This document shows, piece after piece, positions 1 to 64,000 of a DNA stretch of 64,000 nucleotides. The position numbers were made by a program, and so were the translations under genes. The stretch spans positions 3,805 through 67,804 of the forward strand of contig SVPQ01000007.1 in the NCBI GenBank assembly GCA_015065845.1. The letters are read 5' to 3'. The DNA is from Oscillospiraceae bacterium (GTDB lineage: Bacteria > Bacillota > Clostridia > Oscillospirales > Acutalibacteraceae). Each line of letters starts with the position of its first letter. The first letter of the stretch is position 1. A model generated the notes under the pieces. That model made no database searches, was not told the origin of the DNA, and saw only the letters and a list, made by a program, of their open reading frames with translations.

Positions 1-251
1 TTTCTGTAAATGAAAAGACAAGAAAAACCAACCATATCGTCAGTTACCTTGATAGAATAACTGTTTATGGAAGAATATTGAAAGACGATATCTCAATAGT
101 TGATTATCTTGAAGTATTTACTTTGGCTCAAATAACAGAATTTATAAATTTAGCGTCAGAAAATAATTGCACTAATGTGGTTGCTGCGTTACTTAATTAC
201 AAAAAAGAGCAATATTCTGATTTTGACCCAATGGCAGAGTTTGTATTATAA
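1..251 (+). CDS. 3-prime end of a CDS truncated by the window edge; helical module related to the central spacer of the downstream LRR paralogs
   Basis: Frame 3 is open from base 3 to TAA at 249-251 (...LASENNCTNVVAALLNYKKEQYSDFDPMAEFVL*). It resembles the AFLLDYKNKNY helix block of the LRR genes. The next gene starts 12 nt downstream. Confidence 0.5.
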   Translation, partial: SVNEKTRKTNHIVSYLDRITVYGRILKDDISIVDYLEVFTLAQITEFINLASENNCTNVVAALLNYKKEQYSDFDPMAEFVL

Positions 252-263
252 GGAGAATAAAAA

Positions 264-1766
264 ATGAGCGATGTTAAAGATTTTGTAATTGAAAATGGAG
301 TGCTGAAAAAATACATAGGTATTGATGCAGAAGTTGTTATCCCAGAGGGTGTAACGAGTATTGGTATTTGGGCTTTTGAAGGTTGTGTAAACCTCACAAC
401 AATCACTATCCCCGATAGTGTGACAAGTATTGATGATAATGCTTTTAGAGACTGCACAAACCTTACAGCAATCGCTATTCCAGATAGCGTTTTAAAAATT
501 GGTTGGTGGGCTTTTTATGGTTGTAATAGTCTTACAACTATAAATATCCCAAATAGTGTAACAAGTATTAGCAAACAGGTTTTTTGTGGTTGTAGTAAAC
601 TTACAACTATCACTATTCCTAAAAGTGTAACAAGTATTGGCAATTTGGCTTTTGAGAATTGCACAGGACTTACAACAATAGATATCCCAGAAAGTGTAAC
701 AAGTATTGGCAATTTGGCTTTTGAAAATTGCACAGGACTTACAACAATAGATATCCCAGAAGGTGTAACGAGTATTGGTGATAAGGCTTTCAGTGGTTGT
801 AGTAATCTTGCCACTATCATTGTTCCCAAATCTGTAAAAAAAGTCAGCACTGGGTGTTTTTCTGAAAAAACAAAAGTGTTTTTAGAATCTCCTACAATGT
901 TAGAAAATACTATCCTACAAAATCATCCTATTCTAGCAATAGTTGCACCACATATTAAGTTAACTGATTACAAAGATAGTATCCACAAATTTTCATTGAC
1001 GCTGGGCTATTTAGTTTCCCCGGATTTGTATTCAGACCAGGAGATTGCATCTGAATACAAAAAATATGCAAAAAAAGAGTTTGTAAAAATAATTGATTTT
1101 GTTGTAAAAAATGATTTACCTGAAGCAATTGAAACTTACATAACACTTGGTAAAATTACTTCTGCGAATGCAGAAAGTTATATTTTAAGCCTTGCAGAAC
1201 AGAACAATGCAACGGAATGTATAAATCACTTGAAAACTTGGATTTCAAGTAATTCACAATCTGAAAATAGCGAAGATTCTACAACAGAAAGTAAAATGCT
1301 TTCTGTAGCAGAAGTTAAAAAAATGTTTGGTTATTATGAAAAAGAAGATAGTACACTTTGCATTTATTCATATAAGTTACCATTAAGAGTTGTGGATTTC
1401 CCATCAATTATTGGTAAAAAAATAGTTTCTGAAATTGGTTGCAGTAAAAGTGGTAAAAATTTTGACTGGGGAAAAACAAAGATAAAAAGCGTAATGATTC
1501 CAGACAGTGTAACAAGTATAGGTAATTATGCATTCTGGTTGTGTAAAAACCTCACTACAATCACAATACCAGACAGTGTGACAAGTATTGGTGATTATGC
1601 TTTCGGATGTTGCGAAAATCTTACAACAATTACCATCCCAAACGGTGTTACGAGTATTGGTGATGAAGCTTTTTACAATTGCGAAAAACTAACTATTCAC
1701 GCCCCTAAGGGTAGTTATGCTGAGCAGTATGCAAAAGAAAATAAAATAAACTTTGTGGCAGAATAA
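264..1766 (+). CDS. BspA-type leucine-rich repeat (LRR_5-like) protein, paralog 1, no signal peptide
   Basis: AAGGAG RBS. N-cap [17 protein letters not shown]. About 23-aa repeats IPxSVTSIGxxAFxxCxxLTxI, then a non-repeat helical middle and a second LRR block. C-cap HAPKGSYAEQYAKENKINFVAE. Confidence 0.9.
   Translation: MSDVKDFVIENGVLKKYIGIDAEVVIPEGVTSIGIWAFEGCVNLTTITIPDSVTSIDDNAFRDCTNLTAIAIPDSVLKIGWWAFYGCNSLTTINIPNSVTSISKQVFCGCSKLTTITIPKSVTSIGNLAFENCTGLTTIDIPESVTSIGNLAFENCTGLTTIDIPEGVTSIGDKAFSGCSNLATIIVPKSVKKVSTGCFSEKTKVFLESPTMLENTILQNHPILAIVAPHIKLTDYKDSIHKFSLTLGYLVSPDLYSDQEIASEYKKYAKKEFVKIIDFVVKNDLPEAIETYITLGKITSANAESYILSLAEQNNATECINHLKTWISSNSQSENSEDSTTESKMLSVAEVKKMFGYYEKEDSTLCIYSYKLPLRVVDFPSIIGKKIVSEIGCSKSGKNFDWGKTKIKSVMIPDSVTSIGNYAFWLCKNLTTITIPDSVTSIGDYAFGCCENLTTITIPNGVTSIGDEAFYNCEKLTIHAPKGSYAEQYAKENKINFVAE
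624..761 (+). repeat. 69-bp tandem duplication (2 units, 1 mismatch) inside LRR paralog 1
   Basis: Units 624-692 and 693-761 both encode SVTSIGNLAFENCTGLTTIDIPE. They differ only at gagaattgc versus gaaaattgc. Confidence 0.9.
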
Positions 1767-1778
1767 AGGAGTATTATT

Positions 1779-3827
1779 ATGAGTGATATTAAGGATTTTG
1801 TAATTGAAGATGGTGTGCTTGAAGAGTACACAGGTAACGATGCAGAGGTTGTCATTCCAGAGGGTGTAACAAGCATAGGTGATAGTGCGTTTTCTGGATG
1901 TACAAACCTTACCGCAATTACCATCCCAGACAGTGTAACAAGCATAGGTAATTATGCGTTTGGAGAATGTACAAACCTTACCACAATCACAATACCAGAC
2001 AGTGTGACAAGTATAGGTGGAAATGCGTTCTGGGGTTGTAAAGGGCTTGCAGATAAAAAAGGTTTTGTAATTATAAACGGAACTTTATATTATTACTGCG
2101 GTTTCGAAAAAAATGTGGTTATACCTGAGGGTGTAACAAGTATAGGTGGTGCATTTGAGTATTGTGAAAATATTGAATCAATCACAATTCCTAACAGTGT
2201 GACAAGTATAGGTGATAGTGCGTTTAAATATTGTACAAATCTCACTACAATCACCATCCCAGAAAGTGTGACAAGTATAGGTCATGGTGCATTTTCTGGA
2301 TGTACAAACCTCACCGCAATTACCATCCCGGACAGTGTAACAAGCATAGATGCTTGGGCGTTTTCTGGATGTGAAAAACTCACCACAATCACAATACCAG
2401 ACAGTGTTACAAGCATAGATGCTTGGGCGTTTGGAGAATGTACAAACCTCACCACAATCACAATACCAGACAGTGTGACAAGTATAGGTGATAAAGTGCT
2501 TGGTGGTTGTAATAAATTGAACGTTATTAATCTTCCACAAAATATAACATCATTTAAAGGCTCTTCGCTTGAAGTAATATGGGATGCTTTATCAAAAACA
2601 GAATCGAAAGAAGTTGTTTTAAAATCATTTATCACTCAGTTACCGATTGATGTACTTAATGATGCAGATTTAAGCAAAAAAATAAAAGCAAATAAAAAAC
2701 TAATTATTGATTGTATAATAAAAAATGACGAAGCAGACGCTTTAGAAAAATTTTTCAGCTTATATAAAACAATTAAGCTTGATGAGCTTAATGAATACAT
2801 AGAAAAAGCGGAAGATTCAGTAAGTGTTTTAGCATTCCTTTTAGATTATAAAAATAAAAATTATACAATCGAAAAACAAGAAAAACACGAAAATGATAAG
2901 CTTGATAAAGAACTTGGGCTTAAAGAACTTACGCTTGCTGAATGGAAAAAGATTTACACATTTGATGTGAATGGTGATGAAGCAACTGTTACAGGATACA
3001 AAGGATTAGATTTAAATGTAATTATTCCTTCAAATATTGATAAGTATAAAGTTGTAGCAATTGCAGACTATGCTTTTAGTACAGAGGCAAGAGGTGTAAG
3101 AAAAGACATAAAAGAAATAAGAAGAAAAATAGAGTCTATTGTTATACCGGAAAGTGTAGTACGTATAGGTAATTATGCGTTTTCTGGATGTGAAAACCTC
3201 ACTACAATTACCATCCCAGACAGCGTGAGAAAAATAGGTGAATATTCGTTTTCTAAATGTACGAACCTCACCTCAATCACCATCCCAGACAGTGTAACAA
3301 GTATAGGTGCTTGGGCGTTTTATAAATGTACAAACCTCACCACAATTACAATACCAGACAGTGTGACAAGCATAGGTAATTATGCGTTTTATAAATGTAC
3401 AAACCTCACCACAATTACAATACCTAACAGTGTTACAAGCATAGGTAATTATGCGTTTGAAGAATGTACAAACCTCACCTCAATCACCATCCCAGACAGT
3501 GTAACAAGTATAGGTGGTGGCGCATTTTCTGGATGTAAAAACCTCACTACAATCACAATCTCAGACAGTGTGACAAGTATAGGTTTTAGAGCATTTTATG
3601 GTTGTAGAATTCTTGCATCTATTACAATTCCTGACGGTGTTACAAGTATAGGTGCTGGGGCGTTTTCTGGATGTGCAAACCTCACTACAATCACAATCCC
3701 AGACAGTGTTACGAGTATTGGTGAGGGTACTTTTTACAATTGCGAAAAACTAACTATCCACGCACCTAAGGGTAGTTATGCTGAGCAGTATGCAAAAGAA
3801 AATGAAATAAATTTCATAGCAGAATAA
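1779..3827 (+). CDS. BspA-type LRR protein, paralog 2 (LRR block, about 230-aa helical spacer, LRR block)
   Basis: Conserved junction taaaggagtattattATGagtgatatt. Caps MSDIKDFVIEDGVLEEY and HAPKGSYAEQYAKENEINFIAE. More than 15 repeats of 23 aa. No signal peptide. Confidence 0.9.
   Translation: MSDIKDFVIEDGVLEEYTGNDAEVVIPEGVTSIGDSAFSGCTNLTAITIPDSVTSIGNYAFGECTNLTTITIPDSVTSIGGNAFWGCKGLADKKGFVIINGTLYYYCGFEKNVVIPEGVTSIGGAFEYCENIESITIPNSVTSIGDSAFKYCTNLTTITIPESVTSIGHGAFSGCTNLTAITIPDSVTSIDAWAFSGCEKLTTITIPDSVTSIDAWAFGECTNLTTITIPDSVTSIGDKVLGGCNKLNVINLPQNITSFKGSSLEVIWDALSKTESKEVVLKSFITQLPIDVLNDADLSKKIKANKKLIIDCIIKNDEADALEKFFSLYKTIKLDELNEYIEKAEDSVSVLAFLLDYKNKNYTIEKQEKHENDKLDKELGLKELTLAEWKKIYTFDVNGDEATVTGYKGLDLNVIIPSNIDKYKVVAIADYAFSTEARGVRKDIKEIRRKIESIVIPESVVRIGNYAFSGCENLTTITIPDSVRKIGEYSFSKCTNLTSITIPDSVTSIGAWAFYKCTNLTTITIPDSVTSIGNYAFYKCTNLTTITIPNSVTSIGNYAFEECTNLTSITIPDSVTSIGGGAFSGCKNLTTITISDSVTSIGFRAFYGCRILASITIPDGVTSIGAGAFSGCANLTTITIPDSVTSIGEGTFYNCEKLTIHAPKGSYAEQYAKENEINFIAE
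2496..3190 (+). repeat. About 700-bp spacer module, copy 1 of 3 (near-identical copies in paralogs 2, 5 and 7)
   Basis: Runs from gtgcttggtggttgtaataaattgaa to gtagtacgtataggtaattatgcgttttctggatgt. It aligns by eye, with long identical runs, to 9244-9948 and 14044-14739. Confidence 0.85.
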
Positions 3828-3839
3828 AGGCGTATTATT

Positions 3840-4115
3840 ATGAGTGATATTAAATATTTTGTAATTGAAAATGGTGTGCTTAAAAAGTACAAAGGTAACG
3901 ATGCAGAAGTTGTTATTCCAGAGGGTGTAACAAGTATAGGTTATGGTGCGTTTTATAGTTGTGAAAACCTCACCACAATCACAATCCCAGACAGTGTGAC
4001 AAGTATAGGTGAAAGTGCGTTTTCTTATTGTAAAAACCTCACCATCCACGCCCATGCAGGAAGCTACGCAGAAAAATATGCAAAGAAAAATAAAATAAAA
4101 TTTGTGGCAGAATAA
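3840..4115 (+). CDS. Minimal BspA-type LRR protein (N-cap, about two repeats, C-cap; 91 aa)
   Basis: Same junction/RBS and the same caps ([17 protein letters not shown] ... [22 protein letters not shown]). Lies 20 nt upstream of the vWA gene. Confidence 0.8.
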
Positions 4116-4135
4116 AAAGAAAGAAATTTTAATTT

Positions 4136-5581
4136 ATGGATAATGAAAAATACGAAAAACTTAATAAGTTAGCAAAAGATGTACTTAATCTTTCAAGAAA
4201 TACGCTTCTTGTGAATTTAAGGTTTCTCGATATGGCTTTAAGTAGATTTCAGTACTTTAATTGTTCGGAGTCAACCTATTTTACAAACGGTGAATTTTTG
4301 TTGTATAACCCTGAGCATGTTTTAAAAAGCTACAAGCAGGAAAAAGAAGCTCCGGCAAGAGATTTTTTGCATATTGTTATGCATTGTATTTTTAGACACA
4401 TGTTTATGAATCCTAAACTTAACAGACCGTTGTGGGATTTAGCGTGTGATGTAGCTGTTGAAAACGTTATAAATGACCTTTGTTTAAAACAGGTAGATAC
4501 TGCGAGAGCGATAATACAACAGAAAGAAATTGCGAAGATTAAAGCTAATGTTAAAATTCTCACAGCCGAAAAAATATATAATTATCTTGTTGATAATTTA
4601 AGCGAGAGAGAAGCGGCAGAGCTTCGCGGATGCTTTTATGCCGATAACCACGAGGTGTGGTATATGACCGAAAGCGAAATTGCCGAAAAGTACAACCTCG
4701 TAGCAGTTGCGGATGGCAGCAAGCCTGATAACCCGCAAAGAGATAATAAAAGTGCAAGCGGTAGCGGTAACAAAGATGGCGACGAGCAGAGCAACAATGG
4801 TGATAGTGAAAACGATGGTCAGTCTGGTAATGGCAGTAGTAAAAGAAATGAGCTTAACCAGATGTGGCAAGAAATTTCTGAAAGAATGCAGACAGACCTT
4901 GAAACCTTCTCGAAAGAACAAGGCGACAAAGCCGGTGGTCTTGTGCAGAATCTTAAGGCGGTAAATCGTGAGAAATATGACTACACCGCATTTTTAAAGA
5001 AATTTGCAGTTTTAGGCGAAACAATGAAGGTAAATGACGATGAATTTGATTACATCTTTTACACCTATGGCTTGAAACTGTACGACAAAATGCCACTTGT
5101 TGAACCGCTTGAGTATAAAGAAGTAAAAAGAATTAAAGAATTTGTTATTGCTATTGATACATCCGGTTCTGTGCAAGGTGATTTAGTACAGAGCTTTGTG
5201 CAGAAAACCTATAATGTTTTGAAAAGTACAGAAAGTTTTTTCAGCAAAATAAATTTACATATTATTCAATGTGATGCCGATATTCAGGAGCATGTAAAAA
5301 TTACAACGCAAGAAGAATTTGATGATTACTTGAAAAATATGTCAATAAAAGGTCTTGGTGGAACAGATTTCAGACCTGTATTTAATACAGTCAATAAACT
5401 CATTATGGAAAAAGAGTTTACAAACCTTAAAGGGCTTATTTACTTTACTGACGGATATGGCGAGTTTCCGAAACAAAAACCTGACTACGATACTGCATTT
5501 GTTTTTATTGATGATGAGTACAACAATCCGGACGTACCACCATGGGCAATAAAATTAGTTTTACAGAAGGATGAGATATAA
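4136..5581 (+). CDS. vWA-domain protein with an N-terminal degenerate metallopeptidase-like domain (DUF2201_N/DUF2201-like architecture)
   Basis: C-terminal MIDAS-like motifs IAIDTSGSV (DxSxS), GGTDF and YFTDGYG. N-terminal FLHIVMHCIFRH looks like HExxH with the Glu lost. An acidic/Ser/Gly/Asn-rich linker (SGSGNKDGDEQSNNGDSENDGQSGNGSS) joins the two halves. Confidence 0.8.
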   Translation: MDNEKYEKLNKLAKDVLNLSRNTLLVNLRFLDMALSRFQYFNCSESTYFTNGEFLLYNPEHVLKSYKQEKEAPARDFLHIVMHCIFRHMFMNPKLNRPLWDLACDVAVENVINDLCLKQVDTARAIIQQKEIAKIKANVKILTAEKIYNYLVDNLSEREAAELRGCFYADNHEVWYMTESEIAEKYNLVAVADGSKPDNPQRDNKSASGSGNKDGDEQSNNGDSENDGQSGNGSSKRNELNQMWQEISERMQTDLETFSKEQGDKAGGLVQNLKAVNREKYDYTAFLKKFAVLGETMKVNDDEFDYIFYTYGLKLYDKMPLVEPLEYKEVKRIKEFVIAIDTSGSVQGDLVQSFVQKTYNVLKSTESFFSKINLHIIQCDADIQEHVKITTQEEFDDYLKNMSIKGLGGTDFRPVFNTVNKLIMEKEFTNLKGLIYFTDGYGEFPKQKPDYDTAFVFIDDEYNNPDVPPWAIKLVLQKDEI

Positions 5582-5587
5582 ATTACT

Positions 5588-6676
5588 GTGAGCGATAAAG
5601 ATTTAGTAATTATAAATAATAAGGTTATGTGCTACAGGGGAAATGATGAAAATATCGTTGTCCCGCAGGGTGTAACCTGTATTAGTGAAGATGCGTTTTA
5701 TAACTGTGTAAGTATTAAATCAATTACTTTGCCTGAAACTGTTACAGAAATTAAAGTTCTCGCCTTTTGTGGTTGTAAAAATCTTAAAGGAATAAATCTT
5801 CCAGATAAAATTACAACAATAAATTACAGTACCTTTAATGCTTGCTACAGTTTAGAAAAAGTAGTGCTTCCATACGATTTAAGGTTGATATGTTTAAATG
5901 CATTTTGTGATTGTAAAAAATTAAAACATATAATTTTACCGGAAAATATTACAAGTTTTAAATTCAGTTCATTAAAAGTGATATGGGACTATTTCACCGG
6001 AACAGAACATGCAGTAGCAATTAAATGTTCATTTCTGAAGCAGTATTTCCATTTTGTAAAAGAAGAAACAGAATTAAAAAGAAAAATTAAAGTGAGCAAG
6101 AAAAATATAGTAAAATTTGCTATTGAACTTGATGATGCGGAAATTGTAAAAAACTTGTTTTCACTTTATAAAAAAATCCAATTAGATGAGTTGGATGCTT
6201 TTTTAAGTGAAGCGGAAAATTCAGTTTCTGTTCGTGCATTTCTTCTGGAATACAAGAATTCAAAATATTCTGTTGCAGAGCAAGAGGGTTTCTGGAACCT
6301 TGAAGCAGAAAAATCGTTGGGGTTAAAAGAAAGATGTATTTCGGATTGGAAAAAGATTTTTGGCTTTTATGTGAAAGACGGAACTGCTATAATAACTAAA
6401 TATAAGTCATTGGAAAGTGTAGTAGAAGTTCCTGAAAAAATTGGTAAATATGTAGTTACCGGAATTTCAGAAAAGGCTTTTTCGGCTTATGCACCACGAC
6501 TTACGGATAAAGAAAAAATAAGCAGAAAAAAATTAGAACACATTACATTGCCGGTAACTATAAATAAAATAGCAGAAGATGCATTTTTCGGATGTACACT
6601 ACTCACTTTTCATAGTGAAGGAAATGATTATATAGAGCAATACGCAAAGAAACATAATATTCCAATAGAAAAATAA
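5588..6676 (+). CDS. Divergent LRR protein with the same overall layout (LRR, helical spacer, short LRR), GTG start
   Basis: GTG at 5588, 6 nt after the vWA stop. SDKDLVIINNKVMCYRGNDENIVVPQGVTCISEDAFYNC parallels the paralog N-cap. The spacer motif VSVRAFLLEYKNSKYS and the tail YIEQYAKKHNIPIEK are diverged versions of the family motifs. Confidence 0.8.
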   Translation: MSDKDLVIINNKVMCYRGNDENIVVPQGVTCISEDAFYNCVSIKSITLPETVTEIKVLAFCGCKNLKGINLPDKITTINYSTFNACYSLEKVVLPYDLRLICLNAFCDCKKLKHIILPENITSFKFSSLKVIWDYFTGTEHAVAIKCSFLKQYFHFVKEETELKRKIKVSKKNIVKFAIELDDAEIVKNLFSLYKKIQLDELDAFLSEAENSVSVRAFLLEYKNSKYSVAEQEGFWNLEAEKSLGLKERCISDWKKIFGFYVKDGTAIITKYKSLESVVEVPEKIGKYVVTGISEKAFSAYAPRLTDKEKISRKKLEHITLPVTINKIAEDAFFGCTLLTFHSEGNDYIEQYAKKHNIPIEK

Positions 6677-6693
6677 ATTTCAGGGGGTTAACC

Positions 6694-8205
6694 ATGAACA
6701 TCAAAGAAGCTAAAATTGAAATACAGAATGCTATGAAGGCATATTTTACAAAGGACCAATTCGGTAATTACGTTATACCGATTGAACGCCAACGCCCCGT
6801 TTTCTTAATGGGTGCACCCGGTATCGGTAAAACTGCAATTATGGAGCAGGTAGCTGCAGAGCTTGGTGTAAGCCTTGTTTCTTACTCAATGACGCACCAC
6901 ACAAGACAGTCTGCTATAGGCCTTCCGTTTATTGAAAGAAAAAATTACGGCGGCAAAGAGTATGACGTTTCAGAATATACAATGTCAGAAATTATTGCGT
7001 CTGTGTACGATATGATTGAAAAAACAGGTAAAAAAGAGGGTATTCTTTTTCTTGATGAGGTTAACTGTGTTTCTGAAACTCTTGCACCTGCAATGCTTCA
7101 GTTTTTGCAATATAAAGTATTCGGCAGACACAGAGTGCCTGATGGCTGGATTGTTGTTACTGCGGGTAACCCACCTGAATATAACAACTCAGTCCGTGAA
7201 TTCGACATTGTTACATGGGACAGACTCAAGAGAATTGATGTTGACCCTGATTTTGATGCGTGGAAGGAATATGCCTACAAAAAAGGTGTTCATGCTTCAA
7301 TAATTACTTATCTTGATATTAAAAAAGGTGATTTCTATAAAATAGAAACCACTGTTGACGGCAAAAGCTTTGTTACTGCCCGTGGTTGGTCAGATTTATC
7401 AGATATGATTCACCTTTATGAGCAGAATGATATTAAGGTAACAGAAAAATTTGTTGCACAATATATTCAAAATAAAAAAATAGCTAAAAGCTTTGCTACA
7501 TATTACGATTTATTTAATAAATATAAATCTGATTATCAAATTGACACAATTCTTAATGGTAAAGCAGGCGACGGAATTAAAATGCGTGCTAAAAACGCTA
7601 AATTTGATGAGCGTTTTAGTTTACTTGGACTTTTACTTGATGCGGTAACTGCAGAGCTTCGCACAGTTTGTGGTAGAGAGCTTTCATTGACGGAGCTACT
7701 TAATGCATTAAAGATGGTTAAAGTTGAACTTGTAAAGCCTACAGCAGATGCAACTTCTGTTATTGAAAAACAAATTGAGAAATATGAAAAAGATATTTCT
7801 GTCGGCAAAGCTGCTTCAAGCCTTTCTGTTGAAGATGAGCTTAAATTACGCTCTACAATTTCAGTGTTAGAAGAAATTATTGGCGTAATTAAAGAAAAAG
7901 AACCTCAGGACAATACAAAAGCATTCATTTTAATTAAAGAGTGCTTCGACAAACAAAGAGATGAACTTAAAAAAGGTGCTGATTCTTCAAGTAAAAAACT
8001 CTCAAATGTGTTTAAATTCTGCGAAGAAGTCTTTGGCGAGGGTCAGGAAATTCTCATTCTCGTAACAGAGCTTACTATAAGCTACTATGGTGCTCATTTT
8101 ATAAGCCGTTATGGGTGTAAAGAATATTTCGACCATAACAAAGAGCTTCTTTTCTACGAAAGACAAAAAGAGATTATAACAGAACTTGAAAACTTAGAGT
8201 TATAA
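6694..8205 (+). CDS. MoxR-like AAA+ ATPase (AAA_5-type) with a C-terminal helical extension
   Basis: Walker A GAPGIGKT, Walker B ILFLDEVN, sensor-1-like VVTAGNPPEYN. GGGGG RBS. Sits 17 nt after the preceding LRR gene. Confidence 0.85.
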   Translation: MNIKEAKIEIQNAMKAYFTKDQFGNYVIPIERQRPVFLMGAPGIGKTAIMEQVAAELGVSLVSYSMTHHTRQSAIGLPFIERKNYGGKEYDVSEYTMSEIIASVYDMIEKTGKKEGILFLDEVNCVSETLAPAMLQFLQYKVFGRHRVPDGWIVVTAGNPPEYNNSVREFDIVTWDRLKRIDVDPDFDAWKEYAYKKGVHASIITYLDIKKGDFYKIETTVDGKSFVTARGWSDLSDMIHLYEQNDIKVTEKFVAQYIQNKKIAKSFATYYDLFNKYKSDYQIDTILNGKAGDGIKMRAKNAKFDERFSLLGLLLDAVTAELRTVCGRELSLTELLNALKMVKVELVKPTADATSVIEKQIEKYEKDISVGKAASSLSVEDELKLRSTISVLEEIIGVIKEKEPQDNTKAFILIKECFDKQRDELKKGADSSSKKLSNVFKFCEEVFGEGQEILILVTELTISYYGAHFISRYGCKEYFDHNKELLFYERQKEIITELENLEL

Positions 8206-8226
8206 AATATTAAAAGGAGTATTATA

Positions 8227-10446
8227 ATGAGTGATATTAAAGATTTTGTAATTGAAGATGGTGTGTTGAAAAAATATAAAGGTAAAGAAACAGAGATTGT
8301 CATTCCAGACAGTGTAACAAGTATAGGTAGTGGTGTGTTTAGTGAATGTATAAACCTCACTACAATCACAATACCAGACAGTGTAACAAGCATAGGTGCT
8401 TGGGCGTTTAAATATTGTACAAATCTCACTACAATCACAATCCCAGACAGTGTGACAAGTATAGGTGTGGATGCTTTTAAATATTGTGAAAATCTTACAA
8501 CAATTACCATCCTAGACAGTGTGACAAGTATAGGTGGTGGTGCATTTTATGGATGTAGCAGCCTCACCGCAATTACAATACCGGATAATGTGACAAGTAT
8601 AGGTAAAAATGCTTTTTTTAGCACATCTTACTATAAGAATAAATCAAATTGGGAAAATGGTGTCTTACACATAGGTAACCATTTAATAAAAGCAAAAAAG
8701 AATATTTCAGGTACATATACAATAAGAAATGGTACAAAAACTATTGCTGACAATGCTTTTGAAGCTTGCGAATCTCTCACAGGCATTACAATACCAGACA
8801 GTGTTACAAGCATAGGTGCTTGGGCGTTTGAAGAATGTACAAACCTTACCACAATCACAATACCAGAAAGTGTTACAAGTATAGGTGTGGATGCTTTTAA
8901 ATATTGTGAAAATCTTACAACAATTACCATCCCAGACAGTGTGACAAGTATAGGTGGAAATGCTTTTTTTAGCACATCTTACTATAATAATAAATCAAAT
9001 TGGGAAAAAGGTGTCTTACACATAGGTAACCATTTAATAAAAGCAAAAAAGAATATTCCAGGTACATATACAATAAGAAATGGTACAAAAACTATTGCTG
9101 ACAATGCGTTTGGAGAATGTACAAACCTCACCACAATCACAATACCAGACAGTGTTACAAGCATAGGTGCTTGGGCGTTCGGAGAATGTACAAACCTCAC
9201 TACAATCACCATCCCAGACAGTGTGACAAGTATAGGTGATTATGTGCTTGGTGGTTGTAATAAATTGAACGTTATTAATCTTCCACAAAATATAACATCA
9301 TTTAAAGGCTCTTTGCTTGAAAGAATATGGGATGCTTTATCAAAAACAGAATCGAAAGAAGTTGTTTTAAAATCATTTATCACTCAGTTGTCGATTGAAA
9401 TGCTCAAAGATGCGGATTTGAGTAGAAAAATAAAAACAAACAAAAAGTTGATAATTGATAATATAATAAAAAATGATGATGCAGAAGCATTAGCCAAACT
9501 TTTAAACTTGTATAAAACAATTAAGATAGATGAACTTAACGAATATATTGAAAATGCGAAAGATTCAGTAAGTGTTTTAGCATTCCTTTTAGATTATAAA
9601 AATAAAAATTATACAATCGAAAAACAAGAAAAACACGAAAATGATAAGCTTGATAAAGAACTTGGGCTTAAAGAGAGAACACTTGCCGAATGGAAGAAAA
9701 TTTATTCATTTGATGTAATTGATGTAAATGGTGCCAAAGCAACTATTACAGGATATAAAGGCGTAGATTTAAATGTAATTATTCCTTCAAATATTGATAA
9801 GTATAAAGTTATAGCAATTGCAGACTATGCTTTTAGTACAGAGGCAAAAGGTGTAAGAAAAGACATAAAAGAAATAAGAAGAAAAATAGAGTCTATTGTT
9901 ATACCGGAAAGTGTAGTACGTATAGGTAATTATGCGTTTTCTGGATGTGCAAACCTCACTACAATTACCATCCCAGACAGCGTGAGAAAAATAGGTGGAT
10001 ATTCGTTTTCTGGATGTAAAAACCTCACCGCAATCACAATACCTGACGGTGTGAGAAGTATAGGTGATAGGGCGTTTGAAGAATGTACAAACCTTACCAC
10101 AATCACAATACCGGACGGTGTTACAAGTATAGGTGAATATTCGTTTTCTGGATGTGAAAATCTCACCACAATCACAATCCCAGAAAGTGTTACAAGTATA
10201 GGTGAACATGCGTTTTATAGTTGTACAAACCTCACCGCAATCACAATACCCGAAGGAGTAACAAGTATAGGTGAAGAAGCATTCCGTTGGTGTGAAAAAC
10301 TCACTACAATCACAATACCAGATAGTATAACAAGTATAGGTTATAGGGCGTTTTCTTATTGTAAAAACCTCACTATCCACGCCCATACAGGAAGCTACGC
10401 AGAAAAATATGCAAAGAAAAATAAAATAAACTTTGTGGCAGAATAA
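8227..10446 (+). CDS. BspA-type LRR protein, paralog 5 (739 aa) with an internal 351-bp-offset duplication
   Basis: Conserved junction and caps. The FFSTSYYxNKSNWExGVLHIGNHLIKAKKNI.GTYTIRNGTKTIADNAF insert occurs twice. The shared 700-bp spacer module is present. Confidence 0.9.
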   Translation: MSDIKDFVIEDGVLKKYKGKETEIVIPDSVTSIGSGVFSECINLTTITIPDSVTSIGAWAFKYCTNLTTITIPDSVTSIGVDAFKYCENLTTITILDSVTSIGGGAFYGCSSLTAITIPDNVTSIGKNAFFSTSYYKNKSNWENGVLHIGNHLIKAKKNISGTYTIRNGTKTIADNAFEACESLTGITIPDSVTSIGAWAFEECTNLTTITIPESVTSIGVDAFKYCENLTTITIPDSVTSIGGNAFFSTSYYNNKSNWEKGVLHIGNHLIKAKKNIPGTYTIRNGTKTIADNAFGECTNLTTITIPDSVTSIGAWAFGECTNLTTITIPDSVTSIGDYVLGGCNKLNVINLPQNITSFKGSLLERIWDALSKTESKEVVLKSFITQLSIEMLKDADLSRKIKTNKKLIIDNIIKNDDAEALAKLLNLYKTIKIDELNEYIENAKDSVSVLAFLLDYKNKNYTIEKQEKHENDKLDKELGLKERTLAEWKKIYSFDVIDVNGAKATITGYKGVDLNVIIPSNIDKYKVIAIADYAFSTEAKGVRKDIKEIRRKIESIVIPESVVRIGNYAFSGCANLTTITIPDSVRKIGGYSFSGCKNLTAITIPDGVRSIGDRAFEECTNLTTITIPDGVTSIGEYSFSGCENLTTITIPESVTSIGEHAFYSCTNLTAITIPEGVTSIGEEAFRWCEKLTTITIPDSITSIGYRAFSYCKNLTIHAHTGSYAEKYAKKNKINFVAE
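8608..9107 (+). repeat. Internal direct duplication in paralog 5 (8608-8756 versus 8959-9107)
   Basis: The two roughly 150-bp segments are near-identical by eye, at an offset of 351 bp. Confidence 0.85.
9244..9948 (+). repeat. About 700-bp spacer module, copy 2 of 3
   Basis: Aligns with 2496-3190 and 14044-14739. Carries a 9-nt insertion (attgatgta). Confidence 0.85.
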
Positions 10447-10539
10447 AGAGGATTATTTTGTGATATTGAGTGGAAATTTGATTAGATTTTAATTGTTATT
10501 AAATGATAATGAAGTTTTTAGGATTGAGGTTTTAGTCGA

Positions 10540-11175
10540 ATGAACGAAAGAAAAATATGTCCTGTTATCGACAATATGGACAAGCGTTATACATATGCAC
10601 AGCATAAGGGCAGGTACAGTCAAGCGATGAAATATGAGTTTTATTTCGAAGCGTTGATGATTGATTATGCTCTTATGGAAGACAGATTGAAATCGTTTTT
10701 GTATCATGCAGGTGTATTAAATTCAAGAACATCCCATAAAATTGATTGCAGTAAACCTAATAAGGCTTTGTTAAAACAAATTTATTGTAAGTATCGAAAT
10801 AAAACTGATGTCAATTTACCGAAGATTCAGAATATAAGCGGTAAGATTGATATTATAAGAGCTGTCCTTGAATGGGTAAGTAATACAGAACAAAATCCTA
10901 ATGATAGCCGATATCTTAGAACTTTAAAAAATCAATGTGAGTCTGTTGATATTGGCGATATGTTGAATACTTTGAAAATGATTGAAGATTGGTGTAAGTA
11001 TCGCAATGAGGTTGTTCATGCATTGATGAATAAAAATATTGATTCCCTGAGGAGTGTACTTTGTGATAAGGCAATCGAAGGGATGGAACTTGCCAATCGA
11101 CTTGATACCTATGTTCGTGATATGAAAAAGGGTAATAAGGTTCGTAAATCTGCAAATATGTGTATTGAAAAATAA
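10540..11175 (+). CDS. Small HEPN-like protein (Rx4H motif)
   Basis: KYRNEVVHAL (R at 11002-11004, H at 11017-11019) lies in the C-terminal third of an all-helical-looking 211-aa protein. No other recognisable domain. Confidence 0.6.
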   Translation: MNERKICPVIDNMDKRYTYAQHKGRYSQAMKYEFYFEALMIDYALMEDRLKSFLYHAGVLNSRTSHKIDCSKPNKALLKQIYCKYRNKTDVNLPKIQNISGKIDIIRAVLEWVSNTEQNPNDSRYLRTLKNQCESVDIGDMLNTLKMIEDWCKYRNEVVHALMNKNIDSLRSVLCDKAIEGMELANRLDTYVRDMKKGNKVRKSANMCIEK

Positions 11176-11200
11176 AAGATAAGACTTAAGGTGATAAGAA

Positions 11201-12277
11201 TTGCGCTATATAATCAACGATAAAAAATATCATTTTAAATCAGCTTTTGATACTGAAACAGGTGCTTATGTCCGTACCGGTATTCTCGATGAAAATGGTA
11301 ATGATACAGGTGTTGATCCGTTTATGGCTTCATATCCTCATTTAATAGATGTTGGCATTATGGGACACTGTATTCACGGTAAAACCGGACTTTGTGCAAA
11401 AGCAGGTATCGGATGTTATCAAAGCGGTATGTTAGTAGAACAACCCAATATGTCGGTTGAAGACTTCAGGTGGATTGCAGAACAATCCAAAGGCAAATGC
11501 AATCAATTTGCTCTCGGTGGCAGAGGCGACCCCGACCAGCACGAGCATTTTGAAGAAATACTTAAAATCTGTCGAGAAAATGTGCTTGTGCCTAATTTCA
11601 CTACATCAGGTTACGGTATGACCCCCGAAATAGCAAAGCTTTGCAAACAGTATTGTGGTGCTGTTGCAGTAAGCTGGTATAGAAGCGAATATACGTTAAG
11701 AGCAATTCAAATGTTGCTTGATGCAGGGGTAAAAACCAATATACATTATGTGCTTGGCAAAAACAGTATTGATGAAGCGATTGAAAGACTGCAAAATAAT
11801 GATTTTCCAAAAGGAATCAACGCAGTAATCTTTTTGCTACACAAGCCGGCTGGTCAAGGCACCAAAGCAAATATGCTTGAAGCGAACGACCCAAGAGTTG
11901 CAAAATTTTTTGCCGAGGTGGATAAACAGCATCCATTTAAAGTTGGTATGGATAGCTGTAACGTGCCTGGCGCTATCAATTTCTGCAAATCTATCTTACC
12001 AGAATCTCTTGATACTTGTGAAGGTGGCAGATATAGTTGTTATATCGGTGCCGATATGATTATGGTGCCTTGCAGTTTTGACCAAGAAAAGCGATATGAA
12101 GTTTCTCTTCGTGATATGTCTATCACCGAAGCGTGGAATAGCGAACCTTTTGAGCGTTTTCGTAACAAAATGCGTGGTGCTTGTCCGAATTGCGAAAAGA
12201 AAGAACTTTGCATGGGCGGTTGCCCACTAATGCCTGAAATCGTTTTCTGTGAAAGCATAAAAAGAAAAATAATATAA
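11201..12277 (+). CDS. SPASM-domain radical-SAM-like enzyme with a non-canonical N-terminal Cys triad
   Basis: TTG start with AAGGTGA RBS. C-terminal CPNCEKKELCMGGC is CX2CX5CX3C (12182-12223), preceded by CEGGRYSCYIGADMIMVPC, which fits the SPASM pattern. LGGRGDP is GGEP-like. The N-terminal cluster site reads HCIHGKTGLCAKAGIGC (CX7CX6C) instead of CX3CX2C. Confidence 0.7.
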   Translation: MRYIINDKKYHFKSAFDTETGAYVRTGILDENGNDTGVDPFMASYPHLIDVGIMGHCIHGKTGLCAKAGIGCYQSGMLVEQPNMSVEDFRWIAEQSKGKCNQFALGGRGDPDQHEHFEEILKICRENVLVPNFTTSGYGMTPEIAKLCKQYCGAVAVSWYRSEYTLRAIQMLLDAGVKTNIHYVLGKNSIDEAIERLQNNDFPKGINAVIFLLHKPAGQGTKANMLEANDPRVAKFFAEVDKQHPFKVGMDSCNVPGAINFCKSILPESLDTCEGGRYSCYIGADMIMVPCSFDQEKRYEVSLRDMSITEAWNSEPFERFRNKMRGACPNCEKKELCMGGCPLMPEIVFCESIKRKII

Positions 12278-12295
12278 ACCAAGGGAGTAAATAAC

Positions 12296-13447
12296 ATGAA
12301 AATTAGAACTGATTTTGTGACCAATTCAAGTAGCTCAAGTTTTACGCTTATGATTAAATTTGATTTGGTTAATGGTAAAAGTGTTGAGTTTTATGCTCAA
12401 GGAGGCTCAGGTGAAACCGGTAGAATTGACTATTTTGATGCTGAAGCTATAGTTAATGTAAGCCCTAAACAATTGGGTAACGCTAAAAATGTTGATGAAC
12501 TTATTCAATTGCTCGAAGAAGGTGTTGTTGACGGAGAGGATGAAACAAAAATTTTTGATGAATCTCGCCCCGTAGAAAGTGAGGTGGGTGCAGGTGTATT
12601 TGATGCCTACGATTTTGTTATTGAAATTCGTGAGAAGATTAAATCAATGGAAGATATAGAATCTATAACAATTACAGGTAATGAAGAAAATTATGAGAGT
12701 TATAAACGTAGTTACACATATAACCTAAAAACAAAAGAATATACAGGTACTGAAGACGGATATTTACTACTTGAGGTTGATGGTTCTAACGGTGGTGATT
12801 TATGCTTCGATGATTTGCAGTCATGTGTTGTGCAAGCTGATTTATCCGTGGAAGATGATGAGTATTGGGAAAAGGATTTTTCGGACCTCACCACAATCAG
12901 AATCCCAGACAGTGTGACAAGTATAGGTGATTGGGAGTTTGATGGATGTGAAAACCTCACCACAATCACAATCCCCGACAGTGTAACAAGTATAGGTGAG
13001 GGTGCATTTTATGGATGTATCAGCCTCACCGCAATCACAATACCAGACAGTGTAACGAGTATTGGTGCTGAGGCTTTTGCATATTGCGAAAACCTTACAA
13101 CAATAAATATCCCCGACAGTGTAACAAGTATAGGTGAAAGTGCGTTTTCTTTTTGTGTAAACCTCACCACAATCACAATCCCGGACAGTGTGACAAGTAT
13201 AGGGGAAAGCGCGTTCGAATATTGCTCAAGCCTTACATCAATCAATATTCCTGAGAGTGTAACAAGTATAGGTGAAAGTGCGTTTAAATATTGTACAAAA
13301 CTCACCACAATCACAATCCCCGACAGTGTAACAAGCATAGGTGCTTGGGCGTTTGATGGATGTAAAAACCTCACCATCCACGCACCTAAGGGTAGTTATG
13401 CTGAACAGTATGCAAAAGAAAATAAAATAAAATTCATAGCAGAATAA
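12296..13447 (+). CDS. Chimeric protein: unique about 195-aa N-terminal domain (MKIRTDFVTNSSSSSF...) fused to seven BspA-type LRRs and the family C-cap
   Basis: GGGAG RBS. The N-terminal domain resembles nothing else in the window. From [15 protein letters not shown] onward it is a typical paralog, ending HAPKGSYAEQYAKENKIKFIAE. Confidence 0.85.
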   Translation: MKIRTDFVTNSSSSSFTLMIKFDLVNGKSVEFYAQGGSGETGRIDYFDAEAIVNVSPKQLGNAKNVDELIQLLEEGVVDGEDETKIFDESRPVESEVGAGVFDAYDFVIEIREKIKSMEDIESITITGNEENYESYKRSYTYNLKTKEYTGTEDGYLLLEVDGSNGGDLCFDDLQSCVVQADLSVEDDEYWEKDFSDLTTIRIPDSVTSIGDWEFDGCENLTTITIPDSVTSIGEGAFYGCISLTAITIPDSVTSIGAEAFAYCENLTTINIPDSVTSIGESAFSFCVNLTTITIPDSVTSIGESAFEYCSSLTSINIPESVTSIGESAFKYCTKLTTITIPDSVTSIGAWAFDGCKNLTIHAPKGSYAEQYAKENKIKFIAE

Positions 13448-13458
13448 GGAGTGTTATT

Positions 13459-15177
13459 ATGAGTGATATCAGAGATTTTGTAATTGAAAATGGAGTGTTG
13501 AAAAAATATACAGGTAATGAAAAAGAGGTTGTCATTCCAGAGGGCGTAACAAGCATAGGTGAAAATGCGTTCTGGTGGTGTAAAAACCTCACTACAATCA
13601 CAATACCTGACAGTGTAACAAGCATAGGTGCTTGGGCGTTTAAATATTGTACAAATCTCACTACAATCACAATACCAGACAGTGTTACAAGTATAGGTTA
13701 TGGTGCGTTTTCTGAATGTGAAAACCTCACCGCAATTACAACAATCCCGGACAGTGTGACAAGTATAGGTGGAAATGCGTTCTGGGGTTGTAAAGGGCTT
13801 GCAGATAAAAAAGGTTTTGTAATTATAAACGGAACTTTATATTATTACTGCGGTTTCGAAAAAAATGTGGTTATACCTGAGGGTGTAACAAGTATAGGTG
13901 ATAGTGCATTTGAAAATTGTTCATCTCTTACCACAATTACAATACCAGATAGTGTGACAAGTATAGGCGACAGTGCGTTTTCTTATTGTAAAAACCTCAC
14001 TACAATCACAATCCCTGACAGTGTGAAAAGTATGGGTAAAGATGTGCTTGGTGGTTGTAATAAATTGAATGTTATTAATCTTCCACAAAATATAACATCG
14101 TTTAAAGGTTCTTCTCTTGAAATAATATGGGATGCTTTATCAAAAACAGAATCGAAAGAAGTTGTTTTAAAATCATTTATCACTCAGTTACCGATTGATG
14201 TACTTAATGATGCAGATTTAAGCAAAAAAATAAAAGCAAATAAAAAACTAATTATTGATTGTATAATGAAAAATGACGAAGCAGAAGCTTTAGAAAAATT
14301 TTTCAGCTTATATAAAACAATTAAGTTTGATGAGATTAATGAATACATAGAAAAAGCAAAAGATTCTGTAAATGTTTCAGCGTTTCTTTTGGATTATAAA
14401 AATAAGAATTACACAGTTGAAAAACAAGAAAAGCACGAAAATGATAAGCTTGATAAAGAACTTGGGCTTAAAGAGAGAACACTTGCCGAATGGAAGAAAA
14501 TTTATTTATTTGATGTAAATGGTGACGAAGCAACTATTACAGGATACAAAGGATTAGATTTAAATGTAATTATTCCTTCAAGTATTGCGAAGTATAAAGT
14601 TGTAGCAATTGCTGACAACGCTTTTATTCCTGAAGCGACTGGTTTAAGAAAAGACATAAAAGAAATAAGAAGAAAAATAGAGTCTATTGTTATACCGGAA
14701 AGTGTAGTACGTATAGGTAATTATGCGTTTTCTGGATGTAAAAACCTCACTACAATCACAATCCCAGACAGCGTGACAAGTATAGGTAAAATGGCGTTTT
14801 ATGGTTGTAGTGGCCTCACCGCAATTGCAATCCCAGACAGCGTGACAAGTATAGGTAAAATGGCGTTTTATGGTTGTAGTGGCCTCACCGCAATTGCAAT
14901 CCCTGACAGTGTAACAAGTATAGGTGAGAGTGCATTTGAGGGTTGTCAAAACCTCACCGCAATCACAATACCAGACAGTGTGACAAGTATAGGTGAAAGT
15001 GCGTTTTCTTGGTGTAAAAACCTTACTACAATCACAATTCCTGACAGTGTTACGAGTATTGGTAAGGATGCTTTTTACAATTGCGAAAAACTAACTATCC
15101 ACGCCTATGCAGGAAGCTACGCAGAAAAATATGCAAAAGAAAATAAAATTCATAGCAGAATAAAGGAGTATTGTTAA
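13459..15177 (+). CDS. BspA-type LRR protein, paralog 7, with a frameshifted C-terminal cap
   Basis: Conserved junction and N-cap. Shares a 150-bp identical block with paralog 2 (13751-13900 = 2000-2148). The tail reads YAKENKIHSRIKEYC* instead of YAKENKIKFIAE*. Confidence 0.85.
   Translation: MSDIRDFVIENGVLKKYTGNEKEVVIPEGVTSIGENAFWWCKNLTTITIPDSVTSIGAWAFKYCTNLTTITIPDSVTSIGYGAFSECENLTAITTIPDSVTSIGGNAFWGCKGLADKKGFVIINGTLYYYCGFEKNVVIPEGVTSIGDSAFENCSSLTTITIPDSVTSIGDSAFSYCKNLTTITIPDSVKSMGKDVLGGCNKLNVINLPQNITSFKGSSLEIIWDALSKTESKEVVLKSFITQLPIDVLNDADLSKKIKANKKLIIDCIMKNDEAEALEKFFSLYKTIKFDEINEYIEKAKDSVNVSAFLLDYKNKNYTVEKQEKHENDKLDKELGLKERTLAEWKKIYLFDVNGDEATITGYKGLDLNVIIPSSIAKYKVVAIADNAFIPEATGLRKDIKEIRRKIESIVIPESVVRIGNYAFSGCKNLTTITIPDSVTSIGKMAFYGCSGLTAIAIPDSVTSIGKMAFYGCSGLTAIAIPDSVTSIGESAFEGCQNLTAITIPDSVTSIGESAFSWCKNLTTITIPDSVTSIGKDAFYNCEKLTIHAYAGSYAEKYAKENKIHSRIKEYC
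14044..14739 (+). repeat. About 700-bp spacer module, copy 3 of 3
   Basis: Aligns with 2496-3190 and 9244-9948. Confidence 0.85.
14761..14898 (+). repeat. Exact 69-bp tandem duplication (2 units) inside paralog 7
   Basis: 14761-14829 and 14830-14898 are identical (atcccagacagcgtgacaagtataggtaaaatggcgttttatggttgtagtggcctcaccgcaattgca). Confidence 0.95.
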
Positions 15178-15448
15178 CGAATAATATCGGGCGGATAATT
15201 TAGCTGGTTGAGCCTTGACAATTTGACATAATTGATAGTGGTGGTATAGCGCTATTCGTAATGTGCATATTGAAAAAAATAAAAACTGCTGAAATCTTTG
15301 CCGTCAGGCAATTTCATTACAAAATGTTTCATTATGCAACATTTCATTATCGAAAGGTATCTTTATTTTTGCGTGAAGTTCAAAGGGTTTGAAATGAAGT
15401 TTGCTCCAGAAGTCGCAAAATGAAGTTGTGTTCTTGCGAACATAAAAC

Positions 15449-15481
15449 AAAAATCTCAAGTCTTGTGACTTGAGATTTTTT
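15449..15481 (-). terminator. Intrinsic terminator hairpin after the HIRAN gene (bidirectional-looking)
   Basis: aaaatctcaagtc-ttgt-gacttgagatttt, flanked by an A-run and a T-run. Confidence 0.7.
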
Positions 15482-15482
15482 A

Positions 15483-15971
15483 TTATCTTTTAAGTTCAAT
15501 AACAGTTTCTACAAAAAGCACCGCTTTTTTTGCGTGTCGGCTTCGCATTGAGATAGGCTCAACGAAGCTTACTGAAGCACTTTTAAACAATAAATGACCA
15601 TTATCATAAAGTGGGGCAATTGCGTTGCATAAATCTGCCGGTAAAGTACCTAAATTCTTATTCGATTCAGTAAATAACGAAAAATTATTTCGGTTGAAAG
15701 AATTTTCACCATCTCTTACAATATTGATTTTATCGTGGAGTTTTATAGATTCTATCTGCTCTGTTCTGCCCTCATAACGTGTGCCCATAGCTTCAAATTT
15801 TATTGTCATAGTGTCTGTGGCTTCATCATAACTTCCATAATACTGCTCAGGGTATTCCATAAAACCCGGTTCATAATAATCAGGACCTACAGTAAGGGAA
15901 TTCTCATATTTGTGATGAATTTTTTTTACTTCTTCAAGCAGATTGTTTATTAAAATATCATAATTATTCAT
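15483..15971 (-). CDS. HIRAN-domain protein
   Basis: GTRYEGRTEQIESIKLHDKINIVRDGENSFNRNNFSLF...LGTLPADLCNAIAPLYDNG fits the HIRAN pattern (Y-G..., NxxDxNA-like, lG.lp...a..lapl). The stop of the upstream gene lies 2 nt before its ATG. Confidence 0.65.
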   Translation of the reverse strand: MNNYDILINNLLEEVKKIHHKYENSLTVGPDYYEPGFMEYPEQYYGSYDEATDTMTIKFEAMGTRYEGRTEQIESIKLHDKINIVRDGENSFNRNNFSLFTESNKNLGTLPADLCNAIAPLYDNGHLLFKSASVSFVEPISMRSRHAKKAVLFVETVIELKR

Positions 15972-15973
15972 AA

Positions 15974-18913
15974 TTAATAAATTCCCTCCGCTTCTTCAAG
16001 TTCACGGTAATAAGCTTCTGCTGAAGAATAAAACCTGTCAAGAATGTTATCGTAATAGATTTCTGTTCCATGTAACCTATAGGTAACGTCTGACTTTTCA
16101 TTGATTTTACAACCATATCTTATCATTTCTTCCATAAGGTCATAAGTGTCAATAGAACCGTGTGTTTTAATAATCCACATTTCAAATGCTTTTATAGTAA
16201 CGGTTGTTTTTCCTTTATAGAGAACAATATTATTAAAAATCTGTTCAGAAGAATAACGCTCATCCCCCACAAGTATGTTTGCATAGAACCAGTCAGAGAA
16301 ACCGAGGTCAAAAAGTTCGTGCTCAAAGCCTGCTGATTTAATGGTTTTTATACTGAAAAATGTATTGTCTTCAACAAAATCGAAAACACTGTCGCAGAAA
16401 TTTTCAATGAGTTCATCTGTAATTCCGCCTGCCTCTAACTTTCTTTTACTTATCAGGTGGTCAGGGTCAAATTCAAAGACGATTTTATTGCTTTTGAGAT
16501 GCGTCAGCGTTCCTGAAAAAGCCTGTACATAAGCGAATTTTTTCCTGAGAGGCTTAATATCAAGAATATCGGACTTAGTTAAAAGATTTTTGAAATATGC
16601 GTCAAGTGAGGCGTGATTCTGGTAAGCGTATTTTGAAAGCACCGAAAAGCCTATATTTTTAAGATTGAACGGATTGATTTCAGATAAATCGGCACCAGGA
16701 AATAAATCCTTATATATTTTTTTGATTTCATCAATATAATAGAAATCCTTTGTAAGTTTTTCGCTGAGCAAGGTTTTCGCGTCATCACTCATAACTTTGT
16801 AGTCAACTCTGTAAGAACCCTGGTAATAATATTTGCTGAAATTCTTCCAGATTATTGCACCTGATTCAAATCCATATTCCTTGCGCACAAGGTCAAGTAA
16901 CTCTTCCTGTGTAAGTGGTGCATTGTTCATAATAAGCTCAGTAACAGCTTCATTTCTGTCAAATTCACCAAAGCAAAGTATTGGTGTTCTGCCACAACGG
17001 AAGTTATTGTAACTATTTTCAGGAACAATCTTTCTTAACAGATTATGTAACTCATACTGGTCTCTTATATCATACTTTTGCATAAGCTCAGGGTAATCAT
17101 CCATAAATTTAAGAGTTGATATTTCAATGTTTTCATAAGACTCAAAATTGAGTGTGTCAAATAATTCAGAATAATCTCTCGCATCAATGTCGTAATATCT
17201 TATTAATTCATTTTGTTTCCACAAAGCAATACGCGACTCTCCAAGATGATTTTTTCTTGTTTTTAAAACACCTTCAGTGTAGTAAAGTTTTTCATCATAA
17301 GGTATGTTTTCTGATTTGAGGAATAAGTTGAATTTTTCTGCAAAATCAGTGAATGAAATATCGTCCTGACAGAATTTACTTAAAAAATAGTTTTCAAGCT
17401 CAAAACGCTTTTTCTCAATCCACATACCATCAAGCAGGATTTTATTGCGGTTAAGGTAGTTTTTTACCTTGAGCTTTAAACCTATGTCAAGTTTGTTATC
17501 TTCAAGTGCAGAACGAAGGTCGTTTTTGCCTTGCTTTATATTACGCATATCCATATAGTTGAAAACAGCAGCATCAATACCGAACCATTTTTCTGCATCG
17601 CTTTTGTCAAAAGCGTATGTGCTGAAAAAGATTTCGTAGTAATCTTCATCAAAGCAAGCGACACCAGTTTCCTCTTTGCACTGGATACAAAGCTTGTTAA
17701 AATCTCTTTTTTCAATCTGTCGGATTCTTTCTCTTGTTACGTTGAATTCAGTGCCGATTGATTCGAGTGTGGCGCCATCAAGACGCTTTTCAATAAGCGC
17801 TTTGCTTCGTTCATCTATAGCGCATGATTTTTTTAGATAATTTTTAAATTTAGGGTATTTGCGATAACAACGATAATCAACATATTCAAGTTTTTTATCT
17901 GCTATCATTCTGCCTATTACACTTTTCAGACGACTTTCATCAACGTCAATTGGTAAATGCAGATTGTCGGTAAAATCTTTGAAGCTGAAGCCACGGAATT
18001 TATTATTTGCATACAACTCAAGAATGCTTTTACTGATTTCTTCTTCGGTAATAATAGCAGAAGAATCACCATCACAGAAAGCAAGAATTCTGGCTCTATG
18101 CTGCTCAAGATATTCTTTTCGCTTTTCGAGAATATTATCAACCGAGCCTTTTCCCATTGCAGGCATTCTGTAAAATTCTGCTTCAGATATAAAAATAATT
18201 TCGCTAAGATAAGAATAGCCAGCTTTACGAAGTTGATTTTTTGGTCGGTTTTCAATATTCCAGTCACCAATGAAAATATCGTTTGTGATTACATAAGAAC
18301 GTATTTTTTCTCTGTTGGCAGGTGAGTGGAGAATATCAAAAACAGTGTTTGTGGGATTTAAAGATTTTTTTATTGATTCATTGAATGCTGTAATGATATT
18401 GTCTTTTTGTGTTTCAACGTAAACAGTACAGCTTGTGGTTATTTCAGTAGCGGTGGAAATATCCATCATTTTAATGCTCATTAAATCATTTTTGTCTTCA
18501 AAAAGAATATCTTTAATAAATTTCTTACCAGCAAACATAAGAAGATTGTAAGCTTTTGAAGAAATATCAGAAAGGACGTTCAGTTCTGTGTTTGCTGCAT
18601 TGAAAAATTCTTTTATAAATTCTTTGCCACAGTCGGTTTTAGCCCATTCATAAAAATTGTCATCATTAAGCTCTGGCACGTAGCATTCTGCATCTTCATT
18701 GACGGTTGATTCAAAGTTGGCATTAGCATAAATATTAATTGTTTCAGCAACTTCGTTAACAGATTTTTCTCCCATATTAGGAAGATTCTGGAGTTCGCCT
18801 TTTTTGTAAAAAGCTACCATTTCACCGAATGTGGAAATACCGGCTCTGTGCAGACAATTCCTTGTGCGCACTGATAAATTTAATTCATCTATAGATAAAA
18901 CATTGATATCCAT
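15974..18913 (-). CDS. Large (979 aa) multi-HTH protein: three RpoA alpha-CTD-like HhH modules, a sigma-70 region-4-like HTH and a long uncharacterised C-terminal region
   Basis: DELNLSVRTRNCLHRAGISTFGEM...GEKSVNEV (residues about 5-62), with similar modules near residues 110-160 and 215-268. ATLESIGTEFNVTRERIRQIEKR lies at 17696-17818. I recognise no catalytic motif. Confidence 0.7.
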   Translation of the reverse strand: MDINVLSIDELNLSVRTRNCLHRAGISTFGEMVAFYKKGELQNLPNMGEKSVNEVAETINIYANANFESTVNEDAECYVPELNDDNFYEWAKTDCGKEFIKEFFNAANTELNVLSDISSKAYNLLMFAGKKFIKDILFEDKNDLMSIKMMDISTATEITTSCTVYVETQKDNIITAFNESIKKSLNPTNTVFDILHSPANREKIRSYVITNDIFIGDWNIENRPKNQLRKAGYSYLSEIIFISEAEFYRMPAMGKGSVDNILEKRKEYLEQHRARILAFCDGDSSAIITEEEISKSILELYANNKFRGFSFKDFTDNLHLPIDVDESRLKSVIGRMIADKKLEYVDYRCYRKYPKFKNYLKKSCAIDERSKALIEKRLDGATLESIGTEFNVTRERIRQIEKRDFNKLCIQCKEETGVACFDEDYYEIFFSTYAFDKSDAEKWFGIDAAVFNYMDMRNIKQGKNDLRSALEDNKLDIGLKLKVKNYLNRNKILLDGMWIEKKRFELENYFLSKFCQDDISFTDFAEKFNLFLKSENIPYDEKLYYTEGVLKTRKNHLGESRIALWKQNELIRYYDIDARDYSELFDTLNFESYENIEISTLKFMDDYPELMQKYDIRDQYELHNLLRKIVPENSYNNFRCGRTPILCFGEFDRNEAVTELIMNNAPLTQEELLDLVRKEYGFESGAIIWKNFSKYYYQGSYRVDYKVMSDDAKTLLSEKLTKDFYYIDEIKKIYKDLFPGADLSEINPFNLKNIGFSVLSKYAYQNHASLDAYFKNLLTKSDILDIKPLRKKFAYVQAFSGTLTHLKSNKIVFEFDPDHLISKRKLEAGGITDELIENFCDSVFDFVEDNTFFSIKTIKSAGFEHELFDLGFSDWFYANILVGDERYSSEQIFNNIVLYKGKTTVTIKAFEMWIIKTHGSIDTYDLMEEMIRYGCKINEKSDVTYRLHGTEIYYDNILDRFYSSAEAYYRELEEAEGIY

Positions 18914-18924
18914 AATAAGTCATC

Positions 18925-20658
18925 CTATAAAAGTTTTTTGAGATTTTCTGCTGTCTCAATAAGATTACTGAGTTCTGCATTAAGAGTTGATTTTTCATCC
19001 GGGTCAAGTTTTACAAAAAGTCGGGAATCAATATCTAATAATAGTGAAATACAACTTGCAATATTTTCTACCGGTCTTGCTTTTAACTCCTGAGCTCTGA
19101 GACTCAAAAGAGCTTTTTCCATTGAAAATCTCATTCTTTCTGCAAGAGCAGAATTTTCTTCAGCAAAACTATCAAGGGCTTCTTTGGTTTTGTTGCCTAT
19201 GCTTGCATATTTTTTGCTTATTTCCTGTGCGATTACTGATTGCTCATCAAAGTAATTTTTATAATTACCACTTCGTACAAGAGCTTTTATATCACGCATA
19301 AATTTGCGTTGGTCAGGAACTGCACCGATAAGTGTGTTATTAAAAGCAATAACCTTCATTTGATTTTTTTCATTTTCATCGCTGAGCGAGTTGAATAAAG
19401 GCAGCATCTCTCTGAAAAGGTCATGTACCTGATATTTACGAGCAATATGATATTGCTCAGGTATAGAAAGATATTCAAGGAATTCATTGATTAAACCAGC
19501 AATTTCAATACGCTTCTTTACATTTGCTACTGACTCATTTGATGTTTCGGCATATTCTTCTATTGTAAGAAGGTTGGTTTTGACAATATCTCTGTAAGTA
19601 CCGATTGTATGGTCTATGGCATCATAATCAACCTTCTTTTCTTCGCCGTGCTGAATAGCAAGCTCAAGAAGTTTTATTGTTTTTTTGTCTGCAATTATAT
19701 CCATTTCCATAATTACAGTTTCAAAATAAAGAGGCTCGGTTGTTTCTCTGCTGTTTATTCGTAAGCAGGTGAATCGACGGTTACCATCTACAATACGACC
19801 ATCAGAAAGTGTAACACCAGGCTCACGCTGACCCACAAGAGAAATATTTTTTCTTGTTTTCTGAATTGAGTCAGGATTGCTTTCGGTAATAAAGTTTTCA
19901 ATAATTCTGTTATAAATTGCTGAATTAAGTTCTTTAAGTGAATCTTTACCGTTTTCAGATTCATAAGCAGAAATCCACGTAGCAATACGGTCATTCTGGT
20001 CGTTGTAGTAAAGCAACTCAAGATTAACTCTGTAAACAGGATAAATAACAGTTTTTCCGTTATATGTGATTTTTCTTGTTAAATCTGTTTTCTGAACAAG
20101 GTCGGTACCTACATAATTAAGGAGACTTTCTGCAGGCGCTTCATCACGGTTGGAATCAGAAGCGGGTTGAGCAAGTCCTGTAAAGGTCTTTGTTACAGGG
20201 TTGAGTGATATGTCAGATGCTCTTGAACGTGCTTCTTTATATATTTCATTGATTTCTTCGGCAGCTTCTTCGTCACATTCCTTGCAGAGTAAATACATAG
20301 TGTTCAGCGCACGCTCTGCGAGGGGTTGGTCAAGGTCGCTCTGACCTATATGTGCAACCATATTTCTGATACCCATAAGCTCTTTTGCCCAACTGCGACA
20401 ATTTTGTGAAAGGTGATTTCTGAAAACGTTTGTCCATTGTCGGTCGATAATTCTTATGCAATTAGCAATATCAAGAGAATCAATTAATTCATTGTATTCG
20501 CCATAATATGGTAAATCTCTTTGGTCATCCAGAACACCGAGAACCTGCTCCCACCAGTTGTTTTTATATTCGAGGCACATTTTTTGCCCTATAAATCCTG
20601 ATAACGAAGATAAGAGTATTCTGAATCCTTTTTGAACGAGTTCATAGTTTTCGGTCAT
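18925..20658 (-). CDS. Swt1-like HEPN domain fused to a ParB/Srx-fold (DGxxR) domain and a helical C-terminal region
   Basis: GIRNMVAH Rx4H motif (20350-20367). LYYNDQNDRI ... GRIVDGNRRFTCLR (DGNRR at 19774-19788) is ParB N-terminal-domain-like. I prefer the ATG at 20658; the ORF also extends to a TTG at 20679. Confidence 0.7.
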   Translation of the reverse strand: MTENYELVQKGFRILLSSLSGFIGQKMCLEYKNNWWEQVLGVLDDQRDLPYYGEYNELIDSLDIANCIRIIDRQWTNVFRNHLSQNCRSWAKELMGIRNMVAHIGQSDLDQPLAERALNTMYLLCKECDEEAAEEINEIYKEARSRASDISLNPVTKTFTGLAQPASDSNRDEAPAESLLNYVGTDLVQKTDLTRKITYNGKTVIYPVYRVNLELLYYNDQNDRIATWISAYESENGKDSLKELNSAIYNRIIENFITESNPDSIQKTRKNISLVGQREPGVTLSDGRIVDGNRRFTCLRINSRETTEPLYFETVIMEMDIIADKKTIKLLELAIQHGEEKKVDYDAIDHTIGTYRDIVKTNLLTIEEYAETSNESVANVKKRIEIAGLINEFLEYLSIPEQYHIARKYQVHDLFREMLPLFNSLSDENEKNQMKVIAFNNTLIGAVPDQRKFMRDIKALVRSGNYKNYFDEQSVIAQEISKKYASIGNKTKEALDSFAEENSALAERMRFSMEKALLSLRAQELKARPVENIASCISLLLDIDSRLFVKLDPDEKSTLNAELSNLIETAENLKKLL

Positions 20659-20754
20659 AATAAAACCTGCTTTCAACAATTAATATACAAATTATAATGT
20701 ATTTAAGTCGAAAAAACAAGATTTTGTTTGTAAAATATAGAATTTACGTAAAAC

Positions 20755-20789
20755 AAAAACTCTCAAATCCTGAGACTTGAGAGTTTTTT
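20755..20789. terminator. Hairpin homologous to the 15449-15481 terminator
   Basis: aaaaactctcaa-atcctgagac-ttgagagttttt. Aligns with the 15442-15481 sequence, with a compensatory extra base pair and loop substitutions. Confidence 0.6.
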
Positions 20790-20793
20790 AGTT

Positions 20794-20815
20794 TGGTACG
20801 GGTGACAGGACTCGA
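20794..20815 (-). pseudogene. 22-nt duplicate of the tRNA-Leu 3-prime end (att-like remnant)
   Basis: tggtacgggtgacaggactcga versus tggtgcgggtgacaggactcga at 20948-20969 (1 mismatch). No matching 5-prime acceptor strand or anticodon arm lies upstream. Confidence 0.7.
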
Positions 20816-20911
20816 CGGTGCTCGCTACGCTTTGCCGTCAACGGCAACGATTGTGTTCACCTTCGGTGAGGGCAGGTTCAAGTCCTTAGTTGATTATCTA
20901 ATCAAAATATA

Positions 20912-20947
20912 AATAAAAAACAACCTTAGTATATCTACCAAGGTTGT
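20912..20947 (-). terminator. Terminator hairpin immediately after tRNA-Leu
   Basis: caacctt-agtatatctacc-aaggttg, followed on the minus strand by a T-run. Confidence 0.7.
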
Positions 20948-21032
20948 TGGTGCGGGTGACAGGACTCGAACCTGCAAGGATCGCTCCAATGGGACCTAAA
21001 CCCATCGTGTTTGCCAGTTCCACCACACCCGC
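20948..21032 (-). tRNA. tRNA-Leu (anticodon TAG), type II with long variable arm, encoded CCA
   Basis: The reverse complement is GCGGGTG...ATGGG-TTTAGGT-CCCAT...GGTTCGAGTCC...CACCCGC-A-CCA. The cloverleaf folds by hand. Confidence 0.9.
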
Positions 21033-21036
21033 ATAT

Positions 21037-21099
21037 GAATGCAAAATGCAGAATGCATAATGCGGAATTGAGGGGCGAAGCCGATTGTAATTGCTTCGC
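21037..21099. repeat. AATGCARA octamer tandem repeat plus GC-rich hairpin (intergenic element, copy 1)
   Basis: gaatgcaaaatgcagaatgcataatgcggaat followed by tgaggggcgaagcc...gcttcgc. A related element lies at 50228-50276. Confidence 0.7.
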
Positions 21100-21130
21100 T
21101 TTGACCGGGATTTTTGAATGAATTTAAGTT

Positions 21131-21167
21131 TGATTGAAACAGAATTTTTGAAATTCTGTTTCAATCA
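21131..21167 (-). terminator. Hairpin downstream of the glutamine synthetase gene
   Basis: tgattgaaacagaattt-ttg-aaattctgtttcaatca is a perfect 17-bp stem. The T-run is weak on the minus strand. Confidence 0.5.
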
Positions 21168-21177
21168 TTTCTTTTAT

Positions 21178-23271
21178 TTATCTTACACTATAGAGTATTT
21201 CGGTGTAGCTCGGATATGGCCAGTCTTCACGGGCAACTATTGTTTCTAACTCATCAACGATGCTTCTTAATGTATCCATAGCAGGAATCATTTTATCTCT
21301 GTAATAATCTGCTTCTGCCTGACTTGTTGAAAAATCGTCACTTTTTTCTGTTAATTGTTCAAGAGTTTTAAGTGCTCTGCCTAATTTCACAGATAATTTA
21401 GAAATTCTGAGTAAAAGTGATTTTTCAACTGAACAATCCATTTCTGCACCGATAGCAGTAAGTGCATTTATTTCGTTTGCAATTTTGCCTTTGAATTTTA
21501 TAACAGCAGGGAGAATGTCGCGTTTTGTCATTTCAAGCATTGTGAGAGCTTCAATTTTAAGTGTTTTCGAGTATGTATTGAGTTTAACATCTCGTCTTGA
21601 AATAAGTTCGCTTTCTGTGAACACTTTGTGCTGTGTGAAAAGCTTAACTGTTTTTTCATCGGCAACATAAGAAAGTGCGTCAGCAGTTGTATTAAGAGCA
21701 GGTAAACCGCGTTTTTTTGCTTCTTTGTGCCATTCTTCTGCGTAGTTGTTACCATTGAAAATAATTCTTTCGTGCTTTTTAATAGTTCTCTTGATAAGCT
21801 CAAGAACATCTGTGTCAAAGTCTTCTGAATTTTCAAGTTCGTCTGCAAACACTCTTAATGATTCTGCAATAGCAGTATTAAGAATTGTGTTTGTATCTGC
21901 AATTGAAGCAGAAGAACCGAGCATACGAAATTCAAATTTATTACCTGTGAAAGCAAAAGGAGAAGTACGGTTTCTGTCTGTTGTATCCTGCGGTAATTTA
22001 GGAAGCACTCTTGCACCTATCTCAAGGTCAGATGGCTTTCTTTCTTTGTAAAGTTCGCCTTTTTCAAGTGCTTCAAAAATTGCGGTTAATTCGTCACCTA
22101 AAAAGATAGAAATAACTGCTGGTGGTGCTTCACCCGCACCAAGTCTTCTATCGTTACCTGCAGTAGCGACAGAAGCGCGTAAAAGTTCCTGGTAATCATC
22201 AACTGCTTTAATAACTGCAGTAATGAAAAGTAAAAATCTTGTATTCTGTGATGGTGAATCGCCAGGGTTTAAAAGATTTATTTTATTATCTTCACAAATA
22301 GCCCAGTTGTTGTGCTTACCGCTACCGTTAATGCCTTCAAATGGTTTTTCATGAAGAATACAAACCATATCGTGTCTGTCGGCAACAGTTTTCATCATTT
22401 CCATAATAAGTTGGTTGTGGTCTGTCGCAACGTTAGCAGATGTGAAAATCGGTGCTAATTCGTGTTGAGCAGGAGCGGTTTCGTTGTGCTTTGTTTTTGA
22501 AAGAATGCCTAACTTCCAGAGTTCTTCATCAAGTTCTTTCATATAAGCAGAAACGCGAGGTTTGATTTTACCAAAATAGTGGTCGTCAAGTTCCTGACCT
22601 TTAGCAGAGCGGCAACCGAAAAGTGTGCGGTTGCAGAGTTTTAAGTCAGGGCGTTTGTTATAAACTTCTTTATCAATAAGGAAATATTCCTGTTCAGCGC
22701 CAACAGTTGTTGTAACTCTTGTAACATTATTTTCACCAAAGAGTCTTAATACTCTTAAAGCCTGTTTGTCGACTGCTTCCATTGAACGAAGAAGAGGTGT
22801 TTTCTTGTCAAGAGATTCGCCACCATAAGAACAGAAAGCAGTAGGAATACACAATGTATCATCTTTAATGAATGCAAAAGAAGTAGGGTCCCATGCAGTG
22901 TAACCTCTTGCCTCAAAAGTAGAACGAAGTCCACCGTTAGGAAGAGAAGAAGCATCAGGTTCACCACGGACAAGAGTTTTACCTGAAAATTCAAGCATAA
23001 CCTTACCACCTGAAACAGGGGTAATAAAACTGTCGTGCTTTTCAGCAGTAACATCTGTCATGGGTTGGAACCAGTGTGTAAAATGAGTCGCACCTTTTTC
23101 AATCGCCCAGTCCTTCATAGCATTCGCTATAACATTGGCAGTATCAATATCGAGAGTTTTACCGTCTTTAATAGTCTTTATAAGTGAACGGTAAGTATCT
23201 TTTGGTAAACGGCTTTGCATAACAGTTTCATTAAAAACCTGACAGCCGAATATTTCTTGAATATTTGTCAT
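21178..23271 (-). CDS. glnN: Glutamine synthetase, type III
   Basis: About 700 aa. The N-terminus MTNIQEIFGCQVFNETVMQSRLPKDTYRSL is typical of GSIII. GGAG RBS sits before the ATG at 23271; the longer ORF to 23337 lacks an RBS. Confidence 0.85.
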   Translation of the reverse strand: MTNIQEIFGCQVFNETVMQSRLPKDTYRSLIKTIKDGKTLDIDTANVIANAMKDWAIEKGATHFTHWFQPMTDVTAEKHDSFITPVSGGKVMLEFSGKTLVRGEPDASSLPNGGLRSTFEARGYTAWDPTSFAFIKDDTLCIPTAFCSYGGESLDKKTPLLRSMEAVDKQALRVLRLFGENNVTRVTTTVGAEQEYFLIDKEVYNKRPDLKLCNRTLFGCRSAKGQELDDHYFGKIKPRVSAYMKELDEELWKLGILSKTKHNETAPAQHELAPIFTSANVATDHNQLIMEMMKTVADRHDMVCILHEKPFEGINGSGKHNNWAICEDNKINLLNPGDSPSQNTRFLLFITAVIKAVDDYQELLRASVATAGNDRRLGAGEAPPAVISIFLGDELTAIFEALEKGELYKERKPSDLEIGARVLPKLPQDTTDRNRTSPFAFTGNKFEFRMLGSSASIADTNTILNTAIAESLRVFADELENSEDFDTDVLELIKRTIKKHERIIFNGNNYAEEWHKEAKKRGLPALNTTADALSYVADEKTVKLFTQHKVFTESELISRRDVKLNTYSKTLKIEALTMLEMTKRDILPAVIKFKGKIANEINALTAIGAEMDCSVEKSLLLRISKLSVKLGRALKTLEQLTEKSDDFSTSQAEADYYRDKMIPAMDTLRSIVDELETIVAREDWPYPSYTEILYSVR

Positions 23272-23337
23272 TCCACACACTCCGTATTTTGAAATAATTA
23301 TACAATTAAATATATCATTTTTTGTGTAAATTGTCAA

Positions 23338-24060
23338 TCACCAATTATCAATATGACTGCGTTTTATTGCACCAATAATTTTTTGTGGCACATCTTCATA
23401 TTGTTTGTTCAGTTCTTTTATAAGATTTTTAACATCTTCTCGTCTTGTGTTTTCATCAGCAGGGCATTTGCTTTTAACTACAGGTAAATTAAGTCTTTTA
23501 ATAGCCGACTCAACATCATTTTCTGTTAAGTGAATAAGCGGTCTTATCATTGTAATATTTTTTCTCGAAAGATATGTAACAGGCTGAAAGCAACCGATTC
23601 GTGCTTCACTTAAAAGGTTCATTAAAAATGTTTCTGCGGCATCGTCAAGGTGATGACCTAAAGCAATTTTGTTACAATCCAATTCTTTTGCGGTGTCGTG
23701 CAAAATTCCACGGCGCATTCTTGCACATAGGCTACACGGGTTACTTTCTTTTCGTACATTGAAAATTATATCAAAAAGTTCAGTTCGTCTTATTTCGTAG
23801 TGAACATTATATTCGTCACAAATTTTCTGAATTTCAGAAAAATCACCGTCAACATTATTAAAACGCATATCAAGAGTTATAGCGACAATTTCAAAGTCTT
23901 TAGGGTAAAATGCTTTTAGACCGCAAAGCGCTTTTAAAAGCAAAACAGAATCTTTACCGCCTGAAACACCAACTGCGATTTTGTCACCATCTTCAATCAT
24001 ATTATAAGTGTCAACCGCATTTCTGACACAACCAAGAATTCTTTGCACGAAGTTCACCAC
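23338..24060 (-). CDS. ttcA: PP-loop ATPase, TtcA-like tRNA 2-thiocytidine synthetase family
   Basis: SGGKDS PP-loop and the NPCSLCARMRRG CxxC motif. GTG start. Confidence 0.8.
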   Translation of the reverse strand: MVNFVQRILGCVRNAVDTYNMIEDGDKIAVGVSGGKDSVLLLKALCGLKAFYPKDFEIVAITLDMRFNNVDGDFSEIQKICDEYNVHYEIRRTELFDIIFNVRKESNPCSLCARMRRGILHDTAKELDCNKIALGHHLDDAAETFLMNLLSEARIGCFQPVTYLSRKNITMIRPLIHLTENDVESAIKRLNLPVVKSKCPADENTRREDVKNLIKELNKQYEDVPQKIIGAIKRSHIDNW

Positions 24061-24112
24061 GCTTTAATTTTATTACTGTTATATTTTAGGGATTAGAAAG
24101 GGGTTTGTCAAG

Positions 24113-24165
24113 AGTTAGGTGTTAGGTTTTGGGTGTTGGGGATTTTAGGTGTTAGGGGTTAGATA
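24113..24165. repeat. GGTGTTAGG-like short tandem repeats upstream of a promoter
   Basis: agttaggtgttaggttttgggtgttggggattttaggtgttaggggttagatattag. Confidence 0.7.
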
Positions 24166-24179
24166 TTAGAAAAGATATG

Positions 24180-24208
24180 TTGACAAGAAAGAAATATATT
24201 GTTACAAT
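24180..24208 (+). promoter_or_regulatory. Sigma-A-type promoter (TTGACA-17-TACAAT)
   Basis: ttgaca at 24180-24185, 17-nt spacer, tacaat at 24203-24208. Lies about 170 nt upstream of the GNAT start codon. Confidence 0.55.
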
Positions 24209-24240
24209 AATGGAAGATTATTGAAAGGTAGGTGGATGAA

Positions 24241-24297
24241 ATGACAATGAATACTATGTTACGAAACAGAGATGCCATTTTGTCCATTTGCGATTGA
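24241..24297 (+). CDS. Candidate 18-codon leader peptide (MTMNTMLRNRDAILSICD)
   Basis: AGGTGGA RBS 5 nt upstream. The ORF overlaps the sequence gagatgcc, which can pair with the 5-prime arm (ggcatctc) of the downstream terminator. Confidence 0.35.
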   Translation: MTMNTMLRNRDAILSICD

Positions 24298-24324
24298 TGT
24301 AATATATCTTTCTGTAAATATAAA

Positions 24325-24362
24325 AGGCATCTCCGTTTTCGGAGGTGCCTATATTTTTTTAC
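24325..24362 (+). terminator. Intrinsic terminator inside the 5-prime leader of the GNAT gene (attenuator)
   Basis: aggcatctccg-tttt-cggaggtgcct followed by tatattttttt. It sits 15 nt before the AGGAGG RBS. No upstream plus-strand gene exists for it to terminate. Confidence 0.65.
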
Positions 24363-24377
24363 AGGAGGAAAACTATT

Positions 24378-24905
24378 ATGTATATTAAAAATTATAAACT
24401 TGTTATACCAGACGAAACCTATGAAAAGCAGTACACAGAGATGATGGATAAATGGGAGTCCATTGAAGATAATATTCAACCTCAGTTGTTACGCAGATAT
24501 AGTAAATCATTGGGTGGAAATGTTTCATATTCAAAATGGTTGGAATGGTGTGAGGATGACCGAACAACAGGCTCAATGCTATCCACAGGAGTACCTTGTA
24601 CACTGTATTTTCTTGTTGATGATAGCAAAGAAATATATGGTGCTATAGTTGTAAATAGTGCCAATACTCACAGAGGACATCTTCATTCAGGGATTGCTCC
24701 TTGGCACAGAGGTAAAGGGATTGGCACCAAAATGCTTGAATTAGCCTTGGGAATTTGCAGGAACATGGGTATGACAAGTGTTGATATTATTCCGTATAAG
24801 TCCAATAATTCAGCTATCAAAACTATTCTCAAAAACGGTGGAATTTTAATGGATGAGTTCTATGAAGACGAAAAATGGTCACAAAGATACAGGGTATCAT
24901 TATAA
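24378..24905 (+). CDS. GNAT-family N-acetyltransferase
   Basis: AGGAGG RBS. The HRGKGIGTKMLELAL motif matches the acetyl-CoA-binding Q/RxxGxG/A pattern. Confidence 0.75.
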   Translation: MYIKNYKLVIPDETYEKQYTEMMDKWESIEDNIQPQLLRRYSKSLGGNVSYSKWLEWCEDDRTTGSMLSTGVPCTLYFLVDDSKEIYGAIVVNSANTHRGHLHSGIAPWHRGKGIGTKMLELALGICRNMGMTSVDIIPYKSNNSAIKTILKNGGILMDEFYEDEKWSQRYRVSL

Positions 24906-24917
24906 AGAGGTGTAAAA

Positions 24918-25925
24918 ATGGCAAAGCGAGTTGTAGTTGTTCCGTATAACGAACAATGGAAAACTGATTTTGAGACAATTAAAAAGTATCTTTTGACAGC
25001 AATAAAAGATATAATAATCAGCATTGAGCATATTGGCAGCACATCTGTTGAAGGGCTTTCTGCAAAACCGATTATTGACATTGATATTATTATCAAGGAC
25101 TATTCAGTATTTGATACAGTAGTTGAAAAATTAGCAACTCTCGGTTACATACACGAAGGAAATCTCGGTATAAAAGACAGAGAAGCCTTTGATTATAAGG
25201 GCGATGTAGATTTACCGAAACATCATTTATATGTTTGTCCTGAATTTTCTTTGGAGCTTCACAGACATATTTTTTTCAGAGACTATTTGAGAAATAATCC
25301 TGAAGCTGTGCTGAAATACAGCAAAGTAAAAGAAGATGGGGCAAAATTATTCCCTGATAGTATAGATGATTATATTAATTATAAGTCACCGTGTATTGAG
25401 GAGATTTATAAAAAATGTGGAGTTTATCCAGTTGTAGAATTCATTAAAATAAATAATAAAGAATTCAAAGTGTTTGCAAAATGGTCTGTAAATAACTATG
25501 CTGAAAATCTTATAAAATCAGGTGACGAAAAGTTCAAGTTAAAAGCAATAAAAACAGCAAAAGATGAATTTAAAAGTGTATTTCCTGATGGTGCTGATTC
25601 AAAGGATAATTATTTATATATCGTAACAAATGAAAATAATGAGAAAATCGGTGTAATAGGATATGAGAAAAGTCATTTTGAAGAAAATGCCGCTTTTGTT
25701 ACAGAGAATGTTATTAAGGAAGATTTTCGTGGCAAGGGTTATGGTAAAAGTGCATTTTTAAAACTACAAGAAGATGCAAAGAAAAAAGGTTTTTCCAAAA
25801 TGGTTTTGAATGTATTTAAGCACACTACTATTTCTTACTCAATGTATCAAAAATGCGGGTTTAAGGTAATTGAAGATTATGAGGATAGTGTTATTATGGA
25901 GAAAGTTTTTGAGAAGAAGGATTAA
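24918..25925 (+). CDS. GrpB-domain protein fused to a C-terminal GNAT acetyltransferase domain
   Basis: IEHIGSTSVEGLSAKPIIDIDI is the GrpB signature. The C-terminal FRGKGYGKSAFLKL is a GNAT motif A. Confidence 0.75.
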   Translation: MAKRVVVVPYNEQWKTDFETIKKYLLTAIKDIIISIEHIGSTSVEGLSAKPIIDIDIIIKDYSVFDTVVEKLATLGYIHEGNLGIKDREAFDYKGDVDLPKHHLYVCPEFSLELHRHIFFRDYLRNNPEAVLKYSKVKEDGAKLFPDSIDDYINYKSPCIEEIYKKCGVYPVVEFIKINNKEFKVFAKWSVNNYAENLIKSGDEKFKLKAIKTAKDEFKSVFPDGADSKDNYLYIVTNENNEKIGVIGYEKSHFEENAAFVTENVIKEDFRGKGYGKSAFLKLQEDAKKKGFSKMVLNVFKHTTISYSMYQKCGFKVIEDYEDSVIMEKVFEKKD

Positions 25926-25927
25926 CA

Positions 25928-26620
25928 ATGAACTACAAAGCAATATTCTTTGACCGTGATGGAACGCTTACATATTTTACAACTGAAAAAGAAGAATGGC
26001 GAGATAATCAAATAAGCAGTTGGAGTGGTAAACCATTTGAATTGCCTTACGAAAAGATGATGGATTTATTTAACCTTGCAAGTGAGGGCAGAAAACCGTG
26101 GTATAAAACACTCCAAGACGAGCAAGAGTTTTTTAAGAGATACTATTATCATTTGCTTACCGGTGAAGGTGTATCAGAAAATATTGAAGAAAAAGCAGAA
26201 TTGCTTTTCAAAGAACTTTGGTGTAACGGAGACAGAGCATTGTTTTCGGAAACAATAGAAGTGCTCGAATACTTTAAAAGTCATGGTTACAAAATGGGTG
26301 TTATCAGCGATACTTCGCCATCACTTGAATTTACATTACAACAACTTGGTATTGCGAAATATTTCACTTCGTTTACTGCAAGTTCATTAGTAGGTGCAGG
26401 CAAACCAAGTCCGATTATTTTTAATGCCGCTCTTGAAGCACAAGGTGTAACTGCTACAGAAAGTATCTTTGTTGATGATTGCAAGGAAGAAGCAGATGGC
26501 GCAAGAGAGCAAGGTTTTACCGCTTTTTATCTTGACCGAAGAGGAGAAAACAATGAAGAATGGACAATACACAATCTGAAACAGTTGATTGATTTTGTTA
26601 AGCGGCAAAAAAAGATGTAA
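25928..26620 (+). CDS. HAD-superfamily hydrolase
   Basis: IFFDRDGTL (DxDGT motif I), GVISDTS (motif II), GKPSP and VDD (motifs III/IV). Confidence 0.8.
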   Translation: MNYKAIFFDRDGTLTYFTTEKEEWRDNQISSWSGKPFELPYEKMMDLFNLASEGRKPWYKTLQDEQEFFKRYYYHLLTGEGVSENIEEKAELLFKELWCNGDRALFSETIEVLEYFKSHGYKMGVISDTSPSLEFTLQQLGIAKYFTSFTASSLVGAGKPSPIIFNAALEAQGVTATESIFVDDCKEEADGAREQGFTAFYLDRRGENNEEWTIHNLKQLIDFVKRQKKM

Positions 26621-26668
26621 TTCTATCATTTTGAGTTTACTAAAAACTTTAAATGATAGAATTTTTTA
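26621..26668 (+). terminator. Hairpin with T-run after the HAD gene
   Basis: ttctatcatt...aatgatagaa followed by tttttt. The loop is large. Confidence 0.5.
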
Positions 26669-26678
26669 TTTACTTTAA

Positions 26679-26715
26679 CACTTGAAACTTGCCACTTGCA
26701 AACTTGCAACTAAAT
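26679..26715. repeat. ACTTGCA-type heptamer tandem repeat upstream of a promoter (copy 1)
   Basis: acacttgaaacttgccacttgcaaacttgcaactaaa. The related block at 61044-61080 ends with the same acttgcaactaaa. Confidence 0.7.
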
Positions 26716-26721
26716 TCACTA

Positions 26722-26750
26722 TTGACTAATGAACAGTAGTGTGCTATTAT
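26722..26750 (+). promoter_or_regulatory. Sigma-A-type promoter (TTGACT-17-TATTAT)
   Basis: ttgact at 26722-26727, 17-nt spacer, tattat at 26745-26750. Confidence 0.5.
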
Positions 26751-26804
26751 GAATTTGCAAGGTACTGATTATTGCACAGTACCGATAAAAAAGGGGTTGA
26801 TTTT

Positions 26805-27563
26805 ATGAAAAACAAATTTATGCTAGAACTTGCTTACAGATTGTTGCCGTTAGTAAGTTTCAGTGAAATGAAAGAGATTTTAGACGATTATTCCGGTTTT
26901 ATGGTAGATAGTCAGGTGAATGAAAAACCGAAAGAAGTTATGAAATCACTTGAAATCCCAAAGAAAAACGGATTTATATCGGGGGTTTTGTTTGTTGCGT
27001 TTTGGCTGTTTTTTGTTTATTTTAATATGTGGTCGAGCAGAGCTTATGATGTACCGTTTTATATTCTTGGGTTTGTTACGATGGCTTTGGGTGCTGTCGG
27101 CTTATATGTAATATATTCAGTGTTGGCTAAGAAATTTGTGCTTATTTCAAAATTTTCTGGTAACAGAAGTTGTTCCAAGGTGGTAAATGTTACTTACGGT
27201 TTGATTGTAATAGTAGGAATGGTAGGTTTTATCTGTTGGATAATATCAACATTCATATATCCTTATGAGTACGAAAAACCAGAAAATGTTGGTATGTTTA
27301 TTGGTTCGTTATATGATTTGTTTACAGTTTTCCCTATAGTAAATTTATTTTTATTCTTAATAAAAGGTTCAGATTATTTCTTCTCTTTTTGCAGCTCATT
27401 GGTCTCGGTAACCGCCTTTACAGCAATAAAACTGTTTTTGTCTTCAATCAGTTCAATGGAATGGTACATATTTCCATATTTATATGCCGTTCTCGCTATA
27501 TTCATTGCAGAGATAATAATCGTAATCGTGCTTAGTAAAAGATTGAAAAAGGTGACGGAATAA
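26805..27563 (+). CDS. Polytopic membrane protein, DUF1700-like partner of PadR
   Basis: The N-terminal helical segment LELAYRLLPLVSFSEMKEILDDYSGF is followed by several hydrophobic spans. Its stop overlaps the PadR start. ATG at 26805 with an AAGGGG RBS. Confidence 0.65.
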   Translation: MKNKFMLELAYRLLPLVSFSEMKEILDDYSGFMVDSQVNEKPKEVMKSLEIPKKNGFISGVLFVAFWLFFVYFNMWSSRAYDVPFYILGFVTMALGAVGLYVIYSVLAKKFVLISKFSGNRSCSKVVNVTYGLIVIVGMVGFICWIISTFIYPYEYEKPENVGMFIGSLYDLFTVFPIVNLFLFLIKGSDYFFSFCSSLVSVTAFTAIKLFLSSISSMEWYIFPYLYAVLAIFIAEIIIVIVLSKRLKKVTE

Positions 27564-27877
27564 TGAATGCTCAAATAAAAAAAGGCATACTCGAAATGTG
27601 TATTTTCTGGTTAGTCAAGGAAAGTGAATCTATTTATGGGTATGACCTTATAAAAAAAGTAGGGGAGTATTTTAAAGAAGTAAATGAAAGTACCTTTTAT
27701 GCTATTTTAAGAAGACTTGAGCAAAGGGGTTCTTTAAAGTCAACAGTAGAAAAAAGCACGGAAGGTCCACCGAGAAAATATTTCTCAATTACTGATACAG
27801 GTGAAAATGAATTGCAAGAGTTTATAGATGAGTGGAATGAATTGAAAAGGATAATGGAGAGTTTGGGAATAAACTAA
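27563..27877 (+). CDS. PadR-family transcriptional regulator
   Basis: About 100-aa winged-HTH protein. ILEMCIFWLV...YGYDLIKKV...STFYAILRRLEQRG is typical of PadR. Confidence 0.8.
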   Translation: MNAQIKKGILEMCIFWLVKESESIYGYDLIKKVGEYFKEVNESTFYAILRRLEQRGSLKSTVEKSTEGPPRKYFSITDTGENELQEFIDEWNELKRIMESLGIN

Positions 27878-27925
27878 AAAAATGCACCCGAGGAACTATA
27901 AGTTCTTCGGGTGTAATGTTTTTTT
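27878..27925. terminator. Bidirectional terminator between the PadR and HtrA genes
   Basis: cacccgaggaact...agttcttcgggtg, flanked by an A-run and a T-run. Confidence 0.75.
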
Positions 27926-29462
27926 AATAACCAAACGGATTAAACGGGAATTGTTCATAGAATTCATCAGGGATTTGTTGTTGCTGTTGTTGTTCAGTTA
28001 CGGTTTCCTGATAAACTGTATCGCCCTTGTCTTCAACTAAAGTGATTTCTTCGTCAAAAGTATTAGCAACTGCGCCACTATTATCAAGACGGACAACAGT
28101 AAGTGTTAATTTATCACCGACTTTTGCATTTTCAATTGCTTCTAAAAGAATGTCGGTATCATCAAGTTTTTTGCCATTTACTGCGGTAACAATATCACCG
28201 ACTTTAATGTTTGTTTCGTTAAGACTGCTGTTTGTTGCAATACTTGCAATTACAATCGAACCATAAGGAAGATTGTTTTTCCATGCAAGTGCTGAGTAAG
28301 TTGAGTCATTTGAAACTGCGTAATACTGAATACCGAGCATTGGTCTGTTTGTAACATAACCATGTTCAATAAGTTCATTATAAATTTCAAGAACTTTTTC
28401 AGCAGGTACTGCAAAGCCCATACCTTCGTAGTCAGTTGCAGCAATTTTTGAAGAATTTATGCCGACAATCTGACCAAATTCATTAACTAAAGCACCGCCT
28501 GAGTTACCTGGGTTAATTGCTGCAGAGTGCTGAATGCAAGGTAAATCGTAGAAACCATTTTCAGTTGTTGCAATAGGTCTGTCAAGTGCTGAAACCATAC
28601 CATTTGTGAAAGAACCAAAAAATTCAGTGCCGGCAGGGTTACCAATAGCATAAACCGGGGCGCCAACTTTAAGTGAATCTGAATCACCAAATGTTGCTGC
28701 TTTAAAGCCTGTTTTCTTAACTCTTATAACGCCTATATCTGTTTTATTGTCTACACCGACAATCTGTGCATCGTATTCTTTTGAATCGTAAAATTGAACC
28801 TGAACATTCATACCGGTACCTGCAATAACATGAGCACAGGTGATTATATATGTGTACCCTGATTTTTCACCAACTATAACACCTGAACCTTCACCGGCTT
28901 TCTGGTTCTGGTAATAAACAAGAATTGCTACATTTGACTCTTTTACAGCATCATAAATCTGCGTTGGAGTCATAGAACCTTTACCTGAATATTCCTGTGC
29001 CTCGTAAGGTGATTTTTCAAGGTTTGGAACGGCACCATCAATTTTTTCAGTATTTGGTTTTGAATTACCACCATCTGAGAATGGAGTTTCATCTGAAAGA
29101 GATGTGCCGATAAGAATTGATGCAACTGCAACACAAAGAACAATAAGTATTGCAAAAACCACTTTACCTGATTTTGATTGTTTCTTTTTTACAGGGTTCT
29201 CAAAGGTTTGTGCAGGGTATGAAGCAGGTGTGGTGTATGGTTGTTGTGGCGCAGTATAACCCTGATTACCTGAATATTGGTTATTGAAATTGTAACCATT
29301 TGGTGATGTAGGGTAAGCGTTGTTTTGACCGAACCCGTTTTGTTGAAAATTAGTGTTTGGTGAAGTTGTGTACTGAGAATTATTAAAACCCTGGTTTTCA
29401 GTTTGTGTAGTTTCAGTGTTTTTTTCATTCTCTGGTGTGTTCTGACTTAAAAATTCGTCCAT
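27924..29462 (-). CDS. htrA: HtrA/DegP-family serine protease with a PDZ domain and a Q/N/Y-rich cytoplasmic N-terminus
   Basis: Triad context CAHVI ... GNSGGAL. C-terminal PDZ-like region (VGDIVTAVNGKKL). One TM segment (VVFAILIVLCVAVASILIG). Confidence 0.85.
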   Translation of the reverse strand: MDEFLSQNTPENEKNTETTQTENQGFNNSQYTTSPNTNFQQNGFGQNNAYPTSPNGYNFNNQYSGNQGYTAPQQPYTTPASYPAQTFENPVKKKQSKSGKVVFAILIVLCVAVASILIGTSLSDETPFSDGGNSKPNTEKIDGAVPNLEKSPYEAQEYSGKGSMTPTQIYDAVKESNVAILVYYQNQKAGEGSGVIVGEKSGYTYIITCAHVIAGTGMNVQVQFYDSKEYDAQIVGVDNKTDIGVIRVKKTGFKAATFGDSDSLKVGAPVYAIGNPAGTEFFGSFTNGMVSALDRPIATTENGFYDLPCIQHSAAINPGNSGGALVNEFGQIVGINSSKIAATDYEGMGFAVPAEKVLEIYNELIEHGYVTNRPMLGIQYYAVSNDSTYSALAWKNNLPYGSIVIASIATNSSLNETNIKVGDIVTAVNGKKLDDTDILLEAIENAKVGDKLTLTVVRLDNSGAVANTFDEEITLVEDKGDTVYQETVTEQQQQQQIPDEFYEQFPFNPFGY

Positions 29463-29535
29463 TAAAAATCCTCCAGGTTTGTTATTGAATTATTGTATTT
29501 ATATAATAACAAAATATTATTGAAAACAGATTGAA

Positions 29536-31032
29536 TTATTTTGGTAATTTTACAGTGAATTCAGTGAATTTATCAGGTTTACTTTTAACAGTAACTTTAC
29601 CGCCATGTAATTCTACTATACTTTTAACAATGTGAAGACCAAGACCTGTGCTTTTTGTGTCAGTACTTCTTGATTCGTCAACTTTGTAAAATCTGTCAAA
29701 TATGTTTTTTATATGTGCCGGTGGGATACCCTTACCGGTATTTGTAATTGTGAAATATGAATATTTAACTTCGCTTTTTGTTGTGAGCGAAATTTTACCG
29801 TTTTCATTAGTGAATTTTACAGCATTGTCTATGAGGTTATAAATAACCTGGTCAAGCATAGACTGGTCGCCCAAAACGGTAAGTTCCTCTAAATCTTCGA
29901 GACCTTCAATTGAAATATTTTTATCTGTTATGAGTTGCTCAAATGTTAAAAATGTATTTAAAAGATTTTTAGAAACATCAAAACGCTCTAATTTAAGATT
30001 TAAGTTACCTGTTTCAATTCTTGAAACATTGAGCATTGCATTAACCATCTTAGAAAGTCTTTTAACTTCCGCTGAAACAATTTCTAAATAATGATTTTGT
30101 TTTTCTGGGGGGATAGTACCATCAAGAATGCCGTTAATAAATCCACCAATTGTTGTCATTGGCGTTTTAAATTCGTGAGAAACACTTGAAACAAAGTTTC
30201 TTCTTGAGTTTTCAAGTGCTTCAAGAGATTCTGCCATTGAATTAAACTCAATGATAAGTTCAGTCATTTCGTTTTGTTCTGTAGGTTCAGGAACTTTATA
30301 TGAAAAATCACCTACGGAGTAGCACCTTGCCGCTTTTGCTAAATCTCTTATAGGTTTTGTCATTTTATCTGCAAGGAAGAAAAGCGCAAGAGTAAGTATA
30401 ATCAACGCAAAAACCGCGGCAGATAAAAATGAAGTTAAAAGTTTAATAAAGTAACCAGCAATCTGCCCCGAAATAGGACTGGTGCAAATAGTGAAACCAG
30501 CAATTTCGTTTTCAATTCTTATAGGTGAAATTGCAACTGCGTGAGTTTCTTCGAAAACACCACCGAGTGTTGTGTAGTCTGCGTAACCGATTGCTTCTGC
30601 TTTTACAATAAATGCTTTTGGAATGTGAATATTCTGATGTTCTTCACACACCGCGTGCTGAACAGTTTCAAAAGGTTTTTTTAAAGTGTCATCACACGCA
30701 ATGATTTTACCATCAGCATTACACATAAAAACCATACTGCCACTGGCATCTGCAGTGAGTTTTAAGTTGTTATAAAAAAGCAAGGCGGTTGCTTCCGGGT
30801 TATGAAGTGCTAAGTCTGAACATAATATTTCAGATGAAAAATCAGAAATCGCAATTGAGTTTTTACTTAAATTTGCTAAAGTCTCCTGTTTTGAAAAATT
30901 ATAAACAAAAGCCATAAGCGTAATACCAGTAATAATGAATCCTACTACAATTATTACGGCTAAAATAACGAAGTATTTAAGAAAGAAAGCACCGCGTTTA
31001 TTATTAGAAAATTTTGATTTTATTTTTTCCAT
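29536..31032 (-). CDS. Sensor histidine kinase (2 TM, HAMP, HisKA, HATPase_c)
   Basis: H-box SHEFKTPMT, N-box DNAVKFT, G-box GTGLGLHIVK. Confidence 0.85.
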   Translation of the reverse strand: MEKIKSKFSNNKRGAFFLKYFVILAVIIVVGFIITGITLMAFVYNFSKQETLANLSKNSIAISDFSSEILCSDLALHNPEATALLFYNNLKLTADASGSMVFMCNADGKIIACDDTLKKPFETVQHAVCEEHQNIHIPKAFIVKAEAIGYADYTTLGGVFEETHAVAISPIRIENEIAGFTICTSPISGQIAGYFIKLLTSFLSAAVFALIILTLALFFLADKMTKPIRDLAKAARCYSVGDFSYKVPEPTEQNEMTELIIEFNSMAESLEALENSRRNFVSSVSHEFKTPMTTIGGFINGILDGTIPPEKQNHYLEIVSAEVKRLSKMVNAMLNVSRIETGNLNLKLERFDVSKNLLNTFLTFEQLITDKNISIEGLEDLEELTVLGDQSMLDQVIYNLIDNAVKFTNENGKISLTTKSEVKYSYFTITNTGKGIPPAHIKNIFDRFYKVDESRSTDTKSTGLGLHIVKSIVELHGGKVTVKSKPDKFTEFTVKLPK

Positions 31033-31035
31033 AAT

Positions 31036-31734
31036 TTATGCTTTTGTGTCAAACTTGTAACCGACACCCCAAATGGTTCTTAACTCCCATTGGTCTGAAA
31101 CACCTTCAAGTTTTTCTCTTAAACGCTTAACATGAACATCAACTGTTCTTGAGTTTCCGTAATATTCAAATCCCCATACTTCATCCAGAAGCTGGTCACG
31201 GGTATAAACACGGTTAGGGTTACTTGCAAGATGATAAATGAGTTCAAGTTCTTTAGGTGGTGCATCAACATACTCACCATTGATTTTTAACTCATAGTTT
31301 GTAAGGTTTATTGAAAGTTTGTCGTAGGTAACAATTTTATTGGTTTCCTGTGAAGAAGTCTGAGCAGGTGCAGTTCTTCTTAAAACTGCTTTGATTCTTG
31401 CTATAACTTCTTTTGGTTCAAAAGGTTTTACAATATAATCATCCGCACCGAGCTCGAGACCTAAAACTTTATCAAAAACCTCGCCTTTTGCAGTAAGCAT
31501 AATTATAGGTGTTTGAGAAGTTTTTCTTATTTCTCTGCATATCTGCCAGCCGTCAAGACCAGGTAACATTATGTCTAAAAGAACAAGGTCGGGATTGGTT
31601 TCGGAAAAAACAGTCACTGCGTCAAGACCATTGTTGACAACTTCTGTAGAATACCCCTCTTTTTCAAGATATAATCTTAAAAGCTCACAGATGTTAACAT
31701 CATCATCAACAATAAGTATTTTTTCGGTAGCCAT
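31036..31734 (-). CDS. OmpR-family response regulator
   Basis: The receiver domain (ILIVDDD, DIMLPGLDG, LTAK) is followed by a winged-helix domain (TVDVHVKRLREKL, WGVGYKF). ATG at 31734 with an AAGGGG RBS. Confidence 0.85.
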   Translation of the reverse strand: MATEKILIVDDDVNICELLRLYLEKEGYSTEVVNNGLDAVTVFSETNPDLVLLDIMLPGLDGWQICREIRKTSQTPIIMLTAKGEVFDKVLGLELGADDYIVKPFEPKEVIARIKAVLRRTAPAQTSSQETNKIVTYDKLSINLTNYELKINGEYVDAPPKELELIYHLASNPNRVYTRDQLLDEVWGFEYYGNSRTVDVHVKRLREKLEGVSDQWELRTIWGVGYKFDTKA

Positions 31735-31859
31735 AAAAACACCCCTTTTCATTATTTTTTACTCAACTACCAGTTTCATTGTATACCAAATTTTACAAGA
31801 AAATATGAACAGAATTTTAAAAATGTATTATAGTTTATTATTGGTAGGTTTAGAGTGAA

Positions 31860-33659
31860 TTATTTTTTCTTTTTATCTTTTTTCTTTTGTTTTGCTTTTC
31901 TTACAGATTTTGTTCTTCTTCTCTTAATTGTTAATCTGTAATAAATGAAACCTGCAACACTGGCAGCAACTACAAGAAATATTGAGAAGTAAACAACAAT
32001 CATTTTAATTTCATCTTTGTTTAAAGCAGACGAAGATGAATCTTCGGCAGTAGTTGTTATACTATCAAGTTTTCCGATTGTTACAACGCCATTTGCATTT
32101 AAAATGTAACCATAACCTTCAGGAAGACTTTCTTTAACAGTGTCACTTATAACATTACCCTGACTGTCAACAAGTTGACCGAATTCGTTTATATGTAAAA
32201 CTTGTGGGTTTGCGTTCGGCGTAGCTACATTCGCATTGAGTGATGGATTTAAGTAGTCATAACTTGGTGCTATGGTGTTATTTAAGTTCATGGAAACATT
32301 ACCACCGAAACCAGAAACAATACCGGTTGCGTTTTCATCATCAGGTGCGTTTTCTATTCCCTGATAAACATTGATTTTGTAGGTAGTTGTTTCTGCAGAA
32401 GCACCATTATATTGAACATTGACATTGACAGTCTGTACAGGTTCTTTTGACAACGCAACTTTTGCATACTGTGCAAGGTCAACTATTTTGTCGTTGATTT
32501 TTACTGTCATGTAAGCATTGTCAATTGGTGTAGGGTTTATATAAATAGTTTCTCTGAAGTAATCAAGATATAAATTATATTCATAAATATCTGAGTAGAA
32601 TTCTTTTTCTAAATCAAATCGGTTTGTTTTTTGAAGAACGATATCAAACGCTTGTTCATAGGTGTATTTTGCAGAAGAAAGTGCTATGCCTTTATCTTCG
32701 TAAGCCATTCTCTGGATTATGTAATAAGCCAGTGTTTTTGCTCTGTTCGCTTTGAATACTGAATCAGGGTCTAAAGTTACATTGTACTGGGTGCCAAGCA
32801 TAGCCGCCATATATTTAATTTGAATTTCTTCGTCCGTTGCAGAACTTGCGTCAACTGAAATACCTGCATCTGAAATTGACATTATAGCAAGTCTTCTGAA
32901 CGCTTCGTTTCTTTCAATTGTAACAAGTTCGCGTGAAGTAACATAACCATTTGTATAAAGAGCAAAAAGACAGGTGTAGTAAACATAATCTTCAAGACTT
33001 ACTATTGATGTAATATCAAAATATTTGGAAACAAAAGCAATGAGTGAACGGTCATCGCCATCAAGAGCTACCATATACATCATAAGTGCCGCTTCAAGAG
33101 TTGTTCCAGGTGGTATTGATAATCTTTCTCCGGTGAAAACATAATAGAAATCATTTTTCCACAATGCATAAAGAGCACTTATCATAAATATAGAGTCTGG
33201 GTCTTCTTCCTGCTCTGGCGTGATAAGAATGCCCTGTTCTCTCAACCATTCTGCTTTTGACTGGTCAGTAGCGTCAGGGTCACCGATTATAGAGAGTGCA
33301 CCTAACTGTTGGAATACATAAATGTAAGCCGCTCTCTGAGATTCTTCATCAAGAGTGTAGTAGTGAGCGTATTCTTCAACTTCCTCTTTAAAACAAGGTG
33401 CATCTGTTATATAAGGGTAATCGGTAACAGGGTGCAAAGCCTTTTCTGTTATGATTCCATCGACAGAAAGCATATTTTCTTTGATGATGAATTTACGAAG
33501 CCATGATGGATTGTTTTCTTCATAAGCATATTGAGTTGAAATACCTAAATTGGTGTTGATTTGTTTTGCAAATTTTTTTGCTGAAACACTTAAAGTGAAA
33601 ATAGATGAGCAAGTGATTACAGCAAGAATTGCCGCTATAATGCGGTATCTTAATTTCAT
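31860..33659 (-). CDS. Hypothetical exported protein with a C-terminal TM anchor and a Lys-rich tail
   Basis: Signal-peptide-like N-terminus MKLRYRIIAAILAVITCSSIFTLSVSA. C-terminal IVVYFSIFLVVAASVAGFIYY is followed by RRRTKSVRKAKQKKKDKKKK. First gene of the two-component/HtrA operon. Confidence 0.6.
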   Translation of the reverse strand: MKLRYRIIAAILAVITCSSIFTLSVSAKKFAKQINTNLGISTQYAYEENNPSWLRKFIIKENMLSVDGIITEKALHPVTDYPYITDAPCFKEEVEEYAHYYTLDEESQRAAYIYVFQQLGALSIIGDPDATDQSKAEWLREQGILITPEQEEDPDSIFMISALYALWKNDFYYVFTGERLSIPPGTTLEAALMMYMVALDGDDRSLIAFVSKYFDITSIVSLEDYVYYTCLFALYTNGYVTSRELVTIERNEAFRRLAIMSISDAGISVDASSATDEEIQIKYMAAMLGTQYNVTLDPDSVFKANRAKTLAYYIIQRMAYEDKGIALSSAKYTYEQAFDIVLQKTNRFDLEKEFYSDIYEYNLYLDYFRETIYINPTPIDNAYMTVKINDKIVDLAQYAKVALSKEPVQTVNVNVQYNGASAETTTYKINVYQGIENAPDDENATGIVSGFGGNVSMNLNNTIAPSYDYLNPSLNANVATPNANPQVLHINEFGQLVDSQGNVISDTVKESLPEGYGYILNANGVVTIGKLDSITTTAEDSSSSALNKDEIKMIVVYFSIFLVVAASVAGFIYYRLTIKRRRTKSVRKAKQKKKDKKKK

Positions 33660-33746
33660 TATTATCCTCATTTCTGAAATGTTATAAATGAAGTTATATT
33701 ATACCAAATAAGTAATATATAGTCAATGAACTAAATGTTAATTATA

Positions 33747-34793
33747 TTATAAAGAGAAAGCGAAAACCGTTTGTGATTTATACTCTTCGTCTTTGTCATA
33801 TACGCATTTGCACCAATCCTGATGATTAGGTGAATCAGGGAATACCTGTGTTTCAAGACAGAAAGAACATCTTTTTGTAAGTGGTTTTTCTTGTTTACCG
33901 AGAATTGTACCATCAAGGAAGTTACCTGTGTAGAACTGAACACCAGGAAGTGTTGTTTTAACTTCCATTGTAATTCCTGATTTGTCACCCTTTGCAACAG
34001 CACAAGTTTTTAAAGTACCGTCAGAATCATTAATAATAAAGTTATGGTCATAACCATTACCATTTTTAATCTGTACACAGTCGGTATTGTTAATATCTTT
34101 ACCGATTTTTTTAGTGGTCCTGAAATCAAACGGGGTGTTATTTACTGCTTCTGCCATTTTTAACGGAATACTTGTTTCGTCAATTGGTGTGAAGTAATCA
34201 GCATCAATCTGTAAATCGTGGTCTAAAATATCACCGCTATCAAAACCATTAAGGTTAAAATAAGCGTGGTTTGTAAGATTTATAACAGTCTTTTTGTCTG
34301 AAATTGCATTGTATGCGAGGATTAACTCGTCATTGTCTGTAAGTTCATAAGTAACACTTGCTTTTACATTACCAGGGAAACCGTCAGTTCCATCTTTACT
34401 GAAATATGTAAAGGTTAATGACTTGTCAGAGGTTTCAGTGCCTGTCCACACAGCAGAAGAATATTCACCACCACCATGAAGACAAGTGATGCCATTATCA
34501 TTCTTGGTAAGCGTGTATTCTGTACCATCTATTGAGAATTTACCGCCTTTTATTCTGTTAGCGTACTGACCAACAACAACACCCTGGTAGTCACTTCTTT
34601 CAGTGTGACCTTCAAGTGTATCGTGTCCAGATAAAACATCAATAAAATTGCCGTTTTTGTCTTTTACAAAGAGTTTTTCTAAAGTAGCACCTTTCTCAAT
34701 GATTTCTGCTTTCATACCATTTTTATTTTCAAGTGTAAAGGTGTAAACTTTTACACCGTTTAATTCGCCATATAAAGATTTTGTAATTGCCAT
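33747..34793 (-). CDS. galM: Aldose 1-epimerase (galactose mutarotase)
   Basis: NLTNHAYFNL and CLETQ motifs. GGAGG RBS before the ATG at 34793. Confidence 0.8.
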   Translation of the reverse strand: MAITKSLYGELNGVKVYTFTLENKNGMKAEIIEKGATLEKLFVKDKNGNFIDVLSGHDTLEGHTERSDYQGVVVGQYANRIKGGKFSIDGTEYTLTKNDNGITCLHGGGEYSSAVWTGTETSDKSLTFTYFSKDGTDGFPGNVKASVTYELTDNDELILAYNAISDKKTVINLTNHAYFNLNGFDSGDILDHDLQIDADYFTPIDETSIPLKMAEAVNNTPFDFRTTKKIGKDINNTDCVQIKNGNGYDHNFIINDSDGTLKTCAVAKGDKSGITMEVKTTLPGVQFYTGNFLDGTILGKQEKPLTKRCSFCLETQVFPDSPNHQDWCKCVYDKDEEYKSQTVFAFSL

Positions 34794-34951
34794 AAGTACC
34801 TCCAAAAAATACACATTGTAAAACTATATAAACATACACTTTAATTTTACAATAGATAATGTGGTATTGTCAAGAAAGATTGATTATTTTGGAATAATAT
34901 TGTATAATAAAAAATTATATAACCAAAAACTGCTTTAAGGAAGTGAAAAAT

Positions 34952-36655
34952 ATGGAAGGATTTATTCTCGGTCTTACTACTGTGTCAAGATATGCACTTT
35001 TGTTAATTGCCTTTTATGTAGTTATAAGGGTAGTCCTCGCTATGTTTTTCAAAAAGGCGAGTAACCCTGTTCGAGGCAGACTTATAAACGATATAACAGG
35101 AGAGGTTATAACTTTAAGAGATAATGAAATATCAATAGGCAGAAATAAAAGTTGTGATGTTGTTTTAGGGTTTGATACTATTTCGCGTTTACACGCAGTT
35201 ATGGCGTTCAGAAATAAAGGGTTTGTGGTGTTTGACACAAACTCAAAATCCGGTGTGACTGTAAATGGTGAAAAAATAAAAAGTAAAGCAAATATTTATG
35301 ATGGTGACAGAGTTGGGTTCGGTGGTCTTGAATACACACTCTCTGTAAATAAATTCAAATATATAAAAGACAAAAGCGGAAAATTGGGCAGACCAAGTTA
35401 TTTTATAATTCTCATTCTTATTTCTGTTTTTAATCTTTTTACAATGCTTCTTACTTCGTTCCCCGAAAATAAGTTTGACTTTTTTGTGGCATCAGCATTT
35501 TTAGGGATGATAATTCTTATGTGGGGTTATTTTTTCTTTGCTTCATTCGTGATGCGTATAACAAGTTTTGAAGTTGAAAGTATTGCATTTTTATTTGCAT
35601 CAATCGGGCTTGGAATTGTTGCAAGTATTTATCCAGGGGGGGCTTTAAAACAATTTTTTGCAATTGTTATAGGTGTACTCGGTTTTTGTGCCTTGCTTTC
35701 ACTTCTGCGTTTTGTTGACACTATAAAAGTTTTTCGATATATGCTCTCTGTTGGTGCAGTAGGACTTTTAGCACTTACACTCCTGATTGCAGAACCAACA
35801 AATGGTGCTCTGAGTTGGGTGAATATCGGCGGTATCTCTTTACAACCCTCAGAACTCGTTAAAGTTGCGTTTGTTTTTGTTGGTGCAGTAACACTTGAAA
35901 AACTTCAGTCAATAAAGCAACTTACACTTTACATTGTTTTTGCCGCAATCTGTGTGTTAGAGTTGTTTTTAATGTACGATTTTGGTGCGGCACTTATATT
36001 CTTTTTTACATTTATCGTTATTGCATTTATGCGCTCAGGTGATATAAGGACAATAATGCTTATTTGTATTGCTGCTGCTTTAGGTGCAGTACTTATAATT
36101 CTTTTCAAACCTTATGTTGCGGCAAGATTTTCAGGTTATCTTCATATCTGGGAAAATATGGACACAACAGGTTACCAACAGACCAGAACTTTAATTTATT
36201 CTGCAAGTGGTGGACTTTTTGGTTTGGGACTTGGTAATGGAAAACTCCGCAATGTTTTTGCTGCGGCAGAAGATTTGGTTTTCGGTGTTGTTTGCGAAGA
36301 ATACGGAATAATTATGGGATTTTTAATTCCTGTTACATTTGCTTTGCTCGCTGTTGCAATAATCATAAATGCACAAAGGTCAAAATCGACTTTTTATGCC
36401 ATAAGCGGTGTTGCGGCAGTATCGCTGATTTTGTTTCAGACAATGCTTAACATTTTCGGTGTTACCGATTTATTACCACTTACCGGTGTTACCTTGCCAT
36501 TCGTAAGTAAAGGTGGTTCAAGTATTATCTGTTGTTTTTGTCTTCTTGCATTTATGAAATCGGTAGATACAAGAACATTCTCTAATTTTAAGCCGGACTT
36601 AGCAAGACCCGAGCCGAAGCAGAAAAGGAGGGCGAAAAATGAAGTCGACAACTAA
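34952..36655 (+). CDS. FHA-domain fused to an FtsW/RodA/SpoVE (SEDS) family protein
   Basis: The N-terminal TM segment and FHA domain (ISIGRNKSCDVVL...ISRLHA...SKSGVTVNG) are followed by about 9 TM segments of SEDS-like sequence. An alternative GTG start lies at 34943. Confidence 0.8.
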   Translation: MEGFILGLTTVSRYALLLIAFYVVIRVVLAMFFKKASNPVRGRLINDITGEVITLRDNEISIGRNKSCDVVLGFDTISRLHAVMAFRNKGFVVFDTNSKSGVTVNGEKIKSKANIYDGDRVGFGGLEYTLSVNKFKYIKDKSGKLGRPSYFIILILISVFNLFTMLLTSFPENKFDFFVASAFLGMIILMWGYFFFASFVMRITSFEVESIAFLFASIGLGIVASIYPGGALKQFFAIVIGVLGFCALLSLLRFVDTIKVFRYMLSVGAVGLLALTLLIAEPTNGALSWVNIGGISLQPSELVKVAFVFVGAVTLEKLQSIKQLTLYIVFAAICVLELFLMYDFGAALIFFFTFIVIAFMRSGDIRTIMLICIAAALGAVLIILFKPYVAARFSGYLHIWENMDTTGYQQTRTLIYSASGGLFGLGLGNGKLRNVFAAAEDLVFGVVCEEYGIIMGFLIPVTFALLAVAIIINAQRSKSTFYAISGVAAVSLILFQTMLNIFGVTDLLPLTGVTLPFVSKGGSSIICCFCLLAFMKSVDTRTFSNFKPDLARPEPKQKRRAKNEVDN

Positions 36656-38030
36656 ACGCGGTTTTATAGTGCTTTTGTTGGTGGCAGTTTTTACTGCGGG
36701 ACTTATTTACCTTGCTTTTAACTTAGGCACTAATGCAGAAAAATGGGCAACTTTAAGAGTTAATAATCATCTTGTGAATGATGATGGTAGTTTTATAGGT
36801 GCAGGTAATGTACTTGACCGTAATGGCGAAATTTTAGCCCAGACGGTTGATGGTGAAAGAGTTTACAATAATTCTGAAAGAATAAGGCGTTCTACACTTC
36901 ATATTGTTGGTGATAGTGATGGGTATATAGCGTCAGGTGTGCAGACTGCTTACAAAAGAGAACTTATAGGTTATAATCTTGTAACAGGTATTTATTCTCT
37001 CAAAAAGTATGAACGGGGTAATGATGTTACTCTTACTATTGATTCTTCAGTTTCTGCGACCGCCCTTGATGCGTTAGGTTCAAAAAAGGGGATTGTTGCG
37101 GCTTATAATTATAAAACAGGTGAAATTATCTGTTCTGTTTCAAGTCCGAATTTTGATATAAGAAACAAACCATCAACAGAAGAAATTGAAAAAAATGAAG
37201 ATGGAAAATATGAGGGGCTTTATCTTAATAGACTTCTGGATGGTCTTTATACACCAGGTTCTGTGTTTAAAATAATTACCGCTTCGTGTGCTTTAGAAAA
37301 TATTCCTGATATTGAAAGTTGGGAATATGAGTGCGAGGGTGAAATGTTTATAAATGGTGTAAGTGTAAGTTGCCCGAGAAAACACGGAAAGTTGGATATA
37401 GAAGAAGCATTCAGTCAGTCCTGTAACTGTGCATTCTCTGAACTTTCAAAAGAATTAAGTGCTACACAACTTACAAATACCGCAAATGCTTTCGGTTTTG
37501 GTAAAAATTTTGCTTTTGGCAATAGTTTTACTGAAGAAAGTATAATTAATTTAAATGATTCAAGTGCTTCAGATATTGCATGGGCATCTGTTGGTCAGTA
37601 CACTACGCTTATGAATCCTTACCACGCACTTACAATTGCAGGTGCTATTGCAAATAACGGTACTGCAAAATTACCTTTTGTTGTAAAGAATTTTGCTTCG
37701 CCCTCAGGACGAGTTGTGAAAGAGGTAACAGCAGAAGAGGTGGTTTACACAACTCCTGAAAATGCAAAAAAACTTAAAGAACTGATGCGTGGTGCAGTAA
37801 AAAACAACTATGGTGACTGGAATTTTTCAGGTGTTACAATGTGCGGTAAAACAGGTACTGCAGAAGTGTCTGATACGGAAAAACCACATTCATGGTTTTT
37901 AGGTTTTTCAGAAGATGAGAAGTGTCCTCTTGCAATAGTGGTAGTTGTCGAAAATGGTGGTTGGGGTTCAACTACTGCAATTCCTGTTGCTTCAGAGGTC
38001 ATAGAAGAAGCAAGTAAAGTAATTTCTTGA
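36639..38030 (+). CDS. Class B penicillin-binding protein (transpeptidase)
   Basis: SVFK (SxxK), SCN (SxN) and KTGT motifs. N-terminal TM anchor. AGGAGGG RBS. Overlaps the SEDS gene by 17 nt. Confidence 0.85.
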   Translation: MKSTTKRGFIVLLLVAVFTAGLIYLAFNLGTNAEKWATLRVNNHLVNDDGSFIGAGNVLDRNGEILAQTVDGERVYNNSERIRRSTLHIVGDSDGYIASGVQTAYKRELIGYNLVTGIYSLKKYERGNDVTLTIDSSVSATALDALGSKKGIVAAYNYKTGEIICSVSSPNFDIRNKPSTEEIEKNEDGKYEGLYLNRLLDGLYTPGSVFKIITASCALENIPDIESWEYECEGEMFINGVSVSCPRKHGKLDIEEAFSQSCNCAFSELSKELSATQLTNTANAFGFGKNFAFGNSFTEESIINLNDSSASDIAWASVGQYTTLMNPYHALTIAGAIANNGTAKLPFVVKNFASPSGRVVKEVTAEEVVYTTPENAKKLKELMRGAVKNNYGDWNFSGVTMCGKTGTAEVSDTEKPHSWFLGFSEDEKCPLAIVVVVENGGWGSTTAIPVASEVIEEASKVIS

Positions 38031-38083
38031 AAAGATTTAAATTGTTTATTATTTGTAAATTTATTTTTTGTTCTTTATTTTCA

Positions 38084-38112
38084 TTGACTAAAATTGTTAT
38101 TTATTGTAGAAT
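38084..38112 (+). promoter_or_regulatory. Sigma-A-type promoter (TTGACT-17-TAGAAT) followed by a 14-bp palindrome
   Basis: ttgact at 38084-38089 and tagaat at 38107-38112. gaacaagtttgttc follows directly. Confidence 0.5.
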
Positions 38113-38187
38113 ATAGAACAAGTTTGTTCAATTGTTTTCAGGTTGAGCAAAATGTATAAATTATTTAGTGTTGAAAGGCTGAATTAA

Positions 38188-38889
38188 ATGAGTTTTATAG
38201 AATTTGAGTCTGTTTATAAAACCTATAAAATGGGTGAAGTTACAATAAATGCTGCAGACGGAGTTACATTTAATATTGAACAAGGTGAGTTCTGTATTAT
38301 TTTAGGTGCTTCCGGTGCAGGTAAAACAACTATTCTTAATATTTTAGGCGGTATGGATGATTGTGATGATGGTAAAGTCCGTGTCGGCGGTGAATTGATT
38401 AATGAATATGACAATAAAAGTCTTATAGAATACAGAAGATTTGATGTTGGATTTGTGTTCCAGTTCTACAATCTTGTACCAAACCTTACCGCACTTGAAA
38501 ATGTTGAACTTGCAACACAGATAGGTGAAAAAGCTCTTAACCCTGTTAAAGTGCTTGAAAGAGTTGGTCTTGGTGAAAGACTTGATAACTTCCCTGCACA
38601 ACTTTCAGGTGGTGAGCAACAGCGTGTTTCTATTGCAAGAGCACTTGCCAAAAACCCTAAAATACTTCTTTGTGACGAACCTACTGGTGCGCTCGACTAC
38701 AATACAGGTAAACAGATATTGAAATTACTACAGGATACAAGCCGTGAGTCCGGTATGACAATTGTTGTTATTACCCATAACTCTGCACTTGCTCCTATGG
38801 CAGACAGAATTATTACAGTAAAAAGTGGACGCGTTGTAAAAAATGAAGTCAACGAAAATCCGGTTTCTGTTCAGGATATAGATTGGTAA
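38188..38889 (+). CDS. ABC transporter ATP-binding protein (MacB/LolD-like)
   Basis: Walker [10 protein letters not shown], signature [15 protein letters not shown], Walker [13 protein letters not shown]. Confidence 0.9.
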
Positions 38890-38929
38890 AAGTATTTATT
38901 CAACTTGATTTAGAAAGGATTTTTGAAAG

Positions 38930-41900
38930 ATGACAAGAGCGTATGCTATTGATACGGTCCGTTCAATAAAAAAGACAATAAGCCGTTTTATTTCTATTGT
39001 GGTAATTGTTGCTTTGGGTAGCGGTCTTTTTGTTGGTCTTAATTCCGTATCTACTGATATGACTGAGTCGGCGGATGTTTATTATAAAACAAACAATCTT
39101 ATGGATTTACGATTACAGTCATTTATAGGACTTTATGAAGAAGATTTGGAAAGAGTCCGTGTAATTGATGGTGTAAAAGCTGTTCAGGGTATGAAATTTG
39201 TTGATGGATTTGTTCAGGTACCCACAACAGAGGAAAGCGAAGAATTTGAAGGTATAGTTGATATCGACGGTTCAGAGCTTACAGTTCGTGTTTTTGGTAT
39301 GGATATGAATCAGGTGTATTCATTCCATCAGAATGGCGAAGATGACGAAAATTACATAAACAGACTTCAGTTAGTTGAGGGTAAATACCCTGAAAACGCA
39401 AATGAATGTGTTGTTACCTGTAGTGCTCTTACAACTCCTGACCAGTTTAAAATTGGTAATAAAATTAAAGTTGTTGGCGACAATGAAGAAATTTCTTATT
39501 ACTTAAGAGTCAATGAATTTGAAATTGTCGGAATTGTTCTTTCGCCTTACTGGGTTTCATTTGAGCGTGGTGCTTCTACTGCCGGTAGTGGTAAGTTAGG
39601 TGACTTTGTTTATGTTTCAAATGAAGCATTCCAACCAAGAATAGATTATTACAGTGAGGCATATATAACACTTAAAGACAGCGACAATTTTGTTGCTTAC
39701 TCTGATGATTATAATGAATATGTTGAAGAAATGCAGAACACAATTCTTTTAGCGTCAGAGTCAATTGTTAAAGATAGAGCGGCATCATTGGGTACTGGTC
39801 TTCCACAGAAACTTATAAGTGCTAAAAATCAGATTGCACAAGCAGAAGCAGGTATAAATTCTCAGTTGCAGGGTGCAAGAGATGAAATTGCAAAATACAG
39901 AGAGCTTGAAAAAACAGGTGAAGAAAAACTTGCTGCAGCACAGGCGGAACTTCAGGAAAAGTACAACGCTGCACAGTCACAACTTGAGTCAGGCAGTGAT
40001 CAGTATTTAGCGGCGGTTAATGAGTATAACTCGAAAATTACTGTTGTTGCCCAGAAACGAGCAGAGCACACTGCAAAAACTAATGAATATAACTTGAATA
40101 AAGCTACAGCAGATGAAGCAAAAGAAAAACTCAATACTGCCAATAATGAACTTTTAAGTGCGAAACTTAAAATTGAAACTACTGAGGCATTAATCGGAAG
40201 TACACAGTCAACACTCGATACTATTAAAAATAATCAGAATGTTTCTCAGGAAGATCTTGACCTTGATAAAATGGCAGAACGCCTTGAGCAGACAAACCCT
40301 GAACTTGCAAAGATTTTATTCTCTGCATCTAACTTAACGGCTCAGGGTATGGCAGCTGATGTTGTCATTGAAACAGAAGCATTACTTGAGCAATATAATT
40401 CAGAACTTGTAGTAGCAGAAGAAGAGTATGCAAGAGGTAAAGCTGCATACGATGAAAAATATGCTGAGTGGTATGATGCAGACCAGCAGTTGAAAAATGC
40501 AAAAACACAACTTGATAATGCTAATGCTCAATTAGAACAAGCTGAATCACAATTGGCACAATTCAAAGATCAGATTCAATCAAGTGGTTTTGACCTTCAG
40601 TTTGGTTCATTAAAAGCGCAGACTGAATATACTAACGCACAGACACAAATTACTTACCAGACTATGCAACTTCAGAATATTCAGCAGATATTAGAAAAAG
40701 CCGAAAAAGAACTTGAAGAAGCTGAATCAGAGGCGAATGCAAAATTAGGTGTTGTAAAAACTGAGTATTCAAAAGGTATTGCATTACTTGAATCAATAAA
40801 TAATGGTGCTAGTTGGTCAGTTTATGACCGTGATGATTCACCGGGTTACACAGGTTACGGTGAAGCGTCAGAAAATATGCAAAGACTTGCGTATATTTTC
40901 CCAACATTCTTCTTTATAGTTTCAACTCTTGTTTGTCTTACAACAATGTCAAGATTGGTTGAAGAACAAAGAACTCAGCTCGGTACTATGAAAGCATTGG
41001 GTTATGAAGATAAAACTATTATGAGTAAATATCTTATTTATGCTGCATCTGCAAGTACAGTAGGTAGTGTAATTGGTATTGCTGCAGGTTTCTCAGGGCT
41101 TCCTTATGCAATCTTCACCGCGTGGGGTATTATGTATGAAATACCTGAACTTAAAATAAAACTCCTTCCGGGGTATATACTTTTAGGTCTTATAATTTCA
41201 GTAGGGCTTACAACTTTTGCGGCATACCTTTCTTGCCACAAAGAACTCAAAACACCTGCGTCAATTCTTATGCGACCAAAACCACCTAAAGATGGTAAAC
41301 GCGTTTATCTTGAAAATTTCACAGGTATCTGGTCAAGGCTTAACTTTACTTCAAAAGTTACAGTAAGAAACCTTTTCAGAAACAAAAAGCGTTTTGCAGT
41401 TACTGTCATTGGTATAGCGGGTTGTACTGCACTTATGTTAGCAGCTTTCGGTCTTCAGAATGCTATTGGTACAGTTATTACTAACCAATATGGTGACGAA
41501 GGTGTTGCACAGTACGATTTACAGGTTGTTTTAAAAGATAACAAAGAGGATTACACTCCAAACAGCGAAACTGTAAAGAGTATTACGGAACTTCAGGGTA
41601 TAGAAACTTCTATGCTCGGTTACCTTAAAGTTTGTGAAGGATATTCTGACAGAAGTGACAAAGTTATGGAAGTTGATGTTTTAGTTCCACAGTCACCTGG
41701 TATGCTCAAAGAATTTATAAATATGAAAGACGGTAACAAAGATGTTCCGTTTACAGACGAAGGCGCAGTTATAACAAGGAAGTTTGCTGATAAAACCAAG
41801 ACAAAAATTGGTGATACAATTAAACTTTCATGGACAGAAGGTTCTAAAAAAGTAGAATATCAGGTAAATGTTACCGGTATTTCTGATAACTACACATTCC

Positions 41901-42505
41901 ATTATGTATATGTTACACCTGGTACATACTACAGAATGACAAATACTGTACCTGACTATAACTACTTGTTCTGTTCAATTGCAGACGGAATGACGGTTGA
42001 ACAAAAATCTGCACTCGAGTCTCAGATTGGTGATATTAAAGGCGTTAATGGTACAGTTTATACAACTGTTGTTATTGATAATTTCAATAATATAATTGAT
42101 GTTCTTACTATAGTTACTCTCATTCTTATATTTGCGGCAATTGTACTTGCATTTGTTGTTCTTTATAACCTTAACAACATCAATATAAATGAGCGTATCA
42201 AAGAACTTGCGACTTTAAAAGTTTTAGGTTTCTATGATGATGAAGTTTCTGCTTATATTTACCGTGAAAATGTAATACTTACATTCTTCGGTATTATTAT
42301 CGGTCTTGTTGCTGGTATATTCCTTAACTTAGCGGTTGTAGGCGTAGTAGATATTGATACGGTTACATTCAGTACAGACCTGAAATGGTGGAGTTTCCTT
42401 CTGGCTGGTTTCTGTACAGTATTCTTTGCGGTAATAGTAAATGTTATGATGCATAGAAAACTCAAGAAAATCAGTATGGTTGAATCACTTAAATCAGTTG
42501 AATAA
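38930..42505 (+). CDS. FtsX/MacB-type ABC permease with two FtsX modules and an approximately 350-aa coiled-coil extracytoplasmic insert
   Basis: TM segments flank each of the two large loops. The region of about 39750-40800 is Ala/Gln/Glu/Lys-rich and heptad-like (AQAELQEKYNAAQSQLESG...). The C-terminal ERIKELATLKVLGF motif is FtsX-like. Confidence 0.8.
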   Translation: MTRAYAIDTVRSIKKTISRFISIVVIVALGSGLFVGLNSVSTDMTESADVYYKTNNLMDLRLQSFIGLYEEDLERVRVIDGVKAVQGMKFVDGFVQVPTTEESEEFEGIVDIDGSELTVRVFGMDMNQVYSFHQNGEDDENYINRLQLVEGKYPENANECVVTCSALTTPDQFKIGNKIKVVGDNEEISYYLRVNEFEIVGIVLSPYWVSFERGASTAGSGKLGDFVYVSNEAFQPRIDYYSEAYITLKDSDNFVAYSDDYNEYVEEMQNTILLASESIVKDRAASLGTGLPQKLISAKNQIAQAEAGINSQLQGARDEIAKYRELEKTGEEKLAAAQAELQEKYNAAQSQLESGSDQYLAAVNEYNSKITVVAQKRAEHTAKTNEYNLNKATADEAKEKLNTANNELLSAKLKIETTEALIGSTQSTLDTIKNNQNVSQEDLDLDKMAERLEQTNPELAKILFSASNLTAQGMAADVVIETEALLEQYNSELVVAEEEYARGKAAYDEKYAEWYDADQQLKNAKTQLDNANAQLEQAESQLAQFKDQIQSSGFDLQFGSLKAQTEYTNAQTQITYQTMQLQNIQQILEKAEKELEEAESEANAKLGVVKTEYSKGIALLESINNGASWSVYDRDDSPGYTGYGEASENMQRLAYIFPTFFFIVSTLVCLTTMSRLVEEQRTQLGTMKALGYEDKTIMSKYLIYAASASTVGSVIGIAAGFSGLPYAIFTAWGIMYEIPELKIKLLPGYILLGLIISVGLTTFAAYLSCHKELKTPASILMRPKPPKDGKRVYLENFTGIWSRLNFTSKVTVRNLFRNKKRFAVTVIGIAGCTALMLAAFGLQNAIGTVITNQYGDEGVAQYDLQVVLKDNKEDYTPNSETVKSITELQGIETSMLGYLKVCEGYSDRSDKVMEVDVLVPQSPGMLKEFINMKDGNKDVPFTDEGAVITRKFADKTKTKIGDTIKLSWTEGSKKVEYQVNVTGISDNYTFHYVYVTPGTYYRMTNTVPDYNYLFCSIADGMTVEQKSALESQIGDIKGVNGTVYTTVVIDNFNNIIDVLTIVTLILIFAAIVLAFVVLYNLNNININERIKELATLKVLGFYDDEVSAYIYRENVILTFFGIIIGLVAGIFLNLAVVGVVDIDTVTFSTDLKWWSFLLAGFCTVFFAVIVNVMMHRKLKKISMVESLKSVE

Positions 42506-42514
42506 AAAACAAAT

Positions 42515-42553
42515 GCGAAGTCATCAAAGAGTTTGTCTCTTTGATGACTTCGC
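42515..42553 (-). terminator. Terminator hairpin (T-run on the minus strand), probably for the TetR gene
   Basis: gcgaagtcatcaaagag-tttgt-ctctttgatgacttcgc. Confidence 0.6.
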
Positions 42554-42560
42554 GAAATTT

Positions 42561-42606
42561 ACCGCTGTATTTAATTCAGAAAATCAAATACAGCGGTCTT
42601 TCTTTT
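42561..42606 (+). terminator. Terminator hairpin with a T-rich tail, probably for the ABC operon
   Basis: accgctgtattt...aaatacagcggt followed by ctttctttt. Confidence 0.6.
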
Positions 42607-43234
42607 ATTCATCGGCTTTTGAGTACGAAGCAAATTTTGATTTAGCGAAAAGTGAACCGCTTATGTACATATCAGCAATAAATTCCGCCATAACATTCGG
42701 GGAAATTACCATTCCATCATCCATCCAGTCAACAACTGTGCCTGTAAGTGAGTTAAGAGCAAAATTTAAAATAAATCTTCTCGGGTCATCCTGTGCGTAT
42801 TGTTCTCTTGCAACAGGAACATTTTTTGCAAGTAACTTTTTGATTTTTGTAAGAACTTTATTATTGTTGTATTCGCGAGTTATGACAAAACGCGCAATAG
42901 CAGGGTTTTGTTTGCAGAATATGAGAATATTTTCTACATATTTTACAAATGTTTCCGGTGTTGAAACGCAATCTTCTGCTCCTTGCAAAACATCTTCAAA
43001 TAAATCATAAGCTTCATTCTGAATCTGGTCTAACATATCGAAAATATCTGTATAGTAAAAATAGAAGGTTGCACGGTTAATATCTGCAACATCTGTTAAT
43101 TCTGTAACAGTTATTTCGTTTATTGATTTTTCCTGTAAAAGAGAAAAAAGTGAATCTCTTAAAAGCTTTTTAGTTCTTTTTACTCGTCTGTCGTTAGCGT
43201 TTACTTTTGATAAACGTTCGTCAATATTTGACAT
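42605..43234 (-). CDS. TetR/AcrR-family transcriptional regulator
   Basis: The HTH reads RTKKLLRDSLFSLLQEKSINEITVTELTDVADINRATFYFYY. GGAGGGG RBS before the ATG at 43234. Confidence 0.85.
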   Translation of the reverse strand: MSNIDERLSKVNANDRRVKRTKKLLRDSLFSLLQEKSINEITVTELTDVADINRATFYFYYTDIFDMLDQIQNEAYDLFEDVLQGAEDCVSTPETFVKYVENILIFCKQNPAIARFVITREYNNNKVLTKIKKLLAKNVPVAREQYAQDDPRRFILNFALNSLTGTVVDWMDDGMVISPNVMAEFIADMYISGSLFAKSKFASYSKADE

Positions 43235-43400
43235 GATGCCCCTCCATAGATAATACATCTCACCAAAGTTTTTAATCATTTTAGCACATTTTTGTTGGAT
43301 ATTCAAGAGAAAAAGGCGAAAATGTTTGATTTCTTAAAAAATATTAAGAAGAAAAAGTAAGAAATATGAAAGCAAGGTATATATTACATTCTGCAAATAC

Positions 43401-43429
43401 TTGATTTTTAAATGTGTTGTTGGTATAAT
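43401..43429 (+). promoter_or_regulatory. Sigma-A-type promoter with an extended -10 (TTGATT-17-TGgTATAAT)
   Basis: ttgatt at 43401-43406 and tataat at 43424-43429, preceded by tgg. Confidence 0.55.
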
Positions 43430-43469
43430 ATACTCGTTATATTTTGGCATAAATGAAGGAGTTGTTTGA

Positions 43470-44903
43470 ATGAAATACGATGTAGCCGTTATCGGCGCTG
43501 GTGTTGTAGGTTCGCTTATTACAAGAGAGCTTTCTAAATACAACATTAAGGTTGCATTGTTAGAAAGAGCAAACGATTGTGCTATGGGCGCAACTAAAGC
43601 AAACAGTGCAATTGTTCACGCAGGTTTTGACGCAAAACCTGGTTCATTGAAAGCAAAACTGAATGTTCGCGGTGTTGAACTTATGAAAGTAGCATGTGAA
43701 GAACTCAATGTTCCACTTAAAAATATTGGTGCTTATGTTGTAGCTTTTTCTGAAGAAGAGATTCCGCATTTACAGGAACTTCTTGAAAGGGGTAAAGAAA
43801 ACGGCGTTCCGGGGCTCGAAATAGTTTACAGAGATGAACTTGTAAAAAGAGAACCCAATATTGGTGACTCTGCAGTTGCGGCACTTTATGCTCCAACATC
43901 TTCAATAGTATGTCCTTATGAATTAACTATTGCAGGACTTGAAAATGCTGTTACAAATGGTGCGGAATTTTTAAGAAATTGCGAAGTAAAAGCAATTGAA
44001 CAAAATAGTGACAGTTTCACACTCGAAACAACATTAGGTGAAATTGAAGCGGGTATTGTTATAAATGCGGCAGGTGTTCATTCAGGAAAAGTTGCAGAAA
44101 TGATAGGCGACACTTCAATTGAAATAAAACCAAGACGCGGTGACTATTATCTTCTTGATAAATCACAGGGTGCATTAGCTTTTAGTACAATATTCCAGTG
44201 TCCTACAAAAATGGGTAAAGGTGTTCTTGTTTCACCTACTGTTGATGGCAACTTAATTGTTGGTCCATCTGCTATTGAACACGATGATGGTGACAATGTA
44301 GAAACAACTGCGGAAGGTCTCGAATCAGTTTATAATTCTGCTATAAAGAGTATTCCCGCAGTTTCTTTAAGAAATGCAATTACTTCGTTCAGCGGTAACC
44401 GTGCACACTGTACAGCGGATGATTTTATTATTGGTTCATCAGAAAAGAATAAAAAATTCATAAATGTTGCAGGTATTGAATCACCTGGTCTTTCTTCTGC
44501 TCCTGCTATTGCAGAGATGGTTAGTGGTATTGTAACCGAACTTCTTGGTAGTGTGGAAAAGAAATCAGCGTTTAATCCAAACAGACCTGCTCCGGTTCGT
44601 TTCAGAGAAATGACATCTAATCAGAGGGCAAAACTTGTTGAAAAAAATAAGGCTTATGGTAGAATTATCTGCCGTTGTGAAACAATTACAGAAGGCGAAA
44701 TTATAGATGCAATTCACGCTCCTGCAGGTGCAAGAGATGTTGACGGTGTCAAGAGAAGAACAAGGGCTGGTATGGGCAGATGTCAAGGTGGCTTCTGCGG
44801 TAGTAAAGTTGTTGAAATTTTAGCAAGAGAATTAAATGTTCCCGTTAATACAATAACAAAATTCGGTGGAAAATCTGAAATTATGTACGATAAAACAAAG
44901 TGA
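43470..44903 (+). CDS. FAD-dependent oxidoreductase (GlpA / L-2-hydroxyglutarate-oxidase-like) with a C-terminal BFD-like [2Fe-2S] domain
   Basis: VIGAGVVGSLITREL dinucleotide fold. ICRCETITEGEI...GMGRCQGGFC is BFD-like. Confidence 0.8.
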   Translation: MKYDVAVIGAGVVGSLITRELSKYNIKVALLERANDCAMGATKANSAIVHAGFDAKPGSLKAKLNVRGVELMKVACEELNVPLKNIGAYVVAFSEEEIPHLQELLERGKENGVPGLEIVYRDELVKREPNIGDSAVAALYAPTSSIVCPYELTIAGLENAVTNGAEFLRNCEVKAIEQNSDSFTLETTLGEIEAGIVINAAGVHSGKVAEMIGDTSIEIKPRRGDYYLLDKSQGALAFSTIFQCPTKMGKGVLVSPTVDGNLIVGPSAIEHDDGDNVETTAEGLESVYNSAIKSIPAVSLRNAITSFSGNRAHCTADDFIIGSSEKNKKFINVAGIESPGLSSAPAIAEMVSGIVTELLGSVEKKSAFNPNRPAPVRFREMTSNQRAKLVEKNKAYGRIICRCETITEGEIIDAIHAPAGARDVDGVKRRTRAGMGRCQGGFCGSKVVEILARELNVPVNTITKFGGKSEIMYDKTK

Positions 44904-44915
44904 GGTGGCAGGAAG

Positions 44916-46169
44916 ATGTTAAATTATGATTTAGTTGTAGTTGGCGGTGGTCCTGCTGGTATGGCGGCTGCTCTTCAGGCTAAAGAAGAGGGCGTTGAGA
45001 AAATCGTCATTTTAGAAAGAGCAGAAACACTGGGTGGTATTCTTGAACAGTGTATTCACACAGGTTTCGGTCTTCATTATTTTGGTGAAGAACTTTCTGG
45101 TCCTGAGTATGCTGGCAGATTTATTGCAGAGGTAGAAAAAACAGACATTGATGTTTACACCGACACAATGGTTCTTGATGTTTCAAAAGATAATGTTGTT
45201 ACTGCAGTTAACAACAAAGATGGTTTAATTCAGATTAAAGCAATTGCAGTAGTTCTTGCTATGGGTTGTCGTGAAAGACCAAGAGGTGCACTCTCTATTG
45301 CAGGTTCTCGTCCGGCGGGAGTTATGACTGCAGGTACTGCACAGAAATATGTTAATATTGACGGATATATGCCGGGTAAAAAAGTTGTTATTTTAGGTTC
45401 TGGTGATATTGGTCTTATTATGGCAAGAAGAATGACTCTTGAAGGTGCAGAAGTTAAAGTTGTTTGTGAACTTATGCCTTATTCGGGTGGTCTTAAAAGA
45501 AATATTGTTCAGTGTCTTGACGACTTCGGTATTCCGTTAAGACTCAGTTGTACAGTTATTGCTACTCACGGTAAAGAGAGACTCGAAGGCGTTACAATTG
45601 CCAATGTTGACGAGAAGTTAAAACCAATTCCTGGTACAGAGCAATATATAGAGTGTGACACACTTCTTTTATCAGTTGGTCTTATTCCTGAAAACGAACT
45701 TTCAAATGGTGTTGGTATAGAACTCGACCGAGTTACAGGTGGTCCTGTTGTTGACGAATACAGAGAAACTTTACACAAGGGTATTTTCGCTTGTGGTAAT
45801 GTTCTTCAGGTTCACGATCTTGTTGACTATGTTACAGAAGAAAGTAAAATTGCAGGTAAAGGTGCCGCAAATTACATTTTCGGTAAAAAACAGGGTGGTA
45901 CATTTATTAATACAAAAGGCATAAATGGTGTGCGTTACATTGTTCCGCAAAGAGTTAATATTGAAAATAAAGAAGATGTTAAACTTTACTTCAGAGTGGG
46001 ACAAGTTTACAAAGGTGCAAAAGTTGTTGTTGAATGTGATGGTAATATTCTTTCTTCAAAGAAGAAAGTTATGTTAGCACCGGGTGAAATGGAAAATGTT
46101 AAAATTACACCTGAAATGCTTAAAAATATGAACGAAAACAGTGAAATCACTGTAAGAATAGAAGAATAA
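44916..46169 (+). CDS. Pyridine nucleotide-disulfide / FAD-dependent oxidoreductase
   Basis: VVVGGGPAGMAAA and VILGSGDIGLIMA Rossmann motifs. Middle gene of the conserved trio with the DUF1667 gene. Confidence 0.8.
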   Translation: MLNYDLVVVGGGPAGMAAALQAKEEGVEKIVILERAETLGGILEQCIHTGFGLHYFGEELSGPEYAGRFIAEVEKTDIDVYTDTMVLDVSKDNVVTAVNNKDGLIQIKAIAVVLAMGCRERPRGALSIAGSRPAGVMTAGTAQKYVNIDGYMPGKKVVILGSGDIGLIMARRMTLEGAEVKVVCELMPYSGGLKRNIVQCLDDFGIPLRLSCTVIATHGKERLEGVTIANVDEKLKPIPGTEQYIECDTLLLSVGLIPENELSNGVGIELDRVTGGPVVDEYRETLHKGIFACGNVLQVHDLVDYVTEESKIAGKGAANYIFGKKQGGTFINTKGINGVRYIVPQRVNIENKEDVKLYFRVGQVYKGAKVVVECDGNILSSKKKVMLAPGEMENVKITPEMLKNMNENSEITVRIEE

Positions 46170-46182
46170 GGGGGTACGAAAA

Positions 46183-46545
46183 ATGAAAAAGAATTTAATT
46201 TGTGTATCCTGTCCGTTAGGTTGCCCTATTGAAGTGGAAATTGAAAACGGAGAAATTCTTTCTGTTACAGGTAACACCTGCAAACGCGGTGACAAATACG
46301 CAAGAGATGAACTCACAAACCCTGTAAGAAGTCTTACAACAACAGTAAAACTCATTGGTGGTGCTTTACCTGTTGTACCTGTTAAATCTTCAAAACCTGT
46401 TCCTAAAGAAAAGATGTTCCAGTGTATGAAACTTATAAACGAAGCATCTATAGAAGCACCTGTTAAAATTGGTGATGTTGTTATTAAAGATATTTTAGGT
46501 TCAGGTGCAGATATTGTTGTTACAAATAACGATAACGGAAAATAA
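46183..46545 (+). CDS. DUF1667-domain protein
   Basis: CVSCPLGCPIEV...GNTCKRG is a Cys-rich N-terminus typical of the third gene of this oxidoreductase trio. Confidence 0.7.
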   Translation: MKKNLICVSCPLGCPIEVEIENGEILSVTGNTCKRGDKYARDELTNPVRSLTTTVKLIGGALPVVPVKSSKPVPKEKMFQCMKLINEASIEAPVKIGDVVIKDILGSGADIVVTNNDNGK

Positions 46546-46549
46546 TCAG

Positions 46550-46588
46550 ATTATTGCAAGGCAACAAAAGGTGTTGCCTTGCAATAAT
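46550..46588. terminator. Perfect 17-bp-stem hairpin after the oxidoreductase trio
   Basis: attattgcaaggcaaca-aaagg-tgttgccttgcaataat. An A-run follows rather than a T-run, so a terminator function is uncertain. Confidence 0.4.
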
Positions 46589-46609
46589 TAAAAAAAGGAA
46601 TTTACATAT

Positions 46610-48025
46610 ATGAAACCTTATGAAATAGCGGCGGAAATTAAACCGTCAGAGCGTCAGTTAGAGTGGCAGAAAACCGAATTTTACGGTTTTATAAATATTG
46701 GTCTTCCTACTGTTGTAAACAGAGAATGGACTGATGGAAATGTGAAAGCAGAAAACTTTGTGCCTGATAAATTCAATGCAGAAGAATGGGTAACATTCTT
46801 TAAAAATGCAGGCTTTAAGGGTATGGTGCTTAATGTAAAGCATCACGATGGTTTTTGTCTCTGGTATTCTTCTTTAACAGATTACACAGTTGAAAATTCT
46901 TTTAACTGGGAAACAGAAAACAGAGATATGGTAGCAATGCTTTCAGAAGAATGTGAAAGACAAGGTCTTAAATTCGGTATTGCAATTTCACCACTCGACA
47001 GACACGCAAGTTGTTACGGTAAAGGCGAAGAATATAACGAGTATTTCAAGAAACTTTTAAGAGAAGTTCTTACAAAATACGGTGATATTTTCTATGTTCG
47101 TTTTGACGGTGCAGCAGAAGAAAATAAAAATGGCTACACTCAGGAATATGATTGGGAAGGTTACTATGAAGTTGTAAGAGAATGTCAACCAAATGCAGTA
47201 ATTGCACTTGTTGGTCCTGATGTTCGTTGGTATGGTAACGAATGGGGTGTAATCCGTAAAAATGAGTGGAGTGTTGTGCCGAAATATTATAGCATTGAAG
47301 AAGCTATAAAACGAAGCAAAGAACCACCATCAAGAAAAAATCTTAAACGCGAGAAAAAGCACGATATGGATTTAGGTTCAAGAAAAGCAATTAAAAAAGA
47401 ATCTGAATTTATATGGTATCCTTGTGAAGTTTCTGTTTCAATGCGTGACAGATGGTATTATCATAAAGAAGATGAATATTCTGCAAAAACAAAAGACAAA
47501 TTACAAAAACTTTATTTGGAATCTGTTGGTGCTAACTGTGCTTTGATGCTCGGTGTTCCACCAATGAAAGACGGTAGCTTTGCAGAAATGGATTATCAGA
47601 TTTTAACGGCGTTTGGTAAAACACAAAAGCAGACTTATAATTATAAAGTTTCAAGTATTGCAGAAATAACTGCAAGTAGTTCACTTTCACCTGAATATGA
47701 TGTTAAAAATCTTGTTGATGCAGATGAAAATAAAACATGGAAGCCCGCAAAAGATGATGTAGAACCAGAGATTATTTTCACATTCAAAGAAAAAGATATG
47801 TTTGACAGAGTGCTTATGATGGAGCATATAAAAAACGGTCAGCATGTTGAAGAATATGAAATTTATCTTGATACCGGTGACGGTAAATTCAAACGAATTG
47901 AAAAAGGCGGAATTGTGGGTTACAAGAGGATACATAAAATAACCCCAACCGAAGTACAGAGATTAAAAATAAAAATCACCTCTTACAGAGGCGAGTTGGA
48001 GTTACAGGAAGTAACACTTTATTAA
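46610..48025 (+). CDS. GH29 alpha-L-fucosidase with a C-terminal F5/8-type-C-like domain, no signal peptide
   Basis: EWQKTEFYGFINIGL and VKHHDGFCLW are GH29 motifs. The C-terminal roughly 130 aa look like a beta-sandwich. Confidence 0.8.
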   Translation: MKPYEIAAEIKPSERQLEWQKTEFYGFINIGLPTVVNREWTDGNVKAENFVPDKFNAEEWVTFFKNAGFKGMVLNVKHHDGFCLWYSSLTDYTVENSFNWETENRDMVAMLSEECERQGLKFGIAISPLDRHASCYGKGEEYNEYFKKLLREVLTKYGDIFYVRFDGAAEENKNGYTQEYDWEGYYEVVRECQPNAVIALVGPDVRWYGNEWGVIRKNEWSVVPKYYSIEEAIKRSKEPPSRKNLKREKKHDMDLGSRKAIKKESEFIWYPCEVSVSMRDRWYYHKEDEYSAKTKDKLQKLYLESVGANCALMLGVPPMKDGSFAEMDYQILTAFGKTQKQTYNYKVSSIAEITASSSLSPEYDVKNLVDADENKTWKPAKDDVEPEIIFTFKEKDMFDRVLMMEHIKNGQHVEEYEIYLDTGDGKFKRIEKGGIVGYKRIHKITPTEVQRLKIKITSYRGELELQEVTLY

Positions 48026-48030
48026 TAATA

Positions 48031-48064
48031 AAAACGACAAGTTTTTACTTGTCGCTTTTTATTT
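48031..48064 (+). terminator. Intrinsic terminator after the fucosidase gene
   Basis: cgacaagt-tttt-acttgtcg followed by ctttttattt. Confidence 0.8.
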
Positions 48065-48066
48065 AT

Positions 48067-48102
48067 GATACAAACTGATACTAATTAGTATCAATTTGTA
48101 TC
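48067..48102. promoter_or_regulatory. 36-bp near-perfect palindrome built from TGATAC/GTATCA half-sites
   Basis: gatacaaactgatacta-at-tagtatcaatttgtatc (one arm mismatch). A fifth gtatca follows. Lies upstream of the 48127 promoter. Confidence 0.4.
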
Positions 48103-48126
48103 AGTTGATTATTGTTTCCAAAAACA

Positions 48127-48155
48127 ATTGCATTTTGCAAATATTTATTGTATAA
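48127..48155 (+). promoter_or_regulatory. Sigma-A-type promoter (TTGCAT-17-TATAAT)
   Basis: ttgcat at 48127-48132 and tataat at 48150-48155. Confidence 0.55.
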
Positions 48156-48205
48156 TGATTTTGATTGATTTAATATTTAGTAATTATAGGTAAGGAGTTG
48201 GTAAA

Positions 48206-48910
48206 ATGAAACGGACAATTAAAAAAATTGCAATTGTTTTCGTTGTAGTAGTGTTAATTGCTATGTCTTGTTTGCCTATGGTTGCTTTTGAGGTTAAGCG
48301 TTATTATGGTGACCTTGACAATGACGGTAAAGTCACTGTGACAGACGCAAGAAATATTTTGTGTGAGGCTATTGGTATTTATGACAGTACTTTAGGTGAG
48401 CACGATTTTGCGGCGGTAGATATAGACAAAGATGGTGTTCTCACCACAAAAGATGCACGACTTGCTTTAAGGATTGCGGCACAATTAGAAGCACGGGAAT
48501 TTATGCCGACTTATGAATTCAATAAACACGAAGAAGAAATTTTAGGTTTCATTAACGAATACCGAAATAAACAGAGCGAGGGCGAATTGACTGCATTAAC
48601 TCTTTCAACTGAACTTTCTGCTGTGGCAGACCAGGCGGCAATGGAATTTGCTTTGCAGACGGGTACTGCATTAAGACGCGGTAACAAAACATATTACAAT
48701 ACATTACTTGATGAAAAGGGGATTTCTTACACCTTTGCAGATAAAGTAATGTGTGTTTCAACAACAAGTTATGCTCAGTGTTACGATAAAATGATGAGCG
48801 AAGCACAAAGCAGAAAAGCATTTTTAAGCGAGAATTTCACCGAGATAGGTGTTGGTGCTTTCTCAAGAGATGGCAGAACAGTTTACTGGTGTATTATTTT
48901 TACAGATTGA
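48206..48910 (+). CDS. Secreted dockerin-containing CAP/SCP-domain protein
   Basis: Signal peptide. Two dockerin Ca-binding segments, DLDNDGKVTVTDAR and DIDKDGVLTTKDAR. The C-terminal part is SCP/CAP-like (GFINEYRN...IGVGA...YWCIIF). Confidence 0.75.
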   Translation: MKRTIKKIAIVFVVVVLIAMSCLPMVAFEVKRYYGDLDNDGKVTVTDARNILCEAIGIYDSTLGEHDFAAVDIDKDGVLTTKDARLALRIAAQLEAREFMPTYEFNKHEEEILGFINEYRNKQSEGELTALTLSTELSAVADQAAMEFALQTGTALRRGNKTYYNTLLDEKGISYTFADKVMCVSTTSYAQCYDKMMSEAQSRKAFLSENFTEIGVGAFSRDGRTVYWCIIFTD

Positions 48911-48945
48911 TTTAAATAGTTGTTTGCTCGAAAGGAGATATTAAA

Positions 48946-50226
48946 ATGAGCGATTATAAAATAGAAACAAAATGTGTGCAGGGTGGTTACACACCAGGTA
49001 ATGGTGAACCAAGACAAATCCCTATTATACAGAGTACAACATTCAAATATGATACAAGTGAAGATATGGGTAAACTTTTTGACCTTGAAGCAACAGGTTA
49101 TTTTTACTCAAGACTTCAGAATCCTACCTGTGATTTAGTTGCAGCAAAAATTGCAGAACTTGAAGGCGGTAGTGCTGCTATGCTTACAGGTTCTGGTCAG
49201 GCGGCATCTTTCTATTCTGTATTCAATTTAGCATCAAATGGTGACCACGTTGTAAGTTCATCTGCTATTTATGGTGGTACATACAACCTATTTGCAGTTA
49301 CTATGAAAAGAATGGGTATTGATTTTACATTCGTTTCACCTGACTGCACAGAAGAAGAGTTGAACGCTGCATTCAAACCAAATACAAAAGCAGTTTTCGG
49401 CGAAACAATTGCAAACCCTGCTTTAGCAGTTCTTGACATTGAAAAATTCGCAAAAGCAGCACACGCACATGGTGTTCCGCTTATTATAGATAATACATTT
49501 GCAACACCTGTAAACTGCCGTCCTATTGAATGGGGTGCAGATATCGTTACACATTCAACTACAAAATACATTGACGGTCACGGTGCATCTGTTGGTGGTT
49601 GTATTGTTGATTCAGGTAAATTTGACTGGATGGCACATGCGGATAAATTCCCAGGTCTTTGCACACCAGATGACAGTTACCACGGTGTAACTTATGCTGA
49701 AAGATTCGGCAAAGAGGGTGCATTTATTACAAAAGCAACTGCACAACTTATGAGAGATTTAGGTTCAGTTCAGTCTCCACAAAGTGCATTTTATATTAAT
49801 TTAGGACTTGAAAGCCTTCATGTTCGTATTAAAAGACATTGTGAAAATGCCCTTGCAGTAGCAAAATTCTTAAAAGAAAGCGATAAAATTGAATGGGTTA
49901 CTTATGCAGGTCTTGAAGGCGACAAGTATTATGATTTAGCACAGAAATATCTTCCTGACGGTACTTGCGGTGTTGTAAGTTTCGGTGTTAAAGGCGGAAG
50001 AAAAGCTGCGGAAGAATTTATGAAAAAACTTAAGATGATAGCTATTGAAACTCATGTTGCAGACGCAAGAAGTTGTTGCTTACACCCTGCAAGTGCAACA
50101 CACCGTCAGATGAATGACGATGAACTTCGTGCAGCAGGTGTTTCACCGGATTTAGTTCGTCTTTCTTGCGGACTTGAAAATTCTATTGATTTGATTAACG
50201 ACATTAAACAAGCGCTTGGGGAATAA
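48946..50226 (+). CDS. metY: O-acetylhomoserine sulfhydrylase (PLP-dependent, Cys/Met metabolism family)
   Basis: HSTTKYIDGHG contains the PLP lysine. Family-typical N-terminus ETKCVQGGY. Confidence 0.85.
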   Translation: MSDYKIETKCVQGGYTPGNGEPRQIPIIQSTTFKYDTSEDMGKLFDLEATGYFYSRLQNPTCDLVAAKIAELEGGSAAMLTGSGQAASFYSVFNLASNGDHVVSSSAIYGGTYNLFAVTMKRMGIDFTFVSPDCTEEELNAAFKPNTKAVFGETIANPALAVLDIEKFAKAAHAHGVPLIIDNTFATPVNCRPIEWGADIVTHSTTKYIDGHGASVGGCIVDSGKFDWMAHADKFPGLCTPDDSYHGVTYAERFGKEGAFITKATAQLMRDLGSVQSPQSAFYINLGLESLHVRIKRHCENALAVAKFLKESDKIEWVTYAGLEGDKYYDLAQKYLPDGTCGVVSFGVKGGRKAAEEFMKKLKMIAIETHVADARSCCLHPASATHRQMNDDELRAAGVSPDLVRLSCGLENSIDLINDIKQALGE

Positions 50227-50227
50227 T

Positions 50228-50276
50228 AAATGCAGAATGCAAAATGCAAAATGCAAAATTAAGGGGCTACGCCGTT
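50228..50276. repeat. AATGCARA octamer tandem repeat plus GC-rich tail (intergenic element, copy 2)
   Basis: aaatgcagaatgcaaaatgcaaaatgcaaaat followed by taaggggctacgccgtt. Same orientation and layout as 21037-21099. Confidence 0.7.
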
Positions 50277-50305
50277 ATTATAATAAATGAAAGGGGCAAG
50301 AAAGT

Positions 50306-51223
50306 TTGCCTATTAAAATTCCAAATGGACTTCCTGCTGTTGATATTTTAGCGGATGAAAATATATTTGTTATGACGGATACAAGAGCGATTACGCAAGA
50401 TATTCGTCCACTTAAAATTTTACTCCTCAATTTAATGCCTAAAAAAATTGAAACAGAAACACAACTTTCAAGACTTTTAGGTAATTCACCTTTACAGGTT
50501 GAATTTGAATTGATTCACACAAAATCACATATTTCAAAAAATACTTCTCAGGAACATTTACTTGCTTTTTACAAGACTTTTGACGATATTAAACATCAGA
50601 AATTTGATGGTCTTATAATTACAGGTGCACCTGTGGAAAAAATGCCTTTTGAAGAAGTCGAATACTGGGAAGAACTCTGTGAAATAATGGAGTGGAGTAA
50701 AAAACATGTTACCAGCACATTTCACATTTGTTGGGGTGCTCAGGCTGGTCTTTACTACCACTATGGTATAAATAAAATTCCGTTAGATAAAAAACTTTCT
50801 GGTGTTTATAAACATACTGCCGATTATAAAAAGTCAATTCTTTTAAGAGGTTTTGATGATGAATTCTGGGTGCCTCATTCAAGAAATACTACTGTTAAAA
50901 GAGAAGATATTGAAAAAGTACCTGAACTTAAAATTTTAGCTTCTTCCCACGATGCAGGTGTTTATATTGTAACAACTGATAATGGTAAACAGATTTTTGT
51001 GACAGGTCACTCTGAATATGATGCAGATACTCTTAAAAATGAGTATATAAGAGATTTGAATGCGGGTATTGATCCTGATATTCCGGAGAATTATTTCCCG
51101 CAGGATAACCCTGATAATGAGCCTGTGGCAAATTGGCGTTCACACGCAACTCTTCTTTACAATAACTGGCTTAATTACTTTGTTTATCAGACAACACCTT
51201 ATGATATTGAAGAAATTGAATGA
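50306..51223 (+). CDS. metA: Homoserine O-acyltransferase (MetA family)
   Basis: TTG start. [15 protein letters not shown]...ILNLMP...HICWGAQA is typical of MetA. Confidence 0.85.
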
Positions 51224-51242
51224 AAAGCAAGGATGTATTTAA

Positions 51243-52991
51243 ATGGATATTTTTAATGTATTAACGCTTATAGGCGGACTTTGTCTTTTCCTTTTTGGTA
51301 TGAATGTTATGGGCAGTGCCTTAGAGCGAAGTGCTGGTAGTAAATTAGAATCTATGATTGGTAAGCTGACATCCGGTAAATTTGCAGGCTTGCTTACAGG
51401 ACTTGGTGTTACTGCGGTAATACAGAGCTCATCAGCCACGACAGTTATGGTTGTTGGTTTTGTTAACTCAAGTCTTATGACCTTAAAACAGGCAATTCAT
51501 GTTATTATGGGTGCAAATATTGGTACCACCGTTACAGCGTGGATTCTGAGTCTGAGTGGTATATCGGGGGACAGTGTTTTCATTAAATTACTCAAGCCGT
51601 CATCATTCACCCCGATTCTTGCATTGATAGGTATTGTGCTCTTTATGTTTATAAAGAGTAACAAGAAAAAGGATATTGGCGTGGTGCTTCTCGGATTTGC
51701 TACTCTGATGTTCGGTATGGAAACTATGACCGACGCAGTTTCGGGGCTCAGAGATATTCCTGCATTTCAGGATTTGTTTGTTATGTTTAAAAATCCGATT
51801 CTCGGTGTACTTGCAGGTGCTGTTCTTACCGCTATTATTCAATCAAGTTCAGCGTCTGTTGGTATTCTTCAGGCTTTAGCGGCGACAGGTGCAGTTTCAT
51901 ATGGTGCAGCTATTCCGATTATTATGGGACAGAATATCGGTACTTGTGTTACGGCAATGATTTCTTCAGTAGGAACAACGAAGAACGCCAAAAGAGCGGC
52001 ACTTGTGCATTTGTCATTTAATATTATAGGAACAGTTGTATGTTTAGTGGCTTTTTCTTTTGCAGATGCAATATTGGCTCCGGCACTATTAAATGAAGCT
52101 GCTACATTTGCCGGAATTGCAACAGCACACTCAGTTTTCAATATTGCGTGTACATTGATTCTTTTACCAATGTCAGGTTTACTTGAGAAACTCGCATATA
52201 AGCTTGTTCCAGATGCAAAAATGCCAGAGAAAGTGTCTGAACTTGATGACAGACTTCTTGCAACACCTGCTATTGCTTTGGAATGTGCGCATAACCTTAC
52301 TTTTGATATGGCTAAAATAGCAACCGAAGCACTCAGAAATAGTATTGAGTGTCTTGGAGCTTATGATAAAAACAAGGCACAGGCTGTTCGTGATGCCGAA
52401 GATAAGACAGACCACTTTGAAGATATTATTGGTAGTTACCTTGTTAAGATTAGTTCAAAACAACTTAATGAAATTGAAGGTGCAACTGCTTCTATGCTCT
52501 TAAAAGCAATCGGAGATTTTGAAAGAATATCTGACCACGCGGTGAATATTCTTGAATCTGCTGAAGAAATGCGTGAAAAGGGTATTGCTTTTTCAGACAG
52601 TGCAAAAATAGAAATGGAGTCACTTGCAGAGGCAACTCTTGAAATTGTGGCGTTGTCATATAACGCGTTTATTGAAAAGAATGCCGAGCAGGCAAATCTT
52701 GTAGAACCACTTGAACAGGTTATAGACAGAATGAAAGAACTTCTTCGTACAAGACATATTGACCGTTTGCGTCTGGGCGATTGCGGTATTGAGGCTGGCT
52801 TTGTGTGGAGCGACCTTATAACCAATATGGAAAGAGTTTCTGACCATTGTTCTAATATTGCAGGATGTGTTATGGACACTAAGGAGCAAAATATGAATCT
52901 TCATGAATCACTTAAATTAGTGAGAAGTGACAGTGTGTTTTACAGAGAAAAATATGCTGAATACACGAAAAAATATATTTCTTTTGTATAA
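51243..52991 (+). CDS. Na+/phosphate cotransporter family protein with a C-terminal PhoU-like domain
   Basis: Duplicated QSSSA(T/S) motifs in the membrane domain. The C-terminal helical repeats with ERISDH and ERVSDH are PhoU-like. Confidence 0.8.
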   Translation: MDIFNVLTLIGGLCLFLFGMNVMGSALERSAGSKLESMIGKLTSGKFAGLLTGLGVTAVIQSSSATTVMVVGFVNSSLMTLKQAIHVIMGANIGTTVTAWILSLSGISGDSVFIKLLKPSSFTPILALIGIVLFMFIKSNKKKDIGVVLLGFATLMFGMETMTDAVSGLRDIPAFQDLFVMFKNPILGVLAGAVLTAIIQSSSASVGILQALAATGAVSYGAAIPIIMGQNIGTCVTAMISSVGTTKNAKRAALVHLSFNIIGTVVCLVAFSFADAILAPALLNEAATFAGIATAHSVFNIACTLILLPMSGLLEKLAYKLVPDAKMPEKVSELDDRLLATPAIALECAHNLTFDMAKIATEALRNSIECLGAYDKNKAQAVRDAEDKTDHFEDIIGSYLVKISSKQLNEIEGATASMLLKAIGDFERISDHAVNILESAEEMREKGIAFSDSAKIEMESLAEATLEIVALSYNAFIEKNAEQANLVEPLEQVIDRMKELLRTRHIDRLRLGDCGIEAGFVWSDLITNMERVSDHCSNIAGCVMDTKEQNMNLHESLKLVRSDSVFYREKYAEYTKKYISFV

Positions 52992-52992
52992 A

Positions 52993-53053
52993 AATAAAAA
53001 ACCTATCATTTATAGTTGATACTAAACCAACTTGAATGATAGGATTTTTATTT
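52993..53053. terminator. Bidirectional hairpin between convergent genes
   Basis: aacctatcatt...aatgataggatt, with an A-run before and a T-run after. The loop is large. Confidence 0.5.
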
Positions 53054-53060
53054 GACTAAT

Positions 53061-54497
53061 TCAGGAATTTACAGCGTAATCTTTTTTGAACCCATGTGCA
53101 CCGAAGATTTGCCACTGACCTACTCCGAGTCGTTGCATAATCGCTTTTCTTTCTTCTGCACAAAGTGCTGGGTTTGTATCAACCGAAGTCATTAAAATCG
53201 GTGCATATTGATTGTACTCAGCTTGTTCATGTGTCAATCCGTGTGTATTTATAAAAATATCACCGGTAAATGCGATGTGGTGAGTGTAATCAATCAATAC
53301 GATTTCACCCGGTAAATGTCCGCCTTTGCCTTCATATACCTCAAAATGTAATTCTTCAAAATCGAAAAATCCGATTTGTGTTAAAGGTTCATTCAGATTT
53401 TCAATATTGTTCCATAATGTAACGATTTTTTCAGGGCTTACAGCTTTGTAAGATGTAAGTATTTTGCAAATATTTATATATGGCTTGTGTAACGGATTTT
53501 TTTCACGGTATCCATCGTTTCCAAGGAATTCATTTTTTAAACATTGTGCTGTTCTGTGACTTGCAATGATTTCGTCAAACATCGGTAATAAACCGCAATG
53601 GTCAACATCTGCGTGTGTAACCAGAATAGTTTTTGTGATATTTTCAAAATCAGGAATGTTTCTTTTTAAAAGCTTCTGCATTTCCTCACTGTAACAAGCG
53701 TAACCGCTGTCTATAAACAATATTTTATTATTACTCTTAACAATTATTGTGTTGCTACCACAAGGTGGCTCTATTAAAGTGATTTCTGTGTTGTCGGTTA
53801 TTTTGTGTATACTTATTCTGGGAATGAAAGCCTTGCCTTTTGAAATGCCTAAAAGCTCGGCAAATTTGCTTATACTATCAAAAGTTCTATAAGGTGACAG
53901 TCCTTGCTCGTCAAGAGTCTGCATTGCTAAATTGACATGAACCAATAATTCATTTTTCACATCTTCAGAAAGTCCCATAGTTTGAGAAAGTCCTGAAACA
54001 TAAGTGTTATAGAAAATGCTGTTGTCGTAAACTTTCTCGGAACTGTTGTAATCTATAACGCGGACTTTACAAAGCTTTTCTGCTTCTCTGAGAAACTCTG
54101 ATATTTTATTGGAATCGTCAACATATAGTCCCATTTTAAATTGTTGGTATTCTGTACCATTTTCCTGAGAACTTATATAAGAAATATTGAAATTAAAGTT
54201 ATTTATAAGCGTTAAAATGTTTGTAACACTACCAGGTATATCTTTTAAACAAAATTCAATTAAAACAACACTGGTTTTATCGGAGTTGCTTTGTAAATAT
54301 CCGATTTTTTCCAGTTCAATATCAGCTTTGCTCAGCTGTTCTTCTGTTCCTTCTGCATCAATGAATAAAGTGTGAGAGTCAACTGCTTTATTGTAACTTA
54401 CACGGGTAATGTTTATTCCTAGAGCAGAAAAACACTGACTTGCTTTTAAAAAAGCACCTATATGGTTTGGCATTGATGTTACATATGTTTTTTTCAT
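53061..54497 (-). CDS. ACT-domain(s) fused to an MBL-fold metallo-hydrolase
   Basis: The N-terminal part is ACT-like (two repeats, VTSMPNHIGAFLKA and LKDIPGSVTNIL). The C-terminal VTHADVDHCG is the HxHxDH motif. Confidence 0.7.
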   Translation of the reverse strand: MKKTYVTSMPNHIGAFLKASQCFSALGINITRVSYNKAVDSHTLFIDAEGTEEQLSKADIELEKIGYLQSNSDKTSVVLIEFCLKDIPGSVTNILTLINNFNFNISYISSQENGTEYQQFKMGLYVDDSNKISEFLREAEKLCKVRVIDYNSSEKVYDNSIFYNTYVSGLSQTMGLSEDVKNELLVHVNLAMQTLDEQGLSPYRTFDSISKFAELLGISKGKAFIPRISIHKITDNTEITLIEPPCGSNTIIVKSNNKILFIDSGYACYSEEMQKLLKRNIPDFENITKTILVTHADVDHCGLLPMFDEIIASHRTAQCLKNEFLGNDGYREKNPLHKPYINICKILTSYKAVSPEKIVTLWNNIENLNEPLTQIGFFDFEELHFEVYEGKGGHLPGEIVLIDYTHHIAFTGDIFINTHGLTHEQAEYNQYAPILMTSVDTNPALCAEERKAIMQRLGVGQWQIFGAHGFKKDYAVNS

Positions 54498-54652
54498 TAT
54501 TTAATCACCTTGGTGTTTAGTATCTGAATTTATTGTAGAAAAAATGATAGCACAATTTATTGGATACTGCAAGAGTGTAATTATATATGGGGTGGATTAA
54601 AGTGAAGTTGTGTTTTCAGAGAATAAAGAATGGATAATAATACAAAATGAAT

Positions 54653-54841
54653 TTATTCTTCAAATACGCTTTTCCCTTTTGTTCCATCAGCATTGATGTA
54701 ATAACCATCAACAATTTCTTTAAAACTACCACCGAAAAACCAACCTTTAGATTCAATAAATTCAATGAATTGTTTTTCAAATTCATCGAGTGTCAGTTCT
54801 GGTTGGAGTTCTATGCAACCAGTTATTTTTATTTCTTTCAT
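54653..54841 (-). CDS. Small hypothetical protein (62 aa)
   Basis: Protein-like balanced composition (MKEIKITGCIELQPELTLDEFEKQFIEFIESKGWFFGG...). The overlapping plus-strand ORF is Phe/Asn-rich and implausible. The RBS is weak. Confidence 0.5.
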   Translation of the reverse strand: MKEIKITGCIELQPELTLDEFEKQFIEFIESKGWFFGGSFKEIVDGYYINADGTKGKSVFEE

Positions 54842-54861
54842 ATATTACACAAACTTTCTTA

Positions 54862-57531
54862 TTAAAATGTGAATTCTAATGTTCTTGGGTTGTTTGCTTC
54901 AAATGTGATTTTTTCTTCATCTTCTGAAAGTCCGCAGGAAATGGTTAATGTCTGGTTGATTTCAGATGTAACAGTAGCAATTATAACAGAGTTTTCAAAA
55001 TCCCATATCAATGACTCTATAATGCATCTGTTTCTTGTTCTTATTCCGGCAATTTCACCATTTTCAAAACTTTTTGGTACAGCGGGTAAAAGTTCGATTT
55101 TATCATTGTAAGAGTATATAAGACTTTCGTTTACAATTCCTAAACAACCTATTGCAAAGTCGGTACAGTAACAACTGTTTCTGTCGTAGTCGTGGTTTGT
55201 CATCATAGAATCATAATATATTCCGTGATTCATAAGATTTAAAAGTGATTCTTCAACTGCTTCTGAATCTTTGAGTCTTGCACCGATTAATGCTCTGTGA
55301 ACTAGCGCGTGACTCGCTTGGTTTTCACTTGCTCTGTTTAAAATTGCCTGGTCACACGCTTTTTTGAGTGCTTCATCTTCTTGTGTTTCAAACATAGGCC
55401 AAGCACAATAAAGATGGCTTAAATGTCTGTGTAAATTGTTTTCAGTAAATTCGTTTGCCGCCCATTCTTTTAAAGCACCTGTTTCGTCATAGAGGTAAGG
55501 TGGCAATTTTTTTAAAAGTTCTTCCCAGTAACTTGTGTCGGCATTTTCGTCAATGCTTTTCTGAATTTCAATAAGCATTAAAAGATTGCTCTTACAAGCA
55601 GAAATATCTATTGCGGCATTTGCAACAGATGGACTTGGGTAATTTTCAGGATTATTTTCAGGTGAATAACTTGGGAGGATTGCGTAAGTTTCATCTTCAA
55701 GTAATTCTTTTTTCCCTTTTTTATAATGAACTTCGCCATTTTTGTCAGTGTAATATTCAGGGGTCATTATCTGGTCCCAGTAATTTGCAGATTTAGTAAG
55801 CAAAGGTAAAAGAATTTCAGTTCTTAAATCAAGGCAACCTTTTTCGGTTATTGCTTTTATATCTTCGTCTGTCAAATCTTCTTCCGTTACTGAAAGAACA
55901 GATTTCAACTTGTTTAAATCAAATTCACTTGAGAGCGGAATACTGACATCACCATAGCAAAGCAAAGTTTCATAAAGTGGGTTTAACATCCAGGAAGCAC
56001 CCGCATTCCAGTAACGGAAAGGGTAAGGGTAACAGGTTTCTGTTATAACTGCTTTGTCACCATCAGTATTTACCGGTGCCTGAATTGCATCAGTAAATCC
56101 GTGAGTTGCTTTTGCATTTTCTTCCCAGTCAGGCATTTGTCTTAAAAGGAAAGTAGCGTAGCCTATGTAACTTGATGGCATATTGCTGGTGTTGAGTGAC
56201 GAGGTCTGTAAATTGACATTTGCATCCATTGTGTATTTGCTACCCCAACCAGGTGCCCATTCACCGGTCCATAAACCACCGAGTCTTGAGGTTGAATAAC
56301 CTGAGCAACAAAGGTATGCATAACGACCTGAATAATATACTCTTTCTGCTAAATCAGTGTTGATTTTCTTTTTACCCATTTGTTTGAAAATGAGTTTTTC
56401 GTTAGAAACAACAGAGTTATTTTCGCCGAGTGAAAATGAAACTTTATTGTATTCGTCAGAGAAGATTTTTGTATGTTCTTCAATAGCTTTTTCGTAACTG
56501 AATACATCATCTTCTGAGTATTTCTTTTGAATGTTAACTGCTTTTTTCCTTAATTTCTCAATGAGTCTGAATTCTGTTTCTTTCTCAAATTCTTTCATTG
56601 TACCTGCTTTAAAATCTCTGTCAGAAATTGCAATAAGATAAACATTGTCAGCATCTGTAATTTGTATAGCAGGATTCTCTTTACCGCAATATTGATTATC
56701 TGTTACATCTTCCAGAGTAACTTTTTCTTTTGTTCCACCTTCAGTTATAACATAAACAACTGTTGCATACGCTCCATTTTTTAGTTCACTTTCTTTATAC
56801 TCAGGATAGTGTGCAATAAATGAAATAGTGTCAGTGTCTTCTGAAATGAGTTTTTTGTATTTTAAATCTACCTCGCTACCGTTTTCAAAGTTTGCAAAAG
56901 TAGAAATGTTGTCAAATGAAAGTGTTAAATTAACTTTTTCACCTTTTGATGATTTTGAAATTTTTGTGATGGTTGCGTTGTCGGTTTGTGAAGTGAAAGA
57001 AACTCTTTCCCAACTACCTGCAAAGTTAGAATATTTTACACCAACTTCAGCAGATTCATAATTTGTGTATCTGTAATATTTTGTTGTCGGTTGCCATTTG
57101 CTTTTTATTCTTAACGCACCACCCGGATGAAAAGAATAAACATCATCATAACTTGCGTCGTCAACAATATCTTTGCTTGCGGCAATATTTTGCTTTACTG
57201 TTTCTAATTCATCTGAAGTATCAGGGCAGTAACGCACTTTTTCATTAGGCATTATAAAGTGAATGTTCTGGTAAATAAGTGAATCGCTGTAGGGAGCACC
57301 ACTTGTAATTATACCTTGTAGTCCGTTGCCAGAAATCATACCATTACGCCACGCGTCAGTATTATTTTCTTTTGTTTCTGAAAGTTTGTAATATCTTTCA
57401 GAATAACACGCTTTATTTGTGCTGGTAAAAGAATCGCTTATGTAATCAAAACTGTCACCCGGCACAATAAAAGAACCTATAAATTGAAAAACTGTTAAGA
57501 TTAAACTTAATATCATTCTTACAACACCCAT
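54862..57531 (-). CDS. GH95-like glycoside hydrolase (alpha-L-fucosidase-related), N-terminal signal/anchor
   Basis: About 890 aa. YTMDANVNLQ resembles the GH95 DxNxNLQMNYW block, and the (alpha/alpha)6-like C-terminal half fits. I prefer the ATG at 57531; the ORF extends to a TTG at 57588. Confidence 0.65.
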   Translation of the reverse strand: MGVVRMILSLILTVFQFIGSFIVPGDSFDYISDSFTSTNKACYSERYYKLSETKENNTDAWRNGMISGNGLQGIITSGAPYSDSLIYQNIHFIMPNEKVRYCPDTSDELETVKQNIAASKDIVDDASYDDVYSFHPGGALRIKSKWQPTTKYYRYTNYESAEVGVKYSNFAGSWERVSFTSQTDNATITKISKSSKGEKVNLTLSFDNISTFANFENGSEVDLKYKKLISEDTDTISFIAHYPEYKESELKNGAYATVVYVITEGGTKEKVTLEDVTDNQYCGKENPAIQITDADNVYLIAISDRDFKAGTMKEFEKETEFRLIEKLRKKAVNIQKKYSEDDVFSYEKAIEEHTKIFSDEYNKVSFSLGENNSVVSNEKLIFKQMGKKKINTDLAERVYYSGRYAYLCCSGYSTSRLGGLWTGEWAPGWGSKYTMDANVNLQTSSLNTSNMPSSYIGYATFLLRQMPDWEENAKATHGFTDAIQAPVNTDGDKAVITETCYPYPFRYWNAGASWMLNPLYETLLCYGDVSIPLSSEFDLNKLKSVLSVTEEDLTDEDIKAITEKGCLDLRTEILLPLLTKSANYWDQIMTPEYYTDKNGEVHYKKGKKELLEDETYAILPSYSPENNPENYPSPSVANAAIDISACKSNLLMLIEIQKSIDENADTSYWEELLKKLPPYLYDETGALKEWAANEFTENNLHRHLSHLYCAWPMFETQEDEALKKACDQAILNRASENQASHALVHRALIGARLKDSEAVEESLLNLMNHGIYYDSMMTNHDYDRNSCYCTDFAIGCLGIVNESLIYSYNDKIELLPAVPKSFENGEIAGIRTRNRCIIESLIWDFENSVIIATVTSEINQTLTISCGLSEDEEKITFEANNPRTLEFTF

Positions 57532-57624
57532 AATACACCATCCATTCTTTATTGTGGTTATTGTAACATAAAAAGGTAACAGGTTCAATTGTAAAAAAAT
57601 AATTTTAAAATTTTAAAAAAATCA

Positions 57625-57653
57625 TTGACATTTAAAATCCAATGTGTTATTAT
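57625..57653 (+). promoter_or_regulatory. Sigma-A-type promoter for the tRNA-Ser pair (TTGACA-17-TATTAT)
   Basis: ttgaca at 57625-57630 and tattat at 57648-57653. Lies about 18 nt upstream of the first tRNA. Confidence 0.6.
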
Positions 57654-57670
57654 GTCACTCGTGAATAATT

Positions 57671-57759
57671 GCAGAGGTACCGAAGTGGTTATAACGGAAC
57701 GGTCTTGAAAACCGTCGTACGGCAACGTACCGTGGGTTCGAATCCCACCCTCTGCGCCA
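57671..57759 (+). tRNA. tRNA-Ser (anticodon TGA), encoded CCA
   Basis: GCAGAGG...ACGGT-CTTGAAA-ACCGT...long variable arm...GTGGGTTCGAATCCCAC-CCTCTGC-G-CCA. Confidence 0.9.
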
Positions 57760-57811
57760 CAGCCTTTCTTAGTGAAAGGCTAATTTAATAATAACCGAGA
57801 TGGTTACCAAT

Positions 57812-57902
57812 GGAGAAGTACTCAAGTTGGTGACGAGGCGCCCCTGCTAAGGGCGTAGGTCGGGAAACCGGCGCGAGAGTTCGAGTCTCTCCTTCTCCGC
57901 CA
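57812..57902 (+). tRNA. tRNA-Ser (anticodon GCT), encoded CCA
   Basis: GGAGAAG...CGCCC-CTGCTAA-GGGCG...long variable arm...GAGAGTTCGAGTCTCTC-CTTCTCC-G-CCA. Confidence 0.9.
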
Positions 57903-57966
57903 AATAAACTCATACACCTTTGGGTGTGTGAGTTTATTTTTTTGAGTAACAGACTCGAACTCGAGC
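57901..57966 (+). repeat. Terminator-hairpin module, copy A (repeated at 58282-58346)
   Basis: caaataaactcatacacctttgggtgtgtgagtttatttttttgagtaacagactcgaactcgagc. The hairpin plus T-run also serves as the tRNA-Ser terminator. Confidence 0.85.
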
Positions 57967-58099
57967 GACGAAGGCGCGGGCAAGGAACACGACCGCCGCC
58001 AGTGGCGGAAGAAGGGAGTGTGAGTTGGCGTAGTGGTCAAAATTCTGTGAGAGAAGCGAACAAAGAATTTTGGGTACCACAAGAGGGTTGCTGTGCAAA

Positions 58100-58122
58100 T
58101 TCGAGTCTCTCCTTCTCCGCCA
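58100..58122 (+). pseudogene. 23-nt duplicate of the tRNA-Ser(GCT) 3-prime end (att-like remnant)
   Basis: ttcgagtctctccttctccgcca is identical to 57880-57902. The upstream sequence does not fold into a tRNA of normal length. Confidence 0.75.
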
Positions 58123-58163
58123 AAACGAAAATCCGTTCACGCAAGTGGATGGATTTTCGTTTT
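58123..58163 (+). terminator. Hairpin with T-run after the tRNA-Ser fragment
   Basis: aaacgaaaatcc...ggattttcgttt. Confidence 0.6.
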
Positions 58164-58164
58164 G

Positions 58165-58204
58165 TATTATTCAATTTTCATTATTCAATATTCATTATTC
58201 ATTA
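58165..58204. repeat. TTCATTATTCA-type AT-rich short tandem repeats
   Basis: tattattcaattttcattattcaatattcattattcatta. Confidence 0.6.
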
Positions 58205-58281
58205 AAAAGAACGGATTTTCAACTTTGCACCCCCTAACCTCAAAAGGGGGGTGCATTTGTATCAAAATCAGGCTTAGTCTT

Positions 58282-58346
58282 CAAATAAACTCATACACCT
58301 TTAGGTGTGTGAGTTTATTTTTTTGAGTGTAGACTCGAACTCGAGC
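58282..58346 (+). repeat. Terminator-hairpin module, copy B
   Basis: caaataaactcatacacctttaggtgtgtgagtttatttttttgagtgtagactcgaactcgagc. Differs from copy A at a few positions. Confidence 0.85.
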
Positions 58347-58480
58347 CGATTGCAAAGCATTGTTTTATATGATACAATTATTTCAATAAATATACCATTC
58401 CACTCAAATTCGCTTTTCGGGGGATGTGAATTCTCGGTGAAAATGCTTATAATCAACTTAAAGTTTTTGGGGGTGACCTT

Positions 58481-58990
58481 ATGAATCAGCAAGTAATCGG
58501 AAAATTTATAACGCTTAAGCGAAAAGAAAAAAATCTGACACAGGAACAACTTGCCGAAAAAATCGGTGTGAGCAATAAAACTATTTCGAAATGGGAAAAC
58601 GGCAAGTGTATGCCTGATTATTCCGTAATAGAAATTCTTTGCAAAGAACTGGATGTTACAGTTTCTGAACTTTTAGATGGTGAAGAAAACGAAAAGAGTA
58701 TCCGTCTTTATGATGAAAAAGAAATAATTGGAATGATAAAAGATATACAGGAACTGAAAAAATCCAAAGATTCAAATTCAAGCTTCTTTCTTATAATTAT
58801 GGGTATTTCTTTACTTGCGCTTTCGTTTTGTATTGAGGGTTCTGAATTTAAAGACTTTGTTTCAGGTTTTTTATTGGGTATATCTGTTGTGGAAATGATT
58901 TTGGGAATTTATTTGTTAGTCAGAACAATGAATCATAATAAGGTCATTTATAAATTGAAAGTTCTGGTGAATAGGATTATAAAACGCTGA
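58481..58990 (+). CDS. XRE-family HTH regulator with C-terminal TM segments
   Basis: IGKFITLKRKEKNLTQEQLAEKIGVSNKTISKWENGKCMPD is a Cro/C1-type HTH. Two hydrophobic helices lie near the C-terminus. Confidence 0.85.
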   Translation: MNQQVIGKFITLKRKEKNLTQEQLAEKIGVSNKTISKWENGKCMPDYSVIEILCKELDVTVSELLDGEENEKSIRLYDEKEIIGMIKDIQELKKSKDSNSSFFLIIMGISLLALSFCIEGSEFKDFVSGFLLGISVVEMILGIYLLVRTMNHNKVIYKLKVLVNRIIKR

Positions 58991-59014
58991 TAGTGGTTTT
59001 TGGGGGAGTAGTAA

Positions 59015-59569
59015 GTGAAAAAGAGGTTTATTGTTTCAGTAGTAATTTTAGTTGTTGTGACAGGTGCTGTTTTCAGTCTTTTTGCAATAAATAAATCAGG
59101 TAATAATGAAAAACTGAATGTGGAAAAACAAGATGATTATATTTTGAAATTTGTGGTTTTTAATCCGTTATCTTATGAACGATATATTTTTTTGTTAGCC
59201 GATGAAAATACCATAATGGCACAATACCAAAATGGTTGTGGTGATTTTGAAGATTTGTCAGTAAAGTTAGACGAAACAATGCTCGATTTTATGCAACCTT
59301 ATATTGACACAGTTCTTTCTGTAACAGATAAAGATTTAACTGGTAATGTTAATTTTACGGATTTCTGGAATGTCAGTTTGTATTGTGGAGAGACAGAAGC
59401 TTTATATGATTATGGTGTTTCGGAGTGTAATGCTGCAAATATCTTGCTTGAACAAATTATAGGTTGTTGTGATTTTAAATCGGCAAATAAAGAAAAGTTA
59501 CAACCATTATGTGTACGACAACGGGAGTTTATGGAAATGTACTGTAAAAAGTATAAAGGTGATTTATGA
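59015..59569 (+). CDS. Hypothetical membrane-anchored/secreted Cys-rich protein
   Basis: GTG start with a GGGGGAG RBS. N-terminal hydrophobic segment FIVSVVILVVVTGAVFSLFA. Its stop overlaps the next gene's start. Confidence 0.6.
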   Translation: MKKRFIVSVVILVVVTGAVFSLFAINKSGNNEKLNVEKQDDYILKFVVFNPLSYERYIFLLADENTIMAQYQNGCGDFEDLSVKLDETMLDFMQPYIDTVLSVTDKDLTGNVNFTDFWNVSLYCGETEALYDYGVSECNAANILLEQIIGCCDFKSANKEKLQPLCVRQREFMEMYCKKYKGDL

Positions 59570-60243
59570 TGAAAAAGAAATTGATTGTTTTAGTATTATC
59601 ACTTGTAGTAGTTATTGTAACAGTTGTCGGGGCAATTAATTACCATGAGAAAAATTCGGAATGGACAATGGAAAGACTTGTTGAAGAATCAGACTGTTGT
59701 GTTCAAATCAGTACATCTTATATTGGTTATTGTTATCAGGCGATTCCGAAAGAACCGCTTAAAGAAGTGTATGAAAAAGATGGTAAGATTTATCAGGAAG
59801 TGGTAGTATCTACAAGTCCAAAAACAGTTAAATTTTTTGATGATATGGAGATTACTATAATTCAGGAAAATGAACAGTATTTAAATGAGCATGCGTACAT
59901 CGTATTTTTAACAAAGGCGGAAGAAGATGACTGCTATTATGTGTCAGGTGGTAAAAATGGTGTTATAAAACTTGTTAATTTTGGTTTTGGAGAACATGCA
60001 TACATAGAAGAATTTATTTACGGAAAATTTCGCTCGGACAATAAGGTTCTGGAAAAAGAATTTAACGAGAAATTTGAGGATTATAGTGCGTTTTGTGATT
60101 GGGAAGAATCCGAAGACAATAAATTTTCAGATAAAATGATTCCGATTGAGAAACCGACATTTATTGAGTTCGATATTAACAATACAACACTTCCGGATAT
60201 AGATTATAGTAATATAGAAACAACCGCACCCTGGAAAGATTAG
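59566..60243 (+). CDS. Hypothetical membrane-anchored protein, paralog A
   Basis: N-terminal anchor. Shares EESDCCV, Y(Y/I)V/ITGGK(N/S)G and FSDKM motifs with 60273-60893. Confidence 0.6.
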   Translation: MMKKKLIVLVLSLVVVIVTVVGAINYHEKNSEWTMERLVEESDCCVQISTSYIGYCYQAIPKEPLKEVYEKDGKIYQEVVVSTSPKTVKFFDDMEITIIQENEQYLNEHAYIVFLTKAEEDDCYYVSGGKNGVIKLVNFGFGEHAYIEEFIYGKFRSDNKVLEKEFNEKFEDYSAFCDWEESEDNKFSDKMIPIEKPTFIEFDINNTTLPDIDYSNIETTAPWKD

Positions 60244-60272
60244 TCATAGTTTAAATGAAAGTGGGAAGTATA

Positions 60273-60893
60273 ATGAAAAGGAAGTTAATTGTTCGTATAT
60301 CTGTAGTTGTATTCAGTGCCGTAGTAGGCGTAGTTCTTTTTATTTTTTCTAGAAATCAATCGGAACAAACGCTTGAAAAAATAATCGAAGAATCAGATTG
60401 TTGTGTTTGCCTTGGTTCAATAGGTGGAGCTACATTGTCATCTGATATTGATATTGGACTTACAGGCGATTTGAAATTTATAGAAAAAGAAAACAATGCC
60501 GAGACATGTGTTGAGAAAATGATAGGTCTTGGTGATGAAGATGTCTATTTTCCCGATTTCGAAGTAACCCTTGTAAAACAGTATGAAGATGGTAAAACAA
60601 TTATTGAGTATGCAGACGAGTTTGTTTGCGAAAAAATTTCTGATATAAGACCACTATATATTTTGTTTTTATCTAAATCTGATGATGGTGATTATTATTA
60701 CATAACAGGTGGTAAAAGTGGTGCTATGGAATTGAATGAAAGAGGAATGAAACCACTTGATAAAAGATTAACGCTTGGTGTGTTGCTTAAGTTTAAAAAT
60801 GATATTAATGTTTTTTGTGAGTGGTATGAAAATGAGTATGAGTTTTCAGATAAAATGGTTACCCGTAAAAAAATTGTAACCTATTACCAGTGA
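60273..60893 (+). CDS. Hypothetical membrane-anchored protein, paralog B
   Basis: Same motif set as 59566-60243. ATG at 60273 with a GGGAAG RBS; the ORF extends to 60255. Confidence 0.6.
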   Translation: MKRKLIVRISVVVFSAVVGVVLFIFSRNQSEQTLEKIIEESDCCVCLGSIGGATLSSDIDIGLTGDLKFIEKENNAETCVEKMIGLGDEDVYFPDFEVTLVKQYEDGKTIIEYADEFVCEKISDIRPLYILFLSKSDDGDYYYITGGKSGAMELNERGMKPLDKRLTLGVLLKFKNDINVFCEWYENEYEFSDKMVTRKKIVTYYQ

Positions 60894-60982
60894 AAATCAC
60901 TATTTCAAAAGAAAACTAAAAAGAATAGAGATTATAGAATAAATAATAAAGAATAAACCAAAACAGGAAACGGAGTGTATTT

Positions 60983-61080
60983 ACTCTGTTTCCTGTTTCC
61001 TATTTCCTGCTTCCTGCTCCCTGCTTCCTGAAAACTGACACCTCACTTGCAACTTGCAACTTGCACACTTGCAACTAAAA
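60983..61080. repeat. Two adjacent short-tandem-repeat blocks: TTCCTG-type (60983-61030), then ACTTGCA-type (61044-61080, copy 2)
   Basis: ctctgtttcctgtttcctatttcctgcttcctgctccctgcttcctga and cacttgcaacttgcaacttgcacacttgcaactaaaa. The first part also pairs with aaacaggaaacggagt (60961-60976) to form a hairpin. Confidence 0.7.
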
Positions 61081-61173
61081 AACTTGACAAACCACCCCAA
61101 AAAATGCAATAATATAGTGATTATATATTTTAAAATGCGAAAATGTGTAATTTTTGCATTACGAGGTGTTTTT

Positions 61174-61710
61174 GTGCGAGTAATTACAGGTTCACAGCGT
61201 GGTCGTAAACTTATGTCGCTTGAGGGCGATAGTGTAAGACCAACCACTGACAAAGTAAAAGAATCTATTTTTAATATTATTCAGTTCGATGTACCGGACG
61301 CTAAAGTGTTAGACCTTTTTGCAGGTTCTGGTCAATTAGGTATTGAAGCACTCAGTCGTGGTGCAGAAAGTTGTGTGTTTGTGGATTCTTCTTCAAAATC
61401 TATTGCAGTTGTAGAAGAAAATCTGAAAATTACTTCGTTCCGTGATAAAGCAAAAACAGTGCGTTCAGATTCATTAGGCTATTTGGACAGAGTTATTGAA
61501 ACTTATGATATTGCAATTTTAGACCCACCTTATAAAGCAGGTCTTATGGAAGATGCAATAGAACGAGTTGCACCACATATAAATGAAAATGGTGTAATTG
61601 TCTGCGAAACAGGTAGTGATGAGGTTTTACCTGAAAATATAGAAGGGTTCACTTCAAAAAGATATAAATACGGGAAAATTGCTTTGACTGTTTACAGAAA
61701 GGGTGAGTAA
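61174..61710 (+). CDS. rsmD: 16S rRNA (guanine966-N2)-methyltransferase RsmD
   Basis: GTG at 61174 with a GAGGTG RBS. RVITGSQRGRKL, RPTTDKVKESIFN, LDLFAGSGQLGIEALSRGA and DPPY motifs. Confidence 0.85.
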   Translation: MRVITGSQRGRKLMSLEGDSVRPTTDKVKESIFNIIQFDVPDAKVLDLFAGSGQLGIEALSRGAESCVFVDSSSKSIAVVEENLKITSFRDKAKTVRSDSLGYLDRVIETYDIAILDPPYKAGLMEDAIERVAPHINENGVIVCETGSDEVLPENIEGFTSKRYKYGKIALTVYRKGE

Positions 61711-62197
61711 ATTGGGTAAAACTGTTATTTGTCCGGGTAGTTTTGACCCACTTACAATAGGTCACTTAGATATTATCAAAAGGTCTTCTAAATTATTTGA
61801 CCAGGTAATTGTTGTTGTAATGAAAAATTTCAACAAAAACAGTGGTAGTTTTACAGTTGAAGAAAGAATGGAATTTATAAAGCGTTGCACCGAAGATTTA
61901 CCTAATGTAACTGTTGACAGTCACTTGGGCCTTCTTGCAGACTACGCAAGAGAAAAAGGTGCTTCTGCGGTAGTTAAAGGTCTTCGTGCTATTTCAGACT
62001 TTGACGATGAATTCCGTCAGGCACTTACTAACCAGAAGTTAAACAGTGAACTTGAAACCATTTTTTTAACTACAAGTGCAGATTATATGTTTTTAAGTTC
62101 AAGTGTTGTAAAAGAAGTGTGCAAATTAGGTGGCGATGTTTCAACATTCGTACCAGAACAAATCCGCGATGACATAATTGCGAGATTATCTAAGTAA
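61703..62197 (+). CDS. coaD: Phosphopantetheine adenylyltransferase
   Basis: CPGSFDPLTIGHLDII (T/HxGH motif) and a length of about 160 aa. The exact start (GTG 61703 or a TTG a few codons later) is uncertain. Confidence 0.85.
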   Translation: MSKLGKTVICPGSFDPLTIGHLDIIKRSSKLFDQVIVVVMKNFNKNSGSFTVEERMEFIKRCTEDLPNVTVDSHLGLLADYAREKGASAVVKGLRAISDFDDEFRQALTNQKLNSELETIFLTTSADYMFLSSSVVKEVCKLGGDVSTFVPEQIRDDIIARLSK

Positions 62198-62258
62198 TTT
62201 ATAAATAAGTTAATAATAAAATTTTATATACATTTATTATTGAAAGGTTGGTAAAAAT

Positions 62259-62807
62259 ATGAGTATTGATACATTACTTAATGATATGGATACCGTAATT
62301 GAGGAAGGCAGAAGTGTTCCTCTTGTTCCAAACAAACTTTTAGTTGATGTTGATGAACTTCGTAGAATTATTGAGGACATCAGACTCAATATGCCTGTTG
62401 AAATTACACAGGCTAAAAAAATTGCAGCTGAAAGACGCGATATTCTCAATGCGGCAGACGCAGCAGCAGAAGAAGTTATTGTAAAAGCTCGTCAGAGAGC
62501 AGACCTTATGGTTGAAGAACATCAGATTACAAAAGAAGCAAAAGAGGCTGCTTTAGCAATTATGCAACAGGCTAAAGATGAGTCAAACGCTCTTCTTAAC
62601 GCTTCAAAAGCAAAAGCTGATGAAATAATGAATAAAGCAGAGCGCTGGTCTAACGATATGCGTAAAAATGCAAGTAATTATGTTGAAAATGTAATAAAAG
62701 ATGCTGATGAAACACTTACAAGAAGTGTAAATGACATCAGAACTTTAAGACAAAGCATCCACGATGCACTTAATACACCTACTGAACCAAGACCTAATTT
62801 TGACTGA
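62259..62807 (+). CDS. Conserved coiled-coil protein (ATP-synthase-subunit-b/H-like annotation class), function unknown
   Basis: GGTTGG RBS. Ala/Glu/Lys-rich helical sequence (AAERRDILNAADAAAEEVIVKARQRADLMVEE...). Confidence 0.6.
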   Translation: MSIDTLLNDMDTVIEEGRSVPLVPNKLLVDVDELRRIIEDIRLNMPVEITQAKKIAAERRDILNAADAAAEEVIVKARQRADLMVEEHQITKEAKEAALAIMQQAKDESNALLNASKAKADEIMNKAERWSNDMRKNASNYVENVIKDADETLTRSVNDIRTLRQSIHDALNTPTEPRPNFD

Positions 62808-62827
62808 TAAAGGGCGGAGTTTTTACG

Positions 62828-64000
62828 ATGGAAAAAGAGCGACTTTGTTTACGCTGTATGAGAAAAATCGGCGAAAGCGAAGCTTGTCCTTATTGCAAAG
62901 ATGAAAGTCGTGAACCTCAACAAGCACCATATCTGCCACTTAAAACTGTTGTCGGCGGTAAATATCTTGTCGGCAAAAGAGTTTCAACAAATGGCGATGG
63001 CTCTACCTACTATGGTTTTGATTTGGATAAAAAACAAGCGGTTATGATTCGCGAGTGCTTCCCTGAGGGTGAAGTTACACGCGGTGATGATAACTATTGT
63101 CTTGTTAATGTTGGCAGAGCGGCTGCTTTCATTGATGCAAAGGCTAAATTCACAAAATTATGGAACACCCTTAAAAATATAACGGGGTGCTCTGCTATTG
63201 TGCCTGTTCTTGATGTTTTTGAAGATTTGGGTACAGCGTATGCTATAAGTGAATATCTTGGTGAGGGTGAAACTCTCAGAGATTATTTACTTAAAAATGA
63301 GCAGGGTTATATTTTATGGGAAGAAGCACGGGTTCTTTTAATGCCTGTACTTTCTGCTCTTGGTGTTCTTCACGAAAACGGAATAATTCACGGTGCTATA
63401 TCACCTAATTCGCTTATTGTAGATAAAGATGGTAAAGTTAAAATTACCGATTACAGTATTGACGATGTAAGAACAAAAGGTGGCAAACTTCCTTTAGAAT
63501 TGTCTGATGGATATGCTGCTATTGAGCAATACGCAGAAGATGGCGAATTAGGACCATGGACTGATGTTTATGGGTTTGCAACCGTGCTTTACAGAGTTCT
63601 TGTCGGCAGTACACCTATGAATTCAGTTTCAAGGGCTACTAATGATAAATTAATGATTCCTGGCAAATTTGCAGAAATTATTCCTGCTTATGTAATAAAT
63701 GCGTTAGTAAATGCGTTACAGATTCTCCCTGAAGACAGAACTGAAAATGTCGAATTTCTCCGTGACGACCTTTCTGCTTCACCTACTGCCGCAGTGAGTG
63801 CCGCAGAAGCATATTCTTCTTTTGCTCAGGAACGCCGTACTGAAAGGGAAGCCGAAATTTCTGACGAGCATATTGACGAATACGAAGAAACAGAAGACTA
63901 TATCCCACAGAAAAGTGGCATCAAAAGAAGCACACTTATCACTTTTATTGTGAGTGTAGTGGTTTGTCTTGCAATTCTTCTTGCAGTTGTTTTTGTTATT
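62828..64000 (+). CDS. Membrane protein with an N-terminal zinc ribbon and a degenerate Ser/Thr protein-kinase-like domain (3-prime end outside the window)
   Basis: GGAG RBS and ATG at 62828. CLRCMRKIGESEACPYC zinc ribbon. The kinase-fold motifs are altered: VMIRE for VAIK, IIHGAISPNS for HRDxKPxN, ITDYS for DFG. A TM segment (LITFIVSVVVCLAILLAVVFVI) lies at the window edge. Confidence 0.7.
   Translation, partial: MEKERLCLRCMRKIGESEACPYCKDESREPQQAPYLPLKTVVGGKYLVGKRVSTNGDGSTYYGFDLDKKQAVMIRECFPEGEVTRGDDNYCLVNVGRAAAFIDAKAKFTKLWNTLKNITGCSAIVPVLDVFEDLGTAYAISEYLGEGETLRDYLLKNEQGYILWEEARVLLMPVLSALGVLHENGIIHGAISPNSLIVDKDGKVKITDYSIDDVRTKGGKLPLELSDGYAAIEQYAEDGELGPWTDVYGFATVLYRVLVGSTPMNSVSRATNDKLMIPGKFAEIIPAYVINALVNALQILPEDRTENVEFLRDDLSASPTAAVSAAEAYSSFAQERRTEREAEISDEHIDEYEETEDYIPQKSGIKRSTLITFIVSVVVCLAILLAVVFVI

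Follow-up and report, generated by a model that had tools for sequence, protein, structure and literature searches.

The window, a 64,000-nucleotide stretch of contig SVPQ01000007.1 from an Oscillospiraceae bacterium, carries seven LRR_5 genes between positions 264 and 15,177, all on one strand and surrounding a DUF2201-type vWA gene and a MoxR-like AAA+ ATPase gene (Table 1). The preliminary description of this region had given the same ORF coordinates and reported seven full LRR_5 genes, a vWA protein whose MIDAS is intact and a MoxR-like AAA+ protein, all of which were confirmed; the vWA and AAA+ proteins gave Pfam matches above the cut-offs. LRR_5 (PF13306) was matched in the seven genes with E values from 1e-14 to 1e-152, and the repeat period was 69 nt (23 aa) across the array. 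An eighth LRR gene had been claimed at the left edge, but the in-window part of this truncated gene showed neither an LRR nor a YAxxNxIxF cap, while its tail (...DFDPMAEFVL-stop) agreed with that of the partner family described below. The N-cap and the C-cap, each reported for seven genes, were visible in six genes each.

Table 1 Genes and other features of the array, with their supporting matches
Feature	Position	Strand	Evidence and remarks
Upstream partner gene truncated at the left window edge, 3' end	3–251	+	C-terminal half of the helical module at about nt 75–221, E=4e-8; frame 3, stop codon at 249–251
Peripheral partner paralogue, 500 aa	264–1766	+	LRR_5 (2e-99), module at aa 241–342 (nt 984–1289, E=2.7e-15), LRR_5
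Peripheral partner paralogue, 682 aa	1779–3827	+	LRR_5, module at aa 271–385 (nt 2589–2933), LRR_5; Pfam
Mini LRR gene, 91 aa	3840–4115	+	N-cap, one or two repeats, C-cap; LRR_5 1.7e-14
Core component 1, vWA protein	4136–5581	+	DUF2201 6e-15; DUF2201_N 1.5e-9; phrog_1314 1e-41
Core component 2, conserved partner, 362 aa	5588–6676	+	LRR_5 at aa 1–125; helical domain at aa 128–257; short C-terminal LRR and cap
Core component 3, MoxR-like AAA+ ATPase, 503 aa	6694–8205	+	AAA 34.7 bits; AAA_5 32.7 bits
Peripheral partner paralogue, 739 aa	8227–10446	+	LRR_5, module at aa 371–485 (nt 9337–9681, E=1e-35), LRR_5
Accessory HEPN-like protein, 211 aa	10540–11175	+	YRNEVVHAL (Rx4H); HEPN_RiboL-PSP 21.5 bits, under the 28.4 cut-off
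Accessory SPASM-domain protein, degenerate radical-SAM, 358 aa	11201–12277	+	SPASM 32 bits; Radical_SAM 23.1 bits, under the 29.5 cut-off; NCBIfam; phrog_7293
Chimeric paralogue, 383 aa	12296–13447	+	Unannotated N-terminal domain (MKIRTDFVTNSSSSSF...) and C-terminal LRR_5; Pfam
Peripheral partner paralogue, 572 aa	13459–15177	+	LRR_5, module at aa 227–341 (nt 14137–14481, E=6e-38), LRR_5
Bidirectional terminator-like hairpin, strong, 14 bp stem	15449–15480		3' of the last array gene; closes the array and a convergent HIRAN gene

The intergenic gaps of 6–21 nt that had been reported were found between positions 1766 and 8227, but a gap of 93 nt precedes the HEPN-like and SPASM genes, two non-LRR genes inside the array; no credible terminator was found within the array. 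These two genes, as well as the helical module of the partner proteins, had been overlooked in the preliminary description. A homologue of the HEPN-like protein with 45% identity lies between the LRR genes of locus L014, and N-terminal fragments of the SPASM gene occur in loci L014 and L032. The 1779 gene shares 85–87% nucleotide identity with the 8227 and 13459 genes across more than 1.1 kb. The frameshift noticed earlier at the 3' end of gene 13459 was confirmed as a 5-nt deletion in (AAAAT)2 that alters the last residues, with KIKFIAE-stop still legible in the next frame.

The vWA protein has a zincin-like DUF2201_N domain at its N-terminus, then an acidic linker of low complexity and, at the C-terminus, a vWA domain (DUF2201_N, 38.3 bits against a cut-off of 23.2; DUF2201, 55.8 bits against 26.4), and Pfam detected no domain besides DUF2201_N and vWA. 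The MIDAS is intact (DTSGS...GGTD...FTDG), and its D-x-S-x-S motif was present in 74 of 78 vWA proteins. In the N-terminal motif LHIVMHCIFRH, Ile stands in place of the Glu of HExxH; among 79 vWA orthologues this Glu was kept in two (L042 and L049) and lost in 74. From its position and the two Glu-bearing members, we infer that the H-x-x-x-H of this protein is a zincin motif.

The ATPase exceeded the Pfam cut-offs for both AAA and AAA_5 (22 bits for the latter) and contains the AAA+ core of the MoxR family, including Walker A, Walker B, sensor 1, Arg finger and sensor 2, followed by a C-terminal helical extension some 220 aa long. Residues G40–T47 (Walker A), D121/E122 (Walker B), N159, R177 and R230 were invariant in 34 homologues with 36–63% identity. 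Its homologues comprised 7211 cluster representatives at E≤1e-3. A tblastn comparison with genes named 'MoxR family ATPase' by PGAP gave 23–31% identity over 270–330 aa (E 1e-18 to 1e-20), and P0060 has this name among its source names. The match to bpMoxR (Pfam, 23.2 bits) was weak and under the cut-off of 27. The structural model of the ATPase was of low confidence, with pLDDT <50 for most of residues 1–272 (the AAA domain), and the best Foldseek matches of this model were classical AAA proteins (FtsH, Vps4 and p97), not MoxR, at weak E values of at least 1.5e-3.

A helical module of about 100–190 aa, which matched no Pfam family, was common to almost all partners of the pair. A search seeded from the 1779–3827 protein detected it in 113 ORFs, where it ends in an aromatic-x-x-aromatic-x-Leu tail; it was fused to LRR_5 in most loci and to ankyrin, DUF6273 or DUF4132 elsewhere. 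The C-terminal tail of the partners is kept as ...F-x-x-[FL]-x-L(D)(W), and most orthologous partners end in the module, without the LRR_5 C-cap. In the window, a central helical domain is shared by the 264, 1779, 5588, 8227 and 13459 genes (module match in the 5588 protein at aa 139–249, nt 6002–6334, E=3e-29), which together with the truncated gene gives six module-bearing partners, alongside two LRR genes without the module. These are 3840, probably a deletion derivative, and 12296, whose N-terminal domain with LRR_5 was also found directly 3' of the AAA gene in locus L024. Because both of them, and some partners at other loci, lack the module, it is not the sole route to association. The helical module was more constrained than the LRR parts, both in the window paralogues (dN/dS 0.20–0.22 versus 0.23–0.46) and in the minimal partners (0.074 versus 0.131).

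For the conserved partner encoded at 5588–6676, AlphaFold gave a mean pLDDT of 93.7. The LRR_5 solenoid fold matched TpLRR 6MLX, PcpA 4CP6, 4GT6 and 4H09 (Foldseek E 3e-6 to 5e-3). Pfam revealed no enzymatic domain in the partners. The earlier statement that the LRR proteins lack signal peptides was borne out, also for membrane segments, by a crude hydropathy scan: in the seven window LRR proteins the highest 12-aa Kyte–Doolittle value within the first 40 aa was ≤1.56 and all 19-aa windows were ≤1.33, and an N-terminal hydrophobic stretch was found in none of 107 module proteins. The partner proteins thus look cytoplasmic. The proposal that their ...(V/I)AE carboxyl terminus serves as a MIDAS ligand was not supported. 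This motif is a generic folded LRR_5 C-cap missing from most orthologous partners; AlphaFold places a helix (347–355) and a final strand there (pLDDT ~90), and the same motif is internal in secreted LRR_5 proteins.

The tie between the LRR genes and the MoxR/vWA pair suspected from this one locus held almost universally, whether followed from the pair or from the partner, in different families and under varied gene orders. The vWA gene adjoined the ATPase gene in 78 of 83 loci located via the ATPase. Of the loci that had been found via the ATPase alone, 52 had 2.5 kb or more on either side; in 50 of these an LRR and/or module gene lay between the two genes of the pair or no more than 500 nt away, and in one of the two exceptions such a gene was 675 nt off. 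Reciprocally, both the AAA and vWA genes were found at all 58 metagenome loci that were located via the partner alone and had enough upstream DNA. Module ORFs were more than 100-fold denser next to the pair, with 84 inside it or within 500 nt compared with four in 657 kb of flanking DNA more than 2.5 kb away. The gene set was kept while its order differed (LRR-vWA-AAA, vWA-LRR-AAA, vWA-AAA-LRR and AAA-LRR-vWA). As judged by this synteny, the LRR genes are obligate partners of the ATPase/vWA pair, tied to it via the unannotated helical domain. The three-gene module occurs at no fewer than 597 sites in species-representative genomes, mostly of gut Clostridia and some Eggerthellaceae. One module-bearing partner was present in 53 of 80 loci and the maximum was nine. 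The window holds an unusually expanded form of this undescribed module.

Comparison with the nearest relative separated a conserved core from a fast-changing periphery. Identities were 90% for the AAA protein, 90% for the 5588 LRR protein and 78% for the vWA protein, versus 33% for the next LRR gene, at the position of 8227. The 90% identical orthologue of 5588–6676 (P0271) holds the same place between the vWA and AAA genes. Relative to loci L001 and L004, the AAA protein was 87–91% and the LRR partners 32–48% identical; the vWA protein was 76% identical in these two and 76–78% when L084 was included. On these identities the core in the window comprises the vWA gene, the LRR gene 5588–6676 and the AAA gene, and the remaining LRR genes are a recent, lineage-specific expansion with fast turnover. 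The claim that the array is built around the MoxR/vWA pair was correct, except that the conserved partner is 5588–6676 only. The variation among the window paralogues was centred on five positions per 23-aa repeat.

The region thus contains, in expanded form, a conserved cytoplasmic module of three components. We favor, with a probability of roughly 0.5, its reading as a remodelling machine that is driven by ATP and served by exchangeable solenoid receptors. MoxR–vWA pairs are established as chaperone-like remodellers that act via MIDAS contacts (PMC3893208, PMC7159879). Each partner would dock onto the core through its helical module and tail. The likeliest docking site, as a guess, would be the peptide-binding cleft of the inactive zincin domain, the vWA MIDAS or both, and the AAA C-terminal domain is a further candidate. 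The solenoid would hold a target protein or ligand, and ATP hydrolysis by the AAA+ ring, relayed via the vWA cofactor as in other MoxR–vWA pairs, would remodel, release or assemble this target. The partners would therefore act like interchangeable substrate receptors for one motor, and the extra fast-turnover paralogues in the window may broaden its target range. No client or target gene was found to be conserved adjoining the triad, which counts against remodelling. As a caveat, the partner could equally be a client instead of an adaptor.

Among other explanations, a chance adjacency of abundant, recombination-prone LRR_5 genes and an unrelated ATPase/vWA pair has hardly any probability left. 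Gut Clostridia do have many LRR_5 genes, and the high identity of the window paralogues over more than 1 kb points to recent duplication, but the two-way synteny (50/52 and 58/58), the density excess and the partner-specific module refute it. An immune or conflict system, a reading already raised in the preliminary description, is possible but rather unlikely. The LRR (or ANK or DUF6273) would sense an invader, the MoxR–vWA pair would be an ATP-dependent threshold switch, and the released effector would be the zincin domain where still active or an accessory product such as the HEPN-like RNase, with the array as a sensor repertoire. Its three-part logic matches the MoxR–vWA ternary conflict systems, and the low identity of peripheral paralogues (33–48%) where the ATPase is 87–91% identical, the variation at five positions per repeat and the copy number of 1 to 9 among genomes would suit such sensors. 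In its favor are also the HEPN-like gene within the array, both in the window and in L014, a HIRAN / sigma-like / HEPN_Swt1 cluster that adjoins the array and recurs by the triad in L007 and L014, and the distant phage-gene homologues of the pair (phrog_1297 and phrog_1314). However, minimal triads have no effector, and most vWA proteins have lost the HExxH Glu. All three genes of the minimal triads showed dN/dS of 0.07–0.13, indicating strong purifying selection, and even the window paralogues were under purifying selection overall (0.2–0.46). Minimal triads lie amid housekeeping genes, as at several loci including L003, L076 and L084, and no recurrent effector or accessory gene was found beside triads in the neighbourhoods surveyed, where accessory genes were heterogeneous. 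A search of 2.9 million viral contigs gave no orthologue for the Clostridial ATPase (best match 28%), and no triad orthologue was found in plasmid collections. The cluster is no named system, as had been expected: PADLOC-DB v2 gave no match for the vWA or LRR proteins and P-loop-level matches of ~30–60 aa (E≥8e-5) for the AAA protein. The conflict reading is weakened because of this purifying selection, the housekeeping setting and the lack of a recurrent effector and of viral or plasmid orthologues, and the conserved minimal triad behaves more like a stable cellular function than like a typical defence island.

It is doubtful, too, that the LRR/helical proteins are clients which the MoxR–vWA pair folds, builds into some larger structure in the cytoplasm, or passes to non-classical export to become BspA-type adhesins. 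Known MoxR–vWA pairs mature dedicated client complexes encoded close by (PMC3893208), a client-like gene always adjoins the pair here, and most LRR_5 proteins of solved structure carry a surface-protein annotation. Nevertheless, the triad contains no membrane or secretion component, the 107 module proteins showed no N-terminal hydrophobic stretch, and the occurrence of one module on unrelated folds (Ank, DUF6273 and DUF4132) suits a docking handle over a shared folding problem.

The receptor-and-motor machine favored here resembles RavA-ViaA, NorQ-NorD, CbbQ-CbbO and CoxD-CoxE in having an AAA_5-type ATPase beside an intact-MIDAS vWA protein, from which chaperone-like remodelling is expected. 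It differs from these classical pairs in the zincin-like DUF2201_N of its vWA protein, the helical C-terminal extension of its ATPase, an obligate third gene that combines a solenoid with the helical module, and the absence of a metalloenzyme client nearby; the NCBIfam match to ViaA reached only 15.6 bits, under the cut-off of 500. In E. coli, the neighbours of YehL presumably include a vWA gene and a DUF4132 (YehI/MolR-type) gene. The likeness to this Yeh group is one of gene neighbourhood only, in that DUF4132 accompanies a vWA protein and a MoxR-like ATPase; in our set, module-carrying DUF4132 proteins belong to the triad at loci L010 and L037, and loci L002 and L035 also contain DUF4132 genes. 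YehL itself represents a MoxR subfamily (PMC3893208). In phages, such as Salmonella phage FSL SP-058 and its relatives, the same two families lie side by side as PHROGs 1297 and 1314, but with only ~25% identity to the Clostridial pair. The ternary conflict systems of Kaur et al. 2020 (PMC7159879) share the MoxR and vWA core and a third component with variable modules and a helical adaptor-like region. Their third components are VMAP, iSTAND, FtsH and beta-propeller proteins, none with LRR, whereas LRR_5, Ank, DUF6273 or DUF4132 with a new helical module falls outside these four types; moreover, no effector domain is fused here to the vWA or third protein, the module occurs in gut Clostridia and Eggerthellaceae, and the minimal triads are under purifying selection. 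By domain content, the new element is thus this third component with its unannotated helical module, and the coupling of LRR proteins to a MoxR–vWA pair, earlier thought to be undescribed, was indeed not described in the literature searched. BspA-type LRR_5 surface proteins, represented by the four structures matched above, have the same solenoid fold, whereas the partners have no signal peptide, lipobox or anchor and carry an inserted or appended helical domain and a linkage to the ATPase and vWA protein. By analogy only, the arrangement recalls F-box-LRR and SOCS-box-ankyrin proteins, in which a small helical docking module combined with swappable LRR or ankyrin domains lets many receptors serve one core, which here would be an AAA+/vWA pair rather than a ubiquitin ligase.

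Pfam scans and an ORF listing of the window confirmed the LRR_5 array that the preliminary description had placed around a MoxR-like AAA+ ATPase and a DUF2201-type vWA protein (the pair). The genes, named here by their start coordinates, are collected in the table together with features of relative loci carrying the pair (L001, L007 and so on). The LRR repeat had a period of 69 nt, and the antisense ORFs of 80-200 aa that run through all LRR genes are shadows of this repeat, not callable genes. Because intergenic gaps measured only 6-25 nt, with one exception of 93 nt 5' of gene 10540, and the sole convincing terminator was a 14-bp bidirectional hairpin, the layout fits a single long transcription unit. 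A hydropathy scan detected an N-terminal hydrophobic stretch or membrane-like segment in none of the seven window LRR proteins, in line with their description as signal-less, and the frameshift claimed in the last gene (13459) was located as a 5-nt deletion in (AAAAT)2. The truncated first gene had also been read as an LRR gene with a C-cap; its visible part showed neither LRR nor LRR C-cap, only a helical domain with the C-terminus ...DFDPMAEFVL. Gene 3840 encodes an LRR N-cap, one or two repeats and a C-cap, with nothing else, and probably arose through recombination between repeats; a small ORF resembling it occurs in L001.

Coordinates of the array genes and of neighbouring or related features
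Locus	Position	Strand	Feature
Window	3-251	+	3' end of gene cut by window edge
Window	264-1766	+	LRR_5 gene, 500 aa
Window	1779-3827	+	LRR_5 gene, 682 aa
Window	3840-4115	+	LRR_5 gene, 91 aa
Window	4136-5581	+	DUF2201_N + DUF2201 vWA gene
Window	5588-6676	+	Diverged LRR_5 gene, 362 aa
Window	6694-8205	+	AAA/AAA_5 ATPase gene
Window	8227-10446	+	LRR_5 gene, 739 aa
Window	10540-11175	+	HEPN-like gene
Window	11201-12277	+	SPASM / sub-threshold radical-SAM gene
Window	12296-13447	+	Chimeric LRR_5 gene (N-domain 12296-12870)
Window	13459-15177	+	LRR_5 gene
Window	8154-8510, 9787-10386, 13009-13377	-	Examples of antisense ORFs
Window	15449-15480		Terminator hairpin
Window	15483-20679	-	Three convergent genes
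Window	20948-21032		tRNA-Leu
L001	8047-8439		Small ORF resembling gene 3840
L007	7-2525		HIRAN + 979-aa genes
L010	3099-18521		Largest array seen
L014	6385-6930, 13136-13644		HEPN-like / SPASM gene homologues or fragments
L014	18010-21452		HIRAN + 979-aa genes
L024	11531-13015		Gene with 12296-type N-domain + LRR_5
L032	5332-5595		HEPN-like / SPASM gene homologue or fragment
L042	8269-9951		vWA orthologue keeping HExxH (HEIFH)
L049	8492-9994		vWA orthologue keeping HExxH (HEILH)

The window ATPase is a member of a sizeable and well-conserved family: the family search scored more than 8000 proteins, the best 120 listed all being at least 75% identical to the window ATPase, and cluster representatives numbered 7211 at a threshold of E<=1e-3 and 634 when it was set to E<=1e-30. 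A diverse ATPase alignment searched against one genome per species hit at least 597 places, and the best 80 loci, which were kept, came from Acutalibacteraceae, Oscillospiraceae, Lachnospiraceae, Ruminococcaceae and Eggerthellaceae. With three further loci included, a DUF2201-type vWA gene adjoined the ATPase gene in 78 of 83 loci. Of the 52 scan loci in which both flanks of the pair extended to 2.5 kb or more, 50 had an LRR_5 and/or helical-module gene (the partner) inside the pair or within 500 nt; in one of the two exceptions the partner lay 675 nt off, behind an lgt-like gene. The pair together with the 500 nt to either side of it accounted for 84 module-bearing ORFs, whereas 657 kb of flank beyond 2.5 kb contained 4. 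In the reverse test, a minimal partner alone was used as query against metagenome contigs, with a six-sequence alignment (a 16-sequence one was too diverse). Both ATPase and vWA genes were present in all 58 partner-found loci with at least 3.2 kb upstream, and the partner usually started less than 200 nt 3' of the ATPase gene. The linkage claimed between LRR and ATPase/vWA genes is thus strongly supported from both directions, and ATPase, vWA and partner form an obligate gene set, hereafter the triad. Gene order varied by lineage while the gene set was kept, which points to the set being under selection and not to adjacency passed on by descent.

A single module-bearing partner was present in 53 of 80 loci; the window has six and is one of the most expanded triad copies seen. 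The maximum of nine occurred in L010, where the module-bearing genes, one of them of DUF4132 type, surround a single vWA/AAA pair and are followed by a calcineurin-like phosphoesterase gene. A close relative (L084-L086) contained only vWA, LRR (362 aa), AAA and LRR (831 aa) genes, flanked by an aminotransferase gene on one side and comF/recD2-like genes on the other. Identity between the window and L084 was 90% for AAA, 78% for vWA and 90% for the product of gene 5588 (LRR5588), versus 33% for the gene after the ATPase. Against L001 and L004, the values were 87-91% for AAA, 76% for vWA and 32-48% for the other LRR partners, and LRR5588 had best matches of 42% (L001) and 39% (L004). This pattern delimits 4136-8205 as the conserved triad; the LRR genes outside it are a lineage-specific expansion. 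Genes 1779, 8227 and 13459 shared 85-87% nucleotide identity over more than 1.1 kb, and variation among the paralogues was concentrated at positions 12, 13, 16, 17 and 19 of the 23-aa repeat, which ends -x-x-A-F-x-x-C-x-N-L-T-T. The window paralogues were under purifying selection overall, with dN/dS of 0.20-0.22 in the module versus 0.23-0.46 in the LRR parts. Gene-wide positive selection among them was looked for and not found.

The element overlooked in the preliminary description is the helical module, an unannotated domain of about 100-190 aa common to the central regions of the 264, 1779, 5588, 8227 and 13459 proteins and to what is visible of the truncated gene. With residues 271-385 of the 1779 protein as seed, iterative HMM searching of the collected loci identified it in 113 ORFs, nearly all adjoining the pair. 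The helical region matched no Pfam family at E up to 10, and when the central helical region (193 aa) served as query in a word-indexed protein search, nothing was returned at E<=1e-3. Where Lachnospiraceae triads had one partner, this protein of about 300 aa consisted of two or three LRR_5 repeats and then about 190 aa of helices with the conserved motifs LCGEEDY, RLMH, HTKG..EEAW and MKAYLMRYK, ending in a conserved ...F-x-x-[FL]-x-L with an optional D or DW after it. The module was also joined to ankyrin repeats (L017, L030), DUF6273 (L021, L042, L045, L049) and DUF4132 (L010, L037). Since one module occurs on all four kinds of domain, it is what third components have in common, whereas the solenoid varies. 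The confident AlphaFold model of LRR5588 (mean pLDDT 93.7, pTM 0.76) began with an LRR, continued with about ten helices (residues 128-257) and closed with a short LRR bearing a folded C-cap; all 50 matches shown in a whole-model fold search of the PDB were LRR_5 structures.

That C-cap bears on the earlier proposal of the VAE C-terminus as a MIDAS ligand, which we reject: GSYAEQYAKENKINFVAE is an ordinary LRR_5 C-cap, predicted to be folded in the same model and found internally in longer secreted LRR_5 proteins as well. Most orthologous partners had no GSYAEQYAKENKINFVAE-type C-cap and ended in the helical-module tail. If any C-terminal peptide is a ligand of the core, a better candidate is the conserved aromatic-x-x-aromatic-x-Leu tail. 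This motif (...LGLKE.TLAEW...) is internal in five of the window's six module-bearing genes and therefore offers no free carboxylate there.

The ATPase motifs were invariant in homologues down to 36% identity, so the enzyme should be catalytically active. It scored above the Pfam cut-off for AAA_5 and below that for bpMoxR, and its whole AAA domain aligned with genes named MoxR family ATPase by PGAP. The alignment behind its AlphaFold model was shallow (sequences of at least 75% identity); the AAA domain was modelled too poorly for the model or its fold search to confirm the clade, and confidence was high in a C-terminal helical extension of roughly residues 280-500. The ATPase profile matched PDB entries around the P-loop only, and the vWA protein had no sequence relative in the PDB. 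The D-x-S-x-S of the vWA protein was kept in 74 of 78 orthologues. Its zincin-like N-domain has the motif H-x-x-x-H-x-x-x-x-H, in which the first His was followed by a hydrophobic or small residue in 74 of 79 orthologues and by Glu in two; judged from these residues, the N-domain may be a peptidase fold without catalysis that has a peptide-binding role. HExxH was kept in L042 and L049 and no others, and both have DUF6273-type, not LRR, partners; the correlation is not strict, as the DUF6273 loci L021 and L045 have lost the Glu.

Two accessory genes are embedded in the window array: a HEPN-like gene (10540) with YRNEVVHAL (Rx4H) and a SPASM gene. A 45% identical HEPN-like gene also lies between LRR genes in L014, and of the SPASM gene nothing more than N-terminal fragments was left in L014 and L032. 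In the 12296 protein, an unannotated N-terminal domain of ~190 aa starting MK[IF]RTDFVTNSSSSSF is fused to LRR_5, replacing the N-terminal LRR and the helical module; Pfam gave no family for it at E up to 10. As the same architecture directly follows the ATPase gene in L024, this domain may represent another type of handle on partners. The three convergent genes adjoining tRNA-Leu encode a HIRAN protein (PADLOC candidate PDC-M03B, 5.6e-7), a protein of 979 aa that combines two RNA-polymerase alpha-CTD-like domains with a sigma-70 region 4, and a HEPN_Swt1 protein of 584 aa whose DGNRRF motif, read by eye, is taken as ParB-like. Two further genomes (L007, L014) also have the first two next to the triad, in differing orientations. 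A recurrent fourth operon gene was sought among the triad loci and none was found, the accessory genes of expanded arrays being heterogeneous (phosphoesterase, TPR protein, KdpD-N-like protein, PDDEXK fragment).

The orthologous family had no member in 2.9 million viral contigs (best match 28%) or in PLSDB plasmids (matches of 31% or less), and on these searches a phage or plasmid origin was rejected; distant phage relatives of the pair, phrog_1297 and phrog_1314, shared about 25% identity. L003 is a GenBank record (MT835935) labelled 'Bacteriophage sp.' in which ORF translations around the triad suggested folC-, ilvE-, degV-like and aminopeptidase-like genes and an ABC-type membrane protein. 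Six more short records of the same series hold the ATPase at 45-51% identity. L003 looks like a bacterial chromosome fragment, and the 'Bacteriophage sp.' GenBank matches at 45-50% identity likewise.

The core is conserved, the solenoids are variable and the helical module is the shared element. We infer, with a probability of about 0.5, that the partners are interchangeable receptors on one motor. Through its module and tail, the partner would dock either to the ATPase extension or to the vWA protein, there at MIDAS and/or the cleft of the dead zincin domain; the solenoid would hold the target, and the ATPase would remodel or release it through its vWA cofactor, as in other MoxR pairs (PMC3893208), so that swappable receptors would serve a single motor. 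A version in which these receptors are immune sensors is unlikely. Fast turnover of the peripheral paralogues, the Rx4H-bearing HEPN-like gene inside the arrays of the window and L014, and the HIRAN / sigma-like / HEPN_Swt1 cluster near the triad again in L007 and L014 keep a conflict role open for expanded arrays. However, in one-partner triads the three genes were under similarly strong purifying selection, unlike a defence island (median dN/dS 0.075 for AAA, 0.076 for vWA and 0.090 for the partner, which split into 0.131 for LRR and 0.074 for the helical part). Several triad loci sit among housekeeping genes, and the heterogeneous accessory genes and the lack of orthologues in viral contigs and PLSDB plasmids also speak against immunity. 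That the partners are themselves clients of the ATPase/vWA machinery seems slightly less likely still, and chance adjacency of the LRR genes and the pair, after linkage found from both sides, retains almost no probability.

Extending the receptor reading, we tentatively propose, at odds somewhat better than those of the immune version yet against it on balance, a widespread new MoxR-vWA ternary class of gut Clostridia. Its helical docking domain would plug swappable, fast-turnover solenoid receptors (LRR_5, ankyrin, DUF6273, DUF4132) into one AAA+/pseudo-zincin-vWA motor. In expanded arrays these receptors would make up a repertoire for recognition in the cytoplasm, perhaps of phages or other invaders. 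Such a class would be the bacterial equivalent of modular substrate-receptor systems.

MoxR-vWA pairs are common and few of their clients are known. Here a partner, an LRR or other solenoid protein with a dedicated unannotated helical handle, was identified through genomics alone, providing a concrete, testable model for how a MoxR motor could be aimed at different targets. Among the many 'BspA-like' LRR genes of gut Firmicutes that lack a signal, one class is also accounted for by the triad. Its hosts are Clostridia abundant in the human and animal gut (Lachnospiraceae, Oscillospiraceae, Acutalibacteraceae) as well as Eggerthellaceae, and one-partner triads set beside arrays of up to nine partners represent a natural experiment on specificity gain. 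None of the three triad proteins has a curated family-level function. NCBIfam held no family for the core proteins, PADLOC had no model for the cluster, and the searched literature contained no description of LRR_5 coupling to MoxR or DUF2201. Four MoxR-vWA ternary systems have been described, with VMAP, iSTAND, FtsH or a beta-propeller as third component and with fused effectors (Kaur et al. 2020, PMC7159879). The triad follows the same three-part logic but has none of these four third components and no effector; it represents a new form of this ternary theme, and its adaptor-like domain is new as well.

Follow-up and report, generated by a model that had tools for sequence, protein, structure and literature searches.

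A candidate three-component MoxR–vWA system with dock-bearing repeat proteins in gut and rumen Clostridia

Described MoxR–vWA systems and the present locus

In the client-specific chaperone pairs CbbQ–CbbO, NorQ–NorD and RavA–ViaA, an AAA_5 ring works with an adaptor that carries a MIDAS and engages one defined client. These pairs were used as the mechanistic model for the locus analyzed here, but their clients are single conserved enzymes, whereas the putative clients here come from a multigene family with variable members; the adaptor here also has an additional zincin-like head. MoxR–vWA pairs also occur in ternary conflict systems, which include those with VMAP, iSTAND/iSTAND2, FtsH, beta-propeller and TERNS3 (Kaur et al. 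2020, PMC7159879; 2021, PMC8195603). As in those systems, the locus combines a MoxR AAA+/vWA pair with a system-specific third component carrying recognition modules, and diversification is a common theme; a putatively inactive peptidase domain is fused to the vWA component, as in many of them (PMC7159879, PMC8195603). In contrast, the third component here consists of LRR_5, Ank or DUF4132 proteins bearing a shared element (hereafter the dock), which fall outside the families described so far. The vWA protein, of the DUF2201 family, has its zincin-like head at the N-terminus and lacks an effector at the C-terminus, no conserved effector was found, and the hosts are unicellular gut Clostridia, unlike the multicellular actinobacteria and cyanobacteria in which ternary conflict systems are enriched.

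Canonical DUF2201 pairs (Synechocystis pSYSA, a Ralstonia plasmid and phage copies) share with the locus both Pfam domains, an adjacent MoxR ATPase and the H..xH….H / W.xAxD motifs. Unlike the clade studied here, they have kept HExxH. Their gene order is ATPase then vWA, the two adjoining in Synechocystis and separated by one unnamed gene in Ralstonia; no LRR gene is annotated in these two loci, and the ATPase (~340-355 aa) lacks the ~320-aa C-terminal extension found here. The uncharacterised E. coli cluster yehI(DUF4132)–yehL(AAA_5)–yehM–yehP(vWA)–yehQ likewise links a MoxR–vWA pair to a large DUF4132 protein, and DUF4132 is fused to some third components here. However, YehP belongs to VWA_CoxE rather than DUF2201 and lacks a peptidase-like head, YehI has no dock, and the cluster lacks LRRs and contains DUF5682 and SWIM proteins, which are absent here. 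BspA-type LRR proteins are classically surface proteins. The LRR proteins of the locus belong to the same repeat family (PF13306, very high scores), but they have no signal peptide or anchor, carry an internal dock and are genetically tied to the ATPase/adaptor pair.

The reading we favour, to which we give an even chance, is that the locus encodes a MoxR–vWA machine of three components, restricted to gut/rumen Clostridia. Its parts would be a MoxR-class AAA+ ATPase (503 aa) of very high conservation; a DUF2201-family adaptor with a complete MIDAS, whose head keeps the ligands H79, H83, H88 and D105 but carries a hydrophobic residue instead of the catalytic Glu; and cytoplasmic repeat proteins, numbering from one to many, most of them BspA-type LRR_5, that share the dock.

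Gene layout and conserved core

The window, that is, the whole 64,000-nt stretch of DNA analyzed (contig SVPQ01000007.1, Oscillospiraceae bacterium), contains a co-directional gene array around the vWA and ATPase genes (Table 1). The four central ORFs, from the mini-LRR to the ATPase, are separated by 20, 6 and 17 nt. These ORFs and their domains, as proposed in the initial annotation, proved real by ORF coordinates and Pfam matches above curated cut-offs, and the reported GTG start 6 nt past the vWA stop was found as described (TAA 5579-5581, GTG 5588). The 362-aa product starts with MSD, as in the paralogs, and the same vWA/LRR junction occurs in a sister lineage; its order is a short degenerate LRR_5 block, the dock, a short C-terminal LRR and a cap. 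The source-contig version of the gene truncated by the window start encodes an 852-aa LRR_5-DUF4132 protein ending in a dock element, and in L001, which is 99.99% identical to the window, gene 1497-4055 encodes LRR_5 and DUF4132 with the dock at residues 782-846. The dock HMM detected no dock element in LRR_5 protein D.

Table 1. Features of the gene array in the window (positions in nt from the first letter of the window).
Feature	Position	Strand	Evidence
Upstream gene, 3' end, truncated by window start	3..248	+	Dock HMM, E 7e-15
Paralog A, flanking LRR_5, 500 aa	264..1766	+	Pfam LRR_5
Diverged dock element of paralog A	~1074-1241	+	Weak HMM match, E 1.6e-7
Paralog B, flanking LRR_5, 682 aa	1779..3827	+	Pfam LRR_5, 499 bits
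Dock of paralog B, between two LRR blocks	2694-2864	+	HMM, E 2.5e-20
Mini-LRR, 91 aa (N-cap, one repeat, C-cap)	3840..4115	+	Pfam LRR_5 above cut-off
vWA adaptor, 481 aa	4136..5581	+	Pfam DUF2201_N (38.3 bits) and DUF2201 (55.8 bits), above curated cut-offs
HIVMHCIFRH in place of HExxHxxxxH, vWA residues 79-88	4370..4399	+	Homologue alignments
WDLACDVAVE, helix after active-site helix of vWA head	4433..4462	+	Conservation
DNHEVW of vWA protein (D170, H172, W175)	4643..4660	+	Conservation within clade
MIDAS DxSxS (DTSGS), vWA residues 341-345	5156..5170	+	Motif and conservation
MIDAS-completing residues T410; D439	5357-5371; 5444-5461	+	Motif and conservation
362-aa LRR, core third component, GTG start	5588..6676	+	Pfam LRR_5, 105 bits
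Dock of 362-aa LRR	6098-6268	+	HMM, E 3.5e-18
MoxR-class AAA+ ATPase, 503 aa	6694..8205	+	Pfam AAA and AAA_5 above curated cut-offs
Walker A of ATPase, GAPGIGKT	6811-6834	+	Motif
Walker B of ATPase, ILFLDE	7042-7059	+	Motif
Paralog C, flanking LRR_5, 739 aa (dock 9442-9612)	8227..10446	+	Pfam, dock HMM
HEPN-like protein, 211 aa, accessory	10540..11175	+	Pfam HEPN_RiboL-PSP, 21.5 bits, below cut-off
RNEVVH of HEPN-like protein	11002-11019	+	Motif
Radical-SAM/SPASM protein, 358 aa, accessory	11201..12277	+	Pfam SPASM above cut-off, Radical_SAM below
LRR_5 protein D, 383 aa, acidic N-terminal region without family match	12296..13447	+	Pfam
Paralog E, flanking LRR_5, 572 aa (dock 14242-14412)	13459..15177	+	Dock HMM
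Bidirectional terminator-like hairpin, 14 pairs, closing the co-directional array	15449..15480	.	Hairpin

The four central genes had been regarded as an old, constrained unit, diverged from recently expanded flanks. This view held for the vWA, 362-aa LRR and AAA genes but not for the mini-LRR. The locus of the sister lineage (L095-L097) comprises vWA (78% identity to the window), the 362-aa LRR (90%), AAA (90%) and one 831-aa LRR, which is only 33-37% identical to the window flanks; this locus is surrounded by housekeeping genes, with no defence island. The mini-LRR was absent from L095-L097 and from the other loci examined, and was found only on contigs with a vWA protein identical to that of the window. 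As for divergence from the flanks, the 362-aa LRR was divergent as claimed (57-68%), but the mini-LRR was close to them, its first 120 nt being 88% identical to the paralog B gene and its last 120 nt 93% identical to the paralog C gene. No dock was detected in it by the dock HMM. It probably arose from the flanking paralogs by recombination or deletion and does not belong to the conserved core. The middle domain of paralog B is 87-92% identical to those of paralogs C and E, and as part of the favoured reading these large flanking paralogs, like the mini-LRR, would be lineage-specific recombination products. The rearrangements between strains that metagenome contigs show may have been introduced by assembly.

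The comparison supports vWA, the 362-aa LRR and AAA as the ancestral core in the window. The 362-aa LRR has four close relatives, after which identity falls to 41%; on these sequence identities, it is constrained only inside its own lineage.

Distribution, dock element and repeat variation

The survey covered 80 species-level Clostridia loci, and gene order was compared in the 64 loci carrying both vWA and AAA. In the 80 loci only three families recurred, vWA (75 loci), LRR/dock (61) and AAA (59), with the next family in 9. vWA lay upstream of AAA on the same strand in 63 of the 64 two-gene loci, with the reverse order in L073, and zero to six LRR genes lay between them with short gaps or overlaps. 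Of the non-core bases, LRR genes took up 40% at up to 3 kb from the pair and 9.9% farther away, and 113 of 118 nearby LRR genes were on its strand; the association exceeds chance. Twelve of the 64 loci, mostly on short contigs, had no adjacent LRR.

Among the surveyed loci, no conserved effector was found, HEPN being present in just 4 of the 64 vWA/AAA loci, and no secretion genes recurred across the 80 loci. PADLOC gave no model matching the vWA or LRR proteins. HEPN genes were seen inside or beside several loci; in four loci besides that of the window, shorter homologues of its HEPN-like protein (~157 aa, motif RNRLIH) overlap the start of AAA. A Swt1-HEPN / alphaCTD-sigma4 / HIRAN trio recurred beside loci and, like the HEPN genes, points to a conflict context. 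One radical-SAM/SPASM homologue adjoins an LRR upstream of vWA in L016.

The dock, overlooked in the initial annotation, is what really defines the third component. This ~70-aa ankyrin-like element (…AFLLDYKN…, then an acidic stretch), which weakly resembles Ank_2, was matched by its HMM in 119 of 146 neighbouring LRR ORFs, and also in non-LRR or mixed-architecture neighbours with Ank, DUF4132, DUF6273 or BRCT domains. Among 51 near-perfect LRR repeats, scaffold positions had an entropy of ~0-0.7 bit, against 2.7-3.3 bits for positions 12, 13, 16, 17 and 19; variation was concentrated at these five positions, the remainder of the repeat being invariant. No signal peptide was found in any protein of the system, the LRR paralogs also lack an anchor or membrane segment, and no hydrophobic segment exceeded KD19 1.4. 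The LRR proteins are thus predicted to be cytoplasmic.

Across loci, identity was 75-91% for the ATPase, 66-76% for vWA and 27-46% for the LRRs, and both AAA and vWA have thousands of relatives at 60-90% identity. Walker A and Walker B of the ATPase are intact. Its ~320-aa C-terminal extension matched no family, its sole PDB sequence match was to the AAA modules of midasin, and PF20030 (bpMoxR), on record for many homologues, matched here below threshold.

The pair might instead be a housekeeping folding or assembly chaperone for BspA-type LRRs, which would end in a structural or cell-envelope complex by a non-classical route, their variability arising from host or surface interaction, not immunity. 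The classical surface location of such LRRs, the housekeeping surroundings of the sister locus and the extreme conservation of the ATPase fit this account. Moreover, the known MoxR–vWA pairs RavA-ViaA, CbbQO, NorQD and CoxDE are assembly or maturation factors (PMC7159879). However, the lack of export or membrane signals in every LRR paralog and the absence of recurrent secretion genes argue against it, as do a third component for which Ank, DUF4132, DUF6273 or BRCT proteins can stand in and an LRR copy number ranging between species from 0 to 6 or more. We consider it unlikely.

The vWA adaptor and proposed mode of action

The vWA protein consists of a zincin-like head (1-186), a linker (192-231), a helical region and the vWA domain (~335-476). 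The MIDAS was confirmed to be intact (DTSGS at 341-345, T410, D439), its columns are at least 90% conserved (n=44 homologues), and vWA-fold matches were found in the PDB. The linker, previously called long, acidic and of low complexity, is predicted to be disordered (pLDDT <50), but its acidity is only mild: it is rich in Asn/Ser/Gly/Asp, with 9 D+E versus 4 K in 50 residues. The full-length AF2 model had a pLDDT of 81. The head alone was modelled confidently (pLDDT 96.7) and matched structures predicted for phage DUF2201-type 'metallopeptidase' proteins (TM 0.65, E 4e-4), but the proposed comparison with zincin folds gave no significant match in the PDB, the top matches being small zincins (E ~1).

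In zincins, the Glu of HExxH serves as general base, and enzymes in which it is replaced are normally inactive. The reported loss of this Glu was borne out: Ile80 occupies the position (HIVMH). Glu was found there in none of the 120 closest homologues and in 2 of ~146 representatives (35-55% identity), a hydrophobic or small residue being present in almost all members. The HELLH/HEVLH of distant members aligns exactly onto HIVMH, so the earlier by-eye alignment is validated, not refuted. Judged from these alignments, the Glu loss is no local decay. H79, H83, H88 and D105, the last probably a metal ligand, are invariant among homologues, and since the ligands are invariant the site appears remodelled rather than decayed. 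D170, H172 and W175 are invariant within the clade, and E109, which is Asn in canonical members, is at least 90% conserved. With D170/H172 invariant and E109 nearly so, some remaining or changed catalytic activity is conceivable.

The head may accordingly still be an enzyme, with catalysis moved to E109 or D170/H172 or a new chemistry, that cleaves or modifies dock-bearing proteins under ATPase control, for example freeing the LRR module. The invariant ligands, the clade's own D170/H172/W175 and the Asn-to-Glu change at 109 favour this, such strong conservation of the site being unusual in a mere scaffold, and ChlB oxygenase, a non-peptidase HExxH enzyme, was among the weak fold matches. Against it stands the replaced Glu, a change that normally kills zincin activity, with hydrophobic or small residues at position 80 in almost all members. 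E109, one helical turn past the putative ligand D105, would occupy a second-shell place comparable to thermolysin Asp170 rather than that of a base; both Glu80-keeping members also have E109, so it is no substitute for Glu80. We regard an active head as improbable. A head without the catalytic Glu, having presumably lost proteolysis, plausibly has a binding or adaptor role, as first proposed.

Hardly credible, and already disfavoured, is the idea that LRR genes are abundant mobile repeats beside a functionally unrelated pair: LRR_5 genes abound in these genomes, also far from the pair, but LRR density is fourfold higher near it with a strand bias of 113:5, LRR genes sit closely spaced between the core genes, the dock is common to non-LRR neighbours, and a 90% conserved LRR lies between vWA and AAA in the sister lineage.

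In the favoured three-component machine, the vWA, AAA and dock-bearing proteins would interact physically. The adaptor would grip the dock-bearing protein via its MIDAS, which would coordinate an acidic residue, or alternatively in the cleft of the Glu-less head, acting as a natural substrate trap, and ATP use by the ATPase ring would drive remodelling, loading or release of the dock-bearing protein. The output would come from the repeat proteins, which would vary and bind ligands. Repeat-protein genes are rapidly gained, lost and recombined, which together with variation at five repeat positions suggests a diversifying intracellular recognition repertoire. The biological role would be in conflict, this repertoire most likely serving against phages or other invaders, and the locus would represent a three-part system that is widespread among gut Clostridia and has not been described before.

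Gene array and recurrent families

A co-directional gene array was present in the window, with the genes of the vWA protein and the MoxR-class ATPase lying among LRR_5 genes (see table). ORF calls and Pfam searches returned the four central ORFs (mini-LRR, vWA protein, 362-aa LRR, and ATPase) just as the initial annotation had described them, and their intergenic gaps were 20, 6, and 17 nt. The GTG start of the 362-aa LRR gene had two lines of support: the product begins with MSD, as do the paralogs, and the sister lineage (loci L095-L097) has an identical junction. In a hydropathy analysis, neither a signal peptide nor a membrane segment was found in the proteins of the array. Many antisense ORFs of 60-200 aa were observed on the minus strand inside LRR genes (197-14949, e.g., 9787-10386); these are a side effect of the repeat's regularity, and nothing marks them as genes. 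Promoter scans gave matches no more frequent than by chance. RNA evidence consisted of a few short contigs from one run labelled metatranscriptome, in which DNA carry-over is possible.

Features of the gene array and its surroundings (positions along the window)
Feature	Position	Strand	Annotation
Co-directional gene array	264-15177	+	
LRR_5 paralog A	264-1766		
LRR_5 paralog B	1779-3827		
Mini-LRR, 91 aa	3840-4115	+	Pfam LRR_5 above curated cut-off
vWA protein, 481 aa	4136-5581	+	Pfam DUF2201_N and DUF2201 above cut-offs
362-aa LRR, GTG start	5588-6676	+	Pfam LRR_5 above curated cut-off
MoxR-class ATPase, 503 aa	6694-8205	+	Pfam AAA/AAA_5 above cut-offs
LRR_5 paralog C	8227-10446		
HEPN-like gene, then radical-SAM/SPASM gene	10540-12277		RNEVVH in the HEPN-like gene; among LRR paralogs
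383-aa protein	12296-13447		
LRR_5 paralog E	13459-15177		
HIRAN protein (162 aa), 979-aa protein, 584-aa protein	15483-20679	-	Trio convergent to the array
tRNA-Leu	20948-21032		

In a scan using one genome per species, relatives were confirmed in at least 580 stretches, and the 80 best loci were kept. Nearly all carried labels of Clostridia or other Bacillota, with one Anaerolineaceae, and most were gut or rumen MAGs. In each of the 64 loci containing both, the vWA and ATPase genes shared a strand, and vWA preceded ATPase in all but one of these loci (L073, reversed). Between the two genes, zero to six LRR_5 genes were encoded; in 52 of these loci, including L073, an LRR gene lay in this interval or at most 500 bp from the pair. 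ORF clustering of the 80 loci revealed three recurrent families, vWA (75), LRR (61), and AAA (59), the next family reaching 9. LRR genes accounted for 40% of the non-core bases within 3 kb of the vWA/AAA pair, compared with 9.9% further away, and 113 of the 118 LRR genes near the pair were co-directional with it. These genomic facts on the vWA/AAA/LRR system are solid.

The ATPase scored 34.7 bits for AAA (cut-off, 21.2) and 32.7 bits for AAA_5 (cut-off, 22) in Pfam, and contained Walker A (GAPGIGKT) and Walker B (ILFLDE) motifs; its homologues carry the source name "MoxR family ATPase." Identity across loci was 75-91% for the ATPase, 66-76% for vWA, and 27-46% for the LRRs, and the ATPase is the most constrained part of the system.

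The zincin-like head of the vWA protein

The vWA protein matched DUF2201_N with 38.3 bits (cut-off, 23.2) and DUF2201 with 55.8 bits (cut-off, 26.4) in Pfam. Its MIDAS was intact (DTSGS, T410, and D439), each element being at least 90% conserved. Residues 192-231 form a linker that was disordered in the structure model; it had been described as acidic, but its composition was rich in Asn, Ser, Gly, and Asp and not strongly acidic. The vWA homologues vary in linker length (449-505 aa in total).

Residues 79-88 read HIVMHCIFRH, with Ile80 at the position of the catalytic Glu. The initial annotation had aligned this site with HExxH and proposed loss of the Glu. This alignment was right, because HELLH and HEVLH of canonical DUF2201 proteins encoded on plasmids of Synechocystis and Ralstonia aligned to HIVMH, and the loss was clade-wide. 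More than 8,000 relatives of the vWA protein were found, and H-[I/V/L/M]-x-x-H was present in all of the best 120 (identity of at least 63%). A head-only search with no filter matched 1,326 representative clusters; among the best 150 of these (35-55% identity), Glu occurred at position 80 in two of about 146 representatives (P0169 and P0173), the others having a hydrophobic or small residue there. H79, H83, H88, and D105 were invariant in two sets of 44 and 57 sequences; D170, H172, and W175 were also invariant, and E109 was at least 90% conserved. H88, W100, A103, and D105 were common to the vWA clade and the distant canonical DUF2201 proteins, whereas position 109 was Asn in the latter and Glu in the vWA clade.

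The protein has both Pfam domains and the MIDAS of the DUF2201 family but not its HExxH; with active zincin metallopeptidases it shares the His/His pair and a third putative ligand, but not the catalytic Glu. The site of the head appears to have been remodelled rather than decayed, with the base lost and the putative metal ligands kept, and we infer a loss of proteolysis. In thermolysin, Asp170 lies one turn after the ligand Glu166 and hydrogen-bonds His142; by this analogy, a second-shell position is likelier for E109 than the role of a relocated base.

The head model was confident (pLDDT, 96.7), and its order of beta-sheet, active-site helix, and ligand helix fits a zincin. The only significant matches of the model were predicted phage DUF2201-type "metallopeptidases" (TM, 0.65; E, 4e-4). 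A PDB fold search with the head-only model gave no significant match, although nine of the top 11 were small zincins with weak scores (E about 1), including selecase, jannalysin, BlaR1, and PprI. PDB matches of the full-length model were confined to the vWA domain, and the vWA protein had no PDB match at the sequence level. Between the window (4136-5581) and L095 (8603-9994), the head was 78% and the C-terminal part (residues 237-481) 90% identical; the peptidase-like head evolves faster than the C-terminal part between the sister lineages.

The dock element and turnover of the repeat proteins

In loci without LRRs, neighbour genes ended in the motif …LAFLLDYKNKNY, which was also found mid-protein in the LRR proteins of the window. 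This marks the dock, an ankyrin-like element of about 70 aa shared by the repeat proteins. Searching for the YKN motif by a strict regular expression proved too narrow, matching 23 of the 146 neighbouring LRR ORFs, and an HMM iterated from the dock segment (72 positions; consensus …LLKFAIDNDDAEALQLLLEEGLITPKEIDELIEYASENGKTECTAFLLDYKNRTF…) was used instead. The HMM matched 119 of the 146 ORFs and, in the window, paralogs A, B, C, and E, a truncated upstream gene (3-248), and the 362-aa gene, whose dock lies at residues 171-227; no match was obtained in the mini-LRR or the 383-aa protein. Further matches were ankyrin-repeat, DUF4132, DUF6273, and BRCT-fused proteins beside the pair or elsewhere in the loci. 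The consensus weakly resembled Ank_2, below threshold (E, 0.002). Judged from these sequences, the third component is defined by the dock element and not by the LRR itself.

The four central genes had been regarded as an old core, distinct from flanking paralogs of recent origin. The sister lineage encoded the vWA protein (78% identity), the 362-aa LRR (90%), and the AAA protein (90%), together with one 831-aa LRR that was 33-37% identical to the flanks of the window; the mini-LRR and the LRR expansion were absent from this locus. From this comparison, the core consists of three genes and the flanks have been fully turned over, so that the proposal of an old core stands for the vWA, 362-aa LRR, and AAA genes and fails for the mini-LRR. 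Divergence from the paralogs was likewise confirmed for the 362-aa LRR: its middle domain was 45-46% identical to the window paralogs, compared with 87-92% among B, C, and E, and its head and tail showed 57-68% nucleotide identity to them. The mini-LRR did not share this divergence, its head being nearest B (88% nucleotide identity) and its tail nearest C (93%). All contigs on which it was seen encoded a vWA protein identical to that of the window. Recombination or deletion is the best explanation for the mini-LRR, which may be a dock-less decoy.

The 362-aa LRR was rejected as a broadly conserved ortholog, having only four close relatives (90, 89, 68, and 65%) before identity fell to 41%; the LRRs of other loci were no closer to it than its own paralogs.

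The flanking paralogs held 51 near-perfect 23-residue repeats, in which the scaffold positions were almost invariant and positions 12, 13, 16, 17, and 19 carried 2.7-3.3 bits of entropy. Such a pattern is that of a constant scaffold whose ligand-contact residues vary. In L002, a JGI contig 99.2-99.3% identical to the window (compared with 1864-6982 and 10226-14037), the HEPN/rSAM/383-aa block was joined directly to an E/B paralog hybrid upstream of the mini-LRR, reflecting either real paralog recombination or an assembly chimera across repeats. Because this arrangement and the paralog joints in Logan contigs are possibly repeat-induced assembly artefacts, they were not used as evidence. In addition, paralog E ended in …KENKIHSRIKEYC and its relatives in …KENKINFVAE (15100-15177), likely owing to a small frameshift or indel near the 3' end.

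Genomic neighbourhood and proposed function

Shorter homologues of the HEPN-like protein overlapped the ATPase start codon in four loci (L018, L020, L032, and L067). In a metagenome strain (run X4), contig depth was almost nil at about 10.1-12.8 kb and nil at 11.2-12.8 kb, with the core present. In the 383-aa protein (67 D+E versus 25 K+R over its full length), an N-terminal stretch of about 200 aa was very acidic and without a family match; it was fused to five LRR_5 repeats, and the dock was absent. Within the convergent trio, the 979-aa protein combined an RNA-polymerase alpha-CTD with sigma-70 region 4, and the 584-aa protein had an N-terminal Swt1-like HEPN domain. These two large genes recurred beside the system in L020, L032, and L067, HIRAN being detected only in L067; an alphaCTD/sigma-r4 gene was also beside the locus in L010. 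The trio may be a separate conflict module. The tRNA-Leu gene separated the Swt1-HEPN gene (end, 20679), the last of conflict type, from metabolic genes of an ordinary kind (type III glutamine synthetase, from 21178); the region at 1-20.7 kb as a whole may represent a tRNA-adjacent variable island. The sister locus was surrounded by housekeeping genes. The HEPN genes and the recurring HEPN/HIRAN trio hint at a candidate anti-invader or conflict role of the system. No conserved effector was found across the loci, and in PADLOC the vWA and LRR proteins matched no model and the ATPase had only weak P-loop matches.

In MoxR-vWA ternary systems, the third component is VMAP, iSTAND, FtsH, beta-propeller, or TERNS3, and effector domains are fused C-terminally to the vWA component (PMC7159879, PMC8195603). 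Like the ternary systems of Kaur et al., the present system combines a MoxR and vWA core and a third component that is conserved. In contrast, this component is a dock-bearing LRR_5, Ank, or DUF4132 protein, the vWA protein ends with the vWA domain and has no fused effector, and the vWA family and host range differ. Similarity to the Escherichia coli yeh cluster was limited to the theme of a DUF4132 protein alongside a MoxR-vWA pair, and the cluster was rejected as homologous (YehP is VWA_CoxE, and YehI is without the dock element). Literature searches on DUF2201, DUF4132, COG3864/PF13203/PF09967, and MoxR with BspA and LRR found no description of the system.

The best-supported model, by analogy, is a client-specific MoxR-vWA machine patterned on CbbQO, NorQD, and RavA-ViaA. 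The adaptor would engage dock-bearing repeat proteins via its MIDAS or its Glu-less head, and the ATPase would remodel the engaged proteins; these physical interactions and the biological role are what we infer for the system. A bolder and rather unlikely reading is that gut Clostridia possess an intracellular LRR-based recognition repertoire, a prokaryotic counterpart of NLR/VLR receptors, in which hypervariable binders (BspA-type LRR or Ank/DUF4132) would dock on the vWA adaptor via the common ankyrin-like element, the zincin head would be a natural substrate trap, the MoxR ATPase would arm or reset the binders, and recombination of tandem paralogs would generate new specificities. If this were true, the dock-less mini-LRR could be a side product or serve as a decoy.

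Both the vWA and the ATPase family are very common, with more than 8,000 clusters at 90% identity apiece, yet the former is named simply "VWA-like domain-containing protein" and the latter "MoxR family ATPase," and no paper on them was found. With its Glu lost and its ligands complete, the zincin head offers a clean natural case in which to study the passage from peptidase to binding module, and the dock element is a direct handle for pull-downs, complex structure prediction, and genome-wide cataloguing. In gut Firmicutes, LRR proteins of the BspA type are generally taken for surface adhesins. LRR_5 repeats are common to these and to the proteins of the window but, unlike BspA-type surface proteins, the latter had no hydrophobic N-terminus or membrane segment (maximum 19-residue hydropathy of at most 1.37). 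If a large BspA-type subset were shown to be cytoplasmic and tied to an ATPase and adaptor, the reading of these microbiome genes would change.

Follow-up and report, generated by a model that had tools for sequence, protein, structure and literature searches.

Dedicated maturases of the radical-SAM/SPASM type have been described for peptides and for a handful of fixed protein substrates. The anaerobic sulfatase maturase (anSME) acts on a protein rather than on a free peptide, oxidising a serine or cysteine within a short motif, while QhpD and similar radical-SAM/SPASM enzymes crosslink a partner protein subunit. The arrangement of one maturase beside tandem precursor genes is typical of many RiPP clusters. 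In phage T4, the prohead protease cleaves the capsid-targeting sequence of the internal proteins, with which no enzyme of the radical-SAM/SPASM kind is known to be associated. The locus described here, within a 64-kb stretch of DNA analysed as a whole (the window), places a radical-SAM/SPASM-like enzyme next to a protein that opens with a short N-terminal tag. Judged from gene neighbourhoods, the conserved unit is these two genes and not three. Pfam, NCBIfam and PADLOC contain no family specific to the enzyme family, and full-text literature searches (the motif, and SPASM with BspA, HIRAN/TIR, phage and SMEK contexts) returned no description of an enzyme–tag system; the two-gene unit, though common among bacteria of the gut, on plasmids and in phages, is apparently undescribed.

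The locus and its HEPN-like gene

Three co-directional ORFs, encoding 211, 358 and 383 residues, are present on the + strand (Table 1). Their coordinates bear out the preliminary description of three tightly spaced genes, with gaps of 25 nt between the HEPN-like and enzyme genes and 18 nt between the enzyme and tagged genes. GC content is 0.33–0.38 throughout, with no compositional anomaly seen between the module and its surroundings, and the only Rfam matches across the window are three tRNAs. Between positions 8000 and 15600 there are two terminator-like sites, the hairpin in Table 1 and a weak 5-pair stem at 15298–15311, both 3′ of the last + strand gene. A decayed LRR-paralogue junction had been proposed immediately upstream of the three genes. 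Likeness to the canonical junctions is visible and the stop codon is in register, but the position proved to be one base off, and the best local alignment score of 24 was matched by 100 of 1000 shuffles; given the stop-codon register, the site is suggestive of such a junction, at a similarity not demonstrably above chance.

Table 1. Features of the locus, numbered from the first nucleotide of the window.
Feature	Coordinates	Strand	Basis
Untagged LRR_5 paralogue, upstream context	8227..10446	+	ORF and translation
Proposed decayed LRR-paralogue junction (stop codon, RBS-like GAGG, GTGATATTGAG)	10444..10473	+	Likeness to canonical junctions visible
HEPN-like protein, 211 aa, all-alpha; part of LRR island, outside conserved module	10540..11175	+	Pfam, AF2, homologue neighbourhoods
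RNEVVH, Rx4H motif of HEPN-like protein, R155–H160	11002..11019	+	Alignment A2
Radical-SAM/SPASM enzyme, 358 aa, TTG start; conserved enzyme of module	11201..12277	+	Pfam SPASM, homologues
Non-canonical cluster loop C57-x7-C65-x6-C72 (GHCIHGKTGLCAKAGIGCYQ)	11369..11416	+	Conservation in 57 sequences
LGGRGDP, GGE-like putative SAM-binding motif, residues 105–111	11513..11533	+	Conservation
SPASM cysteines C273, C291, C328-x2-C331-x5-C337-x3-C341, C350; two auxiliary Fe-S clusters	12017..12250	+	Conservation, profile
16-residue N-terminal tag MKIRTDFVTNSSSSSF	12296..12343	+	Invariant in alignment A1
Rest of N-terminal domain, to residue 195; fold without solved relative	12344..12880	+	AF2, Foldseek
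BspA-type LRR_5 block and C-cap, in-frame fusion to tagged domain	12881..13447	+	Pfam LRR_5
Untagged LRR_5 paralogue, downstream context	13459..15177	+	ORF and translation; LRR_5 annotation in identical contig L007
Bidirectional terminator-like hairpin closing + strand gene run	15449..15480	.	Terminator-like site scan

The Rx4H signature reported for the 211-residue protein is present at residues 155–160, with R155 and H160 invariant across 22 homologues (alignment A2), as are E47-D48-R49. The AF2 model (pLDDT 89.9) is all-alpha with seven helices. Pfam HEPN_RiboL-PSP (PF18735) aligns over profile positions 36–177 of 191, albeit at 21.5 bits (E=2.4e-4) and below the gathering cut-off of 28.4 bits; five of the 22 homologues match this profile, none above the cut-off. 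Foldseek searches of the PDB with the model gave no match at E<=0.001, the match of highest probability being a non-significant one to Csm6 (6tug_H; probability 0.80, TM 0.44), with HepT at rank 48. A HEPN fold, as implied by the preliminary description, is plausible but unproven, the profile score lying below its cut-off and the structure search giving no significant match. By the same measures, the protein resembles the RiboL-PSP type of the HEPN superfamily in its invariant Rx4H, its all-alpha fold and its near full-length match, and differs from it in the sub-gathering score, the structure search and the absence of an L-PSP partner.

The enzyme and the 16-residue tag

The preliminary description of the second product as a SPASM radical-SAM-like enzyme holds for its SPASM part. 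Pfam SPASM (PF13186; 32.0 bits, cut-off 21.5) and TIGR04085 (SPASM; 29.2 bits, cut-off 27) are both passed, and all seven cysteine positions of the SPASM pattern, including CX2CX5CX3C and the final Cys, are at least 98% conserved in the family. The radical-SAM part is less typical, insofar as Pfam Radical_SAM (PF04055) reaches 23.1 bits (E=9e-5; cut-off 29.5) and the canonical CX3CX2C is replaced by the loop in Table 1, in which C57 and C72 never vary and C65 reaches 98% conservation. LGGRGDP, in which L105, G106, G107, G109 and P111 are invariant, corresponds to the GGE-like motif expected after the second strand and, by analogy with other radical-SAM enzymes, probably binds SAM. The canonical CX3CX2C is present in homologues of 33–36% identity from Agrobacterium, Rhizobium and Rhodobacter (CDKGCVFC at the aligned position), and the Agrobacterium enzyme passes the Pfam Radical_SAM cut-off with 52.4 bits. 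The window loop aligns with CDKGCVFC through two insertions of 4 residues each, and on this alignment the window clade looks like a loop-expanded derivative of the CX3CX2C form. SAM cleavage by this clade is unproven, given the missing CX3CX2C and the sub-cut-off Radical_SAM score.

Enzyme homologues form 4530 clusters at 90% identity, the best 120 sharing 85–96% identity. No solved close relative was found by phmmer, and searching solved structures with the family profile gave weak matches to SPASM domains only, those of anSME (4k36/4k37, E=0.004) and PqqE (6c8v, E=0.012). Among cultured phages the only relatives, at ~25% identity, are in T4-like phages (e.g. RB16 p156, with CX7CX2C), and no tag gene was found near them; nor did tblastn of a tagged phage protein match any cultured phage.

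The first 16 residues of the 383-residue protein are nearly invariant across tagged partners, and the tag is common to 316 unique proteins in 50 cargo clusters. Its consensus is M-K-[IFV]-[RK]-x-D-F-V-[TS]-N-S-S-S-[ST]-S-[FY], with no Gly, Ala or Thr replacing Ser at positions 11–13. Among 67 distinct sequences, synonymous positions are unconstrained and serine codons switch between AGY and TCN; selection therefore acts at the protein level. The same free third codon positions and serine codon choice exclude a nucleic-acid element, be it a recombination site or a regulatory leader in DNA or RNA. In the AF2 model of the tagged domain (pLDDT 82.5, pTM 0.80), residues 1–12 fall below pLDDT 50 and are predicted to be flexible ahead of a confident fold. 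No structure in the PDB or BFVD matched this model in Foldseek at E<=0.001, and Pfam, NCBIfam, PHROGs and PADLOC contain nothing for this domain except PHROG 7397 (function not known). The domain comprises 787 representative clusters and almost always begins at residue 1.

As had been suggested, residues 1–195 have no match elsewhere in the window. The remainder is a BspA-type repeat block, matched by Pfam LRR_5 (PF13306) at 292 bits over residues about 200–360, above the cut-off; at the nucleotide level it is 77.6% identical to positions 3262–3827 (over 566 nt) and 75.6% identical to 9901–10446. These end-to-end alignments with local paralogues agree with the earlier view of an in-frame join between a novel domain and a normal LRR block with its C-cap.

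Linkage of the pair and diversity of its cargo

A tag-seeded search, restricted to one genome per species, yielded 79 loci. The enzyme is present in 64, always on the same strand (64/64) and at a median gap of 24 nt; nine others lack it although their flanks extend beyond 3 kb in either direction, which requires either action in trans or enzyme-independent copies. In IMG/VR, 255 enzyme-homologue loci were found and the best 80 were checked for tags: 72 carry one to seven tagged ORFs on the same strand within 3 kb (76 when variant tags are counted), and the tagged genes lie downstream of the enzyme in 66 of the 72. When all neighbours of the 79 genome and 80 phage loci were clustered, only the enzyme and tagged families recurred, with no third conserved gene. 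The pair occurs in phage contigs, where it lies in accessory regions, in Clostridia and Bacteroidales of gut and rumen, in CPR bacteria, and on Agrobacterium plasmids. Even beside the enzymes of 33–36% identity the tag persists, as MK[IL]K[LM]DFVSNSSSTSF. On Agrobacterium pAt plasmids, the pair sits inside an Avs2-like SMEK-STAND NTPase operon with overlapping genes, and the enzyme there has CX3CX2C. A copy of the pair is carried by Agrobacterium tumefaciens Ach5, a laboratory strain.

These neighbourhoods bear directly on the idea, raised in the preliminary description, of a three-component toxin or abortive-infection system, in which a HEPN RNase would be controlled by the SPASM enzyme through a modified protein or a small molecule. 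The HEPN-like gene adjoins the enzyme only in near-identical contigs (L007–L012), where the gene order is kept; its homologues of 44–66% identity have untagged LRR_5, TIR/DUF6273 or unrelated genes as neighbours, with neither enzyme nor tag nearby. Among the 79 genome loci a HEPN-like gene beside the pair is limited to weak partial matches near the module in L023, L026 and L074, and no third family recurs in the 80 phage loci. Although the tight gene spacing, the mini-HEPNs of those three loci (146–150 aa, with EDRL and Rx4H motifs) and the pairing of the module with nuclease or TIR effectors in other lineages would suit a three-component system, we regard it as improbable. The HEPN-like gene is probably an RNase of the surrounding LRR_5/MoxR-VWA island, located upstream of the pair by happenstance in this lineage.

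The cargo behind the tag falls into no fewer than 50 unrelated families of acidic proteins, 77–919 aa in length, and as many as 10 tagged genes can stand in tandem with a single enzyme. The tag is fused to LRR_5, HIRAN, BRCT, TIR, Sel1 and beta-propeller domains, and many cargos are small acidic proteins of 100–170 aa with no recognisable binding domain. The 383-residue protein had been interpreted as a chimera, created when a cassette inserted itself into an LRR gene. A domain fusion it is, since the closest family members are mostly stand-alone proteins of 175–225 aa; however, a Tag-Ndom-LRR_5 architecture was found in seven of ten long family representatives tested, and also in L001, L025, L038 and L057. 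The fusion recurs in many divergent lineages and is therefore no accidental chimera; the common LRR-fused full-length homologues named in the preliminary description as evidence against one do in part exist.

The variety of cargo also allows an adaptor role, with the tag serving as a docking peptide only and the variable C-terminal domains bringing the enzyme to targets, which would be modified in place of the tag. A single highly conserved enzyme with many different partners would fit such a role, many cargos are classical binding modules (LRR, BRCT, HIRAN, propeller), and the enzyme–tag linkage is expected equally under either reading. Docking alone is nevertheless hard to reconcile with five consecutive serines, three of them at positions closed to Gly, Ala and Thr, and with the many small acidic cargos that lack a binding domain, and we judge this role unlikely.

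Proposed role and comparison with known systems

Within the two-gene model as a whole, which we hold to be moderately probable, the tag of the partner protein is most likely what the enzyme recognises and alters chemically. The preliminary guess that the enzyme acts on its neighbour, with the Ser run as candidate, gains strong comparative backing from the linkage across phyla and phages. The flexible tag would dock on the enzyme, radical chemistry would then alter one tag residue, most plausibly in the invariant Ser run N10–S15, and the two SPASM clusters would conduct electrons, as in the anaerobic sulfatase maturase. The weakness of the profile match to anSME, confined to the SPASM domain, counts against this model. 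Modification may serve to mature, activate or inactivate the cargo, a polymorphic assortment of acidic and presumably cytoplasmic proteins, the cargo in the window being a putative LRR binding module and those elsewhere the domains listed above or small phage proteins. The TIR, HIRAN, BRCT and LRR fusions, the Avs2-like operon in Agrobacterium and the phage accessory regions provide a conflict context, and the cargos would act in such conflict, of phage and host or involving mobile elements; the module may serve defence or counter-defence. More tentatively, and as a possibility that we place below even chances, the pair could be a hitherto unrecognised protein-tagging system of phage–host conflict, in which effectors, sensors or inhibitors of dozens of unrelated kinds bear the tag and the enzyme installs a new modification (e.g. 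serine-derived aldehydes or a crosslink) that arms or disarms them; one and the same tag would then serve phages, conjugative plasmids and defence islands in hosts as distant as Clostridia, Agrobacterium and CPR bacteria. Should the enzyme indeed modify the tag, this would be a new protein modification in phage–host conflict and a handle to annotate hundreds of 'hypothetical' phage genes together, and might offer a genetically encoded tag for protein engineering.

Among solved structures, anSME (PDB 4K36–4K39) is the best match to the family profile and shares the radical-SAM and SPASM domains with two auxiliary clusters. It differs in possessing CX3CX2C in place of C-x7-C-x6-C, and TIGR03942 scores 14 bits on the window enzyme against a cut-off of 349. 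Nor does the tag contain (C/S)xPxR, the motif that anSME targets; none of the partners is a sulfatase, and no sulfatase lies near the pair in the window. QhpD-type enzymes, likened by description only, have a dedicated radical-SAM/SPASM gene adjoining the gene of the modified protein, as may hold for the pair, but serve one fixed substrate in a metabolic complex rather than polymorphic cargos on mobile elements and phages.

RiPP radical-SAM/SPASM maturases (SCIFF/ranthipeptide, NHLP/Nif11-associated, triceptide 3-CyFE) likewise combine a single maturase with tandem genes that share an N-terminus and diverge downstream, and by analogy a cyclophane of the Omega-x-x kind on F7-V8-T9 of the tag is conceivable. 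A natural-product locus of this type, with the tag as leader and the remainder as a core destined for modification, cleavage and export, would however need a short leader–core precursor and a leader peptidase, an exporter or both. Here the invariant part is the 16-mer itself, no conserved core motif is present, and the variable part is a folded protein, in some cases with LRR, TIR or BRCT domains. No peptidase/protease or transporter family recurs in the 159 neighbourhoods, no RRE/PqqD domain was detected in the Pfam scan, and the window enzyme scores far below the cut-off of every RiPP maturase model in NCBIfam. We consider this origin very improbable.

The T4 capsid-targeting sequence, too, is short and conserved and stands at the N-terminus of small, polymorphic phage proteins encoded in arrays, and this resemblance, together with the arrays in large phage contigs, could suggest a sorting or packaging signal (e.g. 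for virions or a secretion route) with the enzyme as a merely co-transferred neighbour. The present tag, in contrast, occurs also in chromosomes and plasmids, remains linked to the enzyme across at least six phyla at gaps of ~24 nt, and lacks the hydrophobic or amphipathic character of a signal; in the 79 genome and 80 phage loci, the pair is not accompanied by structural or secretion genes. A sorting signal is accordingly a reading to which we give very little weight.

Among defence systems, the closest likeness is to Avs2-type STAND NTPases, through the pAt operon with its SMEK_N and NACHT-like protein (PADLOC Avs2, E=1.5e-21; Aga_REase, E=2.5e-49). In PADLOC-DB 2.0, neither the window enzyme nor either tagged protein has a match, and the Agrobacterium enzyme matches pVip over the generic radical-SAM core only (residues 47–154). 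No radical-SAM partner is known for Avs systems, and the window has no STAND NTPase. Set against the maturases described to date, the pair stands apart in that one enzyme, itself very conserved, goes together with a portable tag of 16 residues across so many unrelated cargo families.

Linkage of the SPASM enzyme to a family of tagged proteins

An RNEVVH motif, a SPASM domain, a protein starting with MKIRTDFVTNSSSSSF, and an in-frame LRR block with its C-cap had been described in the window, and each is found in the ORFs called here: a HEPN-like gene, a gene for a radical-SAM/SPASM protein (the enzyme), and a gene whose product carries a 16-residue N-terminal tag ahead of its cargo (the tagged protein). 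The three ORFs are co-directional with spacers of 25 and 18 nt, and a scan of 8000–15600 found terminator-like sites only beyond the last + strand gene; the + strand run ends at a bidirectional hairpin (15449–15480, perfect 14 bp) that parts two convergent gene blocks. The tagged gene's ATG follows the enzyme stop codon six codons later and in the same frame, and an AAGGGAG ribosome-binding site occupies part of the gap (12275–12298); the shared frame is probably incidental. As stated in the preliminary description, the N-terminal 195 residues of the tagged protein have no second copy in the window, and further copies of the enzyme gene or the HEPN-like gene are likewise absent from it.

Coordinates of the main features, in the window unless a comparison locus is named
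Feature	Position	Strand	Remark
HEPN-like ORF, 211 aa	10540–11175	+	ORF call
Enzyme ORF, 358 aa, TTG start	11201–12277	+	ORF call
Tagged ORF, 383 aa	12296–13447	+	ORF call
tRNA-Leu(tag) gene	20948–21032	-	Right edge of island; typical integration site
Agrobacterium tumefaciens Ach5 pAt operon	L184 (NZ_CP011248.1 16866–25855), locus 550–5002		Overlapping genes

Residues 1–195 of the third protein, used as a query, matched mostly stand-alone proteins of 175–225 aa and a few with an LRR_5 or HIRAN fusion. When these are aligned, M1, K2, R4, and F7 through F16 are invariant, against a mean column identity of 36% overall. The tagged domain has 787 representative clusters at E ≤ 0.001 and begins at residue 1 in almost all. 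A pattern search for the tag, with one genome per species, gave 79 loci from Clostridia, Lachnospiraceae, Bacteroidales, Erysipelotrichaceae, Coriobacteriales, Synergistaceae, Gastranaerophilales, Kaiserbacteria, and Desulfobacterales, encoding tagged proteins of 114 to 919 aa; in many of these loci likeness to the query is limited to the first 20–80 residues. Across all fetched loci there are 411 tagged ORFs (316 unique and complete; median length 162 aa; 99% net acidic), with the tag consensus M-K-[IFV]-R-x-D-F-V-T-N-S-S-S-S-S-[FY], and removal of the tag leaves proteins that fall into 50 BLAST clusters. Codon usage within the tag is unconstrained and includes serine switches between AGY and TCN, which indicates that selection acts on the peptide rather than on the DNA.

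The enzyme is present in 64 of the 79 tag-seeded loci, on the same strand in all 64 and with a median spacing of 24 nt; several of the 15 enzyme-less loci end at contig edges or are second copies from a contig on which the enzyme is also encoded. The reverse search, in which IMG/VR was seeded with the enzyme, gave 255 viral loci, and among the best 80 of these, 72 have between one and seven co-directional tagged ORFs no more than 3 kb away (downstream of the enzyme in 66 of the 72), with variant tags such as MKFRMSFVTNSSSSSY in four more. Single enzymes also stand beside arrays of tagged genes encoding proteins of 105–206 aa, with ten such genes in the Gastranaerophilales locus L098 (4006–8767) and seven in the Kaiserbacteria locus L087 (2123–4886). 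Directly upstream of the enzyme on alpha-proteobacterial plasmids is the gene for a 131-aa protein that begins MK[IL]K[LM]DFVSNSSSTSF. Clustering of all neighbouring ORFs gave no third recurring family. The enzyme and the tag are thus genetically coupled, and this linkage across divergent enzymes, cargos, hosts, and replicon types is the main evidence that the two work together.

The enzyme and its proposed action on the tag

The window enzyme clears the SPASM thresholds in both Pfam and NCBIfam and falls below the Pfam Radical_SAM cut-off, and no NCBIfam maturase model comes near threshold. Among solved structures, the profile search places anSME and PqqE closest, with the likeness limited to the SPASM domain. 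Two alignments, of 57 homologues and of 20 diverse homologues, both show a cluster loop C57-x7-C65-x6-C72 where CX3CX2C would be expected, together with an invariant GGxGDP motif and a complete, conserved set of SPASM cysteines (C273, C291, C328-x2-C331-x5-C337-x3-C341, and C350); judged by these residues, the enzyme retains the radical-SAM/SPASM hallmarks. Homologues at 33–36% identity on Agrobacterium, Rhizobium, and Rhodobacter plasmids carry a canonical CDKGCVFC at the place aligned to the window cluster loop and reach a Pfam Radical_SAM score of 52.4 bits, so that the family is of genuine radical-SAM descent; in the window clade the loop has two four-residue insertions. With 4530 clusters at 90% identity, the best 120 of which are 85–96% identical to the window enzyme, the family is large and tightly conserved.

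Other loop spacings occur. The L098 enzyme has RCVCAH-KCKVDCYQ, and CX7CX2C is present in a relative (~25% identity) that shares the N-terminal hairpin region and is encoded in 168 records of T4-like phages of Klebsiella, Enterobacter, and Escherichia (2932–4086 in L101, Escherichia phage RB16, HM134276.1); no tagged genes were found near this relative.

An AlphaFold model of the tagged domain (pLDDT 82.5, pTM 0.80) has no significant fold relative in PDB or BFVD. Residues 1–12 fall below pLDDT 50, so that the most conserved part of the protein is predicted to be a flexible, exposed N-terminal arm. It is highly probable that the enzyme recognises the tag directly; residues 2–9, which alternate between polar and hydrophobic, would dock as a strand. 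Radical chemistry could then take place at the Ser run or at F7-x-T9, with electrons handled by the SPASM clusters, and the cargo would be controlled through the modification. We regard covalent modification of the tag as slightly favoured, and any one specific chemistry as a good deal less probable. The main rival is that the tag serves purely as an adaptor.

The HEPN-like gene and the surrounding island

The preliminary description had proposed that a three-gene cassette including the HEPN-like gene landed inside an LRR gene. The HEPN-like family (108 clusters) keeps its EDRL and Rx4H motifs and is confidently modelled by AF2 as a helical bundle, but HEPN_RiboL-PSP is matched by 5 of 22 members, all below cut-off, and Foldseek gave nothing significant, the most probable match being Csm6; HEPN-like identity is therefore probable rather than proven. 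The partnership with the module (the enzyme gene and the tagged gene) does not hold at homologous loci. A homologue at 66% identity lies between untagged LRR_5 genes in a MoxR/VWA island, one at 56% has an untagged LRR_5 gene directly downstream, one at 52% neighbours TIR/DUF6273 proteins, and those at 44–48% have unrelated neighbours; neither enzyme nor tag was found at any of these loci (44–66% identity), which groups the HEPN-like gene with the LRR_5/TIR genes of the island. Set against the HEPN–LRR_5 arrangement of locus L187, the window gives the impression that the enzyme gene and the tagged domain were joined, as a unit, to an LRR_5 gene lying after the HEPN-like gene, so the insertion idea survives in part, albeit with a cassette of two genes. 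Loci L023, L026, and L074, where a mini-HEPN lies close to the module, leave room for a loose functional association. Directly upstream of a HEPN-like homologue in L189/L190 (429–4991) are genes for large proteins that combine TIR_2 with DUF6273, one of which also has ferredoxin-type 4Fe-4S domains; a PhD/ParE toxin-antitoxin pair is encoded downstream.

The LRR part of the tagged protein matches the local paralogues over its whole length, at 76–78% nucleotide identity. A likeness to the canonical junctions, the recurring boundaries between these paralogues, is visible at 10444–10473, although the decayed junction proposed for this stretch is no more than suggestive, since the same score is reached in 100 of 1000 shuffles.

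The island spans at least 264–20679 and contains several BspA-type LRR_5 paralogues; ordinary chromosomal genes lie beyond the tRNA-Leu gene, and on the left the island either begins where the window does or extends past it. Among the paralogues (4136–8205) lie genes for a DUF2201 VWA/metallopeptidase protein and a MoxR-like AAA ATPase, a pair also present ahead of the HEPN-like gene in L186. On the minus strand (15483–20679) are a HIRAN protein (162 aa), a 979-aa protein combining RNA polymerase alpha-CTD with sigma-70 region 4, and a 584-aa Swt1-type HEPN protein. An alpha-CTD/sigma protein and a HIRAN protein likewise accompany the module in L001–L006, and the two may mark one family of mobile islands.

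Cargo fusions, genomic context and known systems

The tagged domain is fused C-terminally to LRR_5, BRCT, HIRAN, TIR_2, Sel1, DUF6273, and propeller-like repeats. LRR_5 fusions account for 7 of 10 long representatives and recur in several independent lineages, and in L001-type elements the tag also heads an LRR_5 gene upstream of the enzyme. These occurrences indicate that the window protein has an established architecture, contrary to the one-off chimera originally suggested.

In the Ach5 operon, an 888-aa protein (SMEK_N nuclease domain and NACHT-like STAND NTPase, matching the Avs2 and Aga_REase models of PADLOC) is followed by a 121-aa protein, a tagged 131-aa protein, and an enzyme of canonical radical-SAM/SPASM type; the layout is repeated in strain Sta004, Rhizobium sophoriradicis, and Rhodobacter sp. 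CZR27. SMEK is used as a nuclease domain by short-Argonaute systems (PMC10810196). Ach5, with the enzyme–partner pair WP_038496256.1 and WP_051489734.1, offers a tractable laboratory host for the system. In one clade of large gut phages (L108–L133, IMG/VR), accessory genes near the module (~8.7 kb and 15–19 kb, locus coordinates) encode adenylosuccinate-synthetase-like, RNA-ligase-like, kinase-HD, PAPS-reductase-like, DUF2828, and LemA proteins. Together, fusions and neighbourhoods point to phage–host or mobile-element conflict, in which the module could serve either side.

Pfam, NCBIfam, and PADLOC hold no model for the tag domain and none specific for the enzyme family; only PHROGs 7293 and 7397 touch either, both listed without function, and public records read ‘hypothetical’, ‘radical SAM protein’, or ‘SPASM domain-containing protein’. 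A full-text literature search returned no description of the system. Radical-SAM/SPASM maturases with a cognate substrate family are a known kind, and the module shares this layout; it differs from known maturase systems in its portable N-terminal tag on large folded proteins, its phage-borne arrays, and the expanded cluster loop of its enzyme, and there is a real chance that it holds new chemistry.
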